Assembly: GCA_963666515.2 (NCBI GenBank)
Contig: OY762897.2
Location: 3,936,001 to 4,000,000 of the forward strand
Source: Candidatus Binatia bacterium
GTDB lineage: Bacteria > Desulfobacterota > Binatia > UBA9968 > JAJDTQ01
Reading direction: 5' to 3'
DNA: 64,000 bases
Part shown: piece after piece, positions 1 to 64,000 of the stretch
How the letters are laid out: each line of letters begins with the position of its first letter
How positions within the stretch are numbered: position 1 is the first letter of the stretch
Made by a program: the position numbers and the translations under genes
Notes under the pieces: generated by a model
Told to the model about the DNA's origin: nothing
Database searches by the model: none
What the model saw: the letters and a program-made list of their open reading frames with translations, nothing else

Positions 1-3000
1 TTGTCGGAGAGGAAGCAGCGTGTGCTGCTGGCGGTGGATGAGAAGTGGGGACAGGAGGGAGAGGCGGACGCGGCGGGGGTGGAGGTGTTCAGGCTGGAGC
101 AGCGGAGCCGGGAGAGCTGGCGCAGTTTGCTGGAAGGAGTTGTCGGGGAAGGCGGCGGTGTGCGCGGGGTGGTGCACGTGGGGGGAATGAGCGGACAAGG
201 GGAGGGAGCGGGTAGTGAGGAGATGGCGGCGGACGTGCGGGAGTCGTTGGGGAGCGGCCTTGCGCTGGTGCAGGGGCTGCTGGACGCGGGAGTGGAGCCG
301 GGGGACGGGTTGTGGCTGGTGACGCGCGGCGGGCAGGTGTTGGGGGGAGAGGGAGGTGGAGAGTTGATCGGGTCGGTGATGTGGGGATTCGGGCGGACGT
401 TGTGGTGGGAGGCGGGTCAGTTGAGGGCGCGGCTGGTGGACCTGGACCCTGCGGAGCCGGGGAGCGGGTTCGGGGTGCTGGCGGATGAGCTTTTGAACCC
501 GGACCGGGAGCGGGAGATCGCGTACCGGGGCGGGGTGAGGCAGGTGCTGCGGCTGGCGCGTGTCGGCAGGGCGGGGAAGGCCGCGGGCGAGGGCGGGTTG
601 TTGCGGGGAGACGGGACGTACCTGGTGACCGGGGGCATGGGAGGCATCGGGCTGGAGGTGGCGGGCTGGCTGGCGGACCACGGGGCGCGGAGCATGGTGT
701 TGAACGGCCGGCGTGAGCCGGAGGGGGCGGCGATGGTGGCGGTGGAAGCATTGCGGGAGCGGGGAGTGGATGTGCGAGTGGAGTTGGCGGACGTGGCGGA
801 CGGGGATGCGGTGGCGGCGATGGTGGAACGGATGGACCGCGAGTTGCCGCCACTGGCGGGGGTGTTCCACAGCGTGGGTGTGTTGGCGGACGGGGCGTTG
901 GGGAATCAGGACTGGGGTCGGTTCGAGCGTGTGCTGTGGCCGAAGGTGTTGGGGGCATGGCATCTGCACCGTGCGACGGAAGCGCGGGAGTTGGACCTGT
1001 TCGTGCTGTTTTCGAGCGTGACGGGGGTGTTGGGGAACGCGGGACAGGCGAACCATGCGGCGGCGAATGCGTTTTTGGACCAGTTGGCGCGGCATCGGCG
1101 GGCCTTGGGTCTGGCGGGGCAGTCGATCGCGTGGGGGGCATGGTCGGGGGTGGGCGAGGCGGAGGAGCAGCGGGAGCGGATCGGGGAGCGGCTGGCGGCC
1201 TCGGGAGCCGGCTGGATGACGCCGCGGCAGGGACTGGGGGTGTTGGAGCGGGTGGTTCGTGGGGGCGAGGCGACGAGCGTGGCGACGATGATGGACTGGG
1301 AGTCGTATGGGGCGGGGCCGCGGGACGTGCCGCCGTTGCTGGAGGAGTTGGTGACGGTGTCGGGCGTGGGAGAGGGGGCGAGCCGTGCGGGAGAGTTGCT
1401 GGATCGGGTGAGGGAGGCGGCGGCGTCGGAGCGGGAGGGTTTGTTGCTGGAGTTCGTTCAGGGGGAGTTGCAGGAGGTGTTGCAGACGAGGTCGTTGCCG
1501 GCGGCGGGTGTGGGTTTTTTCGATTTGGGGATGGACTCGTTGATGGCGGTGGATTTTCGGAACCGGTTGAACCGGGGATTGGGAGGGGCGGTGGTGTTGT
1601 CGAGCACGGTGGTTTTCGACCACGGGAGCGCGGCGGCGTTGGCTCGGCACTTGGCGGAGGAGTTGGGGGTTCGCGAGGTTTCGGAGGGGGTGTTGCGTCG
1701 GCGGCGTGTGGTGGGCGGCGGGGAGGATGGGATTGCGGTGGTGGGTATGGCGTGCCGTTTCCCCGGAGGCGGAGGCGTGGACGGGTTCTGGCGGCTGCTG
1801 GATTCCGGCGGAGATGCCGTCACGAACGGACGGGTGAACCCGCCGGGCGGGCCTTACGGGGTGGTGGCGTCGGGAGACGGACCGTCGATTCGCTGGGGCG
1901 GTTTCATCGAGGACGTGGAGCTGTTCGATGCGGAGTTTTTCCGGATCGCGCCGGTGGAGGCGCGGTTGCTGGACCCGCAGCAGCGGTTGCTGCTGGAGAC
2001 GAGTTGGGAGGCGCTGGAATCGGCGGGGATCGACGCGGGGCGTCTCAGGGGAAGCCCGACCGGGGTGTACGCGGGGATCTCCAACAACGACTACGCGGAG
2101 GTGGTGACGCGGGAAGATGCCGTAAGCCCGTACATGGTCACGGGCAACAGCGGCGCCACGGCCATCGGCCGGGTGGCGTTCACGCTGGGGCTGGAGGGAC
2201 CGGCCGTGGCGGTGGACACGGTGTGCTCGTCGGCCCTGGTGGCGGTGCACCAGGCGGTGCTGGGTTTGCAGCGTGGAGATGCGGATCTGGCGCTGGCGGG
2301 CGGGGTGAACGTGCTCTTGTCGGCGACCGTGACCGAATCGGTTGTGAGGGCGGGGATGCTGTCGCCGGACGGGCGCTGCAAGACGTTCGACGCGTCGGCG
2401 GACGGGTTCGTGCGGGGCGAGGGGTGCGGGATGGTGGTGCTGAAGCGGCTGCGGGACGCGGAGGCGGACGGGGACCGGATCTGGGGCGTGATCCGGGGTT
2501 CGGCCATAAACCACGACGGCGCGAGCGCCGGCCTGACGGTGCCGAACGGGTCGGCGCAGGAGCGTGTGATCCGGGAAGCGCTGAGACGGGCGGGGCTGGA
2601 GTCCTGGGAGGTGGATTACCTGGAGGCGCACGGCACCGGGACGGAGTTGGGGGACCCGATCGAAATTCATGCGGCTGCGGCGGTGTACGGGGCGGGGCGG
2701 GATGGGGCGCAGCCGTTGCGGGTGGGGTCGGTGAAGACGAACGTGGGGCACCTGGAGGCGGCTGCGGGGGTGGCGGGTTTGATGAAGGTGCTGCTGTCCA
2801 TGAATCATGGGGTGATCCCGAAGCACCTGCACTTCCGGGAGCCGAACCCCCACGTGGACTGGGAGCGGCTGCCGTTGCGGGTGGCGTCGGAGCCGGAGGT
2901 CTGGCCGCGGAGGGAGGGGCGTCCGGCGCGCGCTGCGGTGAGTTCGTTCGGGGTATCGGGGACCAACGCTCACGTGGTGGTGGAGGGATACGGCGACGCC

Positions 3001-6000
3001 GCGGGGCCGGAGGAGGACAGGTTGCCGGGAGGGCCGGCGGTAGCGGTGGGGTGGCCGGAAGGAGCATCGGAGTATCGGCCGGCGGAGGGAGCCGGCGGTG
3101 TGACGGGGGCGCGGGAGCGGCGGCTGCTGCCGTTGTCCGGGCACACGGAAAAGGCTTTGCGCGCCCTGGCGGCGCGCTATGCGGAGTGGCTGGAGGAACG
3201 TGCCGGGCTGTCGTCGTCGGCCGACACCGATGGCGGCGATTCGGGTCCGGCCGGCGCGGATCCGTTGGCGGACGTGGCGTGGACCGCAGCGGTCGGGCGG
3301 AGCCATCACGGTCGCCGCGCTGCGGTAACGTTCGGTGGGGCGGAGGAGTTGCGCGAGAAGCTCGCCGGGCTTGCGGCCGGCGGATCGGCGTCCGAAGCGG
3401 CGGTGGGGGCGAGGGCCGTGGGGGAGAGCGGCGAGGTGAGGAAGGTGGCGTTCCTGTTCACCGGGCAGGGGAGCCAGTGGGCGGGCATGGGCCGCGAGCT
3501 CTACCGGCGGGAGCCGGTTTTCTGCGCGGTGCTGGACCGTTGCGAAGAGGCGTTTCGAGGGCTGCGTGGCGAGTCTTTGCTGGCGGTGATGTTCGGGGAA
3601 GGCGGGGACCGCGGGTCCCTGGACGACACGCGCTGGACGCAGCCTGCGCTGTACGCCTTGGAGGCGGGGCTGGCGGCGTTGTGGGGGAGCGTGGGGGTGA
3701 GGCCGGCTGCGGTGCTGGGGCACAGCGTGGGGGAGATCGCGGCGGCGTACGCTGCGGGGGTGTTCTCGCTGGAGGCGGGGATGCGGTTTGCGGCGAGGCG
3801 CGGGGAGTTGATGGGGTCGTTGCCGGCTGCGGGGCCGGATGCGGGGGCGATGGCAGCGGTGTTTGCGCCGGCGGCAGGAGTGGAGGCTCTGGTGGCGGCG
3901 GTGAACGTGGAGATGGGGAGCGAGCGCTTGGGCATGGCGGCGTACAACGGAGCACACCAGGTGGTGAGCGGGCTGGCGGGAGCAGTGGAGGCGATGCTGG
4001 AGCGGTGCGCGCGGGAAGGGGTGCGCGCGGAGCGTTTGCGTGTGAGCCAGGGGTTCCACAGCGTTCTGATGGATCCGATCCTCGATGAGTTGGAGGGTTT
4101 GCTGGCGGGGGTGGACGTGACGGGGCCGGCGGTGGCGCTGGTCAGCGACGTGACCGGCGGAGTGCTGCCGGCGGGGGAGGCGATGGACGGGGCCTACTGG
4201 CGGCGGCAGGCGCGGGAGCCGGTGGCGTTCGGCGCCGGGGTGGCGGCGTTGGCGGGGATGGGAGTGGACGTGCTGGTGGAGTTGGGACCGCGGCCGGTGC
4301 TGGGAGGGATGGCGGCGCTGGCCTGGCCGGTGGAGGAGGGTGGAGGGAACGTCTCCGGGGAGCCGGGCGCGCGGTTCGGGGGACCGGTGGTGCTGACGAG
4401 TCTGAAGGGGCGTGGCGGCGGTGGCGGGGATGGGTCTTCGGACGGGGGCTTCGTGGAAGCGGTGGGAGGTGCGTACGCGTCGGGATTGGCGCTGGGCTTC
4501 GAGGGGTTGTTCGTGGGCGAGGAGCGCCGCCGGGTGTCGTTGCCCGGCTATCCGTTTCAGCGGCAGCGTTACTGGGCGGACGCTCCGAGACGGCGCCGCC
4601 GGGCCGGGGGTTTGGAGCACCCGTTGCTGGGAGAGCGGCGGGAGTTGCCGGGGGGGGAGACGACGTTCGAGACGGAGTTGTACGCGACGGAGCCGGCGTG
4701 GCTGTCGGAGCACCGGGTATTCGGGCAGGTGGCGGCGCCGGGGGCGATGTACGGGGCGATGGCGCTGAGCGCGGCGTCGCTGACGGGAGGGTCGAGGTAC
4801 GGCAGTGTGACGGGCGGCGGGGTGGCGGTGGAGGAGGTGCAGATTCATGCGCCGCTGGTGTTGCCGGAAGGGGAGGGTGATGGTGACGAGCCGGGCCGTA
4901 CGGTGTTTGTGGCGGTGGCGGCGATGGAGGCGGGGGGGTCGCGGCCGGTGAAGATCTACAGCAAGGGGGAGGACGAGAAGGAATGGACCCTGCACGCGGA
5001 AGCCCGGACGGGTGGCGGCGACGCGGTGCGGCAAGCGCCGGCCCGGTTGGACGTGGAGGCGTTGAAGAAGGGTCTGTCGGAACTGGACACCGCGGAGTTC
5101 TATCGCGGGTTTGCGGCCGCGGGGGTGGAGTTCGGGGGGAGTTTTCGGACGGTGCAGGGGTTGTGGCGCGGTCCGGGCGAGGCAGTGGGCGACGTGTGCT
5201 TGGGGGAGGGATGGAAGGATGGGGAGGCGGGTCTCCATCCGGTGTTGCTGGACGGGTGTTTTCAGGTGCTGGGGGCGGCGTTGGGGGCGGGCGCGGAGGA
5301 AGAGGGGCGGGGAACCGCGGCAGGCGGGGCGACGTACCTGCCTTTCGGCTGGGAGCGGTTGTGGGTGGAGGGGGAGATGCCGGAGCGTGTGACGTGCCAC
5401 GCGCGGGTGTGCGGGGTGGATGGCGGCGGCGACGGAGGCGATGAGGGGAAGGGGTCGCCGGCGGAGGTCGTGACCGCGGACCTGTGTCTGTACGGCGATG
5501 ACGGCCGGTTGGTGGGGGAGGTATCGGGTCTGGTGCTGAAGCGGGCGAGCCGGTCGGCGTTTCTGTCCGGGGCGGTTCGGACGGAGGATCTGTTGTATGC
5601 GCCGGTGTGGCGTAAGGCGGGGTTGGAGGGGGAGGTGAGAGAGGCGGATTTTCTGGTGTCGCCGGCGGAGGCGGAGGAGGAGTCGGGGTTGTGGGTGTTG
5701 TCGTCGGACGATGATGGCGAGGGGTTGTCGTTGGCGGAGGAGTTGGCGGGGCGGAACCAGCGGGTGGTGTTGGCGGTGGGCGAGGGGGCGGCGGGGGTGG
5801 AGGGGCCGGGAGTGCGAGGGGTGGAGGTGGTCGGGCTGGACATGAGGAGCCGGGGGGGATGGCACAGGTTGCTGGAGGGGTTGCCGGAGGAAGCACGGTT
5901 GCGGGGAGTGGTGCACCTGGGGGCGTTGTCGGGGCACGGGAGCGGGGCGGGATCAGCGGAGTTGGCGGCGGACGTGGAGCGCGGGACGGGAAGCGCGTTG

Positions 6001-9000
6001 GCGCTGGCGCAGGGACTGGTGGACGCGGGCATTGAGCCGAGCGGGGGCATGTGGCTGGTGACGCGGGGGGCGCAGGTGGTGGACGGCGAGCGCGGGGGGG
6101 AGTTGTCGGGGTCGGCGCTGTGGGGGCTGGGAAAGACGCTGGCGCTGGAAGCGGGACAACTGAAGCCCCGGCTGGTGGACCTGGACCCGGAAGATGAGAC
6201 CGGGAGTGGAGTGTTGGTGGAGGAATTGCTGCATCCGGACCGGGAGACGGAGGTGGCGTATCGGGGCGGCAGCCGGCGGGTGCTGCGGCTGGTGCGAGGT
6301 GGAACGCGGCTGGTGCTGCCGGAGGGAGCGGATTGGCGGCTGGTTTCGGGTGCGGACGGACTGTTGGAGAGCGTAAGGGCGGAGCGGGTTCCGGCGCGGG
6401 CTCTGGGGTCCGGGGAGTTGCGGGTGGCGGTGGAGGCTGCGGGACTGAACTTTCGAGACGTGATGGTGGCGCTGAGGCTGGTGGACCTGGATGCTTCCCT
6501 GGGAGGCGAGTTTTGCGGGCGGGTGCTGGAGGTGGGCGCGGAGGTGACGGGCTTCTCGGCTGGCGACCGGGTGGTGGGCTTCGCTCCCGGTGGGTTGGGG
6601 CCGGAGGCGGTGACGCGAGCGGAGGTGGTGGCGCGGGCGCCGGCGGGGATGACGCCGGCGGAGTTGGCGACGGTTCCGGTAGTGTTCACGACGGTGGCGC
6701 TGGCGTTCGAGTTGTCGGGTCTGAAGGGTGGGGAGCGGGTGCTGGTGCACGCCGGTGCGGGGGGAGTGGGTTTGGCGGCGATCCAGATGGCGCAGAGTCT
6801 GGGGGCGGAGGTGTATGCGACGGCGAGTGCGCCGAAGCGGCGTTACCTGGAGTCGCTGGGGGTGGCGGAAGTGTTCGACAGCCGGAGCACGCGGTTCGGG
6901 GAGGAGGTTCTGGGGGCGACGGGTGGAGAGGGCGTGGACGTGGTGCTGAACAGTCTGACGGGGGAGGGCTTCATCGAGGCGAGCCTGTGGTGCCTGAAGG
7001 AGGGTGGGCGGTTTGTGGAGATCGGCAAGCGGGGGATATGGAGCGAGGAGGGGATGAGGAAGGCGCGTCCGGACGTGGACTACCATGTATTGGCGCTGGA
7101 CCGATTGCTGGAGGCGGAGCCGGGGCGAGTGGGCAGGGTGTTGCGGGGAGTGACGGAGCGGGTGGGAGCGGCGGAGCTGCAGCCGTTGCGGCGGAGCGTG
7201 TGGGGAATGGGAGAGGCGGTGGAGGCGATGGAGTACATGAGTTCGGGGCGTCACGTGGGCAAGCTGGTGCTGCGTGTATCGTCCGGAGGGCTGCGGGAGG
7301 ACGGGACGTATCTGGTGACGGGGGGGCTGGGGGGCATCGGGTTGGAGTTGGCAGGGTGGCTGGCGGACCACGGGGCGCGGAGCATGGTGTTGAACGGCCG
7401 GCGTGAGCCGGAGGGGGCGGCGATGGCGGCGGTGGAAGCATTGCGGGAGCGGGGAGTGGATGTGCGAGTGGAGTTGGCGGACGTGGCGGATGGGGATGCG
7501 GTGGCGGCGATGGTGGAACGGATGGACCGCGAGTTGCCGCCACTGGCGGGGGTGTTCCACAGCGTGGGTGTGTTGGCGGACGGGGCGTTGGGGAATCAGG
7601 ACTGGGGTCGGTTCGAGCGTGTGCTGTGGCCGAAGGTGTTGGGGGCATGGCATCTGCACCGTGCGACGGAAGCGCGGGAGTTGGACCTGTTCGTGCTGTT
7701 TTCGAGCGTGACGGGGGTGTTGGGGAACGCGGGACAGGCGAACCATGCGGCGGCGAATGCGTTTTTGGACCAGTTGGCGCGGCATCGGCGGGCCTTGGGT
7801 CTGGCGGGGCAGTCGATCGCGTGGGGGGCATGGTCGGGGGTGGGCGAGGCGGAGGAGCAGCGGGAGCGGATCGGGGAGCGGCTGGCGGCCTCGGGAGCCG
7901 GCTGGATGACGCCGCGGCAGGGACTGGGGGTGTTGGAGCGGGTGGTTCGTGGGGGCGAGGCGACGAGCGTGGCGACGATGATGGACTGGGAGTCGTATGG
8001 GGCGGGGCCGCGGGACGTGCCGCCGTTGCTGGAGGAGTTGGTGACGGTGTCGGGCGTGGGAGAGGGGGCGAGCCGTGCGGGAGAGTTGCTGGATCGGGTG
8101 AGGGAGGCGGCGGCGTCGGAGCGGGAGGGTTTGTTGCTGGAGTTCGTTCAGGGGGAGTTGCAGGAGGTGTTGCAGACGAGGTCGTTGCCGGCGGCGGGTG
8201 TGGGTTTTTTCGATTTGGGGATGGACTCGTTGATGGCGGTGGATTTTCGGAACCGGTTGAACCGGGGATTGGGAGGGGCGGTGGTGTTGTCGAGCACGGT
8301 GGTTTTCGACCACGGGAGCGCGGCGGCGTTGGCTCGGCACTTGGCGGAGGAGTTGGGGGTTCGCGAGGTTTCGGAGGGGGTGTTGCGTCGGCGGCGTGTG
8401 GTGGGCGGCGGGGAGGATGGGATTGCGGTGGTGGGTATGGCGTGCCGTTTCCCCGGAGGCGGAGGCGTGGACGGGTTCTGGCGGCTGCTGGACTCCGGCG
8501 GAGATGCCGTCACGAACGGCCGCGGGACGCAGGCTGGCGGAGGCCGGACCGGGCAGGTCCTGGAAGGATCGTGGACGGGCTGGGGCGGTTTCATCGAGGA
8601 CGTGGAGCTGTTCGATGCGGAGTTTTTCCGGATCGCGCCGGTGGAGGCGCGGTTGCTGGACCCGCAGCATCGGCTGCTGCTGGAGACGAGTTGGGAGGCA
8701 TTGGAGTCCGCGGGAATGGACACGGGGCGCCTGAAGGGCAGCCGGACGGGGGTCTATGCGGGGATATCCGGCAATGCCTACGGGAGCCTGGCGGCGGTGG
8801 TGAAGGAGGAGTCGGCGAACCTGTACCTAGCCACGGGGAACAGCGGCGCCACGGCCATCGGCCGGGTGGCGTTCACGCTGGGGCTGGAGGGACCGGCCGT
8901 GGCGGTGGACACGGCGTGCTCGGCGTCCTTGGTGGCGGTGCACCAGGCGGTGTCGGGCTTGCGTACGGGCGATGCGGATCTGGCGTTGGCCGGGGGAGTG

Positions 9001-12000
9001 AATGTACTGCTGTCGCTGGGGGCGGAGGAGTTCAGCGTCGAGGGGATGCTGTCGCCGGACGGGCGGTGCAAGACGTTCGACGCGTCGGCGGACGGGTTCG
9101 TGCGGGGCGAGGGGTGCGGGATGGTGGTGCTGAAGCGGCTGCGGGACGCGGAGGCGGACGGGGACCGGATCTGGGGCGTGATCCGGGGTTCGGCCATAAA
9201 CCACGACGGCGCGAGCGCCGGCCTGACGGTGCCGAACGGGTCGGCGCAGGAGCGTGTGATCCGGGAAGCGCTGAGACGGGCGGGGCTGGAGTCCTGGGAG
9301 GTGGATTACCTGGAGGCGCACGGCACCGGGACGGAGTTGGGGGACCCGATCGAAATTCATGCGGCTGCGGCGGTGTACGGGGCGGGGCGGGATGGGGCGC
9401 AGCCGTTGCGGGTGGGGTCGGTGAAGACGAACGTGGGGCACCTGGAGGCGGCTGCGGGGGTGGCGGGTTTGATGAAGGTGCTGCTGTCCATGAATCATGG
9501 GGTGATCCCGAAGCACCTGCACTTCCGGGAGCCGAACCCCCACATGGACTGGGAGCGGCTGCTGGTGCGGGTGGCGTCGGAGCCGGAGGCTTGGCCGCGG
9601 AGGGAGGGGCGTCCGGCGCGCGCTGCGGTGAGTTCGTTCGGGATATCGGGGACCAACGCTCACGTGGTTCTGGAGGAATACGGTGAAGCCGCGGGGCCGG
9701 AGGAGGACAGGTTGCCGGGAGGGCCGGCGGTAACGGTGGGGTGGCCGGAAGGGACAGACGAGGGCCGGCCGGAGGCGAACGGCGGCATGGGGACGGCGGA
9801 GCGGGCGCGCCGTGTGCTGGCGCTGTCGGGTCGGACGGAAGGGGCGGTGCGGGAGTTGGCGGGTCGGTACGTGGAGTGGCTGGAAGAGCGCGCCGGGTTG
9901 CTGTCCCCCGTCGACGCCGAATGCGAGAGGGGTGCGTCTTCGGGTCGGGAGTTGCTGGCGGACATGGCCTGGACCGCGGGAGTGGGGCGGAGCCATCACG
10001 GCTGCCGCGCGGGGCTGACGTTCGGGGAGGCGGGGGAGTTGCGGGAGAAGCTGGCGGGGTTGGCGAGCGGGAGCGACGCGGGTCCGGGGGTATCGACGGC
10101 ACGGGAGACGGGAGGAGCGCCGAAGGTGGGGTTTCTGTTCACGGGCCAGGGGAGCCAGTGGGCGGGTATGGGACGGGATCTGTACGAGGGGGAGGCGGTG
10201 TTCCGGGCGGTGTTGGACCGCTGCGAGGAAGAGGTGAAGCGTCTGCGTGGCGAGTCTTTGCTGGCGGTCATGTTCGGGGAAGGGGGGGACCGCGGGTCCC
10301 TGGACGACACGCGTTGGACGCAGCCTGCGCTGTACGCCTTGGAGGCGGGGTTGGCGGCGTTGTGGGGGAGCGTGGGGGTGAGGCCGGCTGCGGTGCTGGG
10401 GCACAGCGTTGGGGAGATCGCGGCGGCGTACGCCGCGGGGGTGTTCTCGCTGGAGGCGGGGATGCGGTTTGCGGCGAGGCGCGGGGAGTTGATGGGGTCG
10501 TTGCCGGATGCGGGGCCGGCGGCGGGGGCGATGGCAGCGGTGTTTGCGCCGGCGGCAGGAGTGGAGGCGCTGGTGGCGGTGGTGAACGGGGAGATGGGGA
10601 GCGAGCGCTTGGGCATGGCGGCGTACAACGGAGCACACCAGGTGGTGAGCGGGCGGGCGGGAGCAGTGGAGGAGATGCTGGAGCGGTGCGCGCGGGAAGG
10701 GGTGCGCGCGGAGCGTTTGCGGGTGAGCCACGGGTTCCACAGCGTTCTGATGGATCCGATCCTCGAGGAGTTGGAGGGTTTGCTGGCGGGGGTGGACGTG
10801 ACGGCGCCGGCGGTGGCGCTGGTCAGCGACGTGACCGGCGGAGTGCTGCCGGCGGGGGAGGCGATGGACGGGGCCTACTGGCGGCGGCAGGCGCGGGAGC
10901 CGGTGGCGTTCGGCGCCGGCGTGGCGGCGTTGGCGGGGATGGGAGTGGACGTGCTGGTGGAGTTGGGACCGCGGCCGGTGCTGGGAGGGATGGCGGCGCT
11001 GGCCTGGCCGGTGGAGGAGGGGGGAGGGAACGTCTCCGGGGAGCCGGGCGCGCGGTTCGGGGGACCGGTGGTGCTGACGAGTCTGAAGGGACGTGCTGGC
11101 GGTGACGGGGATGGATCTTCGGACGGGGGCTTCGTGGAAGCGGTGGGAGGCGCGTACGCGTCGGGATTGGCGCTGGGCTTCGAGGGGTTGTTCGTGGGCG
11201 AGGAGCGCCGCCGGGTGTCGTTGCCCGGCTATCCGTTTCAGCGGCAGCGTTACTGGGCGGACGCGCCGAGACGGCGCCGCCGGGCCGGGGGTTTGGACCA
11301 CCCGTTGCTGGGCGAGCGGCGGGAGTTGCCGGGCGGCGAGACGACGTTCGAGACGGAGTTGTACGCGACGGAGCCGGCGTGGCTGTCGGACCACCGGGTA
11401 TTCGGGCAGGTGGCGGCGCCGGGGGCGATGTACGGGGCGATGGCGCTGAGCGCGGCGTCGCTGGCGGGAGGGTCGAGGTACGGCAGTGTGACGAGCGGCG
11501 GGGTGGCGGTGGAGGAGGTGCAGATTCATGCGCCGCTGGTGTTGCCGGAAGGGGAGGGCGATGGTGACGAGCCGGGCCGTACGGTGTTTGTGGCGGTGGC
11601 GGCGATGGAGGCGGCGGGGTCGCGGCCGGTGAAGATCTACAGCAAGGGGGAGGACGAGAAGGCATGGACCCTGCACGCGGAAGCCCGGACGGGTGGCGGC
11701 GACGCGGTGCGGCAAGCGCCGGCCCGGTTGGACGTGGAGGCGTTGAAGAAGGGTCTGTCGGAACTGGACACCGCGGAGTTCTATCGCGGGTTTGCGGCCG
11801 CGGGGGTGGAGTTGGGGGGGAGTTTCCGGACGGTGCAGGGGTTGTGGCGCGGTCCGGGCGAGGCAGTGGGCGACGTGTGCCTGGGGGAGGGGTGGAAGGA
11901 TGGGGAGGCGGGGCTCCATCCGGTGTTGCTGGACGGGTGTTTTCAGGTGCTGGGGGCGGCGTTGGGGGCGGGCGCGGAGGAAGAGGGGCGGGAAACCGCG

Positions 12001-15000
12001 GCAGGCGGAGCGACGTACCTGCCTTTCGGCTGGGAGCGGTTGTGGGTGGTGGGGGAGATGCCGGAGCGTGTGACGTGCCACGCGCGGGTGTGCGGGGTGG
12101 AGGCCGGCGGCGACGGAGGCGATGAGGGGGAGGGGTCGCCGGCGGAGGTAGTGACCGCGGACCTGTGGCTGTACGGCGATGACGGCCGGTTGGTGGGGGA
12201 GGTATCGGGTCTGGTGCTGAAGCGGGCGAGCCGGTCGGCGTTTTCATCCGGGGCGGTTCGGACGGAGGATCTGTTGTATGCGCCGGTGTGGCGTAAGGCG
12301 GGGTTCGAGGGGAAGGTGAGAGAGGCGGATTTTCCGGTGTCGCCGGCGGAGGTGGAGGAGGAATCGGGGTTGTGGGTGTTGTCGTCGGACGATGATGGCG
12401 AGGGGTCGGCGTTGGCGGAGGAGTTGGCGGGGCGGAACCAGCGGGTGGTGTTGGCGGTGGGCGAGGGGGCGGCGGGGGTGGAGGGGCCGGGAGTGCGTGG
12501 GGTGGAGGTGGTCGGGCTGGACATGAGGTGCCGGGGGGGATGGCACAGGTTGCTGGAGGGGCTGCCGGAGGAAGCACGGTTGCGCGGAGTGGTGCACCTG
12601 GGGGCGTTGTCGGGGCACGGGAGCGGGGCGGGATCAGCGGAGTTGGCGGCGGACGTGGAGCGCGGGACGGGAAGCGCGTTGGCGCTGGCGCAGGGACTGG
12701 TGGACGCGGGCATCGAGCCGAGCGGGGGCATGTGGCTGGTGACGCGGGGGGCGCAGGTGGTGGACGGCGAGCGCGCGGGGGAGTTGTCGGGGTCGGCGCT
12801 GTGGGGGCTGGGAAAGACGCTGGCGCTGGAAGCGGGACAACTGAAGCCCCGGCTGGTGGACCTGGACCCGGAAGATGAGACCGGGAGTGGAGTGTTGGTG
12901 GAGGAATTGCTGCATCCGGACCGGGAGACGGAGGTGGCGTATCGGGGCGGCAGCCGGCGGGTGCTGCGCTTGGTGCGGGCTGGAACGCGGCTGGTGCTGC
13001 CGGAGGGAGCGGATTGGCGGCTGGTTTCGGGTGCGGACGGACTGTTGGAGAGCGTAAGGGCGGAGCGGGTTCCGGCGCGGGCTCCGGGGTCCGGGGAGTT
13101 GCGGGTGGCGGTGGAGGCCGCGGGACTGAACTTTCGAGACGTGATGATGGCGCTGAAGCTGGTGGACGTGGATGCTTCCCTGGGAGGCGAGTTTTGCGGG
13201 CGGGTGCTGGATGTGGGAGCGGACGTGACAGGCTTCTCGGCCGGCGACCGGGTGGTGGGCTTCGCTCCCGGTGGGTTGGGGCCGGAGGCGGTGACGCGAG
13301 CGGAGGTGGTGGCGCGGGCGCCGGCGGGGATGACGCCGGCGGAGTTGGCGACGGTTCCGGTGGTGTTCACGACGGTGGCGCTGGCGTTCGAGTTGTCGGG
13401 TCTGAAGGGTGGGGAGCGGGTGCTGGTGCACGCAGGTGCGGGGGGAGTGGGTTTGGCGGCGATCCAGATGGCGCAGAGTCTGGGGGCGGAGGTGTATGCG
13501 ACGGCGAGTGCGCCGAAGCGGCGTTACCTGGAGTCGCTGGGGGTGGCGGAAGTGTTCGACAGCCGGAGCACGCGGTTCGGGGAGGACGTTCTGGGGGCGA
13601 CGGGTGGAGAGGGCGTGGATGTGGTGCTGAACAGCCTGACGGGGGAGGGCTTCATCGAGGCGAGCCTGTCGTGCCTGAAGGAGGGGGGGCGGTTTGTGGA
13701 GATCGGCAAGCGGGGGATATGGAGCGAGGAGGGGATGAGGAAGGCGCGTCCGGACGTGGACTACCATGTATTGGCGCTGGACCGATTGCTGGAGGCGGAG
13801 CCGGGGCGAGTGGGCAGGGTGTTGCGGGGAGTGACGGAGCGGGTGGGAGCGGCGGAGCTGCAGCCGTTGCGGCGGAGCGTGTGGGGAATGGGAGAGGCGG
13901 TGGAGGCGATGGAGTACATGAGTTCGGGGCGTCACGTGGGCAAGCTGGTGCTGCGTGTATCGTCCGGAGGGCTGCGGGAGGACGGGACGTATCTGGTGAC
14001 GGGGGGGCTGGGGGGCATCGGGTTGGAGTTGGCAGGGTGGCTGGCGGACCACGGGGCGCGGAGCATGGTGTTGAACGGCCGGCGTGAGCCGGAGGGGGCG
14101 GCGATGGCGGCGGTGGAAGCATTGCGGGAGCGGGGAGTGGATGTGCGGGTGGAGTTGGCGGACGTGGCGGACGGGGACGCGGTGGCGGCGATGCTGGAAC
14201 GGATGGACCGCGAGTTGCCGCCTCTGGCGGGGGTGTTCCACAGCGTGGGTGCGTTGGCGGACGGGGCGTTGGGGAATCAGGACTGGGGTCGGTTCGAGCG
14301 TGTGCTGTGGCCGAAGGTGTTGGGGGCATGGCATCTGCACCGTGCGACGGAAGCGCGGGAGTTGGACCTGTTCGTGCTGTTTTCGAGCGTGACGGGGGTG
14401 TTGGGGAACGCGGGACAGGCGAACCATGCGGCGGCGAATGCGTTTTTGGACCAGTTGGCGCGGCATCGGCGGGCCTTGGGTCTGGCGGGGCAGTCGATCG
14501 CGTGGGGGGCATGGTCGGGGGTGGGCGAGGCGGAGGAGCAGCGGGAGCGGATCGGGGAGCGGCTGGCGGCCTCGGGAGCCGGCTGGATGACGCCGCGGCA
14601 GGGACTGGGGGTGTTGGAGCGGGTGGTTCGTGGGGGCGAGGCGACGAGCGCGGCGATGCTGGTGGACTGGGAGTTGTATGGGGCGGGGCCGCGGGACGTG
14701 CCGCCGTTGCTGGAGGAGCTGGTGACGGTGGCCGCGGCCGGAGTTGGTGAAGAGGAGCGAAGGGGGGCGCTGTTGGAGCGGTTGCGTGGGGTACGCGCGC
14801 CGGAGCGGGAGGGGCTGCTGCTGGAGTTCTTGCAGCGGGAGTTGCAGGCAGTGCTCCATATGCCGTCGTTGCCCGCCGCGGGGGTCGGCTTTTTCGATCT
14901 GGGGATGGACTCGTTGATGGCGGTCGAGTTCCGCAACCGGGTGAACCGCGGTCTGGCAGGGGTGACGGCGTTGGCGAGCACCGCGGTGTTCGATCACGCG

Positions 15001-15183
15001 AGCCCGGAGGCGCTGGCCCGGCATCTGGTCCGGGAGTTGGGAGTGCACGACGGTCCGGGAAGCTTTTCTGCCGAGGAAGATGCTTCCTCCGTGTCTGACC
15101 TGGAAACGGAGAGAGTTCAAGGTCTGTCGGAGCAGGAGTTCCTGAAAGAAGCATCGCGAGTGCTGGGAGAGGATCATGAGTAG
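1..15183 (+). CDS. Modular type I PKS, 5'-truncated by the window: [KRs-KR-ACP]-[KS-AT-DH-ER-KR-ACP]-[KS-AT-DH-ER-KR-ACP]-docking
   Basis: KS DTVCSS/DTACSA, HGTGT and GHLE motifs; AT GHSVG; DH HRVFGQVAAP; ER LVHAGAGGVG; KR YLVTGGxGGIG; three ACP LGMDSL motifs. Confidence 0.97.
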   Translation: MSERKQRVLLAVDEKWGQEGEADAAGVEVFRLEQRSRESWRSLLEGVVGEGGGVRGVVHVGGMSGQGEGAGSEEMAADVRESLGSGLALVQGLLDAGVEPGDGLWLVTRGGQVLGGEGGGELIGSVMWGFGRTLWWEAGQLRARLVDLDPAEPGSGFGVLADELLNPDREREIAYRGGVRQVLRLARVGRAGKAAGEGGLLRGDGTYLVTGGMGGIGLEVAGWLADHGARSMVLNGRREPEGAAMVAVEALRERGVDVRVELADVADGDAVAAMVERMDRELPPLAGVFHSVGVLADGALGNQDWGRFERVLWPKVLGAWHLHRATEARELDLFVLFSSVTGVLGNAGQANHAAANAFLDQLARHRRALGLAGQSIAWGAWSGVGEAEEQRERIGERLAASGAGWMTPRQGLGVLERVVRGGEATSVATMMDWESYGAGPRDVPPLLEELVTVSGVGEGASRAGELLDRVREAAASEREGLLLEFVQGELQEVLQTRSLPAAGVGFFDLGMDSLMAVDFRNRLNRGLGGAVVLSSTVVFDHGSAAALARHLAEELGVREVSEGVLRRRRVVGGGEDGIAVVGMACRFPGGGGVDGFWRLLDSGGDAVTNGRVNPPGGPYGVVASGDGPSIRWGGFIEDVELFDAEFFRIAPVEARLLDPQQRLLLETSWEALESAGIDAGRLRGSPTGVYAGISNNDYAEVVTREDAVSPYMVTGNSGATAIGRVAFTLGLEGPAVAVDTVCSSALVAVHQAVLGLQRGDADLALAGGVNVLLSATVTESVVRAGMLSPDGRCKTFDASADGFVRGEGCGMVVLKRLRDAEADGDRIWGVIRGSAINHDGASAGLTVPNGSAQERVIREALRRAGLESWEVDYLEAHGTGTELGDPIEIHAAAAVYGAGRDGAQPLRVGSVKTNVGHLEAAAGVAGLMKVLLSMNHGVIPKHLHFREPNPHVDWERLPLRVASEPEVWPRREGRPARAAVSSFGVSGTNAHVVVEGYGDAAGPEEDRLPGGPAVAVGWPEGASEYRPAEGAGGVTGARERRLLPLSGHTEKALRALAARYAEWLEERAGLSSSADTDGGDSGPAGADPLADVAWTAAVGRSHHGRRAAVTFGGAEELREKLAGLAAGGSASEAAVGARAVGESGEVRKVAFLFTGQGSQWAGMGRELYRREPVFCAVLDRCEEAFRGLRGESLLAVMFGEGGDRGSLDDTRWTQPALYALEAGLAALWGSVGVRPAAVLGHSVGEIAAAYAAGVFSLEAGMRFAARRGELMGSLPAAGPDAGAMAAVFAPAAGVEALVAAVNVEMGSERLGMAAYNGAHQVVSGLAGAVEAMLERCAREGVRAERLRVSQGFHSVLMDPILDELEGLLAGVDVTGPAVALVSDVTGGVLPAGEAMDGAYWRRQAREPVAFGAGVAALAGMGVDVLVELGPRPVLGGMAALAWPVEEGGGNVSGEPGARFGGPVVLTSLKGRGGGGGDGSSDGGFVEAVGGAYASGLALGFEGLFVGEERRRVSLPGYPFQRQRYWADAPRRRRRAGGLEHPLLGERRELPGGETTFETELYATEPAWLSEHRVFGQVAAPGAMYGAMALSAASLTGGSRYGSVTGGGVAVEEVQIHAPLVLPEGEGDGDEPGRTVFVAVAAMEAGGSRPVKIYSKGEDEKEWTLHAEARTGGGDAVRQAPARLDVEALKKGLSELDTAEFYRGFAAAGVEFGGSFRTVQGLWRGPGEAVGDVCLGEGWKDGEAGLHPVLLDGCFQVLGAALGAGAEEEGRGTAAGGATYLPFGWERLWVEGEMPERVTCHARVCGVDGGGDGGDEGKGSPAEVVTADLCLYGDDGRLVGEVSGLVLKRASRSAFLSGAVRTEDLLYAPVWRKAGLEGEVREADFLVSPAEAEEESGLWVLSSDDDGEGLSLAEELAGRNQRVVLAVGEGAAGVEGPGVRGVEVVGLDMRSRGGWHRLLEGLPEEARLRGVVHLGALSGHGSGAGSAELAADVERGTGSALALAQGLVDAGIEPSGGMWLVTRGAQVVDGERGGELSGSALWGLGKTLALEAGQLKPRLVDLDPEDETGSGVLVEELLHPDRETEVAYRGGSRRVLRLVRGGTRLVLPEGADWRLVSGADGLLESVRAERVPARALGSGELRVAVEAAGLNFRDVMVALRLVDLDASLGGEFCGRVLEVGAEVTGFSAGDRVVGFAPGGLGPEAVTRAEVVARAPAGMTPAELATVPVVFTTVALAFELSGLKGGERVLVHAGAGGVGLAAIQMAQSLGAEVYATASAPKRRYLESLGVAEVFDSRSTRFGEEVLGATGGEGVDVVLNSLTGEGFIEASLWCLKEGGRFVEIGKRGIWSEEGMRKARPDVDYHVLALDRLLEAEPGRVGRVLRGVTERVGAAELQPLRRSVWGMGEAVEAMEYMSSGRHVGKLVLRVSSGGLREDGTYLVTGGLGGIGLELAGWLADHGARSMVLNGRREPEGAAMAAVEALRERGVDVRVELADVADGDAVAAMVERMDRELPPLAGVFHSVGVLADGALGNQDWGRFERVLWPKVLGAWHLHRATEARELDLFVLFSSVTGVLGNAGQANHAAANAFLDQLARHRRALGLAGQSIAWGAWSGVGEAEEQRERIGERLAASGAGWMTPRQGLGVLERVVRGGEATSVATMMDWESYGAGPRDVPPLLEELVTVSGVGEGASRAGELLDRVREAAASEREGLLLEFVQGELQEVLQTRSLPAAGVGFFDLGMDSLMAVDFRNRLNRGLGGAVVLSSTVVFDHGSAAALARHLAEELGVREVSEGVLRRRRVVGGGEDGIAVVGMACRFPGGGGVDGFWRLLDSGGDAVTNGRGTQAGGGRTGQVLEGSWTGWGGFIEDVELFDAEFFRIAPVEARLLDPQHRLLLETSWEALESAGMDTGRLKGSRTGVYAGISGNAYGSLAAVVKEESANLYLATGNSGATAIGRVAFTLGLEGPAVAVDTACSASLVAVHQAVSGLRTGDADLALAGGVNVLLSLGAEEFSVEGMLSPDGRCKTFDASADGFVRGEGCGMVVLKRLRDAEADGDRIWGVIRGSAINHDGASAGLTVPNGSAQERVIREALRRAGLESWEVDYLEAHGTGTELGDPIEIHAAAAVYGAGRDGAQPLRVGSVKTNVGHLEAAAGVAGLMKVLLSMNHGVIPKHLHFREPNPHMDWERLLVRVASEPEAWPRREGRPARAAVSSFGISGTNAHVVLEEYGEAAGPEEDRLPGGPAVTVGWPEGTDEGRPEANGGMGTAERARRVLALSGRTEGAVRELAGRYVEWLEERAGLLSPVDAECERGASSGRELLADMAWTAGVGRSHHGCRAGLTFGEAGELREKLAGLASGSDAGPGVSTARETGGAPKVGFLFTGQGSQWAGMGRDLYEGEAVFRAVLDRCEEEVKRLRGESLLAVMFGEGGDRGSLDDTRWTQPALYALEAGLAALWGSVGVRPAAVLGHSVGEIAAAYAAGVFSLEAGMRFAARRGELMGSLPDAGPAAGAMAAVFAPAAGVEALVAVVNGEMGSERLGMAAYNGAHQVVSGRAGAVEEMLERCAREGVRAERLRVSHGFHSVLMDPILEELEGLLAGVDVTAPAVALVSDVTGGVLPAGEAMDGAYWRRQAREPVAFGAGVAALAGMGVDVLVELGPRPVLGGMAALAWPVEEGGGNVSGEPGARFGGPVVLTSLKGRAGGDGDGSSDGGFVEAVGGAYASGLALGFEGLFVGEERRRVSLPGYPFQRQRYWADAPRRRRRAGGLDHPLLGERRELPGGETTFETELYATEPAWLSDHRVFGQVAAPGAMYGAMALSAASLAGGSRYGSVTSGGVAVEEVQIHAPLVLPEGEGDGDEPGRTVFVAVAAMEAAGSRPVKIYSKGEDEKAWTLHAEARTGGGDAVRQAPARLDVEALKKGLSELDTAEFYRGFAAAGVELGGSFRTVQGLWRGPGEAVGDVCLGEGWKDGEAGLHPVLLDGCFQVLGAALGAGAEEEGRETAAGGATYLPFGWERLWVVGEMPERVTCHARVCGVEAGGDGGDEGEGSPAEVVTADLWLYGDDGRLVGEVSGLVLKRASRSAFSSGAVRTEDLLYAPVWRKAGFEGKVREADFPVSPAEVEEESGLWVLSSDDDGEGSALAEELAGRNQRVVLAVGEGAAGVEGPGVRGVEVVGLDMRCRGGWHRLLEGLPEEARLRGVVHLGALSGHGSGAGSAELAADVERGTGSALALAQGLVDAGIEPSGGMWLVTRGAQVVDGERAGELSGSALWGLGKTLALEAGQLKPRLVDLDPEDETGSGVLVEELLHPDRETEVAYRGGSRRVLRLVRAGTRLVLPEGADWRLVSGADGLLESVRAERVPARAPGSGELRVAVEAAGLNFRDVMMALKLVDVDASLGGEFCGRVLDVGADVTGFSAGDRVVGFAPGGLGPEAVTRAEVVARAPAGMTPAELATVPVVFTTVALAFELSGLKGGERVLVHAGAGGVGLAAIQMAQSLGAEVYATASAPKRRYLESLGVAEVFDSRSTRFGEDVLGATGGEGVDVVLNSLTGEGFIEASLSCLKEGGRFVEIGKRGIWSEEGMRKARPDVDYHVLALDRLLEAEPGRVGRVLRGVTERVGAAELQPLRRSVWGMGEAVEAMEYMSSGRHVGKLVLRVSSGGLREDGTYLVTGGLGGIGLELAGWLADHGARSMVLNGRREPEGAAMAAVEALRERGVDVRVELADVADGDAVAAMLERMDRELPPLAGVFHSVGALADGALGNQDWGRFERVLWPKVLGAWHLHRATEARELDLFVLFSSVTGVLGNAGQANHAAANAFLDQLARHRRALGLAGQSIAWGAWSGVGEAEEQRERIGERLAASGAGWMTPRQGLGVLERVVRGGEATSAAMLVDWELYGAGPRDVPPLLEELVTVAAAGVGEEERRGALLERLRGVRAPEREGLLLEFLQRELQAVLHMPSLPAAGVGFFDLGMDSLMAVEFRNRVNRGLAGVTALASTAVFDHASPEALARHLVRELGVHDGPGSFSAEEDASSVSDLETERVQGLSEQEFLKEASRVLGEDHE
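600..14730 (+). repeat. Tandem near-identical PKS module duplication, period ~6681-6690 bp
   Basis: Same codons recur at 1054, 7744 and 14425 and at 4048 and 10729; long identical stretches visible between copies. Confidence 0.95.
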
Positions 15184-18100
15184 GTCCGACAAGTACTACG
15201 AGCTTTCCAGAAAACTGCTTGCCCAGGTCAACGTTCGAGAGCGCAAGATCGCTGAATTCACGCAGCCCATAGCGGTGGTGGGTCTGGCGTGCCGTTTTCC
15301 CGGAGGATCGGATGTGACCGGATTCTGGCGGCTGCTGGAGTCCGGCGGAGATGCGATCACGAAGGGTCGTGGGACACGGTCGGCTGGAGGTCGGGACGGG
15401 CAGGTTCAGGAAGGATCGTGGGAAGGCTGGGGAGGCTTCATCGAGGACGTGGAGTTGTTCGACGCGGAGTTTTTTCGGATCGCTCCGGTGGAAGCGCGGT
15501 TGCTGGATCCGCAGCATCGGTTGCTGCTGGAGACGAGTTGGGAGGCATTGGAGTCGGCGGGTGTGGATGCAGGGCGTGTGAAAGGCAGCCGGACGGGGGT
15601 CTATGCGGGGATCTCCGGCAACGAATACCGGATGATGGCGGCAGCGGCGGCGAGGGAGGAATCGGCGAACCTGTATATGGTCACGGGGAACAGCGGGAGC
15701 ACGGCCATCGGCCGGGTGGCGTTCACGCTGGGACTGGAGGGACCCGCGGTGGCGGTGGATACCTCGTGCTCGTCGTCTTTGGTGGCGGTGCATCAGGCAG
15801 TGTCGGGGCTGCGGAATGGAGATGCGGACCTGGCGCTGGCCGGAGGAGTGAACGTGTTGTTGATGCCGCCGGGGGCGGAGGAGTTCAGCGTCGAGGGGAT
15901 GCTGTCGCCGGACGGGCGCTGCAAGACGTTCGACGCGTCGGCGGACGGGTTCGTGCGGGGCGAGGGGTGCGGGATGGTGGTTCTGAAGCGGCTGCGGGAC
16001 GCGGAGGCGGACGGGGACCGGATCTGGGGCGTGATCCGGGGTTCGGCCATAAACCACGACGGCGCGAGCGCCGGACTGACGGTGCCGAACGGGTCGGCGC
16101 AGGAGCGGGTGATCGAGGAGGCGCTGGGCCGCGCCGGGCTGGAGTCCTGGGAGGTGGATTACCTGGAGGCGCACGGCACCGGGACGGAGTTGGGGGACCC
16201 GATCGAAATTCATGCGGCTGCGGCGGTGTACGGGGCGGGCCGGGATGGGTCGCAGCCGTTGCGGGTGGGGTCGGTGAAGACGAACGTGGGGCACCTGGAG
16301 GCGGCTGCGGGGGTGGCGGGTTTGATCAAGGTGCTGCTGTCCATGAATCATGGGGTGATCCCGAAGCACCTGCACTTCCGGGAGCCGAACCCCCACATGG
16401 ACTGGGAGCGGCTGCTGGTGCGGGTGGCGTCGGAGCCGGAGGTCTGGCCGCGGAGGGAGGGGCGTCCGGCGCGCGCTGCGGTGAGTTCGTTCGGGATATC
16501 GGGGACCAACGCTCACGTGGTTCTGGAGGAATACGGTGAAGCCGCGGGGTCGGAGGGAGGCCGGTCGCCCAGGGGGCCGGCGGTAGCGGTGGGATGGCCG
16601 GAAGGAGCATCGGAGTATCGGCCGGCGGAGGGACCCGCCGTTGCGACGGGGGCGCGGGAGCGGCGGCTGCTGCCGTTGTCCGGGCACACGGAAGAGGCTT
16701 TGCGCGCGTTGGCCGGGCGTTACGCGAACTGGCTGGAGGATCGCGTGCCGCCCCCGGCTGACGTCGGTGGCGGGAATTGGGGCGCCGTCGGGAAAGCTCT
16801 CCTCGCGGACGTGGCGTGGACCGCGGGGACGGGCCGGAGCCACCACGAGCATCGCGCCGGGTTGACGTTCGCCGAAGCCGGTGAATTGCGGGAGAAGCTC
16901 GCGGCGCTGGCAGGGAACCGGGAAGCGTCCGAGGCGCCGGCGGGTTCCGGGTCGAGGACCAAAGTGGCCTTTCTGTTTGCGGGTTACGGCAGCCAGTGGG
17001 TGGGCATGGGCCGGGACGTCTACGACCGCGAGCCGGTGTTCCGCGCGGTCCTGGACCGGTGCGAGAAGGCGTTTCGTGATCTCAGGGGGGCGTCCCTGCT
17101 GGACGCGGCCTTCGGGGATGCCGCCGGCGTGGACCTGAAAGACCCCACCTGGGGGCATCCCGCGGTGTACGCCGTGCAGACCGGCCTCACGGCGCTGCTG
17201 GCAAGCGTCGGGATCAGGCCGTTCGCGGTCATGGGTTACAGCCTGGGAGAGATCGCGGCCGCGCACGTGGCGGGCGTGTTCTCGCTGGAAGACGGTCTGC
17301 GTTTTGCGGCGTTGCGCGGCGAGCTGATGGCTTCGCTGGTCGCGGACCCGTCGGAATCGGGTCATGCCGTGTCCGTGTACGAGTCGCCCGAGCGCGTGTC
17401 GGAGTTGATGGAGGAGGTCAACCGGGAACACCGGGGGATGGAGTTGAGCGTGGCGGCGTATGCCGGCGCCTACCAGGTGGCGGCCGGGGCGCCGGAGGTG
17501 GTGGGCGCTTTGCAGGAGCGGTGTGTCGCGGAGGGCGTGCGCGCGGAACGTCTGCCGGTGAACGTGGGGTTTCACAGCGCGGTCGTGGACCCGATCCTGG
17601 ACGGCCTGGAGGCGGCGATGGAGGGCGTGACGGTGTCGCCGCCGGCGCTCGCCATGGTGAGCAATGTGACCGGTCGCGTGTTCCGGGCGGGGGAGACGTT
17701 GGACGGCGCCTACTGGCGGCGGCAGGCGCGGGAGCCGGTGAGGTTTTCCGGCGGGGTGGTCGCGTTGGCCGAGCTGGGAGTGGACGTGTTGATGGACGTC
17801 GGGCCGCAGCCGCGCGTGGGTCTGCTGGCGACGACGATGTGGCCCACCAACCCGCCGCCGGCCGTGGTGGTGGGGATGAAACGGCCGTCCGAGGAGGACG
17901 CCGGGGCCTCGCCAGGTTGGGCGGAGGCGGTGGCGGAAGCGTATGCGGCCGGGCTGGACGTGAAGTTCGAAGGTCTGTTCGCGGGCGAGGAGCGGCGGCG
18001 GGTGCTGCTGCCGGGGTATCCGTTCCAGCGGCAGCGCTACTGGGCGGACGCGCCGAGGCGTCGTCGGCGGGTCGGGGAGGCGCACCACCCGCTCCTGGGA

Positions 18101-21100
18101 GAGCGGCGGGATTCGGCCGGCGGCGAGACGACGTTCGAGACGGAACTGTACGCGTCGGAGCCGGGGTGGCTGCAGGACTACCGGGTGTTCGGGCAGGTGG
18201 CGGCGCCGGGGGCGCTGTACGGAGTGATGGCGCTGAGCGCCGAGGCGCCGCCGGAGGAGCCGCGGTCCGGCGGCAGCGGCGCCGCGGTGGAGGACATGCA
18301 GATGCACGCGCCGCTGGTGTTGCGGGGCGGGCGTGGGGAAGAAGACGATGAGCCGGGGCGCACGGTGCAGGTGGTGGTGAGCGCGGCCGAGGGGTCGGAG
18401 CCGCGTGAGGTGAAGATCTACAGCAAGGCGGACGAAGAGGAGAAGTGGACGCTGCACGCGGAGGCGCGGACCGCAGGGACGGTTGAAAAAGCCGGGGCGG
18501 TCGAGGCGGTGGACCTGGAAGGGCTGAAGGAGGGGCTGGAGGAGAAAGAGCCGGCGGGGTTCTATCGCGCGGCCGGGGAGATGGGCGTGGAGTTCGGGGC
18601 GTCGTTTCGGACGGTGACGGGGTTGTGGACGGGGGAGCGGGAGGCCGTGGGCGAAGTGAGGTTGGGGGACGGGCTGGGGGGGGCGGAGGGGGACCTGCAC
18701 CCGGCTCTGCTGGACGGGTGCTTCCAGGTCCTGGGAGCGGCCTTGGGGGCCGGAGCCAGGGAGGACGGAAGCTCCGGGCAAAAAGCGCCGGCGATGTACC
18801 TGCCGTTCGGGTGGGAGCGGCTGTGGATACGGGGCGGTCCGATGGAGGAGGTGACGTGCCGTGCGCAGGTGCGGGGAGGCGGGGAGAACGGCGTAGCGGA
18901 GGTGGTGGCCGCGGACCTGTGGATGTATGGGACGGGTGGGGAGTGCGTGGGGCTGGTGAAGGGACTGGCGCTGAAGCGGGCGAGTCGGAGTGCGTTCCTG
19001 TCCGTGGGAGTGCGGACGGACGATCTGGTGTACGTGCCGGAGTGGCGGGAAGGCGCAAGGGGCGTGGCGCAGCCTGCGGAGGAAGAAGCGGCGCCGGCCG
19101 GCGAGGGAAAGTGGGTGCTGTCGTCGGACGCCGGGCAGGAGGGGCTGGGGTTGGCGAAGGAGCTGGCAGGGAGGGATGAGCGGGTGTTGCTGGCGGTGGA
19201 AGACGGCTGGGGACATGAGGCGGAGGCGGAAGCCGCTGGAGTGGAGGTGGTCCGGCTGGACCTTCGGAGCCGGGAGAGCTGGCGCGGGCTGCTGGAAGGC
19301 GTCGTGGAGGAGGGCGGCGGAGTACGCGGGGCGGTTCACCTGGGAGGGATGAACGGACACGGAGCAGCGGCGGACGGGGAGGAGTTGGCCGCGGACGTGG
19401 AGGCCGCGCTGGGGAGCGGTCTCGGGCTGGTGCAGGGGCTGCTGGACGCGGGGGTGTCGCCCGAGGGGGGCGTATGGCTGGCGACGCGCGGCGGGCAGGT
19501 GTTGGGCGGGGAGGCCGGAGAAGGGTTGAGCGGCTCGGTGATGTGGGGATTCGGGAGGACTCTGTGGCGGGAGGCGAGGCGGTTGCGGGCACGCCTGGTG
19601 GACCTGGACCCGGCGGGTGGTGAAGCAGGGGGGATGGAGGAACTGGCGGAGGAGCTTCTGGCCCCGGACCGGGAGCAGGAGATTGCGTATCGCGGGGGAG
19701 TACGGCGTGTGCTGCGGCTGGCGCGTGCGGGACGGGTGGGGAAGGAGAGCGGCGGTGAGGGGGCGCTGTTGCGCGGGGACGGGACGTACCTGGTGACGGG
19801 TGGATTGAGGGGGATCGGGCTGGAGGTGGCGCGTTGGCTGGGCGATCAGGGGGCCGGGAAGATCGTGTTGAACGCCCGGCGGGAGCCCGGCGCGGAGGCG
19901 CAGGCGGTGATCGAGGAGTTGCGGGGCCGGGGCGTGGAGGTGCGGGTGGAACTGGCGGACGTGACGGACGGGGATGCGGTGGCGGCGATGGTGGAGCGCG
20001 TGGAGGAGGAGATGGGGCCTCTGGCCGGAGTGATTCATGCCGCCGCGGTGTTGTCGGACGGGGCGCTGAAGAACCAGGACTGGGAGCGGTTCGAGCGGGT
20101 GTTGTGGCCCAAGGTGAAGGGGGCGTGGCATCTGCACCGTGCGACCGCGGGACGGGAGCTGGACCTGTTCGTGCTGTTCTCGAGCGTGGCGGGGCTGATG
20201 GGGAACCCGGGCCAGTCGAGCTACGCCGCGGCCAACGTGTACCTGGACCAGTTGGCGCGTTGCCGTCGCGAGATGGGACTGGCGGGACAGTCGATCGTGT
20301 GGGGTGCGTGGTCCGGAGTGGGCCTGGCGGAGGCGTGGCGGGAACTCTTGAGGGAGCGGATGGCGGCCGCGGGAATGGACTGGATGACGCCGCGGCAGGG
20401 ACTCGGGGTGCTGGAGCGGGCTATACGGGGGGGCGAAGCGACCATCGCGGCCATGCCGGTGGACTGGGAGCTGTTCGCGGCCGCGGCGAAGGACGTGCCG
20501 CCGCTGCTGGAGGACCTGGTGACGGCTGCGGCAGGCGTTGGCGGCGGGGAGAGTCCGGCGGGTCAGGCGGGAGCATTGGTGGAGCGGCTGCGCGCGGCGC
20601 GGCCTGCGGACCGGGAGGGGATGGTGCTGGCGTTCGTGCAGCGTGAGCTGCAGGCCGTGCTCCAGGCGCCTTCTCCGCCGGCGCCCGCAGCGCGGTTTTT
20701 CGAGCTGGGCATGGACTCGCTGATGGCGCTGGAGTTCCGCGAGCGCCTGAACCGCGGTCTGGGCGGTGCCTGCGAGGTGTCGGGCACCGCAGTGTTCGAC
20801 CACCCCAGCCCCGAGGCGTTCGCCCGCCACCTGGTAGCGGAGCTGGGGTTGGTGGTGGAAGAGCCGCGGCCGTTGCCGGCGCCGCGGCGCCGGGCGGCGG
20901 CGCGTGGGGAGGACGCGGTAGCGGTGGTGGGGATGGCGTGCCGTTTTCCCGGAAGCCCGGACCTGGCGAGTTTCTGGCGTCTCCTGGAAGCGGGCGGCAA
21001 TGCGGTGACCGCCGGCCGCCCGGAGGTTTCGGCGGAACCGCCGGTCCCGGACGAAAGGTTCTGGGGCGGCTACATCGAGGACGTGGACCTGTTCGATGCC

Positions 21101-23539
21101 GGCTTCTTCGGCATCCCTCCGGTGGAGGCCCGGTACATGGACCCGCAGCAGCGGCTGCTGCTGGAGACGAGCTGGACGGCGTTGGAGTCCGCGGGGATGG
21201 ACCCGGGCAGCCTGAGGGGCAGCCGGACCGGGATCTACGTGGGCATCAGCGCCAACGACTACCGCTACGTGATGGCGGACGGCGGAGAGGCGGAGTTCAA
21301 CCCGTACCTGATAACCGGGAACGGCCTCAGCATGGCCATCGGCCGGGTGGCCTTCACGCTGGGCTTCGAGGGGCCGGCGGTGGCTGTGGACACGGCCTGC
21401 TCGTCATCCCTGGTGGCGGTGCACCAGGCGGTGTCGGCGTTGCAGCGGGACGAGGCGGACCTGGCGTTGGCGGCAGGGGTGAACGTGATCCTGTGGTCGA
21501 CTCGAACGGCCATGATGAAGGCCATGGGGGCGATGGCCGCGGATGGGCGTTGCAAGACGTTCGATGCATCGGCCGACGGATACGTCCGCAGCGAGGGGTG
21601 CGGGGTGGTGGCGCTCAGGCGGCTGCGCGACGCCGAGGCCGAAGGCCTCCCGATCTGGGGCGTCATACGGGGGTCGGCGGTGAATCACGGCGGCGGCGCG
21701 GCCGGCATGATGACGCCGAGCGGCCCGGCGCAGGAGCGGTTGATCGGCGAGGCGTTGGGACGCGCGCAAATCGAGCCTTCGGACGTGGATTACCTGGAAG
21801 CGCACGGGACTGGAACGTTCCTGGGCGATCCCATCGAGGTGCGGGCCGCGGCCGCGGCGTACGGCCGCGGGCGCGGCGCGGAGCGTCCCCTGCTGCTCGG
21901 TTCGGTGAAGACCAACATCGGCCACCTGGAGCCGGCCGCGGGCGTGGCCGGTCTGATCAAGGTGTTGCTGGCGATGGCCTACGGCAGGATTCCGAGGCAC
22001 CTGCATTTCAGGGAACCGAACCCGCACGTGCCGTGGGACCGCCTGCCGGTGCGCGTGGTGTCGGAGGCGGTGGAGTGGCCGTCTCGCGACGGCCTGCCGC
22101 GGCGCGCCGGGCTGAGTTCCTTCGGTCTGTCCGGGACCAACGCCCACGCGGTGCTGGAGGGCTACGGCGATGCATCGGGGCCGGCAGGCGTCTCGGGGGC
22201 GGCGGTGCCGGTGGGATGGCCCGCGGGAGTCCCGGAGTCGCCGTCCGAGGCCGCGGACGGCGACGGCGCGGGCGCGCGGATCCACCGTCTGCTGGTGTTG
22301 TCGGGGAATACGGGCGAGGCCTTGCGGGCGCTTGCCGGGCGGTACGTGCAATGGCTGGACGCGCGCGCGGACTCGTTTTCTTCAGCCGCCGGCGAAGACG
22401 GCTTTCGCCCGGACGGCGCGGACCTGCTGGCGGACGCCGCCTGGACCGCGGCGACGGGCCGGTTCCATCTTCCGCATCGCGCCGGCGTGACGTTCACCGA
22501 CGTGGAGCAGCTTCGGGCGCGGCTGTCGTCGCTGTCGTCCGGCGAGCCGGAGGCGTCCGCCGTCGCGGTGGGGTCCGGGGTCGCGGACAGGGCGGCCTTC
22601 CTCTTCCCTGGCGAGGGCAGCCAGTGGGCGGGCATGGGCCGGGACCTGTACGAGAGCGAGCCGGTGTTCCGGGCGGTGCTGGATCGTTGCGAGCAGGAGA
22701 TGCGCTCGTCGCGGGGAGAGTCGTTGCTGGACGTGATGTTCGGGACCGGGGCGGAGTCGGACCTGGACCACGCCCGCTGGGCGCAGCCGGCGGTCTATGC
22801 GTTGGAGAGCGGTTTGGCGGCGCTGTGGGCCGGCCTCGGGGTGACGCCGTTCGCGGTGCTGGGACACGGCGTGGGCGAGATCGCCGCGGCGCACGCCGCC
22901 GGGGCGTTCTCCCTGGAGGACGGCCTGCGTTTGGCGGCGTCGCAGGGGGAGTGGACGGGCTCGCCGCCGGTTCAGGAAGACCTGGAGCGTTTTCTGGAGC
23001 GCGTGGCGGTGTCGCCGCTACGGTTGCCTCTGGTGAGCGGCCCGACGGGCCGGGTGACGGAGGAAGGCGAGTTGCCGGACGGACGGTACTGGATCCGCCA
23101 GGCGCGGGAAGCGGTGGCGTTTCAGGCCGCCGCGGGCGCGCTGGCGGAGCTGGGGGTGGACGCACTGGTGGAGATCGGGCCGCAGCCGGTGCTGGGCGCC
23201 GCCGCAGCGTCGGCGTGGCCGTCCGGGTCGGAGGCGCCCGGCAGGAGACCGCGCGCCTCTTCGTCCGGAAGGGGGGCCGCGGCGCGAGCCCCGGAGCAAT
23301 GGCCCCTGTTGCTCGCCGATGAAGGGGATCAGCCCCCTGCGGTGGTTTCAAGCCTGCGCCGGCAGGAGGATGGGAAGCCGGTGGCGGGAGCATTCGCCGA
23401 AGGGGTTGCCGGGGCGTATGCCGCGGGTCTGAGACTGCGTTTCGAGGGTCTCTTCACGGGCGAAAAGCGGCGCCGTCTGTCCTTGCCGGAATATCCGTTC
23501 CAGCGCCGCCGCTACTGGGTGGACCCGTCGAAGCCGTGA
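15176..23539 (+). CDS. Type I PKS: KS-AT-DH0-KR-ACP-KS-AT0 (SupA-like C-terminus, no TE)
   Basis: Overlaps upstream stop by 8 nt; N-terminal docking-like helix; KS DTSCSS and DTACSS; AT GYSLG; DH DYRVFG; ACP LGMDSL; last AT GHGVG lacks catalytic Ser. Confidence 0.96.
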   Translation: MSRSDKYYELSRKLLAQVNVRERKIAEFTQPIAVVGLACRFPGGSDVTGFWRLLESGGDAITKGRGTRSAGGRDGQVQEGSWEGWGGFIEDVELFDAEFFRIAPVEARLLDPQHRLLLETSWEALESAGVDAGRVKGSRTGVYAGISGNEYRMMAAAAAREESANLYMVTGNSGSTAIGRVAFTLGLEGPAVAVDTSCSSSLVAVHQAVSGLRNGDADLALAGGVNVLLMPPGAEEFSVEGMLSPDGRCKTFDASADGFVRGEGCGMVVLKRLRDAEADGDRIWGVIRGSAINHDGASAGLTVPNGSAQERVIEEALGRAGLESWEVDYLEAHGTGTELGDPIEIHAAAAVYGAGRDGSQPLRVGSVKTNVGHLEAAAGVAGLIKVLLSMNHGVIPKHLHFREPNPHMDWERLLVRVASEPEVWPRREGRPARAAVSSFGISGTNAHVVLEEYGEAAGSEGGRSPRGPAVAVGWPEGASEYRPAEGPAVATGARERRLLPLSGHTEEALRALAGRYANWLEDRVPPPADVGGGNWGAVGKALLADVAWTAGTGRSHHEHRAGLTFAEAGELREKLAALAGNREASEAPAGSGSRTKVAFLFAGYGSQWVGMGRDVYDREPVFRAVLDRCEKAFRDLRGASLLDAAFGDAAGVDLKDPTWGHPAVYAVQTGLTALLASVGIRPFAVMGYSLGEIAAAHVAGVFSLEDGLRFAALRGELMASLVADPSESGHAVSVYESPERVSELMEEVNREHRGMELSVAAYAGAYQVAAGAPEVVGALQERCVAEGVRAERLPVNVGFHSAVVDPILDGLEAAMEGVTVSPPALAMVSNVTGRVFRAGETLDGAYWRRQAREPVRFSGGVVALAELGVDVLMDVGPQPRVGLLATTMWPTNPPPAVVVGMKRPSEEDAGASPGWAEAVAEAYAAGLDVKFEGLFAGEERRRVLLPGYPFQRQRYWADAPRRRRRVGEAHHPLLGERRDSAGGETTFETELYASEPGWLQDYRVFGQVAAPGALYGVMALSAEAPPEEPRSGGSGAAVEDMQMHAPLVLRGGRGEEDDEPGRTVQVVVSAAEGSEPREVKIYSKADEEEKWTLHAEARTAGTVEKAGAVEAVDLEGLKEGLEEKEPAGFYRAAGEMGVEFGASFRTVTGLWTGEREAVGEVRLGDGLGGAEGDLHPALLDGCFQVLGAALGAGAREDGSSGQKAPAMYLPFGWERLWIRGGPMEEVTCRAQVRGGGENGVAEVVAADLWMYGTGGECVGLVKGLALKRASRSAFLSVGVRTDDLVYVPEWREGARGVAQPAEEEAAPAGEGKWVLSSDAGQEGLGLAKELAGRDERVLLAVEDGWGHEAEAEAAGVEVVRLDLRSRESWRGLLEGVVEEGGGVRGAVHLGGMNGHGAAADGEELAADVEAALGSGLGLVQGLLDAGVSPEGGVWLATRGGQVLGGEAGEGLSGSVMWGFGRTLWREARRLRARLVDLDPAGGEAGGMEELAEELLAPDREQEIAYRGGVRRVLRLARAGRVGKESGGEGALLRGDGTYLVTGGLRGIGLEVARWLGDQGAGKIVLNARREPGAEAQAVIEELRGRGVEVRVELADVTDGDAVAAMVERVEEEMGPLAGVIHAAAVLSDGALKNQDWERFERVLWPKVKGAWHLHRATAGRELDLFVLFSSVAGLMGNPGQSSYAAANVYLDQLARCRREMGLAGQSIVWGAWSGVGLAEAWRELLRERMAAAGMDWMTPRQGLGVLERAIRGGEATIAAMPVDWELFAAAAKDVPPLLEDLVTAAAGVGGGESPAGQAGALVERLRAARPADREGMVLAFVQRELQAVLQAPSPPAPAARFFELGMDSLMALEFRERLNRGLGGACEVSGTAVFDHPSPEAFARHLVAELGLVVEEPRPLPAPRRRAAARGEDAVAVVGMACRFPGSPDLASFWRLLEAGGNAVTAGRPEVSAEPPVPDERFWGGYIEDVDLFDAGFFGIPPVEARYMDPQQRLLLETSWTALESAGMDPGSLRGSRTGIYVGISANDYRYVMADGGEAEFNPYLITGNGLSMAIGRVAFTLGFEGPAVAVDTACSSSLVAVHQAVSALQRDEADLALAAGVNVILWSTRTAMMKAMGAMAADGRCKTFDASADGYVRSEGCGVVALRRLRDAEAEGLPIWGVIRGSAVNHGGGAAGMMTPSGPAQERLIGEALGRAQIEPSDVDYLEAHGTGTFLGDPIEVRAAAAAYGRGRGAERPLLLGSVKTNIGHLEPAAGVAGLIKVLLAMAYGRIPRHLHFREPNPHVPWDRLPVRVVSEAVEWPSRDGLPRRAGLSSFGLSGTNAHAVLEGYGDASGPAGVSGAAVPVGWPAGVPESPSEAADGDGAGARIHRLLVLSGNTGEALRALAGRYVQWLDARADSFSSAAGEDGFRPDGADLLADAAWTAATGRFHLPHRAGVTFTDVEQLRARLSSLSSGEPEASAVAVGSGVADRAAFLFPGEGSQWAGMGRDLYESEPVFRAVLDRCEQEMRSSRGESLLDVMFGTGAESDLDHARWAQPAVYALESGLAALWAGLGVTPFAVLGHGVGEIAAAHAAGAFSLEDGLRLAASQGEWTGSPPVQEDLERFLERVAVSPLRLPLVSGPTGRVTEEGELPDGRYWIRQAREAVAFQAAAGALAELGVDALVEIGPQPVLGAAAASAWPSGSEAPGRRPRASSSGRGAAARAPEQWPLLLADEGDQPPAVVSSLRRQEDGKPVAGAFAEGVAGAYAAGLRLRFEGLFTGEKRRRLSLPEYPFQRRRYWVDPSKP

Positions 23540-23572
23540 TTTCCGGGTAAACGGGACAGGGGAGGAACTGCC

Positions 23573-25135
23573 ATGGAGATGGGCCTGCTTTCCGGTTTGA
23601 TTCAATTGAGCTGCCTCCCGGCCTGGCGGCGGTTCGAACAGGCGACCGCAGACCCGGACCGCGCGCAGCGGGAGGCCTGGGAGCGCATTCGCCGCAAGTG
23701 CCGGCAGGCTCCCTACTGGCGGGAACGGTGGGGCGGGCGAAGCGCGCCGCCGCTGGCGGATTTGCCGGTCACCGATTACGCCGATTACGAGGCCGCTTTC
23801 GACGAGGCGTTCGAGGGCGGTCTCTCTCCCACTACGGGTGAAGCCATTGTGAGCTGGCTGGTCAGCAGCAACAGCACCGGGAAGGCGAGCAAGCGTTATC
23901 CCCTGTATGCGGACCACGAGCGACGGCTGAAGGCTGCTTGGGAAACGTGTCTCTACTCCATGGCCGTGACCGTGCCCGACATTCCGCTGCAGCCGGTCCT
24001 TTCCCCATACTCGGCCAACAACGAGGCGCCGTCGCCCGCGGGCGTGCCCGTTCACCGGGTCACCGAGAAGTGGATGGGCTTGTTGCTCGGCGGCGGGCAG
24101 TCCGGGAACCTGTTTCCGCGAGAATTGGTTGCGAGGCCGGACTTGTGGGACGAGTGGGCGCCGCTCTATGCCGTTGCCGGCGACGCAAGCATGGCGGCGG
24201 CCATTACCGCGGACCGCATCGCGGTCATGCGCGAGGAGGTGGTCGCCGGCATGGACCGCTGGTGGCCCTATCTGGAGGGGCGGTCAGCCCCGCCGCCGCC
24301 GTTGCCGCCCATCCGGGTATCCACGGAACGCCTGAACCACCTGCGATCCGTTTTCGCCGGCGCGCCGCCGGGCATGCGCCGGATATGGCCGAGCATGAGG
24401 GTCGTGTCGTGCTGGACCGTCGCGAGCGCCGGCGCCGCGGTGCCCCTGCTGGAGCCGTGGCTTGAAGGCGTGCGTCTGCTCGGCGGGCCTTATTCGACCG
24501 CTGAAAGCGGACCGGTCACCGCCCCCCTTTTCGACGGCGAGGACGGACACCCGGTCAATCCGGACGTCAACGTTACCGAGTTGCTCCCCGAAGGCGCCGA
24601 GCCTGAGCCCCGCAACGTGATCCCGCTGTCCCAGGCCGAGGCGGGGCGGCGGTACGAGTTGATCGTGACCACGCCCGGCGGCCTGATCCGCTATCGCACG
24701 AGCGACGTCTTCGTCTGCGACGGATTCCATCGCCGCATGCCGCGGCTGACTTTCTGCTCCAAGGTGGCGTTTTCATTGAACGTGTCCGAGACCGTGCGTC
24801 TGCCTGAGGACGCCGTGGTCAAGCTGCTGATGGAGCATGGATACCGTTTGCAGGACGACCTGATGCTGGGCCCCCATCCCACCGGAAGAGCCATTGTCAT
24901 GTACATCAAGGAGGGCTCGGGCCACAGGCCCGCGGGCGACGCCTTCGATCGCGGCTTGTGCGAGTTGTCCGCCGACTATGCGGCCAAGCGGCGGCAAGGA
25001 CTGCTCCGATACGTCCACAACATGGTCGTCCCCGCGGCGCACCCGATGTGGGCGCGGCCGGGCCTGGCCAAGGCGCGCTACGTGCTTCCCGAAGCCCCGG
25101 AGGACCTGGGGGTAGGGGCCACCGTCAGGGGGTAG
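23573..25135 (+). CDS. GH3-family acyl-adenylate/amido synthetase-like protein
   Basis: SSNSTGKASKRYP (cf. SSGTT..K.IP), PYSTAE (cf. YASSE), YELIVTTPGGLIRYRTSD (cf. YELVVT..GLYRYRLGD); RBS GGAGGA. Confidence 0.8.
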   Translation: MEMGLLSGLIQLSCLPAWRRFEQATADPDRAQREAWERIRRKCRQAPYWRERWGGRSAPPLADLPVTDYADYEAAFDEAFEGGLSPTTGEAIVSWLVSSNSTGKASKRYPLYADHERRLKAAWETCLYSMAVTVPDIPLQPVLSPYSANNEAPSPAGVPVHRVTEKWMGLLLGGGQSGNLFPRELVARPDLWDEWAPLYAVAGDASMAAAITADRIAVMREEVVAGMDRWWPYLEGRSAPPPPLPPIRVSTERLNHLRSVFAGAPPGMRRIWPSMRVVSCWTVASAGAAVPLLEPWLEGVRLLGGPYSTAESGPVTAPLFDGEDGHPVNPDVNVTELLPEGAEPEPRNVIPLSQAEAGRRYELIVTTPGGLIRYRTSDVFVCDGFHRRMPRLTFCSKVAFSLNVSETVRLPEDAVVKLLMEHGYRLQDDLMLGPHPTGRAIVMYIKEGSGHRPAGDAFDRGLCELSADYAAKRRQGLLRYVHNMVVPAAHPMWARPGLAKARYVLPEAPEDLGVGATVRG

Positions 25136-25144
25136 AGGCGGCCG

Positions 25145-26059
25145 TCACGAATTCATGAGCCCGTTTCGTTCGAGAAACTCGCGCACGGCGGCGGCGCATT
25201 CCGCGGGCTTTTCCAGTTGAGCGAAGTGGGTCGTTTCCGGGATGAAATCGTATTCCAGCGTCATGATTTCGCTGAGATCGAACGTCGGCAGGTATGAGAA
25301 CGGTATCGTCGGATCGGCGCCGATGATTTTGGTCGGTTGCCGCAACCCCTGAAAGTCCACCATGCTCGAGAGAATCAAGGCGTATTCCATGACCTGCGCC
25401 TCGTATGCGGGAGGACACCGGAGCACGTAACGATCGCCGCTTTTGCGCAGCAGGGTCTCCGCCGCAAGATCGAAGAGTCCGGGGACCGTCTGCGTGAAAA
25501 CTTTCCGGTAGGGAAAGTCCTCCATGAAGTCTTCGATGGACTCGAACTGTTCCCGGCGGTTCCGGAGCATTGAAGCCACCAATTTGAAGGTGAAGTCATA
25601 GGCTTGAGGGTCCGCCTGATTCAGTTTGTGGCCAACGGGCGGATCGAACAGAATGCCGGCTGCAGGCTGGTTGTCTCCGTTGGCCGACAACAGCCATGCG
25701 AGAGCCGAGAGGGAATGGAATATGGCTGTTTTCGGTTTCTCCCCGAAGAGCCGGTCGACGGCCTCGAACACAACCACATTGTCTCGGACATACGCCATGA
25801 GGTTGTGATCTTCGATGGGGCCCACGGGATTCCAGCCGTGGTTTCTGAGATCGTAAACGATCAGGTCGAAGTCGTCTGCGAGCAGGGACCAGAAGGGAAA
25901 GTAGAGATCCACGGCCAAGCCGTTGCCGTGGCAAACGAGCAGCCGCGGTCCCCTGGGATTCCCATGGCGACGCAGAAAAATTACCGTGGCCGGATCCGGT
26001 CTCACCTCGCAGACCGATTCCGGCTCCGGTATCCGCCATCGTCGATTCTGCGTTGTCAC
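25145..26059 (-). CDS. Alpha/beta hydrolase (possible thioesterase/acyltransferase)
   Basis: HGNG oxyanion motif, YDLRNHG, FHSLS nucleophile elbow, C-terminal THF His. Confidence 0.88.
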   Translation of the reverse strand: MTTQNRRWRIPEPESVCEVRPDPATVIFLRRHGNPRGPRLLVCHGNGLAVDLYFPFWSLLADDFDLIVYDLRNHGWNPVGPIEDHNLMAYVRDNVVVFEAVDRLFGEKPKTAIFHSLSALAWLLSANGDNQPAAGILFDPPVGHKLNQADPQAYDFTFKLVASMLRNRREQFESIEDFMEDFPYRKVFTQTVPGLFDLAAETLLRKSGDRYVLRCPPAYEAQVMEYALILSSMVDFQGLRQPTKIIGADPTIPFSYLPTFDLSEIMTLEYDFIPETTHFAQLEKPAECAAAVREFLERNGLMNS

Positions 26060-26144
26060 GCTGTCGGCCGAGGCGTCAGGTCAGCTGCACAATGTCGGCG
26101 TCTTTCCGTCGCGAGCCGTCCGAGCACGCGACGGTAGCGCCCGA

Positions 26145-26387
26145 TCAACTGGCGTTGGCTTCGAGGTAGTTGATCACATCCCTCATGCACGAGAACTTCA
26201 CGAGATCGTCGGGAAGAATCGTCACGTTGAACTCCTTGTTGACAAGGATTATGAACGAGACGAGTGCCGACGAACTGATCTGGGCGTCATCGAAACTGGA
26301 GTCCAAATCCATGTTGCTTTTGGCTTCCACTTCTGAGGCAAAGTGCTCTCTCGCCAGAGATTTGACGCGCTCTTCAACGGTGGCCAT
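26145..26387 (-). CDS. Stand-alone acyl carrier protein (SupB-like)
   Basis: 80 aa acidic, MATVEERVK N-terminus, DSSFDDAQISSSALV helix II region, RDVINYLE C-terminus; RBS GGAGGAG. Confidence 0.82.
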   Translation of the reverse strand: MATVEERVKSLAREHFASEVEAKSNMDLDSSFDDAQISSSALVSFIILVNKEFNVTILPDDLVKFSCMRDVINYLEANAS

Positions 26388-26577
26388 GATTTCTCCTCCC
26401 TCACTGGTTGGTATGGATACCGAATCTGGTATCCATGTTTCCCGATATGAAGCGATGACAAACACAAAGGAAGCATAAAACTGTTCGGGATGCAAGGGTT
26501 CCCGCTTGCTTGTGAATCTGCCCAATTGCGATATGCTGGTCACTATGGACCTCAACCTCTGAAGGAAGGAGCAGGTG

Positions 26578-27537
26578 ATGAGCAGTCATCCCTTCGACAA
26601 CGAGTTCCTCGTCACCGGCGAGCACAGGGAGAAATTCCGGCGCGACGGCTTCGTCAAGCTGGAAGGGTTCTTCAACGCCGCCGTGGTCAACACGCTGCTC
26701 GACCGTGTCGAAGTCGAAATGGGCCGGGCGGCTCCATCGAGCACGGCTTCCGATTTTCTGTTCAGTCGAGTGCGGTACGACTTCAAGAGCGAAAAGGCCG
26801 ACGTCTATGAGCTGCTGGAACGGCCCTACTTCCGGCGGGCTCTGACGGACCTGGTCGAACGCGACCTCTTCCTGACCTTCGAAGTGTGCTTCGAGATTGA
26901 AAAAAAACGCCAAAAGGGGTTTCCATGGCATGTTGACCTGCAGAGTTTCGGCTACCAGGTCGCAACCGAGCACGCGTGCTCGCTGTGGACGCCGCTGCAT
27001 TCCATCGATCCGAAGGGGCAGCGGGGCGGGATGGCTTATGTCCCCATGAACGTCGTATCGGGTGATTTCACCTACCAGGTCGAGCGAGCCATCGTGTCGA
27101 CGGTGGAGGCCAAGGAGCGAGCCGGGGTCAGGACGAACATGCTCGAGTTCGCTGCGTTGAATGCGGGGATACTCAATTCGCCGACCATGGTCGAGATATT
27201 CGAGAACCACCAGGTCGAAGACGACTTCGAGCCCGGCGACGTGCTCCTGTTCAACAAACTGGTCGTCCATCGAAGCATCATGCTCGGTGAGGGACCCCTT
27301 TCCAGGCGCGCCGCCTACACGATGCGTTTCGTCGATGCCGGGTCGCACTATAGTCTGCAGGGGGCGCGGGATCTCGAATTCCCGGTGGAAATGTACGGGA
27401 AGGCGCCCATTCCGTATAAACCGGTTACACGCCAACACATAGAAATCGCGGAAGCCGGGGCGCAGGACGGCGACGTTCTCGCGGAATGCGACTACTTCGA
27501 CAACCGCGATCGTCGCACGGTCCGGCGCGGTTCATAG
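26578..27537 (+). CDS. PhyH-family Fe(II)/2-oxoglutarate dioxygenase
   Basis: FRRDGFVKLEG, WHVD (HxD), LWTPL, PGDVLLF...VHRS, distal Arg. Confidence 0.85.
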   Translation: MSSHPFDNEFLVTGEHREKFRRDGFVKLEGFFNAAVVNTLLDRVEVEMGRAAPSSTASDFLFSRVRYDFKSEKADVYELLERPYFRRALTDLVERDLFLTFEVCFEIEKKRQKGFPWHVDLQSFGYQVATEHACSLWTPLHSIDPKGQRGGMAYVPMNVVSGDFTYQVERAIVSTVEAKERAGVRTNMLEFAALNAGILNSPTMVEIFENHQVEDDFEPGDVLLFNKLVVHRSIMLGEGPLSRRAAYTMRFVDAGSHYSLQGARDLEFPVEMYGKAPIPYKPVTRQHIEIAEAGAQDGDVLAECDYFDNRDRRTVRRGS

Positions 27538-29202
27538 CTGCTCGGATGGCGCTTGGGCAGCTTGTCGAGGCTCTTCAGGCTCTCCAGTCGCTCCTTCCAG
27601 GTCCGGCCTCCTCAGGAACAGCGCCGCCGCCACCGACAGCGCCGCGGCCGCGGCGATCACCATGAACGCCTCGCCCACCGCCCCGGACAGGGCGGACACG
27701 AGAGAGTCGAGCAGCATGTCGGCTACGCCGCCGGCGTGTCCGGCGGCCTCCAGGTCGGCGCCGAGCGCATCCCTGGCGGCCGGATCCATCACCGCCCGCG
27801 GCTCGGCCGTCAGGGCGTCGAGGCCGCCCGGCGGGAGCGCCGCCCTGACCGCGTCGGGGAGCGCCGTCTCCAGCCTCCGCGAGAATCCGTTCGCCATCAC
27901 CGCGCCCATGACGGCAAGGCCCAGCGTGGCCCCGATGGATCGGGAGAACTGAAGCGTGGCGGTGGAGGCCCCCACGAGACTGTAAGGCACCGAGTTCTGA
28001 ACCCCCACGTTCATGGTCGCCAGCGTGCCGCCCACGCCGAGGCCGAGGACCGCGACGTACGACGCGGCCCGCCAGAGGCCGGCATCCTCCCCCAGGGTGA
28101 CGAGAAGAAACGCGCCAGCGGCCGTGATCCCCGTGTTCACCAGCGCTTCCACCCTGTAGTGGCGGCGCTCCCCGCTGAGCCGGCGTCCCGCCAGCGCGGC
28201 CCCCAGCAGCACCGCCAGCAACATGGGGGTCATGAACACGCCGCTGCGGGCGGCCGAAGCGCCGAGCACCGCCTGGAAAAACAGGTTGGTGAAAATGATG
28301 CTCCCGTACAGCACCATGCCGGTCAACAGCAGCACCGCGGCCCCGGCGCTCACCATCGGGTTGCGGTATATCTCCAGCGGCATGATCGGCGAGCGCGCCC
28401 TGGACTCGACGGCCACGAAGGCTGCGGTCATGGCCAGTCCGAAGGCCATGAGGCCGATCACCTCGGCCGAGGTCCAGTCGTATTGGACCCCACCCATTGA
28501 AAACGCCAGCAGCAACGGCACCACGGCCAGTGTGAGGCACGCCGTTCCGGGATAGTCCAGGCCGCGGTGCTCGACCTCGGACGCGATGGCCGGGAACGTT
28601 CGTGCGATCAGCGCGAGCACCACCAGCGCCGCGGGCACGTTGAACAGGAAGATCCAGTGCCACGAAAAGGCGTCGGTGATGAGCCCGCCCAGAACCGGCC
28701 CTATCGCCACGGCCACGCCCAGCACCATCGCGCCCAGCCCCTGAGCCTTGCCCCGTTCCTCCGGCGGAAACAGGTCGGCCACCGCCACGAGGCTGTTGGT
28801 CGCCAAGGTGCCGCCGCCGATGCCCTGGATGGCGCTGGCGGCGATGAGCTGGGTCATCGACTGGCTCGTGCCGGCTGCCAGGGCGCCGATGATGAAGACG
28901 GCCAGGCCGAGCATGAAGAAGAGCCGGCGCCCGTACATGTCGGCAAGCCTGCCCACGATCGGCACGGCCACCGCGGCCGCCACCAGGTAGGCGGTGGACG
29001 GCCAGGTATAGCGGTCGAACCCGCCCAGTTCGGCGACGATGCGGGGCAGCGCCGTGGACAGGACGGTCTGGGCCAGGGTGGACAGGAACAGCGCAAGCAA
29101 CACGCCGGTCGTCGCCCACCGAAGCTGCGCCCCGGAGAGCCTTGCGCGGTCCGCGGCCACCGGCGGATCGCCGCCAGGTTGCTCTTCATCGCGTCGTTGC
29201 AT
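27532..29202 (-). CDS. MFS drug:H+ antiporter, DHA2 (EmrB/QacA) family
   Basis: GRLADMYGRR motif A, GPVLGG motif C, WHWIFLFNVP, many TM helices. Confidence 0.92.
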   Translation of the reverse strand: MQRRDEEQPGGDPPVAADRARLSGAQLRWATTGVLLALFLSTLAQTVLSTALPRIVAELGGFDRYTWPSTAYLVAAAVAVPIVGRLADMYGRRLFFMLGLAVFIIGALAAGTSQSMTQLIAASAIQGIGGGTLATNSLVAVADLFPPEERGKAQGLGAMVLGVAVAIGPVLGGLITDAFSWHWIFLFNVPAALVVLALIARTFPAIASEVEHRGLDYPGTACLTLAVVPLLLAFSMGGVQYDWTSAEVIGLMAFGLAMTAAFVAVESRARSPIMPLEIYRNPMVSAGAAVLLLTGMVLYGSIIFTNLFFQAVLGASAARSGVFMTPMLLAVLLGAALAGRRLSGERRHYRVEALVNTGITAAGAFLLVTLGEDAGLWRAASYVAVLGLGVGGTLATMNVGVQNSVPYSLVGASTATLQFSRSIGATLGLAVMGAVMANGFSRRLETALPDAVRAALPPGGLDALTAEPRAVMDPAARDALGADLEAAGHAGGVADMLLDSLVSALSGAVGEAFMVIAAAAALSVAAALFLRRPDLEGATGEPEEPRQAAQAPSEQL

Positions 29203-29379
29203 TGCTTGCGACCCTCGTCGGTCCGAGCCCTTGTCCAATGGTCCGTTCAACAACTTGTTGTACCCGACTGAAAATCCCTTGCCTATTGCTCCTCTTGCTT
29301 CATCTTCCGTCCGCTTTATGCGACAGTGGGGGTAAGATCAGGTGCGAAAATTTCTGAAGCGTCCGCACGGGGATATCAA

Positions 29380-30441
29380 ATGGCCGACAACGGAACACTG
29401 GAGGGCTGCGAAGTCATCATTTCGTCGGACTCCCACGTGATGGAGCCGTCCGACATCCTCGTGGAAAGGGCTCCCAAGGGTTACAGGGACCAAGTGCCGC
29501 GCTTTCCCCGGTTGAAGGTGGGGGAGAGCTTTCAGACCCAGCCGGGCGGATCGGATCCGGACAAACGCATCGCCGAGATGGAGACCGACGGCGTGAGCGC
29601 GGAGGTGCTGTTCCCGACCTACCTCCTGCCGCACTTCGCCATGGACGACGCCAAGCTGCAGGAAGTCTCGTTCCGCGCCTACAACGACTGGCTGGTGGAC
29701 TACTGCTCGGTGGCGCCCAACCGGCTCGTGGGGGTGGCGGCCATCTCCATGTACAATATCGACGAGGCGGTCAAGGAGTTGGAGCGTTGCGCCAAGGCGG
29801 GCCTCAAGGGCTCGCTGATCTGGCAGGCCCCGCGCATGGACCTGCCTTTCTCCTCCGACCACTACCAGGAGTTCTGGGCGGCGTCCGAAGATCTCCAGTT
29901 CCCCGTGCACCTGCACATCCTCACCGGGCACGGCTACCACAAGCAGACGGTGTTCGGTAACAAGCGCATCGGCGTGGAGCCCTACCGCGGCAGCGTCAAC
30001 CTGAAGCTCCAGGAGATCATCAACGCCGTCTTCGACTTCATCTTCTACGGCGTCATGGATCGCCATCCCAAGCTCAAGTTCGTGTGCGTGGAGAACGAGA
30101 TCGGCTGGATGCCGTTCATGCTGCAGCAGTGGGACTACTACTGGAACCGGTTCAAGGGGGAGGCCCCCATCCCCATCACCAAGAACCCCAGCGAGTATTT
30201 CCTCGGCCAGTTCTACGGCACGTTCTTCCGCGACACGGTGGCCGGGCACCACTTCGAGTGGTGGGGTCAGGACAACTGCATGTGGTCCAATGACTACCCC
30301 CACGCCAACTCCACTTGGCCGGAGTCCAAGCGCTACATCGAGCGCGACCTGGGCCACCTGCCGGCGGACATCCGGAAGAAGCTGGTCTACACCAACGTGA
30401 AGAACCTGTACCAGCTCGATATCCCGGACCCGGTTCAATAG
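29380..30441 (+). CDS. Amidohydrolase_2 family protein
   Basis: SSDSH, LHI, ENEIGW, WSNDYPH motifs. Confidence 0.92.
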   Translation: MADNGTLEGCEVIISSDSHVMEPSDILVERAPKGYRDQVPRFPRLKVGESFQTQPGGSDPDKRIAEMETDGVSAEVLFPTYLLPHFAMDDAKLQEVSFRAYNDWLVDYCSVAPNRLVGVAAISMYNIDEAVKELERCAKAGLKGSLIWQAPRMDLPFSSDHYQEFWAASEDLQFPVHLHILTGHGYHKQTVFGNKRIGVEPYRGSVNLKLQEIINAVFDFIFYGVMDRHPKLKFVCVENEIGWMPFMLQQWDYYWNRFKGEAPIPITKNPSEYFLGQFYGTFFRDTVAGHHFEWWGQDNCMWSNDYPHANSTWPESKRYIERDLGHLPADIRKKLVYTNVKNLYQLDIPDPVQ

Positions 30442-30452
30442 TCCGGTTGCGC

Positions 30453-30487
30453 GAAAGCCGCCCGCCCTGGACGGCTTTCCCTTTGTT
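30453..30487 (+). terminator. Probable intrinsic terminator hairpin
   Basis: GAAAGCCG...CGGCTTTC stem followed by CCTTTGTT. Confidence 0.5.
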
Positions 30488-30504
30488 CGTAGGGGGACGA
30501 TCAA

Positions 30505-31593
30505 ATGGCCGACGACGGAACACTGGCGGGCTGCGAGGTCATCATCTCGGCGGACTCCCACGTCATCGAGCCGCCCGACACTCTGGTGGAAAGGGCCCCT
30601 GCGGCCTTCAAGGATCAAGTGCCGCGATTTCCCGAGATGGAGGTGGGCACGGGCTTTCAGGTCCATCCGGGGGGATCGGATCCACACAAGCGCATCACCG
30701 AGATGGACATCGACGGCGTGAGCGCGGAGGTTCTCTACCCGAGCCATCTGCTGTTGTACTTCGCCATGGACGACGCCAGGTTGCAGGAAGTCTCGTTTCG
30801 CGCGTACAACGACTGGCTGATGGACTACTGCTCGGTGGCGCCCGACCGGCTGGCGGGGTTGGCGGCCATCTCCATGTACGACATCGACGAGGCGGTCAAG
30901 GAGCTTGAACGCTGCGCCAGGGCGGGGCTCAAGGGTTCGCTCGTCTGGCAGGCCCCGCGCGTGGACCTGCCGTTCCGCTCCGACCACTACGAGAAGTTCT
31001 GGGCGGCCTCCGAAGCTCTCCAGCTCCCCGTGCACCTGCACATCCTCACCGGCCACGGCTGCCACAAGCGGGTGCAGAGGGCCGTTGAGAAGGACGGCCT
31101 CGACGATATCGACCCGCGCTACCTCATCGAGTTCTACCGCTGCTTCGTCAACATGAGGTTGGGGGAGATCATCAACGCGGTCTTCGATCTCATCTTCTAC
31201 GGCGTCATGGAGCGCCATCCCAAGCTCAAGTTCGTGTGTGCCGAGAACGAGATCGGCTGGATGCCGTTCATGCTGCAGCAGTGGGACTACTACTGGAACC
31301 GGTTCAAGGAGGAGAACCCGATCTCCATCACCAGGAACCCCAGCGAGTACTTCCTTGGGCAGGTCTACGGCACGTTCTTCGGCGACACGGTGGCCGCTCA
31401 CAGCTTCGAGTGGTGGGGACAGGACAACTGCATGTGGTCCAGCGACTACCCGCACGGCAACGCCAAGTGGCCGGAGTCGAAACGCTATGTCGAACGCGAG
31501 TTGGGCCACCTGCCGGTGGACGTCCGGAAGAAGCTGGTCTACACCAACGTGAAGGAACTCTACCGGCTCGACATTCCTCATCCCGCGCAGTAA
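30505..31593 (+). CDS. Amidohydrolase_2 family protein, tandem paralog of 29380-30441
   Basis: Highly similar to upstream gene; SADSH, WSSDYPH. Confidence 0.92.
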   Translation: MADDGTLAGCEVIISADSHVIEPPDTLVERAPAAFKDQVPRFPEMEVGTGFQVHPGGSDPHKRITEMDIDGVSAEVLYPSHLLLYFAMDDARLQEVSFRAYNDWLMDYCSVAPDRLAGLAAISMYDIDEAVKELERCARAGLKGSLVWQAPRVDLPFRSDHYEKFWAASEALQLPVHLHILTGHGCHKRVQRAVEKDGLDDIDPRYLIEFYRCFVNMRLGEIINAVFDLIFYGVMERHPKLKFVCAENEIGWMPFMLQQWDYYWNRFKEENPISITRNPSEYFLGQVYGTFFGDTVAAHSFEWWGQDNCMWSSDYPHGNAKWPESKRYVERELGHLPVDVRKKLVYTNVKELYRLDIPHPAQ

Positions 31594-31618
31594 CGCAAAG
31601 CCTCCGTCACTGGAGCCG

Positions 31619-32404
31619 TCAATGCATCAGCCGGCCCCCGGAGACGTTCAGCGCCTCGCCGGTGGTGTGGGACGAGTCGCCGGAGGCGAGGAAAAGGGCG
31701 GCGTTGGCCACCTCTTCGTGCAGCGCGTGCTTCCGTAGCGGGGTTTGGGACAGGACGTTCTCCCACAGCTCCTCGAAGGAGACGCCGAGGCCCTTGGCCC
31801 GCTCGGCGTACATCTCCCGCAGGTCGGCCTCGTCCATGCCGCCGGGACAGATGACGTTGGCGCGCACGCCCGAGGGGCCGGCCTCCTTGGCGATGGTCTG
31901 GGTGAGGCCCAGCAGGCCCCACTTGGCGGCGCACAGGGAGCCGCGCAGCGCCATGCCCTCGCGCCCCGCGGTGCCGGAGATGCTGACGATGCTGCCGCGC
32001 TTCTGCTCGATCATCACCTTGAGGGCGGCCTTGCAGCAGAGGAAGATGGCCTTGAGGTTGACGTTGAGGACCTGGTCCCACTCATCCTCGGTGATCTCCT
32101 GCACCTGGACCATGGGGCCGCGGAAGCCGACGCTGTTGACCAGGATGTCGAGCCGGCCCCATCGGGCCACCACGTCCGCCACCATGCGCTCGACTTGCGT
32201 GAAGTCGGTGGCGTCGGCCGTCACGGCCGCGGCCTCGCCTCCCTTCTGTCGGATGGCCTGAACCACGCCGTCGAGTTCGGACTTGGTCCTCTCCAGGTCC
32301 ACCAGGGCGATCTTCGCGCCCTCGCCCGCGAAGGTGTGGGCAATGGCCTCGCCGATGCCGCGGGCCCCGCCGACGATGACGGCCACTTGATCTGTCAGTT
32401 TCAT
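31619..32404 (-). CDS. SDR family oxidoreductase
   Basis: VGGARGIG, LDILVNS, GVRANVICPG; catalytic YxxxK appears as LCAAK. Confidence 0.9.
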   Translation of the reverse strand: MKLTDQVAVIVGGARGIGEAIAHTFAGEGAKIALVDLERTKSELDGVVQAIRQKGGEAAAVTADATDFTQVERMVADVVARWGRLDILVNSVGFRGPMVQVQEITEDEWDQVLNVNLKAIFLCCKAALKVMIEQKRGSIVSISGTAGREGMALRGSLCAAKWGLLGLTQTIAKEAGPSGVRANVICPGGMDEADLREMYAERAKGLGVSFEELWENVLSQTPLRKHALHEEVANAALFLASGDSSHTTGEALNVSGGRLMH

Positions 32405-32425
32405 GGTTCCTCCCAAAGACCCCGC

Positions 32426-32457
32426 CCCCTGGATCCCGGCTTTCGCCGGAATGACGG
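32426..32457. repeat. REP-like palindromic element
   Basis: GGATCCCGGCTTTCGCCGGAATGAC, reverse complement of GTCATTCCGGCGAAAGCCGGGATCC-type REP, intergenic. Confidence 0.7.
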
Positions 32458-32580
32458 TGCGAGGGGTTCAGCGCTGCTTTCATACGAACGACGGGTTTGC
32501 CGGGCTGACAGTATCAATCCATCCCGCCGCCATCAAGCCGCCCCTAGCGCGGTCACCACGTCACCCTGGCCGGGATGGCT

Positions 32581-33564
32581 TCAAGCCGCGCCGAGCGCCG
32601 TCACCACGGCGATGACGCCGGCGACGGTGATGCCGGAGAAGATCGTGGTCCAGAACACCACGTCGCCGGTCAGCTCGGTGTCGCCGTCGAGCTCGATCGT
32701 CAGGATCAGGGTGTTGACCGCGGTGGGGGCGGCGGCGCCGATGATGAGGTGGGCGCCTGGCCAGGGCCAGAGGCCGAAGGCGTAGACCGCGAGGCCGATG
32801 AGCGCGGGCAGGGCCAGGAGCTTGATGCAGGCGACCGGCACCACCTCTCGCCAGCGGCGCCAGCGGGCGCCACGGGCAAGCTGCGCGCCCAGGGCCACGA
32901 GCATCATGGGCACCAGGGCCGAGCCCAGAGAGCGCAGGGGAAAGGAGGCCCAGACCGGCAGGAAGTCAACGCCGTTGAAAGACCGCAGGCGGATCTCTCT
33001 CAGCACGAAGGAGGCCACCAGTGCGTAGATCATGGGGAGCCTGAAGATCCCCATGGCGTCCCAGGCGCGGCCGCCCTTGGCCACCGCCAGCACCATGTAG
33101 CCCAGGATCCAGATCAGCAGGTTGCTGAGCATCACCACCAGCGCCTGGAGCTGCAGGCCCGCTTCCGCATCCGGCTGGCCCCGGAAAAGCGTGCCGCCCT
33201 CGATGTAGAGCAGATGGGCGACCGGGACGCCGAAGTTGCCGGCATTGAAGACGATGCTGCTGAGGATGGCGGCGGCCACGGTCTCGTTGGGCATGCCGAC
33301 GGCGCGGCCGCCGGCGAACAGCAGCGCGCCCACGGCCCCCAGGACGATCAGGAAGACCAGGGTGATGAGCCAGATCTGGCCCCAGGGAATGTCGCTGTCG
33401 TAGATCTTGATGAGCACGAACGACGGCACCAGCAGCCACATGCTGACGCGCGCGAGAGTCTCCAGGCTCAGCGCGTGGTACCGATGGATCAGCGTGCCCA
33501 CGCCCACCGTGACCAGGAGCGGCAGCAGGATGTTGTAGAGGATCTGGCCGGTGTGGTGCAGCAT
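32581..33564 (-). CDS. AEC (auxin efflux carrier) family transporter
   Basis: FNAGNFGVP and AAPTAVN motifs, about 10 TM segments. Confidence 0.88.
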   Translation of the reverse strand: MLHHTGQILYNILLPLLVTVGVGTLIHRYHALSLETLARVSMWLLVPSFVLIKIYDSDIPWGQIWLITLVFLIVLGAVGALLFAGGRAVGMPNETVAAAILSSIVFNAGNFGVPVAHLLYIEGGTLFRGQPDAEAGLQLQALVVMLSNLLIWILGYMVLAVAKGGRAWDAMGIFRLPMIYALVASFVLREIRLRSFNGVDFLPVWASFPLRSLGSALVPMMLVALGAQLARGARWRRWREVVPVACIKLLALPALIGLAVYAFGLWPWPGAHLIIGAAAPTAVNTLILTIELDGDTELTGDVVFWTTIFSGITVAGVIAVVTALGAA

Positions 33565-33610
33565 CAGTCGGAAAGCGGGAGCGACCGGCCTGCGCGGGAG
33601 GAAGAAACGG

Positions 33611-33646
33611 CGGCGCCTCGGGATTCCGAGGACCCCCGAGGCGCCG
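33611..33646 (-). terminator. GC-rich hairpin after cupin gene
   Basis: 12-bp stem CGGCGCCTCGGG/CCCGAGGCGCCG. Confidence 0.45.
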
Positions 33647-33670
33647 GATAGGGACTACGCGACTAAAGGA

Positions 33671-34162
33671 TTACCCCGCGGACTCCGCGAAGAACTTGCC
33701 GGGCATCTCGATAGGCGGCAGCGTCTTGTTCTCCTCCGAGTCGGAAGGGATCTCCTTGCCGTCCGGGCCGAGGCGCGCGTCGTCGCCCCGCGGGGGCTTG
33801 GCGTCGATGCCGCAGCCGATGCGCAGCACCACGAGGTTGCCGTCGCCGGTGTTGAGATAGCGGTAGTACGCGCCCTTGGGGATCATGATCCCCTGGTACT
33901 TGTCGATCTTCAGCTCGTTGCCCTTCTCGTCGAACACCGACATCTGCCCTTCCAGCACCACGAACGAATGGTCCTCGTCCAGGTGGCAGTGAACCGCGTT
34001 CTCGCCGCCCTCGGAGTTGATCTTGGTGTGGATCCACATGTTGTCGGTCTTGGCCACGAGCTGCGTGACCCGGCCCTGCTGCATGTAGGGGGTCTTCAGC
34101 GAGTACCTGTAGGCCTTGGGGTGCTCCTCGACTACTTCTTGCTTCTCGGCGAGTGCTTCCAT
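33671..34162 (-). CDS. Cupin domain protein
   Basis: GGENAVHCHLDEDHSFVVLEG and IPKGAYY cupin motifs. Confidence 0.85.
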   Translation of the reverse strand: MEALAEKQEVVEEHPKAYRYSLKTPYMQQGRVTQLVAKTDNMWIHTKINSEGGENAVHCHLDEDHSFVVLEGQMSVFDEKGNELKIDKYQGIMIPKGAYYRYLNTGDGNLVVLRIGCGIDAKPPRGDDARLGPDGKEIPSDSEENKTLPPIEMPGKFFAESAG

Positions 34163-34240
34163 GGTGATCTCCTTTCCGAACTTTCCTGTTCTTTCCGTCA
34201 ATGATGATGGCCCGCCCGGGCGGACTCGGACGCCTTTCTC

Positions 34241-35302
34241 TCAGGCGTTGATACCCTCCAGCTTGAGGTCGTAGAGCCGCAGCACGTTCTCGCGCACGAC
34301 CTTGCGGAAGATGTCCTTCGGCAAATGCCCCAGCTCGTCGGCGATGACCTGGCGGGAGTGCGGCCAGGTGGACGCCGCGTGCGGATAATCACTGGACCAC
34401 ATGCAGGTCTCGCTGCCCCACCAGTCCAGCAGGCGGCCGCCCGTGGGGTCGCTGAAGAAGGTGGCGTAGAACTGCTCGTTGCAGTACTCGCTGGGGAGCT
34501 TCTTCATGTGCGGCAGCGGCGCCCGGGTGGCGTGGCGCTTGAAGTACTTGTCCCACTCGTGGAGGTAGAACGGGATCCACGAGATCTCGTTCTCCACGTA
34601 GACGAACTTGAGGTCCGGGTAGTTGGACATGGGGCCGCCGAAGACCAGGTCGAACAGCGTGTTGGCGGCGTCCGCCAGCTTCTGGTTCACGGTCATGCGG
34701 TAGATGTCCAGCCCGTGGCGCTCGTAGCGGCTGTAGTTGAAGCCCGTCAGGATGTGCAGGTTCACGGGCATCTGGAGATCCTGGGCCGCCTCCCAGAACG
34801 GGTTGTAGTGGTCGCTGGTGAAGGGGAGGTGCTCCGGCGGCACCTGCCAGATCAGGACGCCCACCAGCCCGGCCTTCTTGCAGCGCTCCATTTCCCTGAT
34901 GGCGTTGTCGATGTTGTAGAGCGAGACCGACGGCACGCCCACCAGCTTGTCGGGGTGCACCTTGCAGTAGTCGATGAGCCAGTCGTTGGCGATCTCGAAG
35001 CAGGCCTCCTGAAGCTCCGCGTCCTCCAGGGCGAACAGACGCAGCCCCAGGGTCGGGTAAAGCACCTCCGCGGACACCCGGTCCACCGCCATCTCGTCGA
35101 CCCGCGCCTGCGGGTCGTAGCCGCCCGGCTTCTCGCCGATGGCGTTGCGCGGCGGAAACTCGGGATATTTCCCCTTGAAACTCGCCGGCAGGTTGTTCAC
35201 CCAAAGGTCCGTGGGCTCCATGATGTGGGAGTCCGCGGAAACGATGATCTCCTCGGCCAGGTCCTGTTCGGTGTTCGTGGCGGTCGGCATGCTTACACTC
35301 AA
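34241..35302 (-). CDS. Amidohydrolase_2 family protein
   Basis: SADSH, LHILTG, WSSDYPH; RBS AGGAGGA. Confidence 0.92.
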   Translation of the reverse strand: MSVSMPTATNTEQDLAEEIIVSADSHIMEPTDLWVNNLPASFKGKYPEFPPRNAIGEKPGGYDPQARVDEMAVDRVSAEVLYPTLGLRLFALEDAELQEACFEIANDWLIDYCKVHPDKLVGVPSVSLYNIDNAIREMERCKKAGLVGVLIWQVPPEHLPFTSDHYNPFWEAAQDLQMPVNLHILTGFNYSRYERHGLDIYRMTVNQKLADAANTLFDLVFGGPMSNYPDLKFVYVENEISWIPFYLHEWDKYFKRHATRAPLPHMKKLPSEYCNEQFYATFFSDPTGGRLLDWWGSETCMWSSDYPHAASTWPHSRQVIADELGHLPKDIFRKVVRENVLRLYDLKLEGINA

Positions 35303-35474
35303 GTTGCGTTCCTCCTCTTTCCCTTGTTGGTTCAGGTACTTCTTATGCCTTTTGGGGCCACTTTGTCCACCGCTTGAGCGGGCCGGTGCACTCGCGGGTC
35401 CAGTGTGTTATGCAGGACTCCTGCACCCGCGGCGGGCGCGCACCCGCCGCCAAATTCACCATCGGAGGCACTTC

Positions 35475-36431
35475 ATGACGACCATGATCACGGGCGCGGG
35501 GCTGGTGGGCTCCCAGATCGCGCGCATCCTCGTGCAGCAGGGCGAAAAGCCCGTCCTTTTCGACATCGCACCCAATCTCACCGCGCTGGCGGACGTGGCG
35601 GGGGACGTGAATGCGGTCACCCTGTTCCGCGGCGACCTGTTGAACCCCTTCGACCTGGGCAAGGTCATCAACGAGCACGGCGTCACCCGCATCATCCACA
35701 CCGCCGCCTACCCCAACCTCGGCACCGGCGCCCAGGAGAACCCCTACGGCGCCATCCAGGTGAACATCATGGGCACCGCCAACGTGCTGGAGGCGGCGCG
35801 GCTCCACGGCGCCGGGCGGGTGGTGATGATCAGCACCGCGGCCGTGGCCCGGGGTATCGCCGGCGGCGAAGACAACGGTGACCAGAGCAAGGAAGAGGCG
35901 CTGCCGCGTCCCAGCTCCTTCTACTCCGCCACCAAGTGGGCCGGCGAGAACCTGGGCTACAACTACGCGCGCTCCCACGGCGTCGACTTCCGCGCCGTGC
36001 GCTTCCCCAACGTGTGCGGCCCCTGGATCCCCGGCGGCGGCGGACGCCCCAGCGCCATGTTCCGCACCCTGGTGGAGAAGTCGGTGGACGGCGTCGAGCA
36101 CACCGTCCCGCCCGGCGTCATGGAGTGGCTCTACTCCAAGGACGCCGCCCGCGGCGTGGTCCTGGCCCTCCAGGCCGAGGGCGTCAAGAGCCGCGTCTTC
36201 AACTTGGGCGTCGGCCGCCCCTACGACAACCAGGAACTCATCGACATCTTCAAGCAGGTGGTGCCCGGAGCCAAGCTCGGCATCGACGCAAGCGCCACCA
36301 CTTCGCAGACCTCCTCGGTGTTCCTGGACATCACGCGGGCGCAAACCGAGCTGGGTTTCGACGCCGAGTACGACATCCCCGCGGCGGTCACGGACTTCGT
36401 AGGGTGGTACCGGCGGCTAAGGGCTCGATGA
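35475..36431 (+). CDS. NAD-dependent epimerase/dehydratase
   Basis: ITGAGLVG, HTAA, NIMGT, YSATK (YxxxK). Confidence 0.9.
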   Translation: MTTMITGAGLVGSQIARILVQQGEKPVLFDIAPNLTALADVAGDVNAVTLFRGDLLNPFDLGKVINEHGVTRIIHTAAYPNLGTGAQENPYGAIQVNIMGTANVLEAARLHGAGRVVMISTAAVARGIAGGEDNGDQSKEEALPRPSSFYSATKWAGENLGYNYARSHGVDFRAVRFPNVCGPWIPGGGGRPSAMFRTLVEKSVDGVEHTVPPGVMEWLYSKDAARGVVLALQAEGVKSRVFNLGVGRPYDNQELIDIFKQVVPGAKLGIDASATTSQTSSVFLDITRAQTELGFDAEYDIPAAVTDFVGWYRRLRAR

Positions 36432-36497
36432 TCTGCAGGGGATGGGTTTCAAACCCGCCCGCCTGCCGGGCACCGCGTGAAGAAAGAGGACAACGCC

Positions 36498-37382
36498 ATG
36501 TCTGACACCACCGACTACGCACCTCCCAAAGTCTGGAAGTGGGAACGCGAGAACGGCGGCCGGTTCGCCAACATCAACCGGCCCGTCTCCGGCGCCACCC
36601 ATGAGAAGGAGCTGCCGCGCGGCAGGCATCCGCTCCAGCTCTACTCGCTCGGCACCCCCAATGGCGTCAAGGTGACGATCATGCTGGAGGAGCTGCTGGC
36701 CACCGGACACGGCGGCGCGGAGTACGACGCCTGGGTCATCAACATCCGCGAGGGCGACCAGTTCGGCTCCGGGTTCGTGGCCATCAATCCCAACTCCAAG
36801 ATCCCGGCGCTGGTGGACTACTCCACGCCCACGCCCACGCCCACGCGTGTGTTCGAGTCGGGCTCGATCCTCCTCTACCTGGCGGACAAGTTCGGCGCCT
36901 TCGTCCCGCAGGACCCGTCGGGCCGCGCCGAGTGCCTGTCCTGGCTGTTCTGGCAGATGGGCTCCGCCCCCTATCTCGGCGGCGGCTTCGGCCATTTCTA
37001 CGCCTACGCCCCCTACAAGATGGAATACCCCATCGACCGCTTCACCATGGAGGTGAAGCGCCAGCTCGACGTCCTCGACAAGCGGCTGGCCGGGAACCGC
37101 TACCTGGCCGGCGACGCCTATACCATCGCCGACATGGCCGTCTGGCCGTGGTACGGGGTGCTCACGATGGCGGACAGCCTTTACGGCGCCGCCGAGTTCC
37201 TCGACTCGCAATCGTACAAGAACGTGTTGCGCTGGCGTGACGAGATCGCGACGCGAGCCGCGGTGAAACGCGGACGCATCGTCAACAAGACCAGCGGCCC
37301 CCTCGACCAGCAACTCCGCGAGCGCCACGACGCCTCCGACTTCGAGCTGCGGACGCAGGACAAGATCGAGGCGGCGGAGTAG
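36498..37382 (+). CDS. yghU: Glutathione-dependent disulfide-bond oxidoreductase (GST Nu class)
   Basis: YAPPKVWKW, LYSLGTPNG, NPNSKIP, FESGSIL, ERHDASDF. Confidence 0.92.
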   Translation: MSDTTDYAPPKVWKWERENGGRFANINRPVSGATHEKELPRGRHPLQLYSLGTPNGVKVTIMLEELLATGHGGAEYDAWVINIREGDQFGSGFVAINPNSKIPALVDYSTPTPTPTRVFESGSILLYLADKFGAFVPQDPSGRAECLSWLFWQMGSAPYLGGGFGHFYAYAPYKMEYPIDRFTMEVKRQLDVLDKRLAGNRYLAGDAYTIADMAVWPWYGVLTMADSLYGAAEFLDSQSYKNVLRWRDEIATRAAVKRGRIVNKTSGPLDQQLRERHDASDFELRTQDKIEAAE

Positions 37383-37486
37383 CACACCGGGGTCCGGCGA
37401 GTATTTCCATAGCGCGACGGCCAGGACCTTGCTCGTCGCGTGCTCAGGTCGGGTGGAGCCCCCTGGAACTCTCAAGTAAAGAGGAA

Positions 37487-38806
37487 ATGGCGGGTGTCGC
37501 AGACTCCGCTGCCGACGTGCATCAGGAATCGCCCGTCCCCTGGCGCCGGCTCTTCGCCGTATTCTGGCGTATCGGCATCCTGTCCTTCGGCGGCCCGGCG
37601 GCGCAGATAGCGCTCATGCACCGGGTCCTGGTGGAGGAGGAACGGTGGCTCGACGAGCCAAGGTTTCTGGGCGCCCTCAGCTTCTGCATGTTGCTGCCCG
37701 GCCCAGAGGCCATGCAGCTCGCCACCTACTCGGGGTGGCAGCTTCGCGGCGTGCCCGGCGGGTTGCTGGCGGGCCTCCTGTTCGTGGTACCCGGCGCTCT
37801 GGTGGTGCTCGGGCTGGCGATGCTCTACGCGGCCGGAGGTCACCTGCCGCTGGTGGCCGCGCTGTTCCTGGGGATCAAGGGCGCGGTCCTGGTCATCGTC
37901 ATCGAGGCCCTGCTGCGGGTGGCGAACAGGGCGCTGCATTCAGCCGTGCACTGGATCGTCGCGGGCCTGGCCTTCGTGGGAATCTTCTTCCTGTCGGTCC
38001 CGTTCCCGATCATCATCCTGGTAGCCGGTCTGACCGGATTTTGCCTGCTCGGCGGCCGGAGCGCCGGAACGACCGGAACCGGGCGGGGCGGCGGCTCGAT
38101 GTCCGGCACGGCGAGGACAATCACCTTGTGGCTGGCCGTCTGGTGGACGCCGGTGCTGCTGCTCATGGCCCTGGGCGGCTACGACATCCTGGTGCAGCTC
38201 GGCAATTTCTTCTCCCGCCTCGCGGTGGTCACCTTCGGCGGCGCCTACGCGGTGCTGGCCTACTTGGCACAGGACGTGGTCACCCATCACGGCTGGTTGA
38301 CGGCCGGTGAGATGATGGACGGCCTGGGGCTTGCGGAAACAACCCCGGGGCCGCTGATCCTGGTCACGGAATTCGTTGGCTACATCGCCGCCTACCGGGC
38401 GGGCGGGTTGGGCATGGGCATCGCCGGCGCGCTGGTCACCCTCTGGGTCACGTTCGCCCCCTGCTTCCTGTGGATTTTTGCCGGCGCGCCCTACATCGAG
38501 CAGCTCACGGCCCAGCCGCGCCTCAAGGGCGCCCTGGAGGCCATCACGGCCGCGGTGGTGGGCGTCATACTCAACCTCTCCATCTGGTTCAGCCTGCACG
38601 TCCTGTTCGCCGAACTGTCGTCCCACCAAAGCGGCCCGCTCAAGCTCCTGGTGCCGGACTGGCACTCCCTGGACTGGCGGGTCCTGGCGGTCGGCGCCGT
38701 CAGCGCGATCATGCTCCTCTGGCGGCGCCAGTCCCTCATGAGAACCCTGGCCGTCGCGGCCCTGATGGGCCTGGGCTTCGGTGCAATGGGTTACTTCGCC
38801 GGATGA
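37487..38806 (+). CDS. chrA: Chromate efflux transporter
   Basis: SFGGP, LPGPEA, TFGGAY, TTPGP repeated CHR motifs. Confidence 0.92.
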   Translation: MAGVADSAADVHQESPVPWRRLFAVFWRIGILSFGGPAAQIALMHRVLVEEERWLDEPRFLGALSFCMLLPGPEAMQLATYSGWQLRGVPGGLLAGLLFVVPGALVVLGLAMLYAAGGHLPLVAALFLGIKGAVLVIVIEALLRVANRALHSAVHWIVAGLAFVGIFFLSVPFPIIILVAGLTGFCLLGGRSAGTTGTGRGGGSMSGTARTITLWLAVWWTPVLLLMALGGYDILVQLGNFFSRLAVVTFGGAYAVLAYLAQDVVTHHGWLTAGEMMDGLGLAETTPGPLILVTEFVGYIAAYRAGGLGMGIAGALVTLWVTFAPCFLWIFAGAPYIEQLTAQPRLKGALEAITAAVVGVILNLSIWFSLHVLFAELSSHQSGPLKLLVPDWHSLDWRVLAVGAVSAIMLLWRRQSLMRTLAVAALMGLGFGAMGYFAG

Positions 38807-38913
38807 TGGAAATTTGCTGTGCAGCAAATATATGCCTTACGCTGAATAATAGACGGCTGGGTTAAGCTTCCAGCATTCCCCCAATCCAGCGGTTGTAGCT
38901 GTGGCACAGCAGT

Positions 38914-39338
38914 TCAGAGGCTCAGGACAAACTCGTGAGCCTTGGTCATTTGAAATCGCATTTGCACAGTACGTCTCGTCCAAGCAGTGCATCAAAAGCG
39001 GAGGTCTTTGCCAACTCGACAAGCCGGATCTCAGAGGCAACGTAACTCTGACCGTGGGGTTCCTCAAAGTACAACACGACATCTCCATCATACCAATTCG
39101 TGGGTTGAGTCCCATGTATGGATTGGACTGGCCATTTCCCCCGGATAGGCAACCCCACGCGCTCAGCAATTGTTGCCTTGATGCTGGTTCTGGACGCACC
39201 TGTGTCCAACAGGGCCTTGACCTTGACGATATAGGGCACAGGTCCCGTCTGCTGAGACGGGAAGGAATTGGGCTTGGCTATCCCGATCCTTACGATGATA
39301 CCGGTGAGCGGATCGAAGCTCCCCCTAAGGGACGACAT
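38914..39338 (-). pseudogene. Retropepsin-like aspartyl protease with probable 1-nt frameshift near 3' end
   Basis: ALLDTGAS and LLGRD motifs; stops at 38946, but adding one A gives the tail FKMTKAHEFVLSL* ending at 38914. Confidence 0.65.
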
Positions 39339-39594
39339 GCGAGAACCATCCAAGATCTACCGCCTCATCGGTTACCTCTTGGACGGAGAACAGGCCGTCG
39401 TCAAAGGTGCGTTCACCATGTTGTGCGGCTTCTCTCGCGCTGGAGAAGAACTCTATGATCTCCTCGTCTCGTAGAAGAGCAAATTGACCAGGATTGGTCT
39501 TGAGGAGTTCAGGGAGTCGTTTGCTGAAGGCTTCGTAGTTAGCGTCTACCGTTTCCTGAATTTTAGCGCGGGCAGGACCCTCGGACTTGGCCAT
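39325..39594 (-). CDS. Small hypothetical protein (DUF5678-like), coupled to the aspartyl protease
   Basis: RBS GGAGG; NYEAF..LPELL...GQFALL pattern; overlaps protease start. Confidence 0.7.
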   Translation of the reverse strand: MAKSEGPARAKIQETVDANYEAFSKRLPELLKTNPGQFALLRDEEIIEFFSSAREAAQHGERTFDDGLFSVQEVTDEAVDLGWFSHVVP

Positions 39595-39796
39595 GGCAAC
39601 CTCCATACGTTGGTACGTGCCTACCCCGATACGGCACGTAACTCTCCATACTCGGCGGTTGCCACCTGACCTTTAGTACTCGGTGGTATTTTTCAAAGTC
39701 AAGGGGTGGTTTACAAGATATTGTTTTTTATGGCGTCAAAAACCGCTCTGGACCAGACCATCCCCGAGGCAACGCCCTTCCACGCCGACGCCCATC

Positions 39797-40828
39797 TCAC
39801 AGGTTGTACAGCGCCCGCGCGTTCCCCCCGCAGATCTTGGCCGCGACCTCCGGGCTCAGCCGCGGGTCGTTGGCGACGCCGTCGATGGCCAGCAGTTCCG
39901 TGGCGCTGTCGGCGTGGCCGTAGTCGGTGCCGACCACCAGGTGGTCTTCCCCGGCGTTCTCGATGATGTACGGAAGGTCGTCGGTGGTCTCGCACCCGAC
40001 CCATATCCGGGTCTTTGCCAGCATCTCGTTCCGGTTGTGCCCCTGCTCCTTTACGTAGGGGCGTTTGTACAGGTCGGTCAGCGCGTAGGGCAGCCACTGC
40101 GCGCTGACCTCCAGGAACCCCATCTTGAGCTGCGGGAATCGCTCGGGGATGCCGCCGGCGACGATGGTGTGGAACGCCCCCACCACCACCAGCTTGAACT
40201 TCGAGAAGGCCACGGGTTCGTACTTGTAGTAGTCGTGCAGCACGGAGCTGCCGTTGGAGGCGTGGATGCACACCGGCATGTCCAGCCTGCCGGCGGCGTC
40301 GTACACCGGATAGAAGAAGGGATCGTTCAGCAGCCGCTCGCCCTCGGAGCCGCGCATGTAGATGCCCACCGCGCCGTTCTCCTTGGCCAGCCGGGCTTCC
40401 TCGTGCACCTGTTCCGGGCTGAGGAGCGGCACCACCGCCACCCAGCGCAGGCGGTTGTCGGACTGCTTCCAGCACTCGCCCATCCAGCGGTTGTAGCTGC
40501 GGCACAGCGCCAGCTCGATCTCGGGCCGGGGCGTCAGCGGGATGATGAAGATGGTGGGGAAGATCACCTGGATGTCCACCTTCAACTCGTCCATGTGCCT
40601 GAGCCGCGCGGACACGTCGCGCAGTTCCCGGGACTCCAGCGGCGTGTCCTTGCCCACGTTGCGGGACTTGAGCCGCAACGTGCCGTCCACCAGCCAGTAC
40701 TGGTCCCCGGACCCGGAGCCGTTGGTGGAGCCGACGACCTCGGGCCGGTACTTGCGGTCGGCGCCGTCCATGAATTCCCAGGTCTCCTCGGTTTCGAGCA
40801 CGTGTGCGTCTGCGTCGATTCTGAGCAT
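39797..40828 (-). CDS. Amidohydrolase_2 family protein
   Basis: IDADAH, CIHA, GFLE, GTDYGH. Confidence 0.9.
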   Translation of the reverse strand: MLRIDADAHVLETEETWEFMDGADRKYRPEVVGSTNGSGSGDQYWLVDGTLRLKSRNVGKDTPLESRELRDVSARLRHMDELKVDIQVIFPTIFIIPLTPRPEIELALCRSYNRWMGECWKQSDNRLRWVAVVPLLSPEQVHEEARLAKENGAVGIYMRGSEGERLLNDPFFYPVYDAAGRLDMPVCIHASNGSSVLHDYYKYEPVAFSKFKLVVVGAFHTIVAGGIPERFPQLKMGFLEVSAQWLPYALTDLYKRPYVKEQGHNRNEMLAKTRIWVGCETTDDLPYIIENAGEDHLVVGTDYGHADSATELLAIDGVANDPRLSPEVAAKICGGNARALYNL

Positions 40829-40982
40829 GTCGAGGCTCCCTTCGCGCTTGAGGCTGCGGGTCAATGAATGCCTGCGGTTTAACACCGGCGTCGATACGGC
40901 GTCAACGCCGACATACGCGCATTCGACAAGGCGCGCGGCAACTGGTATGGAAGTCGCGGAATCGCGAACGGAGACGAATATC

Positions 40983-42029
40983 ATGACCCGACCATTCCCG
41001 CTCTTGAAGGGTGTCCTGGGCGCGGCGCTCCTGCTGTTCACGGCTCGCGCCGCCACGGTCTTCGCCGCCACCGTTTTCGCCGCCACGGTCTTCACCGCCA
41101 CGCTCGGCGCCGCCGCCGCGGAGGCCGCCTCCCTCAAGGTCGCCCACTCCACCTGGGTCGGGTTCGGCCCGTTCTACGTTGCCAGGGAGAAGGGCTTCTT
41201 TGCCGCGGAGGGGCTCGACGTGGAGCTGATCGTCATGGAGGACGTGAAGACGCGGCTGCCGGCCCTGGCCGCGGGGAGGGTCGACGTCACTACGACCACG
41301 GTGGACACGGTGCTCAACTTCTACTCCGCGCGGCGGCCCTTCCGCTACCTGTTCGCCATCGACGACAGCAAGGGGGGAGACGGCATCGTCGCCGACAAGG
41401 ACATCCGCGCCGTCGCCGACCTCAAGGGAAAGAAGGTCGCCTTCAGCGAGGGGTCGGTGTCGCAGTTCTACCTGAGCGTCCTCCTGAAGGAGAACGGCCT
41501 GTCACTGGCCGACGTCGAGATGGTCAACATGGACGCGGGCTCGGCCGGCGCCGCGTTCGTGGCCAGGCGCGTGCAGGCGGCCGTGACCTGGGAGCCCTGG
41601 CTCACCCGCGGCCGGCAGGCCGCGCACGGCCACGTCCTGGTGGACAGCTCCTCGTCTCCCGGACTGATCACCGACGTCGTCCTCACGACCGAGGCAACGC
41701 TCAAGGCGCGGGCGGCGGATCTGCGGGCGTTCTACCGCGCCTGGGTCAGGGCCGTGGAGTGGCGGAAGGCCAACGAGGCCGAGGCGGACGCCATCATGGC
41801 CCGGGGCGTCGGCGGCTGGCTCAGGAAGCCGGAGGTCTTCAAGCAGACCCGCGCCGGCGTCGCCTACTATGACGACGCCATGAACCGGGCTTTCATCGGC
41901 ACGGCCGGGAAGCCGGGCGCGATCACCCGGACCATCGGCAACGCCCTCGTCCTGGGGCGGGAAGCCGGCCTGTTCGACCACGACCTGAAGCCCGCTTCCC
42001 TCATCGCGTTCGAGATCGTCAACCCGTGA
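40983..42029 (+). CDS. ABC transporter substrate-binding protein (NitT/TauT/SsuA-like)
   Basis: Signal peptide, WVGFGPFYVA.EKGFF, DSKGGDGIVA, VTWEPW. Confidence 0.88.
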   Translation: MTRPFPLLKGVLGAALLLFTARAATVFAATVFAATVFTATLGAAAAEAASLKVAHSTWVGFGPFYVAREKGFFAAEGLDVELIVMEDVKTRLPALAAGRVDVTTTTVDTVLNFYSARRPFRYLFAIDDSKGGDGIVADKDIRAVADLKGKKVAFSEGSVSQFYLSVLLKENGLSLADVEMVNMDAGSAGAAFVARRVQAAVTWEPWLTRGRQAAHGHVLVDSSSSPGLITDVVLTTEATLKARAADLRAFYRAWVRAVEWRKANEAEADAIMARGVGGWLRKPEVFKQTRAGVAYYDDAMNRAFIGTAGKPGAITRTIGNALVLGREAGLFDHDLKPASLIAFEIVNP

Positions 42030-42039
42030 GCCTCGCCGG

Positions 42040-42837
42040 ATGACCAACACGCGGTCGGTGTTCGCGCCGAAGGTTGACATCCCCCGGCGGCTCTACGCCT
42101 TCCTGAGCGCGGCCACCGTCCTCTCCATCCTGGGCCTCTGGTGCGTGCTGACCTACGGCGGCATCGCCGCGCCGGACTTCCTCGCCGCGCCGCACGAGAT
42201 CGCCGCGGCCGGCTGGGAGCGGGTGCGCGACGCCTCCCTGTTCCGGCACATGGGCGCGAGCCTGCTGGTGATCCTGTCGGGCTTCGCGCTGGCGTCGGTC
42301 CTGGCCGTGCCCCTGGGCATCCTCACCGGCAGCTTCCGGTTCGTCGCCGCCATCGTCGAGCCCGTCGCCGGCTTCATGCGCTACATCCCCGTCAGCTCCC
42401 TGATCCCGCTGCTGATCCTGTGGATCGGCATCGGCATCGAGCAGAAGATCGCGGTCATCTTCCTGGGCACCTTCTTCCAGCAGCTCGTCCTCTTCGCCGA
42501 CGTGTCCGCGCGGGTCAGCAAGGACCTCATCGACTGCGCCTACACCCTCGGCGCCAACCGCCGGCAGGTGGTGGGTCGGGTGCTGCTGCCGGCCTGCATG
42601 CCCGGGGTGATGGACAACCTGCGGGTCACCATGGGCTGGGCCTGGACCTACCTGGTGGTGGCCGAGATCGTCGCCGCCAACACCGGCTTGGGCTACATGA
42701 TCCTCAACGCCATGCGCGGGCTGGCCACCGACGTGATCCTGCTCGGCGTCCTCACCATCGGCCTGCTCGGACTGCTCACCGACCTCCTGTTCAAGCTGCT
42801 GCGGCGCAGGCTGCTGCCCTGGTCGTCCACCTTCTGA
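42040..42837 (+). CDS. ABC transporter permease (TauC/SsuC-like)
   Basis: RYIP, AYTLGA (EAA loop), WTYLVVAE. Confidence 0.9.
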   Translation: MTNTRSVFAPKVDIPRRLYAFLSAATVLSILGLWCVLTYGGIAAPDFLAAPHEIAAAGWERVRDASLFRHMGASLLVILSGFALASVLAVPLGILTGSFRFVAAIVEPVAGFMRYIPVSSLIPLLILWIGIGIEQKIAVIFLGTFFQQLVLFADVSARVSKDLIDCAYTLGANRRQVVGRVLLPACMPGVMDNLRVTMGWAWTYLVVAEIVAANTGLGYMILNAMRGLATDVILLGVLTIGLLGLLTDLLFKLLRRRLLPWSSTF

Positions 42838-42851
42838 GCCTGGTGAGAGCG

Positions 42852-43622
42852 ATGCTGGCCTTCGACCAGGTTTCCGTCCGATTCGACCTCCGGGGAAAGC
42901 CGCCGGTGACGGCCCTCGACCGGGTCTCCCTGGCGGTGGAAGACAGCCGGTTCTCGGTGGTCGTGGGACCGTCGGGATGCGGCAAGTCCACGCTGCTGCG
43001 GCTGGCCGCGGGGCTGCAGGCGCCCACCGAAGGCGGCGTCACCCTGGACGGCGAGCCCATCCTCGGGCCGTCCGCGGACCGCGGCATGGTCTTCCAGAGC
43101 TACACGCTGTTCCCCTGGCTCACCGTGCAGCGCAACGTCGAGTTCGGCCTCACCCTCAAGGGCGCCGGCAGGCCGGAGCGGGAGAGGGTCGCCGCCGGCC
43201 TGATGGAGCAGGTGGGCCTGGCCGGCTTCGAGCACGCCTACCCCGAGCAGCTATCGGGCGGCATGAGGCAGCGGGCGGCGATCGCGCGCGCCCTCGCCAA
43301 CGACCCCCGGATACTCCTCATGGACGAGCCCTTCGGCGCCCTCGACAGCCAGACCCGCCAGCTCATGCAGCAACTGCTGCTCGACGTGTGGGAACGCGAC
43401 CACAAGACCGTGCTCTTCATCACCCACGACACCGACGAGGCCATCTTCCTCGCCGACACCGTGCACGTCATGACCGCCCGCCCCGGCCGCATCAAGCGGT
43501 CGCTGTCCATCGACATCCCCCGCCCGCGCAGCGCCGACACCCTCACCTCCACGGACTTCATCCGCCACAAGCGCGAGATCCTCGCGCTCATGCGCGACGA
43601 GGCGTTGCGCAGACCGCAATGA
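42852..43622 (+). CDS. ABC transporter ATP-binding protein (TauB-like)
   Basis: GPSGCGKS, LSGGMRQR, LLMDEPF. Confidence 0.93.
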   Translation: MLAFDQVSVRFDLRGKPPVTALDRVSLAVEDSRFSVVVGPSGCGKSTLLRLAAGLQAPTEGGVTLDGEPILGPSADRGMVFQSYTLFPWLTVQRNVEFGLTLKGAGRPERERVAAGLMEQVGLAGFEHAYPEQLSGGMRQRAAIARALANDPRILLMDEPFGALDSQTRQLMQQLLLDVWERDHKTVLFITHDTDEAIFLADTVHVMTARPGRIKRSLSIDIPRPRSADTLTSTDFIRHKREILALMRDEALRRPQ

Positions 43623-44003
43623 TGAAGGCGCAGGGCATTCACACCTGCCTCGACCCTTTTGCTTGACATCCTCAGTCATATTGGTGTCGCAAAATGCGAC
43701 GCTCGTCTCATTTTGAGATAAATCCGTACGGATTCTTCAAAACTTCCTCTAAAACAATAGGTTAGCGGCCTAAAAAGGACCGTCGAGCCTTCTTCTTCTG
43801 TGCATTTACGGTAAATATATAATGTCTATTGCATGTCTAACGCTAGACCAACTCCTGTAAGGGTCGCTTATCCATGACGTCCAAACCTGGCCTGAAATTT
43901 CCTTCCATCCATGGTCACTGATTCCGACCTTCTAAAAACACTTTCCATTCTACAAAGAGGATGTTTGTGCCCGGCATCGAGCGTCTTTCCTACCGTTCTT
44001 CCC

Positions 44004-44021
44004 TGTCGCAATTCTGCGACA
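44004..44021 (+). promoter_or_regulatory. Putative enhancer (UAS) for a sigma-54 activator
   Basis: Palindrome TGTCGCA-ATTC-TGCGACA ~80-95 bp upstream of the -24 box; related copy at 43685-43700. Confidence 0.65.
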
Positions 44022-44098
44022 AATCCAGCGACGCCGTCGTTTTCCCCAAGGTTATCTAACCCATTGAATTAATTAGCTTTATTCCCATTCCCAGGGGC

Positions 44099-44115
44099 TT
44101 GGCACCATCTTTGCT
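44099..44115 (+). promoter_or_regulatory. Sigma-54 (-24/-12) promoter of the adhesin gene
   Basis: TTGGCAC-CATCT-TTGCT, exact GG-N10-GC consensus, 68 nt before ATG with RBS AGGAGGT. Confidence 0.85.
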
Positions 44116-44183
44116 ACTGTAGATCGGGTTGCGAGAAGGACAGCGCCTTTTCCGTCGGATGTCGCTGTCGAGGAGGTAGCCCG

Positions 44184-47100
44184 ATGCTCAGCCTTTTGAC
44201 CAAGCGTTTGACCACCGTTGCAAGCCGGAAGCGAGCATGCGCTCGCTGCTGCGACCCGCACAACGCGCCGATTCGGGTCGCCAAGCGCCGCGTCGCTGGA
44301 TTCGCCGCAACGGCGTTGCTTGCGCTTATTGGTCTGATCGCGACCGACGCGTCCGCACAACAACGCTTCGGCCTCTTAGTGCAGACCACCACCGTGAACG
44401 AAGGGAGTTCGGCTCAGACGATCAGGGTGCGGGTCACGGACAATCAATTCGATAGGCAATACACCCTGAACGGGACGCTGGCTGTCGGCAAGAGCGGCGA
44501 CGGCGCCACCGAGGGCACCGACTACGAGACGGTGGCCGACATCAGCTTCTCGATGACGAAGGACGATACGACGAAGTGGGTGGAGTTCACGCTGACGCCG
44601 AAGCAGGACACCGCGGTTGAGGGGAACGAGAGCATCACGGTGACCGTCAGTGCCTTCGGCTACTCCGATGCAAGCCGCACCATAACACTGACCGACGACG
44701 AGATCAGCCTGTCTACGGACGTGAAGGTGGCGTTTGAGAACGACGACGACACTGTCGTCACGGTGACAGCCACGGCGGCCAGCACGTCGGGGTCGGCGCG
44801 CACGGTGACGATACAGGTGGGTAAGAGCACCGACAGCGCCACCGAGGGCACCGACTACGCCACCGTGGCCGACTTCGACATCACGATCACGGCCAACGCC
44901 AGCAGCGGCACCGGCACCTTCACCCTGGCGCTCATCGACGATACGACGTCGGAATCATCGGCAGCGGACGAGTCGATCTCGATATCCGGCAGCATCTCGG
45001 GCGGTGTTACAGCGTTAGGAACCTCCATAAAGATCTACGACAACGACATCGCGCTGTCGGTGAACCCGTCGAGCGTAAGTGAAGAGGGTTCTCCGGTATC
45101 GGTCACGGTGACGGCGTCGGGTGGCGTGTTCTTCCGGTCGCGGACGATCCGCGTGTCCGTGGGCGGCGGCTCCACGGCAGGCATGGACTACGTTGCGGTA
45201 GATGACTTCAGCATCACGATAGCGGCCAACGAGCGCAGTGCCGCTAGCACCTTCACGTTGACGCCGATCGACGACGGCATTACCGAAGACTGGGACTACG
45301 TCGGGATCGGGGGGAGTTCCCCGCACGCATCGGTAAACGGCACCCGAATCTCTCTGAACGACAACGACCGAGACCCCGATTTTCTGGTACAGGCGGACGT
45401 GTCGACCTTGGGCGAGAACGGCGGCGCGAAGACGGTCACGGTCACCGTGGTCGACAATCGTGACAACAAGGTCGGCAACATCGACGTGGACATTGGTGTG
45501 GGCAGGAGCACCGACAGCGCCACCGAGGGGACCGACTATGCGACGGTCAGTGACTTCAACATCCGGGGCCAGTACGGCCAAACAACGGTGGATGGAACCT
45601 TCACGCTGACGCCGACCAACGATGCGACTCCCGAGGGGACCGAGAGGATCGCGGTATATTCGACCGATCAAAGCATCTACAACTACCGAGATGCGTTCAT
45701 CAACCTGACCGACGACGACGGCGGCACGATCACCCTGTCGGCCAACCCGTCGAGCGTGGGCGAGGGCGCTTCGGCCACTACGGTGACGGTAACCGCGACC
45801 GCGGACAAGGCGCAGTCGGCGGCGAGAACGGTGAAGGTGTCCCTGGGCGGCAGCGGTTCGGCCACCTACGGCGAGGACTACTCGACGGGGAACAGCTACA
45901 GCTTCGACATCACGATCGCCCAGAACGCCTCGAGCGGCACGGGCACGTTCACCCTGACGCCCACCCAGGACACGCTGGTGGAGGGCAACGAGACGGCCGG
46001 GATATCGGCCCGTAGCAACGGTTTCTCGATCACCGGGACGAGCGTGACACTGAGCGACGACGACACCGCCCCGGCGGTGAACCTGAGCGTCAGTCCAACC
46101 AGTTTGGGCGAGGGAGACTCCGGCACCAAGGTGACCGTGACCGCGGCGTTCTCGAACACGAACACGTACGAGTCGGACAAGACCGTGGCGGTATCGGTCG
46201 GCGGCACCGGCACGGCCACCTCGGGCACGGACTACGCGGCCGTGTCGAACTTCAACATCACCATCCCGAAGGGCAAGACCAGCGGCACCGGCACGTTCAC
46301 CCTGACGCCGACCAACGACACCTCGGTCGAGAACCACGAGACCATCGGCGTGGCGGGCACCTCCACGGGCCTGACGGTCAACGGCGCGACCCTGACCTTG
46401 AACGACAACGACAACGACGCGGTGACCTTGTCCGCGGACACGTCGAGCGTCGCCGAGGACGGCTCGGCTACGACGGTGACGGTGACGGCCACGGCCACCA
46501 ACTCGCTCAAGCGGTCGCGCACGGTGACGGTGGCGGTGGGCGGCAGTGGCGACGGCGCCACCGAGGGCACGGACTACACCACCGTCGACGACTTCACCAT
46601 CACCATCGCGGCCGACGCCACCAGCGGCACCGGCACCTTCACCTTGACGCCGACCCAGGACACGTCCATAGAGGGGGACGAGAGCATCGGCATTACGGGC
46701 AGCGGCACGCTGCTGACGGTCACCGGCACCAGCCTGAAGTTGACCGACGACGACGTGCGCACCATCGCGCTCTCGGCCAACAAGTCGACCGTCAGCGAAG
46801 GGGCGGGCGCGACGACCGTGACGGTCACCGCGACCGCCAACTCGGCGGTGACGGAAGCGACCACCGTGACCGTGTCGGTGGGCGATACCGGCGACGGCGC
46901 CACCTCGGGCACGGACTACACCGCGGTGGACGATTTCACCATCACCATCGCGGCCGACGCCACGAAGGGCACGGGGACCTTCACCCTGACGCCGACCCAG
47001 GACACCACCTACGAGGGCGAGGAGTCGGTCTCCGTGACCGGCACCAGCTCGCCCCACACGGTAACCGGCACCAGCCTCGCCATCGGCAACGACGACGGGA

Positions 47101-50100
47101 TGGGGATCACGCTGTCGGCGAATCCGACCAGCGTGGTCGAAGGCGGGGGATCGACATCGGTGACGGTGACCGCGACCGCGAATAAGACGGCGTTGGCCGA
47201 TATTTCCGTCACGGTGCAGGTGGGCAAGAGCACCGACAGCGCCACCGAGGGCACGGACTACCCCACGGTGAACGACTTCACCCTGAAGATCGACAAGGGC
47301 GAGAAGACCGGCACGGCCACGTTCAACCTGATCCCCAACTCCGACAAGAAGGACACGGAAGCGAACGAGACGATCTCGGTCGACGGCAGCAGCTCGCCCC
47401 ACACCGTGACCGGCGCCAGCCTGACGTTGACCAACGCGATTGCCACCAACCCGATCACGCTGTCGGTGAGTCCGTCCAGCGTGGGGGAGGCGGCGGGCGC
47501 AACGACGGTGACGGTGACCGCGCGCATGCAGACCTCCTTCAAAGGCAAAGGCGACGTGACCGTTACGGTGGGCACAAGCGGTAGCGCCAAGTCGGGAACC
47601 GACTATGGCGCGGTGTCGGACATCAAGTTGAGCTTCACGACCGACAAACCCACGACGGCGACCGGCACCTTCACGCTGACCCCGACCGACGACGCGGTGG
47701 TGGAGAACAACGAGACGGTGTGGGTGGACGGCTCCTCCAGCTACGGGCAGGTGGTGGGCGCCAGCGTGACGATCAACGACAACGACGGGGCGGCGATCAC
47801 GCTGTCGGCGAACAAGACCAGCGTGAGCGAGGGGGCTTCCGGAACGTCCGTGACGGTGACGGCGACCGCCGGCGCGGCGAGCTCGAACGCACGCACGGTG
47901 ACGGTGGCGGTGGGAGCAAACGGCGACGGGGCGATCGAGGGCACGGACTACGCGGACGTATCGGACTTCAGCATCACCATCGCGGCCAACGCCACCAGCG
48001 GCACGGGCGCCTTCACCCTCACCCCGACCCAGGACACGGTGGTCGAGGGCAGCGAGAGCCTGACGATCTCGGGCAGCGGCACGGGCCTCAACGTGACCGG
48101 CACGAGCGTGAGCCTGACCGACGACGACACCGCGCCGTCGGTGAACCTGAGCGTGAGTCCGACCAGCGTCACCGAAGGGGCGAAGGATTCGGGGCTTCTG
48201 GTGGGCAGCTACAAGACCGTCACCGCGACGGCGACGTTCTCCCCCGCCAAAACCTACGACCACGACCGGACCGTGGCGGTCTCGGTGGGCGGCAGCGGCA
48301 CGGCCACCTCGGGCACGGACTACACGGCGGTGTCGAACTTCAACGTCAAGATCAACGCCGGGGCGACGAGCGGCACGGGTACGTTCCAACTGACTTCGTC
48401 GGACGACGATGTCTACGAGGGCGACGAGACCATCGGCGTCGCCGGCACGTCCACCGGCCTCACGGTCAATTCGGTCAACCTGACCCTGGCCGACAACGAC
48501 AGCGCCGCGGTGACGGTTGACGACGCCAGCGCCACCGAGGGCAGCAGCATGACCTTCACCGTGACGCTGGACAAGGCGGTGCAGGGCGGGCTGAAGGTGA
48601 CGCCGAGCTATACCAACGTGACCGCCGCGGACGCCGACTACACGGCGAACACGGCCGCGCTGACCTTCAGCGGCACGGCCAACGAGACCCGGACCTTCAC
48701 GGTCTCGACCGTTGACGACGAAGTGGTTGAAGCCACCGAGACCTTCACCGTGGGCCTGAGCGTCTCCGACGCGCCCTCGGGCGTGACGTCCACCGATACG
48801 GGCACGGGCACCATCAACCGGGTCGCCGGGAGCGGCGGCGACACCGCGACCGTGACCATCAACGACGCCAGCGCCGAAGAAGGCAGCAGCATGACCTTCA
48901 CGGTGACGCTGGACAAGGCGGTGCAGGGCGGCCTGACGGTGACGCCGAGCTATACCAACGTGACGGCTGCGGACGCCGATTACACGGCGAACACGGCGGC
49001 GCTGACCTTCAGCGGCACGGCCAACGAGACCCGGACGTTCACGGTCTCGACTACCGAAGACGACGTGATGGAAGCCACCGAGACCTTCACCGTGAGCCTG
49101 AGCGTCTCCGACGCGCCCTCCGGCGTGACGGTCACCGACACCGGCACCGGCACCATCAACAACGATGACAGCGCGACGGTGACGGTGAACGACGCCAGCG
49201 CGGCCGAGGGCAGCAGCATGACCTTCACGGTGACGCTGGACAAGGCGGTGCAGGGCGGGTTGACGGTGACGCCGGATTTCACGGACGGAACCGCCGTTGA
49301 GGGCACGGACTACGACGCGAACACGGCGGCGCTGACCTTCAGCGGCACGGCCAACGAGACCCGGACGTTCACGGTTTCGACTACCGAAGACGCGGTGATG
49401 GAATCCAACGAGACTTTCACCGTGGGGTTGAGCGTCTCCGACGCGCCCTCCGGCGTGACGGTCACCGACACCGGCACCGGCACCATCAACAACGATGACA
49501 GCGCGACGGTGACGGTGAACGACGCCAGCGCCGACGAAGGCGACAGCATGACCTTCACGGTGACGCTGGACAAGGCGGTGCAGGGCGGGTTGACGGTGAC
49601 GCCGTCGTACACGGACGTGACCGCCGTTGAGGGCACGGACTACGACGCGAACACGGCGGCGCTGACCTTCAGCGGGACGGCCAACGAGACCCGGACGTTC
49701 ACGGTTTCGACCACCGAAGACGCGGTGATGGAATCCAACGAGACTTTCACCGTGGGGTTGAGCGTCTCCGACGCACCCTCTGGCGTGACGTCCACCGACA
49801 CGGGCACGGGCACGATCAACAACGACGACGGCGCGACCGTGACGGTGAACGACGCCAGCGCCGACGAAGGCGACAGCATGACCTTCACGGTGACGCTGGG
49901 CAAGGCGGTGCAGGGGGGTCTGACGGTGACGCCGGATTTCACGGATGGAACCGCCGTCGAGGGCACGGACTACGACGCGAACACGGCGGCGCTGACCTTC
50001 AGCGGGACGGCCAACGAGACCCGGACGTTCACGGTCTCGACCACGGAGGACGCGGTGGTGGAGGGCGATGAGACCTTCACGGTGGGGTTGACGGTTTCCG

Positions 50101-53100
50101 GCACGACCCTGGGAGTGACGGCGACGGACACGGGGACCGGGACGGTGGAGGAGGACGACGGCACGACGGTGACGGTGAGCGACGCAAGCGCTTTGGAAGG
50201 GGAGTCCACGACCTTCACGGTGACGCTCTCCAATGCGGTGCAGGGGGGTCTTACGGTGACGTCGTCGTACATGGACGTTACGGCGGACAAGAGCGCGGAC
50301 TACACCGAGAACACGACGGCGCTGACCTTCACGGGGACGGCGAACGAGAGCCGGACGTTCACGGTCTCGACCACGGAGGACGCGGTGGTGGAGGGGGACG
50401 AGACGTTCACGGTGGCGCCGGCCATATCCGGGCTGTCCACCGGGGTGAGTGGGGTGACGAGGGTTTCCGGCACGGGGACGATCACCGACGACGACAGCAC
50501 GGAGATCACGCTGACTGCGAATCCGGCGAGCGTGGATGAGAACGCGACGGCGACGGCGGTGACGGTGACGGCCGAGACCGACGGGGACACGTTCAAGACC
50601 GCCCGCACGGTGACGGTGAGCGTGGGCGACAGCGCCGACAGCGCGGATTCGGGCACGGACTACGCGGCAGTGAGCGATTTCACCATCACGATCACCGCCG
50701 GTCAGACCGGCGGGACGGGGACGTTCACGCTGACGCCGACGGACGACACGGAGATCGAGGGTGACGAGGCGATCACGGTAGCGGGCGCGTCCACCGGCCT
50801 GACGGTCAACGGGACCAGCGTGACTCTGGCGGACGACGATTTCGACATTTCGTCGGCGGCGACCTTTGCGGACGCCGAGGCGGTGGAGGGGGAGCCGCTG
50901 ACGTTCACGGTGACGCTGAACAACGGGGTGAAGAACGGGTTCGAGGTGACGCCGGTGATCACCGGGGGGACGGCGACGTCGGGGCAGGACTACAAGACGG
51001 AGTTGAGTCCGTCGCTGCTGGTGTTCGCGGGCACGGCTGGGGAGCAGCAGACGTTCACGGTCACGACCATCGACGACCGTGTGGTGGAGCACGAGGAGAC
51101 GGTGACGGTGAGCTTCGAGGTATCGGACACACGTGTGAGCGGGGTGCCGGATTCGGCTTTGGGATTGATCGTGGACAACGACGTGGCGAGGCTGAAGATA
51201 AGCAACGCTCGTGCGGAGGAGGGGGATTCACTGACGTTCACGATGACGTTGAGCAACACGGTATCGGGAGGATTCAAGGCGCGGCCGGTTTTCATGGACG
51301 GGACCGCGGTTGAAGGATCGGACTACCAGGGGAACCGACCGACGCTGGAGTTTTCGGGGACGTCCGGAGAGAGCCGGTCGGTGACGGTTCCGAGCCTGGA
51401 GGACGGTGTTGTGGAGCCCGAGGAGTGGTTCAACATAGGGCTTTCGATATCGGGGGCTCCTGCGGGGTTGCGTGTAGGAGCGGGGGTGGGAGTGATCGAG
51501 GACGATGACGAGGCGGTGTTGACGGTATCGGATGCGCGCGGGGAGGAGGGAGAAGGGCTGGTATTCACGGTGACGCTGGACAACGCGGTCCAGTCGGGCT
51601 TCACGGTGCGGCCGGTGTTCACGGACGGGAGTGCGGAGGAAGGGGTGGACTACCGGGAGAACCGTTCGGCGCTGGAGTTTTCGGGCGTGGCGGGAGAGAG
51701 CCATACGTTCGAGGTATCGAGTCTTGAGGACGGTGTGGTGGAGTACGACGAGGACTTCACGGTGGGTCTGGATACGACGGAGGTTCCTGCGGGGGTCAAG
51801 GTGGTGAGCGGGGTAGGAGTGATCGAGGACGACGACGAGGCGGTGTTGACGGTTTCGGACGCGAGCGCGAAGGAGGGGGAAGCGCTGGTATTCACGGTGA
51901 CGCTGGACAGTGCGGTACAGTCGGGCTTCACGGTGCGGCCGGTGTTTACGGACGGGAGTGCGGAGGAAGGGGTGGACTACACGGAGAACCGTCCGGCGCT
52001 GGAGTTTTCGGGCGTGGCGGGAGAGAGCCGTACGTTCGAGGTGATGAGCCTTGAGGACGCGGTGGTGGAGTACGATGAGGAGTTCACGGTGAGTCTGGAC
52101 CTGAGGGAGGGGCCGGGCGGGTTGCAGACGGGGGCTCCAGGGACGGGGACGATCGTGGACGGGACGGAGACGGTGGTGAGGGTGTCGGAGGCACGGGCGG
52201 AGGAGGGGGAGGACTTGGTTTTCACGGTGACGCTGGAGAACGCGGTGGTGGGGGGTCTGAGGGTGACGCCGAGCTACGCGGACGGGACGGCGTTGGAAGG
52301 GACGGATTACACGGAGAACGTGACGGTGCTGACGTTTGCGGGGACGGCGGGGGAGAGCCAGGAGATAGCGGTGTCGAGCGTGGAGGACGGGTTGGTGGAG
52401 GGGGACGAGACGTTCACGGTGAGGGTGGGCGTGACGGAGGCTCCGGTAGGGGTGAAGGGTTCGGAGGGGACGGGGACGGTTGAGGACGACGACCGCCGGG
52501 GCGAGGGGGTCGAGGTGAGGGTGACGGACGTGACGGTGGAGGAGGGTTCACCGCTGGTCTTCACGGTGAGCCTGGCGCAGGCGGTGACGGACAACATCGT
52601 GATCCTTCGATACGCGACGCGAGACGGCACGGCCCATGCAGGGGAGGACTACACAGCGGTTTCGGGCACGTTCACGTTTGCGGCGGGGGAGACGGAGAAG
52701 ACGGTCGAGGTTGCGACGTTGGACGACGAGTTCGATGAGGGTTCGGAGACGATGGAGTTGCGGCTGAGCGAAGCGGTGAACGGGAAGCTGGAAGACCCGA
52801 TAGGGGTGGGGACGATCGAGAACGACGATCCGTTGCCGTCGGCATGGTTGGCGCGGTTCGGACGGACGGTAGGGGAACACGTGATGGGGGCGATCGACGC
52901 GCGGCTGCACGGGGACTCGACGGGCTCACACCTGACGGTGGGGGGAGTGACGGCGCAGAAGCCTGAGGAGGGCGAGGGGAGGCGACGGGTGGGGTCGTCC
53001 GGGCTGTCGGAGGCCGGAGAGTGGGAGGGCTTGGCGAGGGGCGAAGGGAAGGGAGCAGGCTGGGCGGTTGCGCCGGGGGACAGAGCGTTCGGGTTCGGCG

Positions 53101-54335
53101 CAGCCGGGTTCGGGTCCGGTACGGACGGGTTCGGTGCAGCCGGGCCCGGAGCGAAGGAGATGACGACGCGGGAGTTGTTGGCGAGCAGTGCGTTCCGTTG
53201 GCGGCTGGGCGGGTCGGAGGAGGGTTCGGGCATGCAGTGGACGAGTTGGGGGAGCGGGGCGGCGACGCGCTTCGACGGACGGGAGCGTTCGGTGTCTCTG
53301 GACGGCGAGGTGGTGGGGATGACGCTGGGTGTGGACGCGGAGTGGGGTCCTTGGACTGCGGGGATGGCGCTGGCGTACAACGACGGCCGTGGCACGTATG
53401 ACGACGCCAAGAGCGGCAAGAGCGGCAAGACCTGGAGCACGCTGACGAGCGCGCACCCGTACGTTCGCTGGCAGAAGGAGGGTCTGTCGGTGTGGGGTTT
53501 GTTGGGTCACGGCCAGGGAGAGTACGCGGTGGCTCCGGGGGAGGGAGAGGAGACGGTTCGGACGGACATGGGGATGAACATGGCGGGAGTGGGTGCACGG
53601 CGGACGCTGGCGCCGGCGCCCGGGGGCGTGGAGCTGGCGTTGCGTGCGGACGGGATGTTCGTGTGGATGAACTCGGACGCGGTAGCCGGGCGGTTGCAGG
53701 AGACGCGGACGGAGACGCGCCACCTTCGGCTGTTGCTGGAGGGGAGCCGGAGTTTCGGAGTGGGGAGTGGAGGAGTGCTGACGCCGTCATTGGAGGCGGG
53801 AGTTCGCCACGACGCAGGGGACGCGGAGAGGGGTTTCGGGTTGGAGGTGAACGCACGGGTTCGCTACGAGGACGTGGCGCGGGGGCTGACGGTGGAAGCG
53901 CGGGGCCGCGGGATGTTTGCGCACGAGGTGCAGGGGTACGAGGTGTGGGGAGCGAGCGGGTCGGTGGTTCTGGATCCTGGGTCGGACCGGTTGGGGCTGT
54001 CGTTGCGTGTGCAGCCGTCGTGGGGTGAGCCGGAGAGCGGTGTGGAGAGCCTGTGGGACGAGGGAGCTGCGGAAGGCGGGGGCGTGGCCGGAATCGGGAC
54101 GGGGGTGCGGCTGGACACGGAGTTGGGCTACGGCCTGCCGGCGCTGGAGGGACGCGGGGTGTTCACGCTCCAGACCGGGTTCGGGATTGACGATGGCGGG
54201 TCGCACCGGCTGCGTGTGGGCGGGGTGCTGGACACCGCGGGAGGGTTCGAGCTGAGCCTGTCGGGCGAGCAGACGGTGCCGCACGAGGGCGAGCCGGAAT
54301 ACGCGGTCGTCCTGGGCATCCGCTTCGTCTTGTAG
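44184..54335 (+). CDS. Giant Calx-beta/Ig-repeat surface adhesin with C-terminal autotransporter beta-barrel (3383 aa)
   Basis: Signal ending ASA-Q; over 20 repeats of ~110 aa with GTATxGTDY and DD.VE..E.F; linker AWLARFGRTV; barrel-like C-terminus (HPY, GVRHD.GD, ELGYG). Confidence 0.92.
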   Translation: MLSLLTKRLTTVASRKRACARCCDPHNAPIRVAKRRVAGFAATALLALIGLIATDASAQQRFGLLVQTTTVNEGSSAQTIRVRVTDNQFDRQYTLNGTLAVGKSGDGATEGTDYETVADISFSMTKDDTTKWVEFTLTPKQDTAVEGNESITVTVSAFGYSDASRTITLTDDEISLSTDVKVAFENDDDTVVTVTATAASTSGSARTVTIQVGKSTDSATEGTDYATVADFDITITANASSGTGTFTLALIDDTTSESSAADESISISGSISGGVTALGTSIKIYDNDIALSVNPSSVSEEGSPVSVTVTASGGVFFRSRTIRVSVGGGSTAGMDYVAVDDFSITIAANERSAASTFTLTPIDDGITEDWDYVGIGGSSPHASVNGTRISLNDNDRDPDFLVQADVSTLGENGGAKTVTVTVVDNRDNKVGNIDVDIGVGRSTDSATEGTDYATVSDFNIRGQYGQTTVDGTFTLTPTNDATPEGTERIAVYSTDQSIYNYRDAFINLTDDDGGTITLSANPSSVGEGASATTVTVTATADKAQSAARTVKVSLGGSGSATYGEDYSTGNSYSFDITIAQNASSGTGTFTLTPTQDTLVEGNETAGISARSNGFSITGTSVTLSDDDTAPAVNLSVSPTSLGEGDSGTKVTVTAAFSNTNTYESDKTVAVSVGGTGTATSGTDYAAVSNFNITIPKGKTSGTGTFTLTPTNDTSVENHETIGVAGTSTGLTVNGATLTLNDNDNDAVTLSADTSSVAEDGSATTVTVTATATNSLKRSRTVTVAVGGSGDGATEGTDYTTVDDFTITIAADATSGTGTFTLTPTQDTSIEGDESIGITGSGTLLTVTGTSLKLTDDDVRTIALSANKSTVSEGAGATTVTVTATANSAVTEATTVTVSVGDTGDGATSGTDYTAVDDFTITIAADATKGTGTFTLTPTQDTTYEGEESVSVTGTSSPHTVTGTSLAIGNDDGMGITLSANPTSVVEGGGSTSVTVTATANKTALADISVTVQVGKSTDSATEGTDYPTVNDFTLKIDKGEKTGTATFNLIPNSDKKDTEANETISVDGSSSPHTVTGASLTLTNAIATNPITLSVSPSSVGEAAGATTVTVTARMQTSFKGKGDVTVTVGTSGSAKSGTDYGAVSDIKLSFTTDKPTTATGTFTLTPTDDAVVENNETVWVDGSSSYGQVVGASVTINDNDGAAITLSANKTSVSEGASGTSVTVTATAGAASSNARTVTVAVGANGDGAIEGTDYADVSDFSITIAANATSGTGAFTLTPTQDTVVEGSESLTISGSGTGLNVTGTSVSLTDDDTAPSVNLSVSPTSVTEGAKDSGLLVGSYKTVTATATFSPAKTYDHDRTVAVSVGGSGTATSGTDYTAVSNFNVKINAGATSGTGTFQLTSSDDDVYEGDETIGVAGTSTGLTVNSVNLTLADNDSAAVTVDDASATEGSSMTFTVTLDKAVQGGLKVTPSYTNVTAADADYTANTAALTFSGTANETRTFTVSTVDDEVVEATETFTVGLSVSDAPSGVTSTDTGTGTINRVAGSGGDTATVTINDASAEEGSSMTFTVTLDKAVQGGLTVTPSYTNVTAADADYTANTAALTFSGTANETRTFTVSTTEDDVMEATETFTVSLSVSDAPSGVTVTDTGTGTINNDDSATVTVNDASAAEGSSMTFTVTLDKAVQGGLTVTPDFTDGTAVEGTDYDANTAALTFSGTANETRTFTVSTTEDAVMESNETFTVGLSVSDAPSGVTVTDTGTGTINNDDSATVTVNDASADEGDSMTFTVTLDKAVQGGLTVTPSYTDVTAVEGTDYDANTAALTFSGTANETRTFTVSTTEDAVMESNETFTVGLSVSDAPSGVTSTDTGTGTINNDDGATVTVNDASADEGDSMTFTVTLGKAVQGGLTVTPDFTDGTAVEGTDYDANTAALTFSGTANETRTFTVSTTEDAVVEGDETFTVGLTVSGTTLGVTATDTGTGTVEEDDGTTVTVSDASALEGESTTFTVTLSNAVQGGLTVTSSYMDVTADKSADYTENTTALTFTGTANESRTFTVSTTEDAVVEGDETFTVAPAISGLSTGVSGVTRVSGTGTITDDDSTEITLTANPASVDENATATAVTVTAETDGDTFKTARTVTVSVGDSADSADSGTDYAAVSDFTITITAGQTGGTGTFTLTPTDDTEIEGDEAITVAGASTGLTVNGTSVTLADDDFDISSAATFADAEAVEGEPLTFTVTLNNGVKNGFEVTPVITGGTATSGQDYKTELSPSLLVFAGTAGEQQTFTVTTIDDRVVEHEETVTVSFEVSDTRVSGVPDSALGLIVDNDVARLKISNARAEEGDSLTFTMTLSNTVSGGFKARPVFMDGTAVEGSDYQGNRPTLEFSGTSGESRSVTVPSLEDGVVEPEEWFNIGLSISGAPAGLRVGAGVGVIEDDDEAVLTVSDARGEEGEGLVFTVTLDNAVQSGFTVRPVFTDGSAEEGVDYRENRSALEFSGVAGESHTFEVSSLEDGVVEYDEDFTVGLDTTEVPAGVKVVSGVGVIEDDDEAVLTVSDASAKEGEALVFTVTLDSAVQSGFTVRPVFTDGSAEEGVDYTENRPALEFSGVAGESRTFEVMSLEDAVVEYDEEFTVSLDLREGPGGLQTGAPGTGTIVDGTETVVRVSEARAEEGEDLVFTVTLENAVVGGLRVTPSYADGTALEGTDYTENVTVLTFAGTAGESQEIAVSSVEDGLVEGDETFTVRVGVTEAPVGVKGSEGTGTVEDDDRRGEGVEVRVTDVTVEEGSPLVFTVSLAQAVTDNIVILRYATRDGTAHAGEDYTAVSGTFTFAAGETEKTVEVATLDDEFDEGSETMELRLSEAVNGKLEDPIGVGTIENDDPLPSAWLARFGRTVGEHVMGAIDARLHGDSTGSHLTVGGVTAQKPEEGEGRRRVGSSGLSEAGEWEGLARGEGKGAGWAVAPGDRAFGFGAAGFGSGTDGFGAAGPGAKEMTTRELLASSAFRWRLGGSEEGSGMQWTSWGSGAATRFDGRERSVSLDGEVVGMTLGVDAEWGPWTAGMALAYNDGRGTYDDAKSGKSGKTWSTLTSAHPYVRWQKEGLSVWGLLGHGQGEYAVAPGEGEETVRTDMGMNMAGVGARRTLAPAPGGVELALRADGMFVWMNSDAVAGRLQETRTETRHLRLLLEGSRSFGVGSGGVLTPSLEAGVRHDAGDAERGFGLEVNARVRYEDVARGLTVEARGRGMFAHEVQGYEVWGASGSVVLDPGSDRLGLSLRVQPSWGEPESGVESLWDEGAAEGGGVAGIGTGVRLDTELGYGLPALEGRGVFTLQTGFGIDDGGSHRLRVGGVLDTAGGFELSLSGEQTVPHEGEPEYAVVLGIRFVL
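48510..50490 (+). repeat. Highly similar ~330-bp tandem Calx-beta units
   Basis: ANTAALTFSGTANETRTFTVST repeated five times, mostly at a 330-bp period, plus a diverged sixth copy. Confidence 0.9.
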
Positions 54336-54351
54336 CGAACGGCCTGAATCC

Positions 54352-54460
54352 TGGCGCCCTTCGACTTCGCCTGTCCTGAGCACCTGCCAACGGAGTACCT
54401 ACCAAACCCGTTCGTCCTGAGCGTAGCTCCGCGCCAGCGGAGCGAAGTCGAAGGACGCCA
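54352..54460. repeat. REP/MITE-like element with 19-bp terminal inverted repeats
   Basis: TGGCGCCCTTCGACTTCGC / GCGAAGTCGAAGGACGCCA (1 mismatch); internal GTCCTGAGC twice; lies between convergent genes. Confidence 0.7.
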
Positions 54461-54490
54461 TTGTGAGTTCGGGATCCGTGAGGGGCGGCG

Positions 54491-55375
54491 TCACTCCCCG
54501 CCGGAGAACGGGCCGAAGGGCTCCGGCCGGAACGGCTTGTCGCGGGCCTCGAAGAAGGCGCGCAGGCCGCCCTGCTTGCGGGCGTCCTCCAGGCGCTTGT
54601 TGAACTCTTCCCGTTTCGAGAGCCGGGCCATGGCGCTCAGCTCGGCGTTGAGCAGCCAAGCCTTGTGGAGGCCCATCATCTCCAGCCCCTGGGTGGCGAT
54701 GGCCAGGTTGATCTTGACCGTCTCCGGCGGCACCAGGGCGACCCGCTCGACCATGCGGAAGCATTCCTCCAGGAGATCGTCTCTCGGCACGACCCTGTTC
54801 ACCAGGCCGATGCGCAGGGCCTCGGCGGCGTCCACGTGATCGCCGGTGAGGGCGTAGCGCAGGGCGTTCTTGGGACCGGCCAGCAGCACCCAGATGAAGT
54901 CCGTGCCGGAGGCGTGGCGCACCTGGGGCTGGCCGAACACCGCGTCGTCCGCGGCCACGGTCAGGTGGCAGGTGAGGGCCAGCCACGAGGCCGTGCCCAG
55001 GCACCAGCCGTTGACCGCGCCGATGATGGGCTTGGGGTATTCCCAGCGGTAGAGCCGGCGGCGCAGCATCTCCTCCCGGTCCCTGTCCCGGACCTCGTCG
55101 AATTCCTTGTAGAGCGGCGCCCCTTCCGGCAGGGCCTGCGGCCACACGGTCTCGGGGACGCCGTCGGCGGTCATGTCCTCTCCACTGGAGAAGCAGCCGC
55201 CCGCTCCGGTGAGGATCACGCCCCGCACTTCGGGGTCATCCTTGGCCTCTGCCAGGGCCGCGTCCAGCTCCGCCAGCAGGGCCTCGCTCAGGGCGTTGCG
55301 CCGCTCCGGCCGGTTGAGGGTGATGAGCACGCCGTTGCGCTGTTTTTCGTACAGAAGGTTGTGATAGTCGCTCAT
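54491..55375 (-). CDS. Enoyl-CoA hydratase/isomerase (crotonase) family
   Basis: ITLNRPERRNAL, FSSGED, PKPIIGAVNG, AAEALRIGLV. Confidence 0.92.
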   Translation of the reverse strand: MSDYHNLLYEKQRNGVLITLNRPERRNALSEALLAELDAALAEAKDDPEVRGVILTGAGGCFSSGEDMTADGVPETVWPQALPEGAPLYKEFDEVRDRDREEMLRRRLYRWEYPKPIIGAVNGWCLGTASWLALTCHLTVAADDAVFGQPQVRHASGTDFIWVLLAGPKNALRYALTGDHVDAAEALRIGLVNRVVPRDDLLEECFRMVERVALVPPETVKINLAIATQGLEMMGLHKAWLLNAELSAMARLSKREEFNKRLEDARKQGGLRAFFEARDKPFRPEPFGPFSGGE

Positions 55376-55385
55376 GCGGTCTCTC

Positions 55386-56264
55386 CTACTCCTTGGGCTT
55401 CGACCTCGGCCCGAAGGGCTCCGGCTGGAACGGTCCGTCGCGAAGCTGCAGGTACTCGCGGATGTTCTTCTCGCGGGCCTCGTTCAGCGGGCGGCGATGC
55501 TCCTCGCGCAGCATCACGTGGGCCGGCGCCGAGAGCTGTGAGTCCAGCATGAGGGCGTCGCGCAGGCCCATCATCTCCATGCCCAGGGTGGCGATGGCCA
55601 AGTTGATCTTCACCGTCTCCGGCGGCACCAGCGCGATGCGCTCCGCCAGCTCCAGGCACTCGTCCAGCAGCCGCTCGTGGGGCACCACCTTGATGACCAG
55701 ACCGATGCGCAGGGCTTCTTGGGCGTCGATGTGGTCGCCCACCAGGCCGTAGCGGAGCGAGTTCTTGACCCCGGCGAGCATGGTCCAGAGGAAGCTCGTG
55801 TTGGAGCCGTGGCGCACCTCGGGCTGGGCGAAGACGGCCTGTTCCGAGGCGATGGTGATGTGGGTGCACAGCGCCAGCCACGAGCCCGCGCCCATGGCCC
55901 AGCCGTTGATGGCGCCGATGACCGGCTTGTCCAGCTCCCACAGGCGCAGGAACTCGTTGCCCTCCCGGCCGCGCCAGGAATCGATCCAGTCCGACGCGGA
56001 CTGGCCCGCGGGGACGCCGTAGGGCCATTCCAGGTCGCGCCGCCGTCCCGGCTTGGGCCCCTGGTCCATGCCCGCGGAAAAGGCGCGTCCGGCGCCGGTG
56101 ATGATGACGGCCCGCACCTCGGGGTCGGCCACGGCCTCGTCCAGCGCCGCGGACATCTCGTGCTGGACCGTAGGGCTGATGGCGTTCATCACCTGCGGCC
56201 GGTTCAGCGTGATCAACCCGGCGGCGCCGCGTCTCTCGTATAGAATTTCAGTGTAGTCTGCCAT
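55386..56264 (-). CDS. Enoyl-CoA hydratase/isomerase family, paralog of adjacent gene
   Basis: ITLNRP, FSAGMD, KPVIGAING, AQPE. Confidence 0.92.
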   Translation of the reverse strand: MADYTEILYERRGAAGLITLNRPQVMNAISPTVQHEMSAALDEAVADPEVRAVIITGAGRAFSAGMDQGPKPGRRRDLEWPYGVPAGQSASDWIDSWRGREGNEFLRLWELDKPVIGAINGWAMGAGSWLALCTHITIASEQAVFAQPEVRHGSNTSFLWTMLAGVKNSLRYGLVGDHIDAQEALRIGLVIKVVPHERLLDECLELAERIALVPPETVKINLAIATLGMEMMGLRDALMLDSQLSAPAHVMLREEHRRPLNEAREKNIREYLQLRDGPFQPEPFGPRSKPKE

Positions 56265-56280
56265 GGGGGTTCCTCTCTCC

Positions 56281-56916
56281 TTATCGCTCCTTCTTCCAGA
56301 CGATGCGGTAGATGCCGGCGATGTCGGAGATCGGCATGATGACGGGGTCGTAGCCGTGGGCGATGCTGATGAGCACCAGGTTGCCGTTCTCCTTCTTGAC
56401 CCGCTTGATCAGGTACTCGCCGCTCATGGTCTTGACCACGCAGTAGTCGCCGGAGTGCCATTCCTTGTTCGGCGAGCACACGACGATCTCCTTGTTCTCG
56501 TAACGGGGGCTCATGGAGTCGCCGCGGACCTCGACGCCGAAGGCGTTGGCGTCCTTGAGGTCGTAAGGGCGTGAGACCCGGCGCCAGCCCTCGCCCACCG
56601 GGAACCCGTCTTCGGAAAACTCGCCCCGGCCGGCGCCCGCGCGCCCCACCACCGGAAGGTCGTCGTGCACGTGGCCGGACACGTCCCGTACCTGGTCGCT
56701 GGTGGCCAGCAGCCATTCCAGGGAAACCCCGCACACCGACGCCAGGCGATGCAGGATGGCCGACTGCGGCGCCCGGTCGCCGGCCATGTAATTGTAGACA
56801 GCGGTCTTCGAGATGCCCGCCCGGGCGGCCACCTCCAGCGGATCCCGGTCCGCCAGGGCGAGGGTGAGCCGGCGGGCGAGGTCCGTCTTGGGGCGTCTTG
56901 TTTTTTTCCTCGGCAT
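56281..56916 (-). CDS. XRE-HTH plus S24 peptidase repressor (phage CI/LexA-like)
   Basis: HTH VAARAGISKTAVYNY; Ala-Gly cleavage site (VGRAGAG); catalytic GDSM Ser and IKR Lys. Confidence 0.9.
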   Translation of the reverse strand: MPRKKTRRPKTDLARRLTLALADRDPLEVAARAGISKTAVYNYMAGDRAPQSAILHRLASVCGVSLEWLLATSDQVRDVSGHVHDDLPVVGRAGAGRGEFSEDGFPVGEGWRRVSRPYDLKDANAFGVEVRGDSMSPRYENKEIVVCSPNKEWHSGDYCVVKTMSGEYLIKRVKKENGNLVLISIAHGYDPVIMPISDIAGIYRIVWKKER

Positions 56917-56926
56917 CGTGTATTAG

Positions 56927-56984
56927 TTCTCGAACGAGAAAAAACTTGACATTATAGTAGTCAAGTGATAACTCTACGTCAAGC
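56927..56984. promoter_or_regulatory. Divergent promoter/operator region
   Basis: Palindrome ACTTGAC-N9-GTCAAGT; minus strand TTGACG-17-TACTAT; plus strand TTGACA; second palindrome TTCTCG-AA-CGAGAA. Confidence 0.65.
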
Positions 56985-57024
56985 GCCGTCACGACGCGAC
57001 TCTCAACGGGAAGGAAGGACCAGG

Positions 57025-57303
57025 ATGGCAAGTGAGACGAAACGACATCTGAGATCGGTGGGCGGAGGCCGGGGGGCCAAGCAATGGGCGGAGGTTGACG
57101 CCTCGCTGGTGGGGCTCTCGGTGCTATCGGCCCTGCACAAGCTGGACCACGGCGAGGAAGGCGAGGCCGACGTGGAAATCGGCGGCCGGACCCTGCGGAT
57201 CAGGTTCGACCCGCTCCAGAAGCGCGTGCTGATGTTCGAGCTGAAGAAAACACGGGCGCGCACTTCCCGCCTCGTGAGTCCCCGCAACAAGACCTCCCAC
57301 TGA
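57025..57303 (+). CDS. Hypothetical protein (92 aa), divergent from repressor
   Basis: RBS AAGGA, host-like codon usage, followed by hairpin 57313-57334. Confidence 0.65.
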   Translation: MASETKRHLRSVGGGRGAKQWAEVDASLVGLSVLSALHKLDHGEEGEADVEIGGRTLRIRFDPLQKRVLMFELKKTRARTSRLVSPRNKTSH

Positions 57304-57387
57304 AACCCGCGGCGCAGGGGGATTCCCCCCTGCGTGAATTTCCTCCGTATTTTTTCACCAGCAGCGGTTGACGCCGGTATCATATCG

Positions 57388-57409
57388 GTGTATCAATGCA
57401 ACGATACAC
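57388..57409 (+). promoter_or_regulatory. Putative YtrA/GntR operator overlapping promoter
   Basis: GTGTATC-N8-GATACAC palindrome downstream of TTGACG at 57368; operon encodes a YtrA-type GntR. Confidence 0.7.
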
Positions 57410-57426
57410 CCGTGGGGGATCGTTGC

Positions 57427-58683
57427 ATGAAATCATGGTTTGACACGGTTGGATCGCTCTTTCTCGGGCGGTGGTGGTGGTTTCCATCGGTCTTCTTCGG
57501 GCCGTGGTGGCTCTCTCTCCTCCTCGTGTGCATGACCGCGTTGACCCTTTGGGTATCGAGTTGGACGGCCGGCTCCAACGGGCCGTTGCTGGTCGCGCTC
57601 GCTTTAACCGGCGTTTCGGTGGGGTCCTGGACCCGGCGATTGCACCGCTGGGATTGCGCCGTCCTGGTTCCCGACCTCCCCAGGCGCCTGTTCGTTCTGC
57701 CCCTTGTCATCGTCACGGCCGTCGCCTTCGCGTTTGCCGCGTTTTCGCTGTATGAGGGCAACCCGGCTCCCGCCTTGGGACCGGCGTTGCTCGCCGGCGT
57801 GGGGGTGGTGTATTGCCTTGTGCGCCTGGGCGAATGGTTCGGCCCTCTGTTGATCACGCTGGGCCCCTGGCTGTTGCTCGTCTGGGCGGTTGGCGGGCCG
57901 CCGCCGTACCTGGAGGTGCTGTCGCATCCCGCGGCGCAGGTGTCGGCGCTGGCATTCGCCCTGGCCCTCCTTGCGGCCTTGAAGCGTCGTCTGACCCGTC
58001 CCGTTGCCGCGCCCGCCTCGTCAGTCTCGTCAGCCCTCCTGTATCCGATGCCGGCGGGCGGGTTCCGCGGCACGTCCGGGATTGCCAAGCGGACGTTCCG
58101 CGTGGCATTGGCGGGGGTCGCGGTGGAAGCGCTGGTCCATCTGTCTTCGGGTCATCCGTACCTGGGCTTCCTGGAAGGAGGGCCCGGCTTTGCATTCGCC
58201 CACGATGGATTGTTCTTCACGTCCGCCCTGATCATCATCTGTCCGGCGGCGTTCCTGAACCCCGACGACTTCCCGGCCGCGTGGTTGTTGGGTATCGGCG
58301 GCAGTCGATCCCGAGTCGGCCGGAGTCTTGTCAGCCGTACGATCCTGGCGGGGTCGCTGCCCCTGCTCGGGTTCTTCATGGCGACGGAGACGGTGTGGTC
58401 CCGGCTGAGGGAGGAGGCCCCACGTTTCGATTTGCTGCTTGAGGCCCAGGTCCTGGCGTTCCTGGCGCTGGGATTCGCGTACGCGTTTCGCCGCACGTAC
58501 CCGAACCGATTCCTGACCCATGCGCCGATTCCGGTGGCAATCCTTTTATGGGGCTTCGGCCCGCTTCTCATGTCGCCGTTCGACTTCGGCTTGCCGGTGC
58601 TGGCGTTGCTGGCCGCCGGCAGCGCGGTCGCGGCCGTGTACGCGGTCGGCCACGGCCTGGCACGCGCCCGCTATCTTCTGTAG
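57427..58683 (+). CDS. Multi-pass membrane protein, probable ABC-2 type permease
   Basis: Many hydrophobic segments; operon with GntR and ABC ATPase. Confidence 0.7.
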   Translation: MKSWFDTVGSLFLGRWWWFPSVFFGPWWLSLLLVCMTALTLWVSSWTAGSNGPLLVALALTGVSVGSWTRRLHRWDCAVLVPDLPRRLFVLPLVIVTAVAFAFAAFSLYEGNPAPALGPALLAGVGVVYCLVRLGEWFGPLLITLGPWLLLVWAVGGPPPYLEVLSHPAAQVSALAFALALLAALKRRLTRPVAAPASSVSSALLYPMPAGGFRGTSGIAKRTFRVALAGVAVEALVHLSSGHPYLGFLEGGPGFAFAHDGLFFTSALIIICPAAFLNPDDFPAAWLLGIGGSRSRVGRSLVSRTILAGSLPLLGFFMATETVWSRLREEAPRFDLLLEAQVLAFLALGFAYAFRRTYPNRFLTHAPIPVAILLWGFGPLLMSPFDFGLPVLALLAAGSAVAAVYAVGHGLARARYLL

Positions 58684-58692
58684 GGGAAGCGC

Positions 58693-59049
58693 TTGTACTC
58701 GCTCAATCCAGCCTCGGGCGTCCCCCTCTACCGGCAGATCGTCGACCAGACGCGGCTGCTGGTGGCCGCCGGCCTGCTGGCCCCCGGCGCGTGCCTGCCG
58801 TCCGTCCGCGCCATGGCCGCCGACCTGGACATCAACCCCATGACCGTTTCCAAGGCCTACTCGCTGCTGGAGCAGGCCGGGGTGGTCCAGCGGCGGCGCG
58901 GCATCGGCATGGTCGTCGCCGCCGACGGCATCGACGCGTCGGAGGCCATCGGGCCGGAAGCCGCGGCGTTGATCCGTACCGCCCGGCAACTCGGCATGTC
59001 GCGCGCCGATCTCATAGCCAGGATCGAAGCACTCTGGGAGGAAACATGA
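58693..59049 (+). CDS. GntR family regulator, YtrA subfamily
   Basis: PLYRQI, LPSVR, INPMTVSKAY, short C-terminus. Confidence 0.9.
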   Translation: MYSLNPASGVPLYRQIVDQTRLLVAAGLLAPGACLPSVRAMAADLDINPMTVSKAYSLLEQAGVVQRRRGIGMVVAADGIDASEAIGPEAAALIRTARQLGMSRADLIARIEALWEET

Positions 59050-59894
59050 TCCCGTCGCCCTTTTCCCTCAACGACGTCGCCGCCGGATACGACGGCAGGA
59101 CGGTCCTTCAAGGGGTCAGCCTGGAGCTTGAGCCCGGTTCCATCACGGGCCTGCTGGGCCTCAACGGCAGCGGCAAGACCACGATGATGCGCGTCGCCCT
59201 CGGCCTAATGAAGGCGGACCGGGGCCGGGCCGCCCTGTTCGGCTCGCCCGCCTGGGATTCGCCGCCCGAAGTCCGCAAGCGCGTCGGGTTCGTGCCGCAG
59301 GGCCTTCCGGGTCTCCATTCCGCCTTCGGAACCATGAACCTGGACGGATGCCTTCGCTTCGTCGCCCATCACTACGACAACTGGGACGAGTCGTTGATCG
59401 ACCGCCTCCGGCGCCAGTGGGGCCTCGGCAACCGCCGTATCGCCGAGCTGTCGCCCGGCGACCAGCAGAAGGTCGCCATCCTGCTCGCCGTCGGCCACCG
59501 CCCCGACCTGCTGATCCTCGACGAGCCCGCGGCCAGCCTCGACCCGGCGGCGCGGCGGGAGTTCCTGAGAACCCTGATCGAGCTGAACGCCGACAGCCGC
59601 CAGACCGTCCTTCTGTCAAGCCACATCACCAGCGACATCGAGCGCATCAGCTCCCACGTCGCGATCCTGCACGGCGGCGTGGTGGTCTGCCACGCCGCCC
59701 TCGACGACATCAAGGACAGGGTCCGGGCCGTCACCGTGACCGGAATGCTCCATCCCCCCGCCGACAAGGTCCTGGCCCACGCCGGCAGCCGCTACTGGCT
59801 GTGGGACTGGCAGGAATGCGGCCTGCCGACGGACCTCCGCGCGGACGAGGTGGTGCTGGAGGAGTTGTTCCTGGGGATTACGGCGAGCAGGTAG
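59046..59894 (+). CDS. ABC ATP-binding protein (YtrB-like)
   Basis: GLNGSGKTT, LSPG, LILDEP, SSH. Confidence 0.9.
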   Translation: MIPSPFSLNDVAAGYDGRTVLQGVSLELEPGSITGLLGLNGSGKTTMMRVALGLMKADRGRAALFGSPAWDSPPEVRKRVGFVPQGLPGLHSAFGTMNLDGCLRFVAHHYDNWDESLIDRLRRQWGLGNRRIAELSPGDQQKVAILLAVGHRPDLLILDEPAASLDPAARREFLRTLIELNADSRQTVLLSSHITSDIERISSHVAILHGGVVVCHAALDDIKDRVRAVTVTGMLHPPADKVLAHAGSRYWLWDWQECGLPTDLRADEVVLEELFLGITASR

Positions 59895-59979
59895 CGGCCT
59901 GACACGCCAGCGCGTCGGAGCGCAGGGATGGCAGTCCGGCATTTTGACATCAATATATCCGAGCACGAGGATGCCCAAC

Positions 59980-60201
59980 ATGAGGACGACGCTGACCCTG
60001 GACGACGATGTTGCGGACTTCCTGAAGGAACAGAGCCAACTTCACGACAAGCCGTTCAAGCAAGTGGTAAACGACGTGCTGCGTCGTGGTATGGCCCTCG
60101 ACTCGAAAGGGGCCAAACCGCCCAGATTCCGTATTGTTCCGAATCGCAGCGAGCTGCTTCCCGGCGTAGATCCAGAGAAGCTCAACCAACTCATCGACTA
60201 A
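59980..60201 (+). CDS. VapB-like ribbon-helix-helix antitoxin, no adjacent toxin, possibly 3'-truncated
   Basis: MRTTLTLDDDV N-terminus, FKQVVND.LR.G. Confidence 0.75.
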   Translation: MRTTLTLDDDVADFLKEQSQLHDKPFKQVVNDVLRRGMALDSKGAKPPRFRIVPNRSELLPGVDPEKLNQLID

Positions 60202-60355
60202 CTCGGCCTCGGATCCACGACGTGGCGGACCGCGAGCGCATCCGGTCGCGGCTTTCAATGATTCCGAGGCCACGTGGCCTCGGAATCCCGGACCCCCGAG
60301 AAGAAGGCCCCGGAGCCCTTGAAGTGGTCCGGCAGATGGAGGAATGGAGGATGTC

Positions 60356-60511
60356 ATGTGGGTAGTGGAGATCAAGGTATGGGCAGGCTGTCTGCCGGAG
60401 TGGGTAGCGCGGGCGAGGTTCGTCGATGCGCGGCCAGCACTGGACTACGCCGACAGGGCACAGGACTATGGTCATCAAGCCAGGGTGGTCCGGGACCCTG
60501 CCTGCAGGTAG
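60356..60511 (+). CDS. Putative 51-aa small protein inside the CRISPR array
   Basis: GGAGG at 60346-60350, ATG 60356, TAG 60509-60511; MWVVEIKVWAGCLPEWVARARFVDARPALDYADRAQDYGHQARVVRDPACR. Confidence 0.55.
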   Translation: MWVVEIKVWAGCLPEWVARARFVDARPALDYADRAQDYGHQARVVRDPACR

Positions 60512-60548
60512 ACTCGTGGGGGCGGATCGCCGCTTCAATGAGGCCGAG

Positions 60549-60686
60549 TGTCAATGGCAACCGAAAACTGCACATTTTGGCAATCGAAAACTGCACACTT
60601 CCGAGAAGGGTGCCGGTGTGGGTCTGACGCCCTTCGGTTGGATTGGGTCGGGCGAGAGGGGTTGGACGGAGGGAGCGTAGCGAACG
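60549..60686. mobile_element. IS21-family-like terminal remnant inserted in a CRISPR repeat
   Basis: Begins TGTCAA, then two 20-bp direct repeats TGGCAA(C/T)CGAAAACTGCACA at 60555 and 60578; no transposase. Confidence 0.75.
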
Positions 60687-61304
60687 GAGGCCGGGGCCAC
60701 GTGGCCTCGGAATCGGCAGATGCTGTTGAATACGCTTCTTCAGCCTGCCGCGCTTCAATGAGGCCGAGGCCACGTGGCCTCGGAATCCCTCGGAGTGGAG
60801 GGAGGGGAGATAGAGCCCGGAGTCGATCGCTTCAATGAGGCCGAGGCCACGTGGCCTCGGAATCCCGTGGTGGGAACGGCGTTGTCCACGGTCTTTGCCG
60901 GCATGCTTCAATGAGGCCGAGGCCACGTGGCCTCGGAATCGAAAAGAGGGAGGCTTTGCTAGAAAGTGGGCTTCTAACGCTTCAATGAGGCCGAGGCCAC
61001 GTGGCCTCGGAATCCGCTCGTCCTATCCCGTCTGCGCGGTCCGCGTTGCCGCTTCAATGAGGCCGAGGCCACGTGGCCTCGGAATCCGTGGTGAGCGCCG
61101 CCATCAATGTGCGGTCCCCGCGGGCTTCAATGAGGCCGAGGCCACGTGGCCTCGGAATCCCCGGAGGGAAACGACCCTCCGCATCGACAACACGCTGCTT
61201 CAATGAGGCCGAGGCCACGTGGCCTCGGAATCGAAACAACGAGGAGCCAGGATGAGCTACAGCCACGAGCTTCAATGAGGCCGAGGCCACGTGGCCTCGG
61301 AATC

Positions 61305-61508
61305 GTCCCCTCTCCATCTCCTTTCGGGGGTTGGCCTTTTTCGGCCGAGTGCGAGCGCTGGAGTCTGATGCCTCTTACGGTACCAGAAATCCGCCTGGGG
61401 AATCCATGCACGTGCGGCGTATCTCGTTGTCGTACAAGGGAAAAATGCAATGCGAGGACTGCCGGTCATTTTTCGGTTACCTTAGCACTTGCAAGAGCTT
61501 CGGCACCC
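61305..61508 (-). promoter_or_regulatory. CRISPR leader
   Basis: Lower-GC non-coding stretch between cas2 stop and first exact repeat; degenerate repeat is at the opposite end. Confidence 0.7.
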
Positions 61509-61520
61509 CGGATCCACGAC

Positions 61521-61814
61521 CTATACGATGGTAGCACGGCGGTCCGGCGACTCGTAGCTCTTGCCCAGGCTCTCGACGCGCGGGTCGACGGCGTCGGCGG
61601 GACCCAGGTCCACGATGAGGATATGGTCCTCCGAGGGCCGTATCAGGCTTTCCAGACGCGCGGCCATCTCGGCGCGCCGCCGGGCCGTGAGGCGACACTG
61701 AAAGACCGAAAGCTGGAGCCAGTGGCCATAGCCCTTCATGGTTTTGAATATCTGCTGCCAGCGCTTCGGCTCGGCGATGTCGTAAGTCACGATGTAGAGA
61801 CGCTCGTTGGCCAT
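61521..61814 (-). CDS. cas2: CRISPR-associated endonuclease Cas2
   Basis: YIVTYDI, GYGHWLQLSVF. Confidence 0.95.
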   Translation of the reverse strand: MANERLYIVTYDIAEPKRWQQIFKTMKGYGHWLQLSVFQCRLTARRRAEMAARLESLIRPSEDHILIVDLGPADAVDPRVESLGKSYESPDRRATIV

Positions 61815-61820
61815 GGTGGT

Positions 61821-63533
61821 TCACCGGGGAAGATAGTGCGGATACGCCTGGATTTCTCCCTGGAAGTGCCGGGCGAGCAGCCGCGCCTGCACGTCGATCA
61901 ACCGGCGCATGGAGACTCGGTAGCCGAACACCGGATGCGTGGTCTCCTGTTCCATGCGGCGCTCGAACGCGGCCATGAACGCCTTTCGGCCGCCGGGCTT
62001 GAGCGCACAGCTTGGCCCGTTGAAAACGAAATCACCCGGCTTGACTTCGCCATTGTTGACGACCTGGATCACGCATGAGTCGGCGACAATGGGACGGAAC
62101 GGCTCCATGAGGTCGAGGGCCAGGGCCGGACGGCCGTGGCGCGGTCGGTGGTACAATCCCATGTAGGGGTCGAGCCCGGTCGCCGAGATTGCGGTGGCGA
62201 GTGCCTGTGTCAGAAGTGCATAGGCGAGCGACAACATGGCGTTGACGGGGTCCGTGGGCGGACGCCGGTTGCGCGTCGAGAAGGAGAAGGTTGCTACGCC
62301 TTCGTCGGCATTCGGCGCGAGCATGTTGTCGAAGCGGGCGAAGTAGATGGCCGCGGATTCGCCCTCGATACCCAATAGCTGTTGCGCATTTTCCGCATAG
62401 GCCGCGCGTTTGGCCATCCGCCTGAGCCGTTCCAGCGCCTCAGCCTTGTCGCCGGTTTCCCGGTCGGCGCGCCAGTTGCGGCGCAGCAGAGTCCGCGAGT
62501 TGCGTATCTTGGCCGCAACCAGATCACGCGAGAAGGCCAGACTGCGACTTTCATCGAAGGCGAACCGGTACTGGGCCTCACGCACGGCCACGTTGCCGTT
62601 GCCGGTCCCCACCGTGTGGCCGAGGAACCATCCCCCGGTAGAGAACCATGAGACCGGAACCTCCGCGCGCATCAGGGCATGAAGCGCCGGCGTGGTGACG
62701 GAAACGGGGCCGAACAATGCGACCTGGGACACGTCGATCATCGGCACCTCCACCTTCTCTTCCTCCACCTCGACGATCAACTGCTCGCCGCTCTTGCGCA
62801 GCCTTGCGCCCGGCGTCTGTACGTAGAGCGGCAGCGCCGGATTGTCCGAAGGGTTGAGCTGGCGCGGCGGATAACCCTTCCGGAACAGGTTGGTCTCGTC
62901 CGGCAGACAGATGCCGGCGAGGGAACAGCGCGGACACTTGGGGCTGTTCTGCAAGGGCGGCGGACGGCGGCCCGAAGCCGCGGCGGCGCGCAGGCCCGAT
63001 ATGGCTTCCAAGGTCTGCGCCCGCAGTTCGGCGTCCAGCACCACCGGCACGCGTTCCCGTGAGCCGGCGTACCACAGCGCGCCCCGCTCCACGCGGTAGC
63101 CGTTGTCCTCCAGGATCATGGCTTGGGCGCAGACTTGTACCCGCTCGGGCTCATATGCTCCAGCGGCCACGTGCGGCCGCTTGCCCTTCTTGAAGTCGAT
63201 GGGTGTCGCGGATTCGTCGTCCGCCTCCACCACGTCCATCTTGGCGATGATGCCCAGGCGTTCCGAGGACATGGTGACCGCCCTGGCCCGGGCCAAGTCT
63301 TCGTCGAGGTCTTCCGGCGCGGGCAAACGCCCACCGCCCTCGTCTACCCGTGCGTGAGCGCGCCTTCCCTCTGCGGTATCTTCGCTGTCGGCCCATTCCC
63401 CCTCGACCCATTCCAGGTACGCGAGGCGCGGGCAATAGACCCATTCGTTGATCATGCGCACCGGGACGAGGGGAGTGTCGCCGGTTGCGGGAGGGGGCGG
63501 CAGGGCCAGGGTGAGTTGTTGGTCAGGAGTCAT
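61821..63533 (-). CDS. cas1: Cas4-Cas1 fusion (type I-G/I-U style)
   Basis: Cas4 YCPR, KMDVVE, DFKKG, QVCAQ, CPRCSL..IC Fe-S Cys; Cas1 GIEG, RNRRPP.DPVNAMLS, DLMEPFRP. Confidence 0.95.
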   Translation of the reverse strand: MTPDQQLTLALPPPPATGDTPLVPVRMINEWVYCPRLAYLEWVEGEWADSEDTAEGRRAHARVDEGGGRLPAPEDLDEDLARARAVTMSSERLGIIAKMDVVEADDESATPIDFKKGKRPHVAAGAYEPERVQVCAQAMILEDNGYRVERGALWYAGSRERVPVVLDAELRAQTLEAISGLRAAAASGRRPPPLQNSPKCPRCSLAGICLPDETNLFRKGYPPRQLNPSDNPALPLYVQTPGARLRKSGEQLIVEVEEEKVEVPMIDVSQVALFGPVSVTTPALHALMRAEVPVSWFSTGGWFLGHTVGTGNGNVAVREAQYRFAFDESRSLAFSRDLVAAKIRNSRTLLRRNWRADRETGDKAEALERLRRMAKRAAYAENAQQLLGIEGESAAIYFARFDNMLAPNADEGVATFSFSTRNRRPPTDPVNAMLSLAYALLTQALATAISATGLDPYMGLYHRPRHGRPALALDLMEPFRPIVADSCVIQVVNNGEVKPGDFVFNGPSCALKPGGRKAFMAAFERRMEQETTHPVFGYRVSMRRLIDVQARLLARHFQGEIQAYPHYLPR

Positions 63534-63597
63534 GCGATGACAAATTTGCCGCAGGAAAGAACATGCGCGGTCACACAGGCTAGCGTCATTCTCGTCT

Positions 63598-64000
63598 TCA
63601 CCGCCCCGCGCCTGAGTATACCGACCAGGGATTCAAGACCGGAACCTCGGTTCTCCGGAAGTCCTTCTCGTTACGGGTACAGAGTGTCAGGGAGTGCACT
63701 CGCGCCGTAGCAGCGATGAAAAGGTCCGGCTGGCTGAAAGTGATGCGCCTTTCTCTGCCCCACGCGACCATACGTCGCCATTCCAGGATCACTTCCTCGT
63801 CCACCGGAAGGATGCGCCCCGCGAACCAGGGTCTCAGCCTCTGGGCGAGCCAAGTTTCGAGCTCCTGACGAAGGATGGGGTCGGTTTGGCGCTCGATTCC
63901 GAAGCGGATCTCGGCCAGGGTCACGCTGCTCAGAAAGAAGCTGTCCGATGGCTGTCCATCAGACCATGCCTTCACTCGGTCGTTGGGTCGGGTCTTGCGC
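63598..64000 (-). CDS. vapC: PIN-domain toxin VapC, 5' end outside the window
   Basis: LSSVTLAEIRFG, DLFIAATA, TRNEKDF, VLNPW. Confidence 0.88.
   Translation of the reverse strand, partial: RKTRPNDRVKAWSDGQPSDSFFLSSVTLAEIRFGIERQTDPILRQELETWLAQRLRPWFAGRILPVDEEVILEWRRMVAWGRERRITFSQPDLFIAATARVHSLTLCTRNEKDFRRTEVPVLNPWSVYSGAGR

Follow-up and report, generated by a model that had tools for sequence, protein, structure and literature searches.

The 72-kb polyketide (PKS) assembly line whose tail lies in the window (the whole 64-kb stretch of DNA analysed here) probably terminates in the Sup manner, with a terminal KS-AT0, a small free ACP and a dedicated alpha/beta hydrolase. At this ending, a GH3-family gene has been inserted, an arrangement that is confined to a few close relatives. 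The best explanation of the locus is that the assembly line derives from the Sup family and retained its terminus, and that the GH3 enzyme acts on what the line releases; we regard this combined account as evenly balanced between right and wrong. It starts from the demonstrated domain order, residues, synteny and GH3 fold, from which we infer every chemical step.

The assembly line and its Sup-type terminus

The window truncates the PKS system and contains only the tail of the line. In the source genome, the PKS spans 72.3 kb (G000:C1:3887213 to 3959539) and consists of four genes with a summed length of ~24100 aa, encoding 12 KS domains and 11 modules. The features of the window that concern us here are the following:

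1..15183, + strand: 3′ part of PKSC, 5060 codons (Pfam, phmmer domain map)
15176..23539, + strand: PKSD, 2787 aa, module 11 (KS-AT-DH-KR-ACP) followed by a terminal KS-AT0 (ORF, Pfam, domain map)
20636..20833, + strand: last in-line ACP, PKSD residues 1821-1886 (Pfam PP-binding, domain map)
20912..22009, + strand: terminal KS, PKSD residues 1913-2278, Cys/His/His present (domain map, active-site alignment)
22598..23242, + strand: AT0, a degenerate AT (PKSD residues 2475-2689) with Gly in place of the nucleophile (domain map, motif comparison)
23560..23567, + strand: Shine-Dalgarno-like GGGGAGGA, 5 nt upstream of the GH3 ATG (read from the sequence)
23573..25135, + strand: GH3-family gene, 520 aa, putative ATP-dependent acyl acid amido synthetase (Pfam, PDB profile search, AlphaFold, Foldseek)
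25145..26059, - strand: Sup-type alpha/beta hydrolase, 304 aa (Pfam, homology to sup loci)
26145..26387, - strand: stand-alone ACP, 80 aa from the Met at 26387, the likely start (Pfam, homology to the small ACP of sup loci)
26575..27537, + strand: PhyH-family Fe(II)/2-oxoglutarate dioxygenase, 320 aa (Pfam)
27532..29253, - strand: DHA2-family MFS efflux pump, 573 aa by longest ORF (TIGR00711)

As a whole gene, PKSC occupies G000:C1:3930652-3951183 and encodes 6843 aa. The KS-AT-DH-MT of its module 8 lies upstream of the window start, and within the window the end of this module (KR-ACP) is followed by two KS-AT-DH-ER-KR-ACP modules (Pfam, phmmer). The PKSC modules repeat with a period of 6681-6690 nt, at 94-100% nucleotide identity among repeats, and KS-AT-DH-MT-ER-KR-ACP modules were also found in the line (phmmer domain map). 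At the other end of the system, PKSA starts with an ACP that must be loaded in trans, and an AMP-binding (FAAL-like) gene of 608 aa is located immediately 5′ of it. The adjacent AMP-binding loader, the N-terminal ACP and modules carrying active-site motifs (with KS1, where Ser replaces the active Cys, as the exception) identify the system as a FAAL-primed modular cis-AT type I PKS. The FAAL-like enzyme and the N-terminal ACP would prime the line, and eleven extension modules would elongate the chain. Because some of these modules combine C-methylation and full reduction, the predicted product is a long acyl chain with methyl branches and partial reduction.

PKSD contains, by residue, KS 30-401, AT 599-903, DH 971-1273, KR 1536-1713, ACP 1821-1886 and KS 1913-2278. 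Its last AT is a split match (residues 2475-2597 plus 2594-2689), and the protein stops 98 residues beyond. Pfam places PP-binding in a single stretch of PKSD, at residues 1821-1886, and among the Pfam matches listed for PKSD there is neither a thioesterase nor a reductase; the same holds for release domains of these two kinds in the Pfam lists of all four PKS proteins. In the last AT, the nucleophile motif reads GHGVG, compared with GHSVG in 10 of the 11 other ATs of the line, and PGEGSQ stands where the others have TGQGSQ. The distance from the nucleophile to YWxRQ is 73 residues, compared with 157 in three long-spacing termini, meaning that ~84 residues are gone. The line thus ends as Sup-type PKSs do, in a KS with Cys-His-His followed by a degenerate AT. 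An earlier note on this DNA had described an ending in KS-AT0 with no ACP or TE, and both Pfam and the residue comparison bear this out.

The features of this terminus recur across the Sup family, for which we adopt the usual sup gene lettering and the original Sup model. Among 110 Sup-type termini, the terminal KS has the active Cys in all 110, the first His in 109 and the second His in 107; the AT0 lacks the nucleophile Ser in 107 and has the short spacing in 107, and the AT0 of the window line shares both the lost Ser and the identical internal deletion. The AT0 region aligns with proteins of ~3400-3500 aa and the layout KS-AT-DH-MT-ER-KR-ACP-KS-AT at 99-100% coverage and 41-50% identity, a layout whose module type is found in the window line as well. 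The source genome also has a canonical supA of its own (3426 aa, C1:2389535-2398084), and supA occurs in 15 of 27 genus genomes. At this locus and at 8/8 loci from relatives in the genus, the AT0 end leads into a same-strand ACP ORF of 73-87 aa and then a hydrolase, the latter being 55-60% identical to the window hydrolase at all nine loci. The tie that the earlier note drew between the free ACP, the hydrolase and the terminal KS-AT0 is thereby strengthened. Those relatives that have names come from sponge-symbiont or sponge-MAG records, and one source of a partial match is labelled sponge metagenome.

The two partners beside the PKS end are homologous to those of the sup loci. The reading frame of the stand-alone ACP (26145-26555, - strand) stays open beyond its probable start up to 26555. 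The hydrolase contains the motifs HGNG, FHSxSA, GADP and TH, with triad motifs that are invariant in 120/120 family members, and a PDB profile search matched it to generic alpha/beta hydrolases only (best E 3e-5), which is uninformative on thioesterase versus acyltransferase function. In the window, both genes lie on the strand opposite to the PKS, with GH3 in between.

The window line also departs from the Sup family. Sup PKSs consist of one module of ~3450 aa, whereas the window line has eleven modules in four genes, is primed by a FAAL and a loading ACP, has its ACP-hydrolase pair inverted, and carries GH3, PhyH and a DHA2 pump in addition. The earlier description as "sup-like" therefore stands for the terminus (KS-AT0, free ACP and hydrolase homologous to sup loci) and fails for the small PKS, as this is an 11-module, 72-kb system beyond the single-module size of ~3400-3500 aa. 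Among the closer matches is SA1_PKSC from a Discodermia dissoluta symbiont (P0043), with 52% identity over only 62% of the AT0 query region, too short a match to establish a Sup-type end for that protein. The SA1 cluster is presumably a multimodular, highly reducing, methyltransferase-bearing sponge-symbiont PKS, like the window line.

In the proposed mechanism, the terminal KS, with its catalytic residues intact, would take over the chain carried by the last in-line ACP, while the dead AT0 would serve as a scaffold only. The KS would then condense or transfer the chain onto the stand-alone ACP, from which the Ser-Asp-His alpha/beta hydrolase would free it as an acid. Sup-type PKS genes predominate in PKS surveys of sponge microbiomes, where mid-chain-branched fatty acids are a proposed product; the accessible parts of these reports give neither a demonstrated product nor a release mechanism (PMC4245539, PMC3908369).

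The GH3 gene, its fold and its possible link to the PKS

With the last base of the PKSD stop codon at 23539 and the GH3 ATG starting at 23573, the 33-nt gap reported in the first reading is confirmed. A strong ribosome-binding site lies in this gap, and a consensus scan finds neither a promoter nor a terminator there, a pattern-scan result that does not count as evidence. GH3 and the PKS most likely share one transcript; among the datasets listed as containing this stretch, none is RNA. Downstream, the stand-alone ACP, alpha/beta hydrolase, PhyH and DHA2 exporter are adjacent as originally described, in agreement with Pfam/NCBIfam and the ORFs.

Pfam scores the GH3 N-terminal and GH3_M domains (PF03321 / PF23571) at 45.9 and 49.7 bits, with a gathering cut-off of 23.6. 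It reports no GH3_C (PF23572) in the window GH3, nor in the precomputed matches of 26 close relatives; the C-terminal part is covered by structural alignment at low confidence. No NCBIfam model matches GH3, PhyH or the amidohydrolases. The AlphaFold model of GH3 (pLDDT 78.4, pTM 0.74) retrieves only plant GH3s through rank 28 in Foldseek (best E 5e-25, TM 0.72), which assigns the protein to the GH3 fold, and plant GH3s make up 10/10 matches in the PDB profile search (E 4e-27 to 4e-19). With GH3.5, GH3.6, JAR1/GH3.11, PBS3/GH3.12 and OsGH3-8, the fold is common over ~510-550 columns (TM 0.59-0.72). The window protein differs from these in being a bacterial gene product in a PKS context, 16-20% identical and ~60-90 residues shorter.

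GH3 enzymes bind ATP/AMP through three motifs: an S-S-G-T-S type P-loop, Y-x-x-S-E and Y-R-x-G-D. All three align between the plant and the window proteins. In an alignment of 19 proteins, both Y-x-x-[ST]-E and Y-R-x-x-D are retained, and the P-loop reads S-S-N-S-T in the window GH3 (P0002) and its 85% relative (P0003), with Asn replacing the Gly found in the other 17.

The link between GH3 and the PKS is weaker than the evidence for the Sup-type terminus. It is conceivable, if on the unlikely side, that GH3 is a passenger with another carboxylate or nothing at all as its substrate, in which case the PKS product would exit as a free acid, just as it does in Sup systems of the usual kind. The gene would then have entered during the rearrangement that inverted the ACP-hydrolase pair, its source being a cassette of P450, acyltransferase-3, GH3 and RND genes that is seen in other bacteria. 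The substituted P-loop Gly would fit such an origin, as does codon usage. At codon position 3, the bias of G over C reaches an extreme 0.31-0.46 in the four PKS genes, whereas the genome averages -0.09 (sd 0.08); it is +0.02 in GH3 and -0.09 in FAAL, so that these two genes have histories separate from those of the PKS genes. The close junction, with its own ribosome-binding site and no predicted terminator, argues against a passenger.

Surveying GH3-PKS co-occurrence, the check first suggested for the link, gave a positive result in close relatives and a negative one further out. Two contigs from two other studies join PKSD, GH3 and hydrolase: a 6541-nt contig of run X5 (aligning to 21910-26281 at ~92%) and a 3812-nt contig of run X6 (22447-25974, ~84-87%), both from relatives close enough for synteny to be expected anyway. 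Judged by equal contig size, a 420587-nt contig is the source of GH3 P0003 (85%) and hydrolase P0152 (91%), and a 7334-nt contig that of GH3 P0004 (69%) and hydrolase P0155 (61%). The recurrence of this pairing at 69%/61% identity, the intact gene in the source genome and in the 85% and 69% relatives, and the grouping of P0002, P0003 and P0004 in a single clade of Sup-linked GH3s all speak against the passenger explanation.

Other observations weigh against the GH3-PKS link, several of them in favor of a passenger. None of the nine canonical sup loci carries GH3, PhyH or the DHA2 pump within 14 kb downstream and 12.5 kb upstream. Searches of the 27 other genomes of the genus and of 400 genomes sampled from the phylum found no GH3 ortholog; scans of genome and metagenome contigs with the GH3 alignment recovered relatives of 24-48% identity only and none of the 55-85% ones. 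At 11 loci of these 24-48% relatives, homologs of the PKS domains, Sup hydrolase, ACP, PhyH and MFS were absent from the flanks examined (0/11). Their conserved neighborhood is another one, made up of genes for P450, a membrane acyltransferase and an RND pump; the lipid-tailoring and export character of this setting, on the other hand, speaks for GH3 acting on the PKS product. A PKSD ortholog (P0030, 84%) and a hydrolase (P0151, 74%) each come from a 45096-nt contig, and no GH3 from a contig of this size is among the GH3 relatives. The X6 contig, which likewise yields no GH3 protein, has a 1-nt deletion within GH3, a possible frameshift. Together, these two observations suggest that GH3 may be decaying in that lineage.

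Possible roles of GH3 in the pathway

The earlier statement that no characterized PKS pathway is finished by a GH3 enzyme still holds within the literature searched. GH3 genes in PKS clusters are, however, already known in print, and one has been tested with a negative outcome. The accessible part of the report on the legionellol cluster of Legionella pneumophila describes a GH3 gene (lol1/lpg2225, ~509 aa) that its authors suspected of joining an acid to an amine, and whose inactivation left legionellol unchanged (PMC5640695), a result that favors a passenger GH3 in the window as well. As described there, the two clusters are alike in combining a GH3 gene with a stand-alone ACP and an MFS pump in a polyketide/fatty-acid-type setting; the legionellol cluster differs in using discrete KAS III-type enzymes and no modular PKS, a comparison made by description and not by sequence (PMC5640695).

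That the putative GH3 enzyme acts on the PKS product at all is a possibility that we place somewhat short of even. If it does, it would most likely activate the released carboxylic acid as an adenylate and then conjugate this to an amine or an amino acid. In a small lineage, the insertion placed GH3 between the PKS genes and the now-inverted ACP-hydrolase pair. We tentatively propose, as one doubtful but specific scenario, that GH3 was recruited there as an off-line finisher of a Sup-derived line, converting the released polyketide acid with its methyl branches into an N-acyl amino acid or N-acyl amine lipid for export. The DHA2 pump (TIGR00711, 234.2 bits, cut-off 230.2) would carry the product out. 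PhyH may act as an optional hydroxylase: the X5 contig has ~298 nt in place of 26282-27605 and hence no PhyH, making it a variable accessory gene rather than a constant part of the locus.

GH3 could also work in the pathway as something other than an amino-acid conjugase, which we consider improbable. It would then re-activate the released acid as an acyl-adenylate and transfer it to a different nucleophile, for example the ACP thiol, a hydroxyl or a lipid head group; alternatively, it would conjugate and thereby inactivate the product for self-protection before export. The ANL-type adenylating fold, the PaaK-type ligases that come next after the plant GH3s in the Foldseek matches, the membrane O-acyltransferases and pumps adjoining relatives, and the unmatched GH3_C are compatible with such a role; every solved GH3 that was matched, on the other hand, is an acyl acid amido synthetase. 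That GH3 activates a starter acid for the N-terminal ACP of PKSA is very improbable and was dropped as a candidate once the FAAL-like gene was found directly beside PKSA: this ACP does require trans loading and GH3 enzymes do adenylate carboxylic acids, but GH3 sits at the release end, 72 kb away.

Implications for the Sup family and bacterial GH3 proteins

That an 11-module line ends in a reused Sup terminus suggests that this terminus is a portable off-loading unit and not a quirk of small PKSs. With the KS triad conserved in 107-110 of 110 termini, a clear biochemical question presents itself, namely whether the last KS condenses onto the free ACP. The GH3 insertion amounts to a natural experiment, in which a few lineages have GH3, lack GH3 or perhaps carry a decaying GH3, and which could reveal whether bacterial GH3 proteins turn polyketide acids into amides. 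If true, this would be the first assigned function of a bacterial GH3 in polyketide biosynthesis, and it would provide a chemical handle on the still uncharacterized Sup family of sponge symbionts.

PKS line and its terminal KS-AT0

The source genome (4.67 Mb, two contigs, 65.8% G+C) encodes a complete PKS line of 72.3 kb in four genes (PKSA to PKSD) on contig C1, at C1:3887213-3959539, with an AMP-binding, FAAL-like gene (608 aa) directly upstream. The window corresponds to C1:3936001-4000000. The first ORF of the window extends 5.3 kb farther upstream of the window and is preceded by two further giant ORFs. An earlier note called this line 'sup-like', after the sponge symbiont ubiquitous PKS (Sup); in the sense of a small PKS the label has to be dropped, because the line spans 72.3 kb in four genes.

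Module organization of the four PKS genes
PKSA: ACP-[KS-AT-MT-ACP]-[KS-AT-KR-ACP]-[KS-AT-DH-ER-KR-ACP]-[KS-AT-DH-MT-ER-KR-ACP]
PKSB: [KS-AT-DH-KR-ACP]-[KS-AT-KR-ACP]-[KS-AT-DH-MT-ER-KR-ACP]
PKSC: [KS-AT-DH-MT-KR-ACP]-[KS-AT-DH-ER-KR-ACP] x2
PKSD: [KS-AT-DH-KR-ACP]-KS-AT0

The KS that opens the line (PKSA residues 97-468, upstream of the window) has Ser for the active-site Cys (DTASSSS) and belongs to an ACP-KS-AT-MT-ACP module without a KR; rather than condensing, it may decarboxylate or act as a loading-type KS. Within PKSC (window 600-15100), entire modules recur with a period of 6681-6690 nt at 94-100% nucleotide identity, which suggests that they were recently duplicated or homogenised by gene conversion. 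In module 11, the AT (window 16970-17884; PKSD residues 599-903) has GYSLG and AGYGSQ, versus GHSVG and TGQGSQ in the ten upstream ATs. Its GYSLG is also present in P0030 (a PKSD ortholog at 84% identity), and this AT could be the one that serves the free ACP.

The ORF at 15176-23539 is a real PKS gene, PKSD, encoding 2787 aa (KS-AT-DH-KR-ACP-KS-AT). Downstream of its last KS, Pfam detects neither a carrier domain nor a thioesterase or reductase, in line with the earlier claim that the line ends in KS-AT0 without an ACP or TE. AT0, the degenerate last AT, splits into two separate AT matches that skip positions 120-208 of an ordinary AT. It carries GHGVG, versus GHSVG in 10 of the 11 remaining ATs of the system. 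The last KS itself retains its Cys, His, and His.

A search with the AT0 region (PKSD residues 2290-2787) gave 6036 matches. Among the best 120 are many proteins of ~3400-3500 aa with KS, AT, DH, MT, ER, KR, and ACP families, which cover 99-100% of the region at 41-50% identity; SA1_PKSC from a symbiont of Discodermia dissoluta appears among the named sources of the matches, as do MAG records of Dehalococcoidia and Nitrospira. We aligned 110 C-termini: that of the window, that of the genome's own SupA, P0030, and those of 107 matched proteins of 3150-3650 aa. In the terminal KS, Cys is retained in 110/110, the first His in 109/110, and the second His in 107/110, and the AT nucleophile is a residue other than Ser in 107/110 (Gly 88, Asp 14, Asn 3, Glu 1, Arg 1). 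Likewise, 107 of the 110 have a short spacing (61-81 residues) from the nucleophile position to the YWxRQ motif; AT0 has 73, versus 157 in the three long-spacing termini. KS enzymes decarboxylate by means of the two His residues, and because both are retained, the residue pattern argues that the terminal KS would condense, not merely relay the chain.

Sup-type partners downstream of PKSD

The stretch that follows PKSD contains a GH3-family gene, followed by four genes that are all as previously described.

23573-25135, plus strand: GH3-family gene
25145-26059, minus strand: alpha/beta hydrolase
26145-26387 (counted from Met), minus strand: stand-alone ACP
26575-27537, plus strand: PhyH
27532-29253, minus strand: DHA2 pump

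Past 29.3 kb, the window continues with seemingly unrelated genes for amidohydrolases, an SDR, transporters, a Calx-beta giant protein (44184-54335, plus strand; 3383 aa, nine Calx-beta repeats matched), and a Cas4-Cas1 fusion protein (61821-63533, minus strand; 570 aa).

A supA-type match occurs in 15 of the 27 other genomes of the genus. A canonical single-module supA (C1:2389535-2398084, minus strand; 3426 aa), accompanied by an ACP and a hydrolase of its own, is present in the source genome too. We examined nine sup loci, namely eight fetched from the 15 and the genome's own. At all nine, an ACP ORF of 73-87 aa and then a hydrolase 55-60% identical to that of the window come right after the AT0 end on one strand with it, so the free ACP and hydrolase belong with KS-AT0, as had been proposed. 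Unlike in these loci, the ACP-hydrolase pair is inverted in the window, and GH3 lies between the pair and the PKS. GH3, PhyH, MFS pump, and FAAL gave no match at any of the nine (E <= 1e-4; 14 kb downstream, 12.5 kb upstream).

All 120 sequences of the hydrolase family share the His-Ser pair in the nucleophile motif FHSxSA, the Asp in GADP, and a C-terminal His, and the HGNG positions are retained in 112-119 of them; no close relative was found in the PDB. KS-AT0, free ACP, and hydrolase are well supported as one off-loading unit, and we infer that they perform Sup-type off-loading chemistry. Overall, a Sup-type termination of this PKS line is probable. Sup is described as abundant, sponge-specific, and monomodular, with mid-chain-branched fatty acids as its proposed product (PMC4245539, PMC3908369, PMC9864124), and SupE is listed as a permease (PMC3908369).

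The four PKS genes differ from their partners in composition. At codon position 3, they have 59-67% G and just 19-28% C. Their G minus C values of 0.31-0.46 (genome average -0.09, sd 0.08) take the four most extreme places among 1388 long ORFs of the genome. GH3 (+0.02), FAAL (-0.09), and canonical SupA (+0.09) lie outside these extremes, and the hydrolase, ACP, PhyH, and pump also lack the G-over-C bias; GC3 of the hydrolase, ACP, and PhyH (0.62-0.77) is below that of their neighbours.

The GH3 protein and its genomic settings

The assignment of this protein (P0002) to the GH3 family is upheld by the Pfam GH3 and GH3_M models, both above cut-offs; Pfam did not detect a GH3_C domain. A profile of 19 GH3 homologs matches plant GH3 structures in 10 of 10 PDB matches (E 4e-27 to 4e-19). 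With the AlphaFold model (pLDDT 78.4, pTM 0.74), a structure search gives plant GH3 enzymes in all rows to rank 28 (best E 5e-25, TM 0.72), followed by PaaK-type ligases at ~1e-10. The protein groups with bacterial GH3 clusters in a protein atlas. It retains the motifs Y-x-x-[ST]-E and Y-R-x-x-D, and among the 19 aligned proteins, only P0002 and its 85% relative have Asn for the P-loop Gly.

GH3 starts 33 nt past the PKSD stop, as noted earlier, with GGGGAGGA 5 nt upstream of its ATG. A 6541-nt contig (run X5, study P2) covers 21910-26281 at ~92% identity and then 27606-29481, so that it links the end of PKSD with GH3, the hydrolase, a portion of the ACP, and the pump. It has ~298 nt instead of the PhyH region; we regard PhyH as an optional extra. 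A second contig (run X6, sponge metagenome label, study P3; 3812 nt) covers 22447-23541 and 23615-25974 at ~84-87% identity, bridging PKSD, GH3, and hydrolase, and has a 1-nt deletion inside GH3 at 24086; in that lineage, GH3 may be a broken gene or pseudogene.

Further pairs are each recorded on contigs of the same length: GH3 P0003 (85%) and hydrolase P0152 (91%) on 420587 nt, GH3 P0004 (69%) and hydrolase P0155 (61%) on 7334 nt, and the PKSD ortholog P0030 (2774 aa) and hydrolase P0151 (74%) on 45096 nt. P0002, P0003, and P0004 form one clade (FastTree, 19 aligned proteins). Only 28 proteins in a 5.8-billion protein collection match GH3, none of them recorded from the 45096-nt or 3812-nt contigs; the latter has hydrolase P0153. 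No GH3 ortholog was found in any of the 27 other genomes of the genus or in 400 sampled genomes of the phylum.

The tight junction, the X5 and X6 contigs, the two GH3-hydrolase pairs, and the single clade speak for the proposed GH3-PKS linkage. Against it stand the small number of matching proteins, the missing orthologs, the possible GH3 breakage, the differing codon composition, and the setting of GH3 relatives at 24-48% identity: at 11 such loci (eight from genomes, three from metagenomes), 15 other cluster query proteins or domains had no match (E <= 1e-5). At seven of these (L005-L011, from Acidobacteria, Paracoccaceae, and Pseudomonadales MAGs), we scanned 20 neighbouring ORFs, which include the following.

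Neighbouring ORFs of distant GH3 relatives
P450: L006, L007, L009, L011
Acyl_transf_3: L005, L006, L010, L011
AcrB-type pumps: L005, L006, L008, L011
type III PKS: L005
MpaB/Lcp-type oxygenase: L007

The recurring set comprises a P450 (fused to a GPP34 domain twice), an Acyl_transf_3 membrane acyltransferase, GH3, and an RND pump, and may represent an uncharacterised lipid-modification cassette. Judged by gene content, the setting of these distant relatives appears to be lipid tailoring and export, not modular PKS.

Possible role of GH3

GH3 genes are said to occur occasionally in PKS clusters, with borrelidin and fostriecin cited as examples (PMC5640695). In Legionella pneumophila, the legionellol cluster combines a gene of the GH3 family with discrete ketosynthases, an ACP, and an MFS pump; the authors suspected amide coupling by GH3, and gene inactivation left legionellol unaltered (PMC5640695). 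In the open-access main texts searched, no paper ascribes a role in polyketide biosynthesis to a GH3 protein from bacteria. That GH3 acts on the product of this PKS is a tentative reading, to which we give somewhat less than even weight. GH3 is a lineage-specific addition: it is plausible that it tailors the released acid as an amido synthetase, and just as plausible that it is optional.
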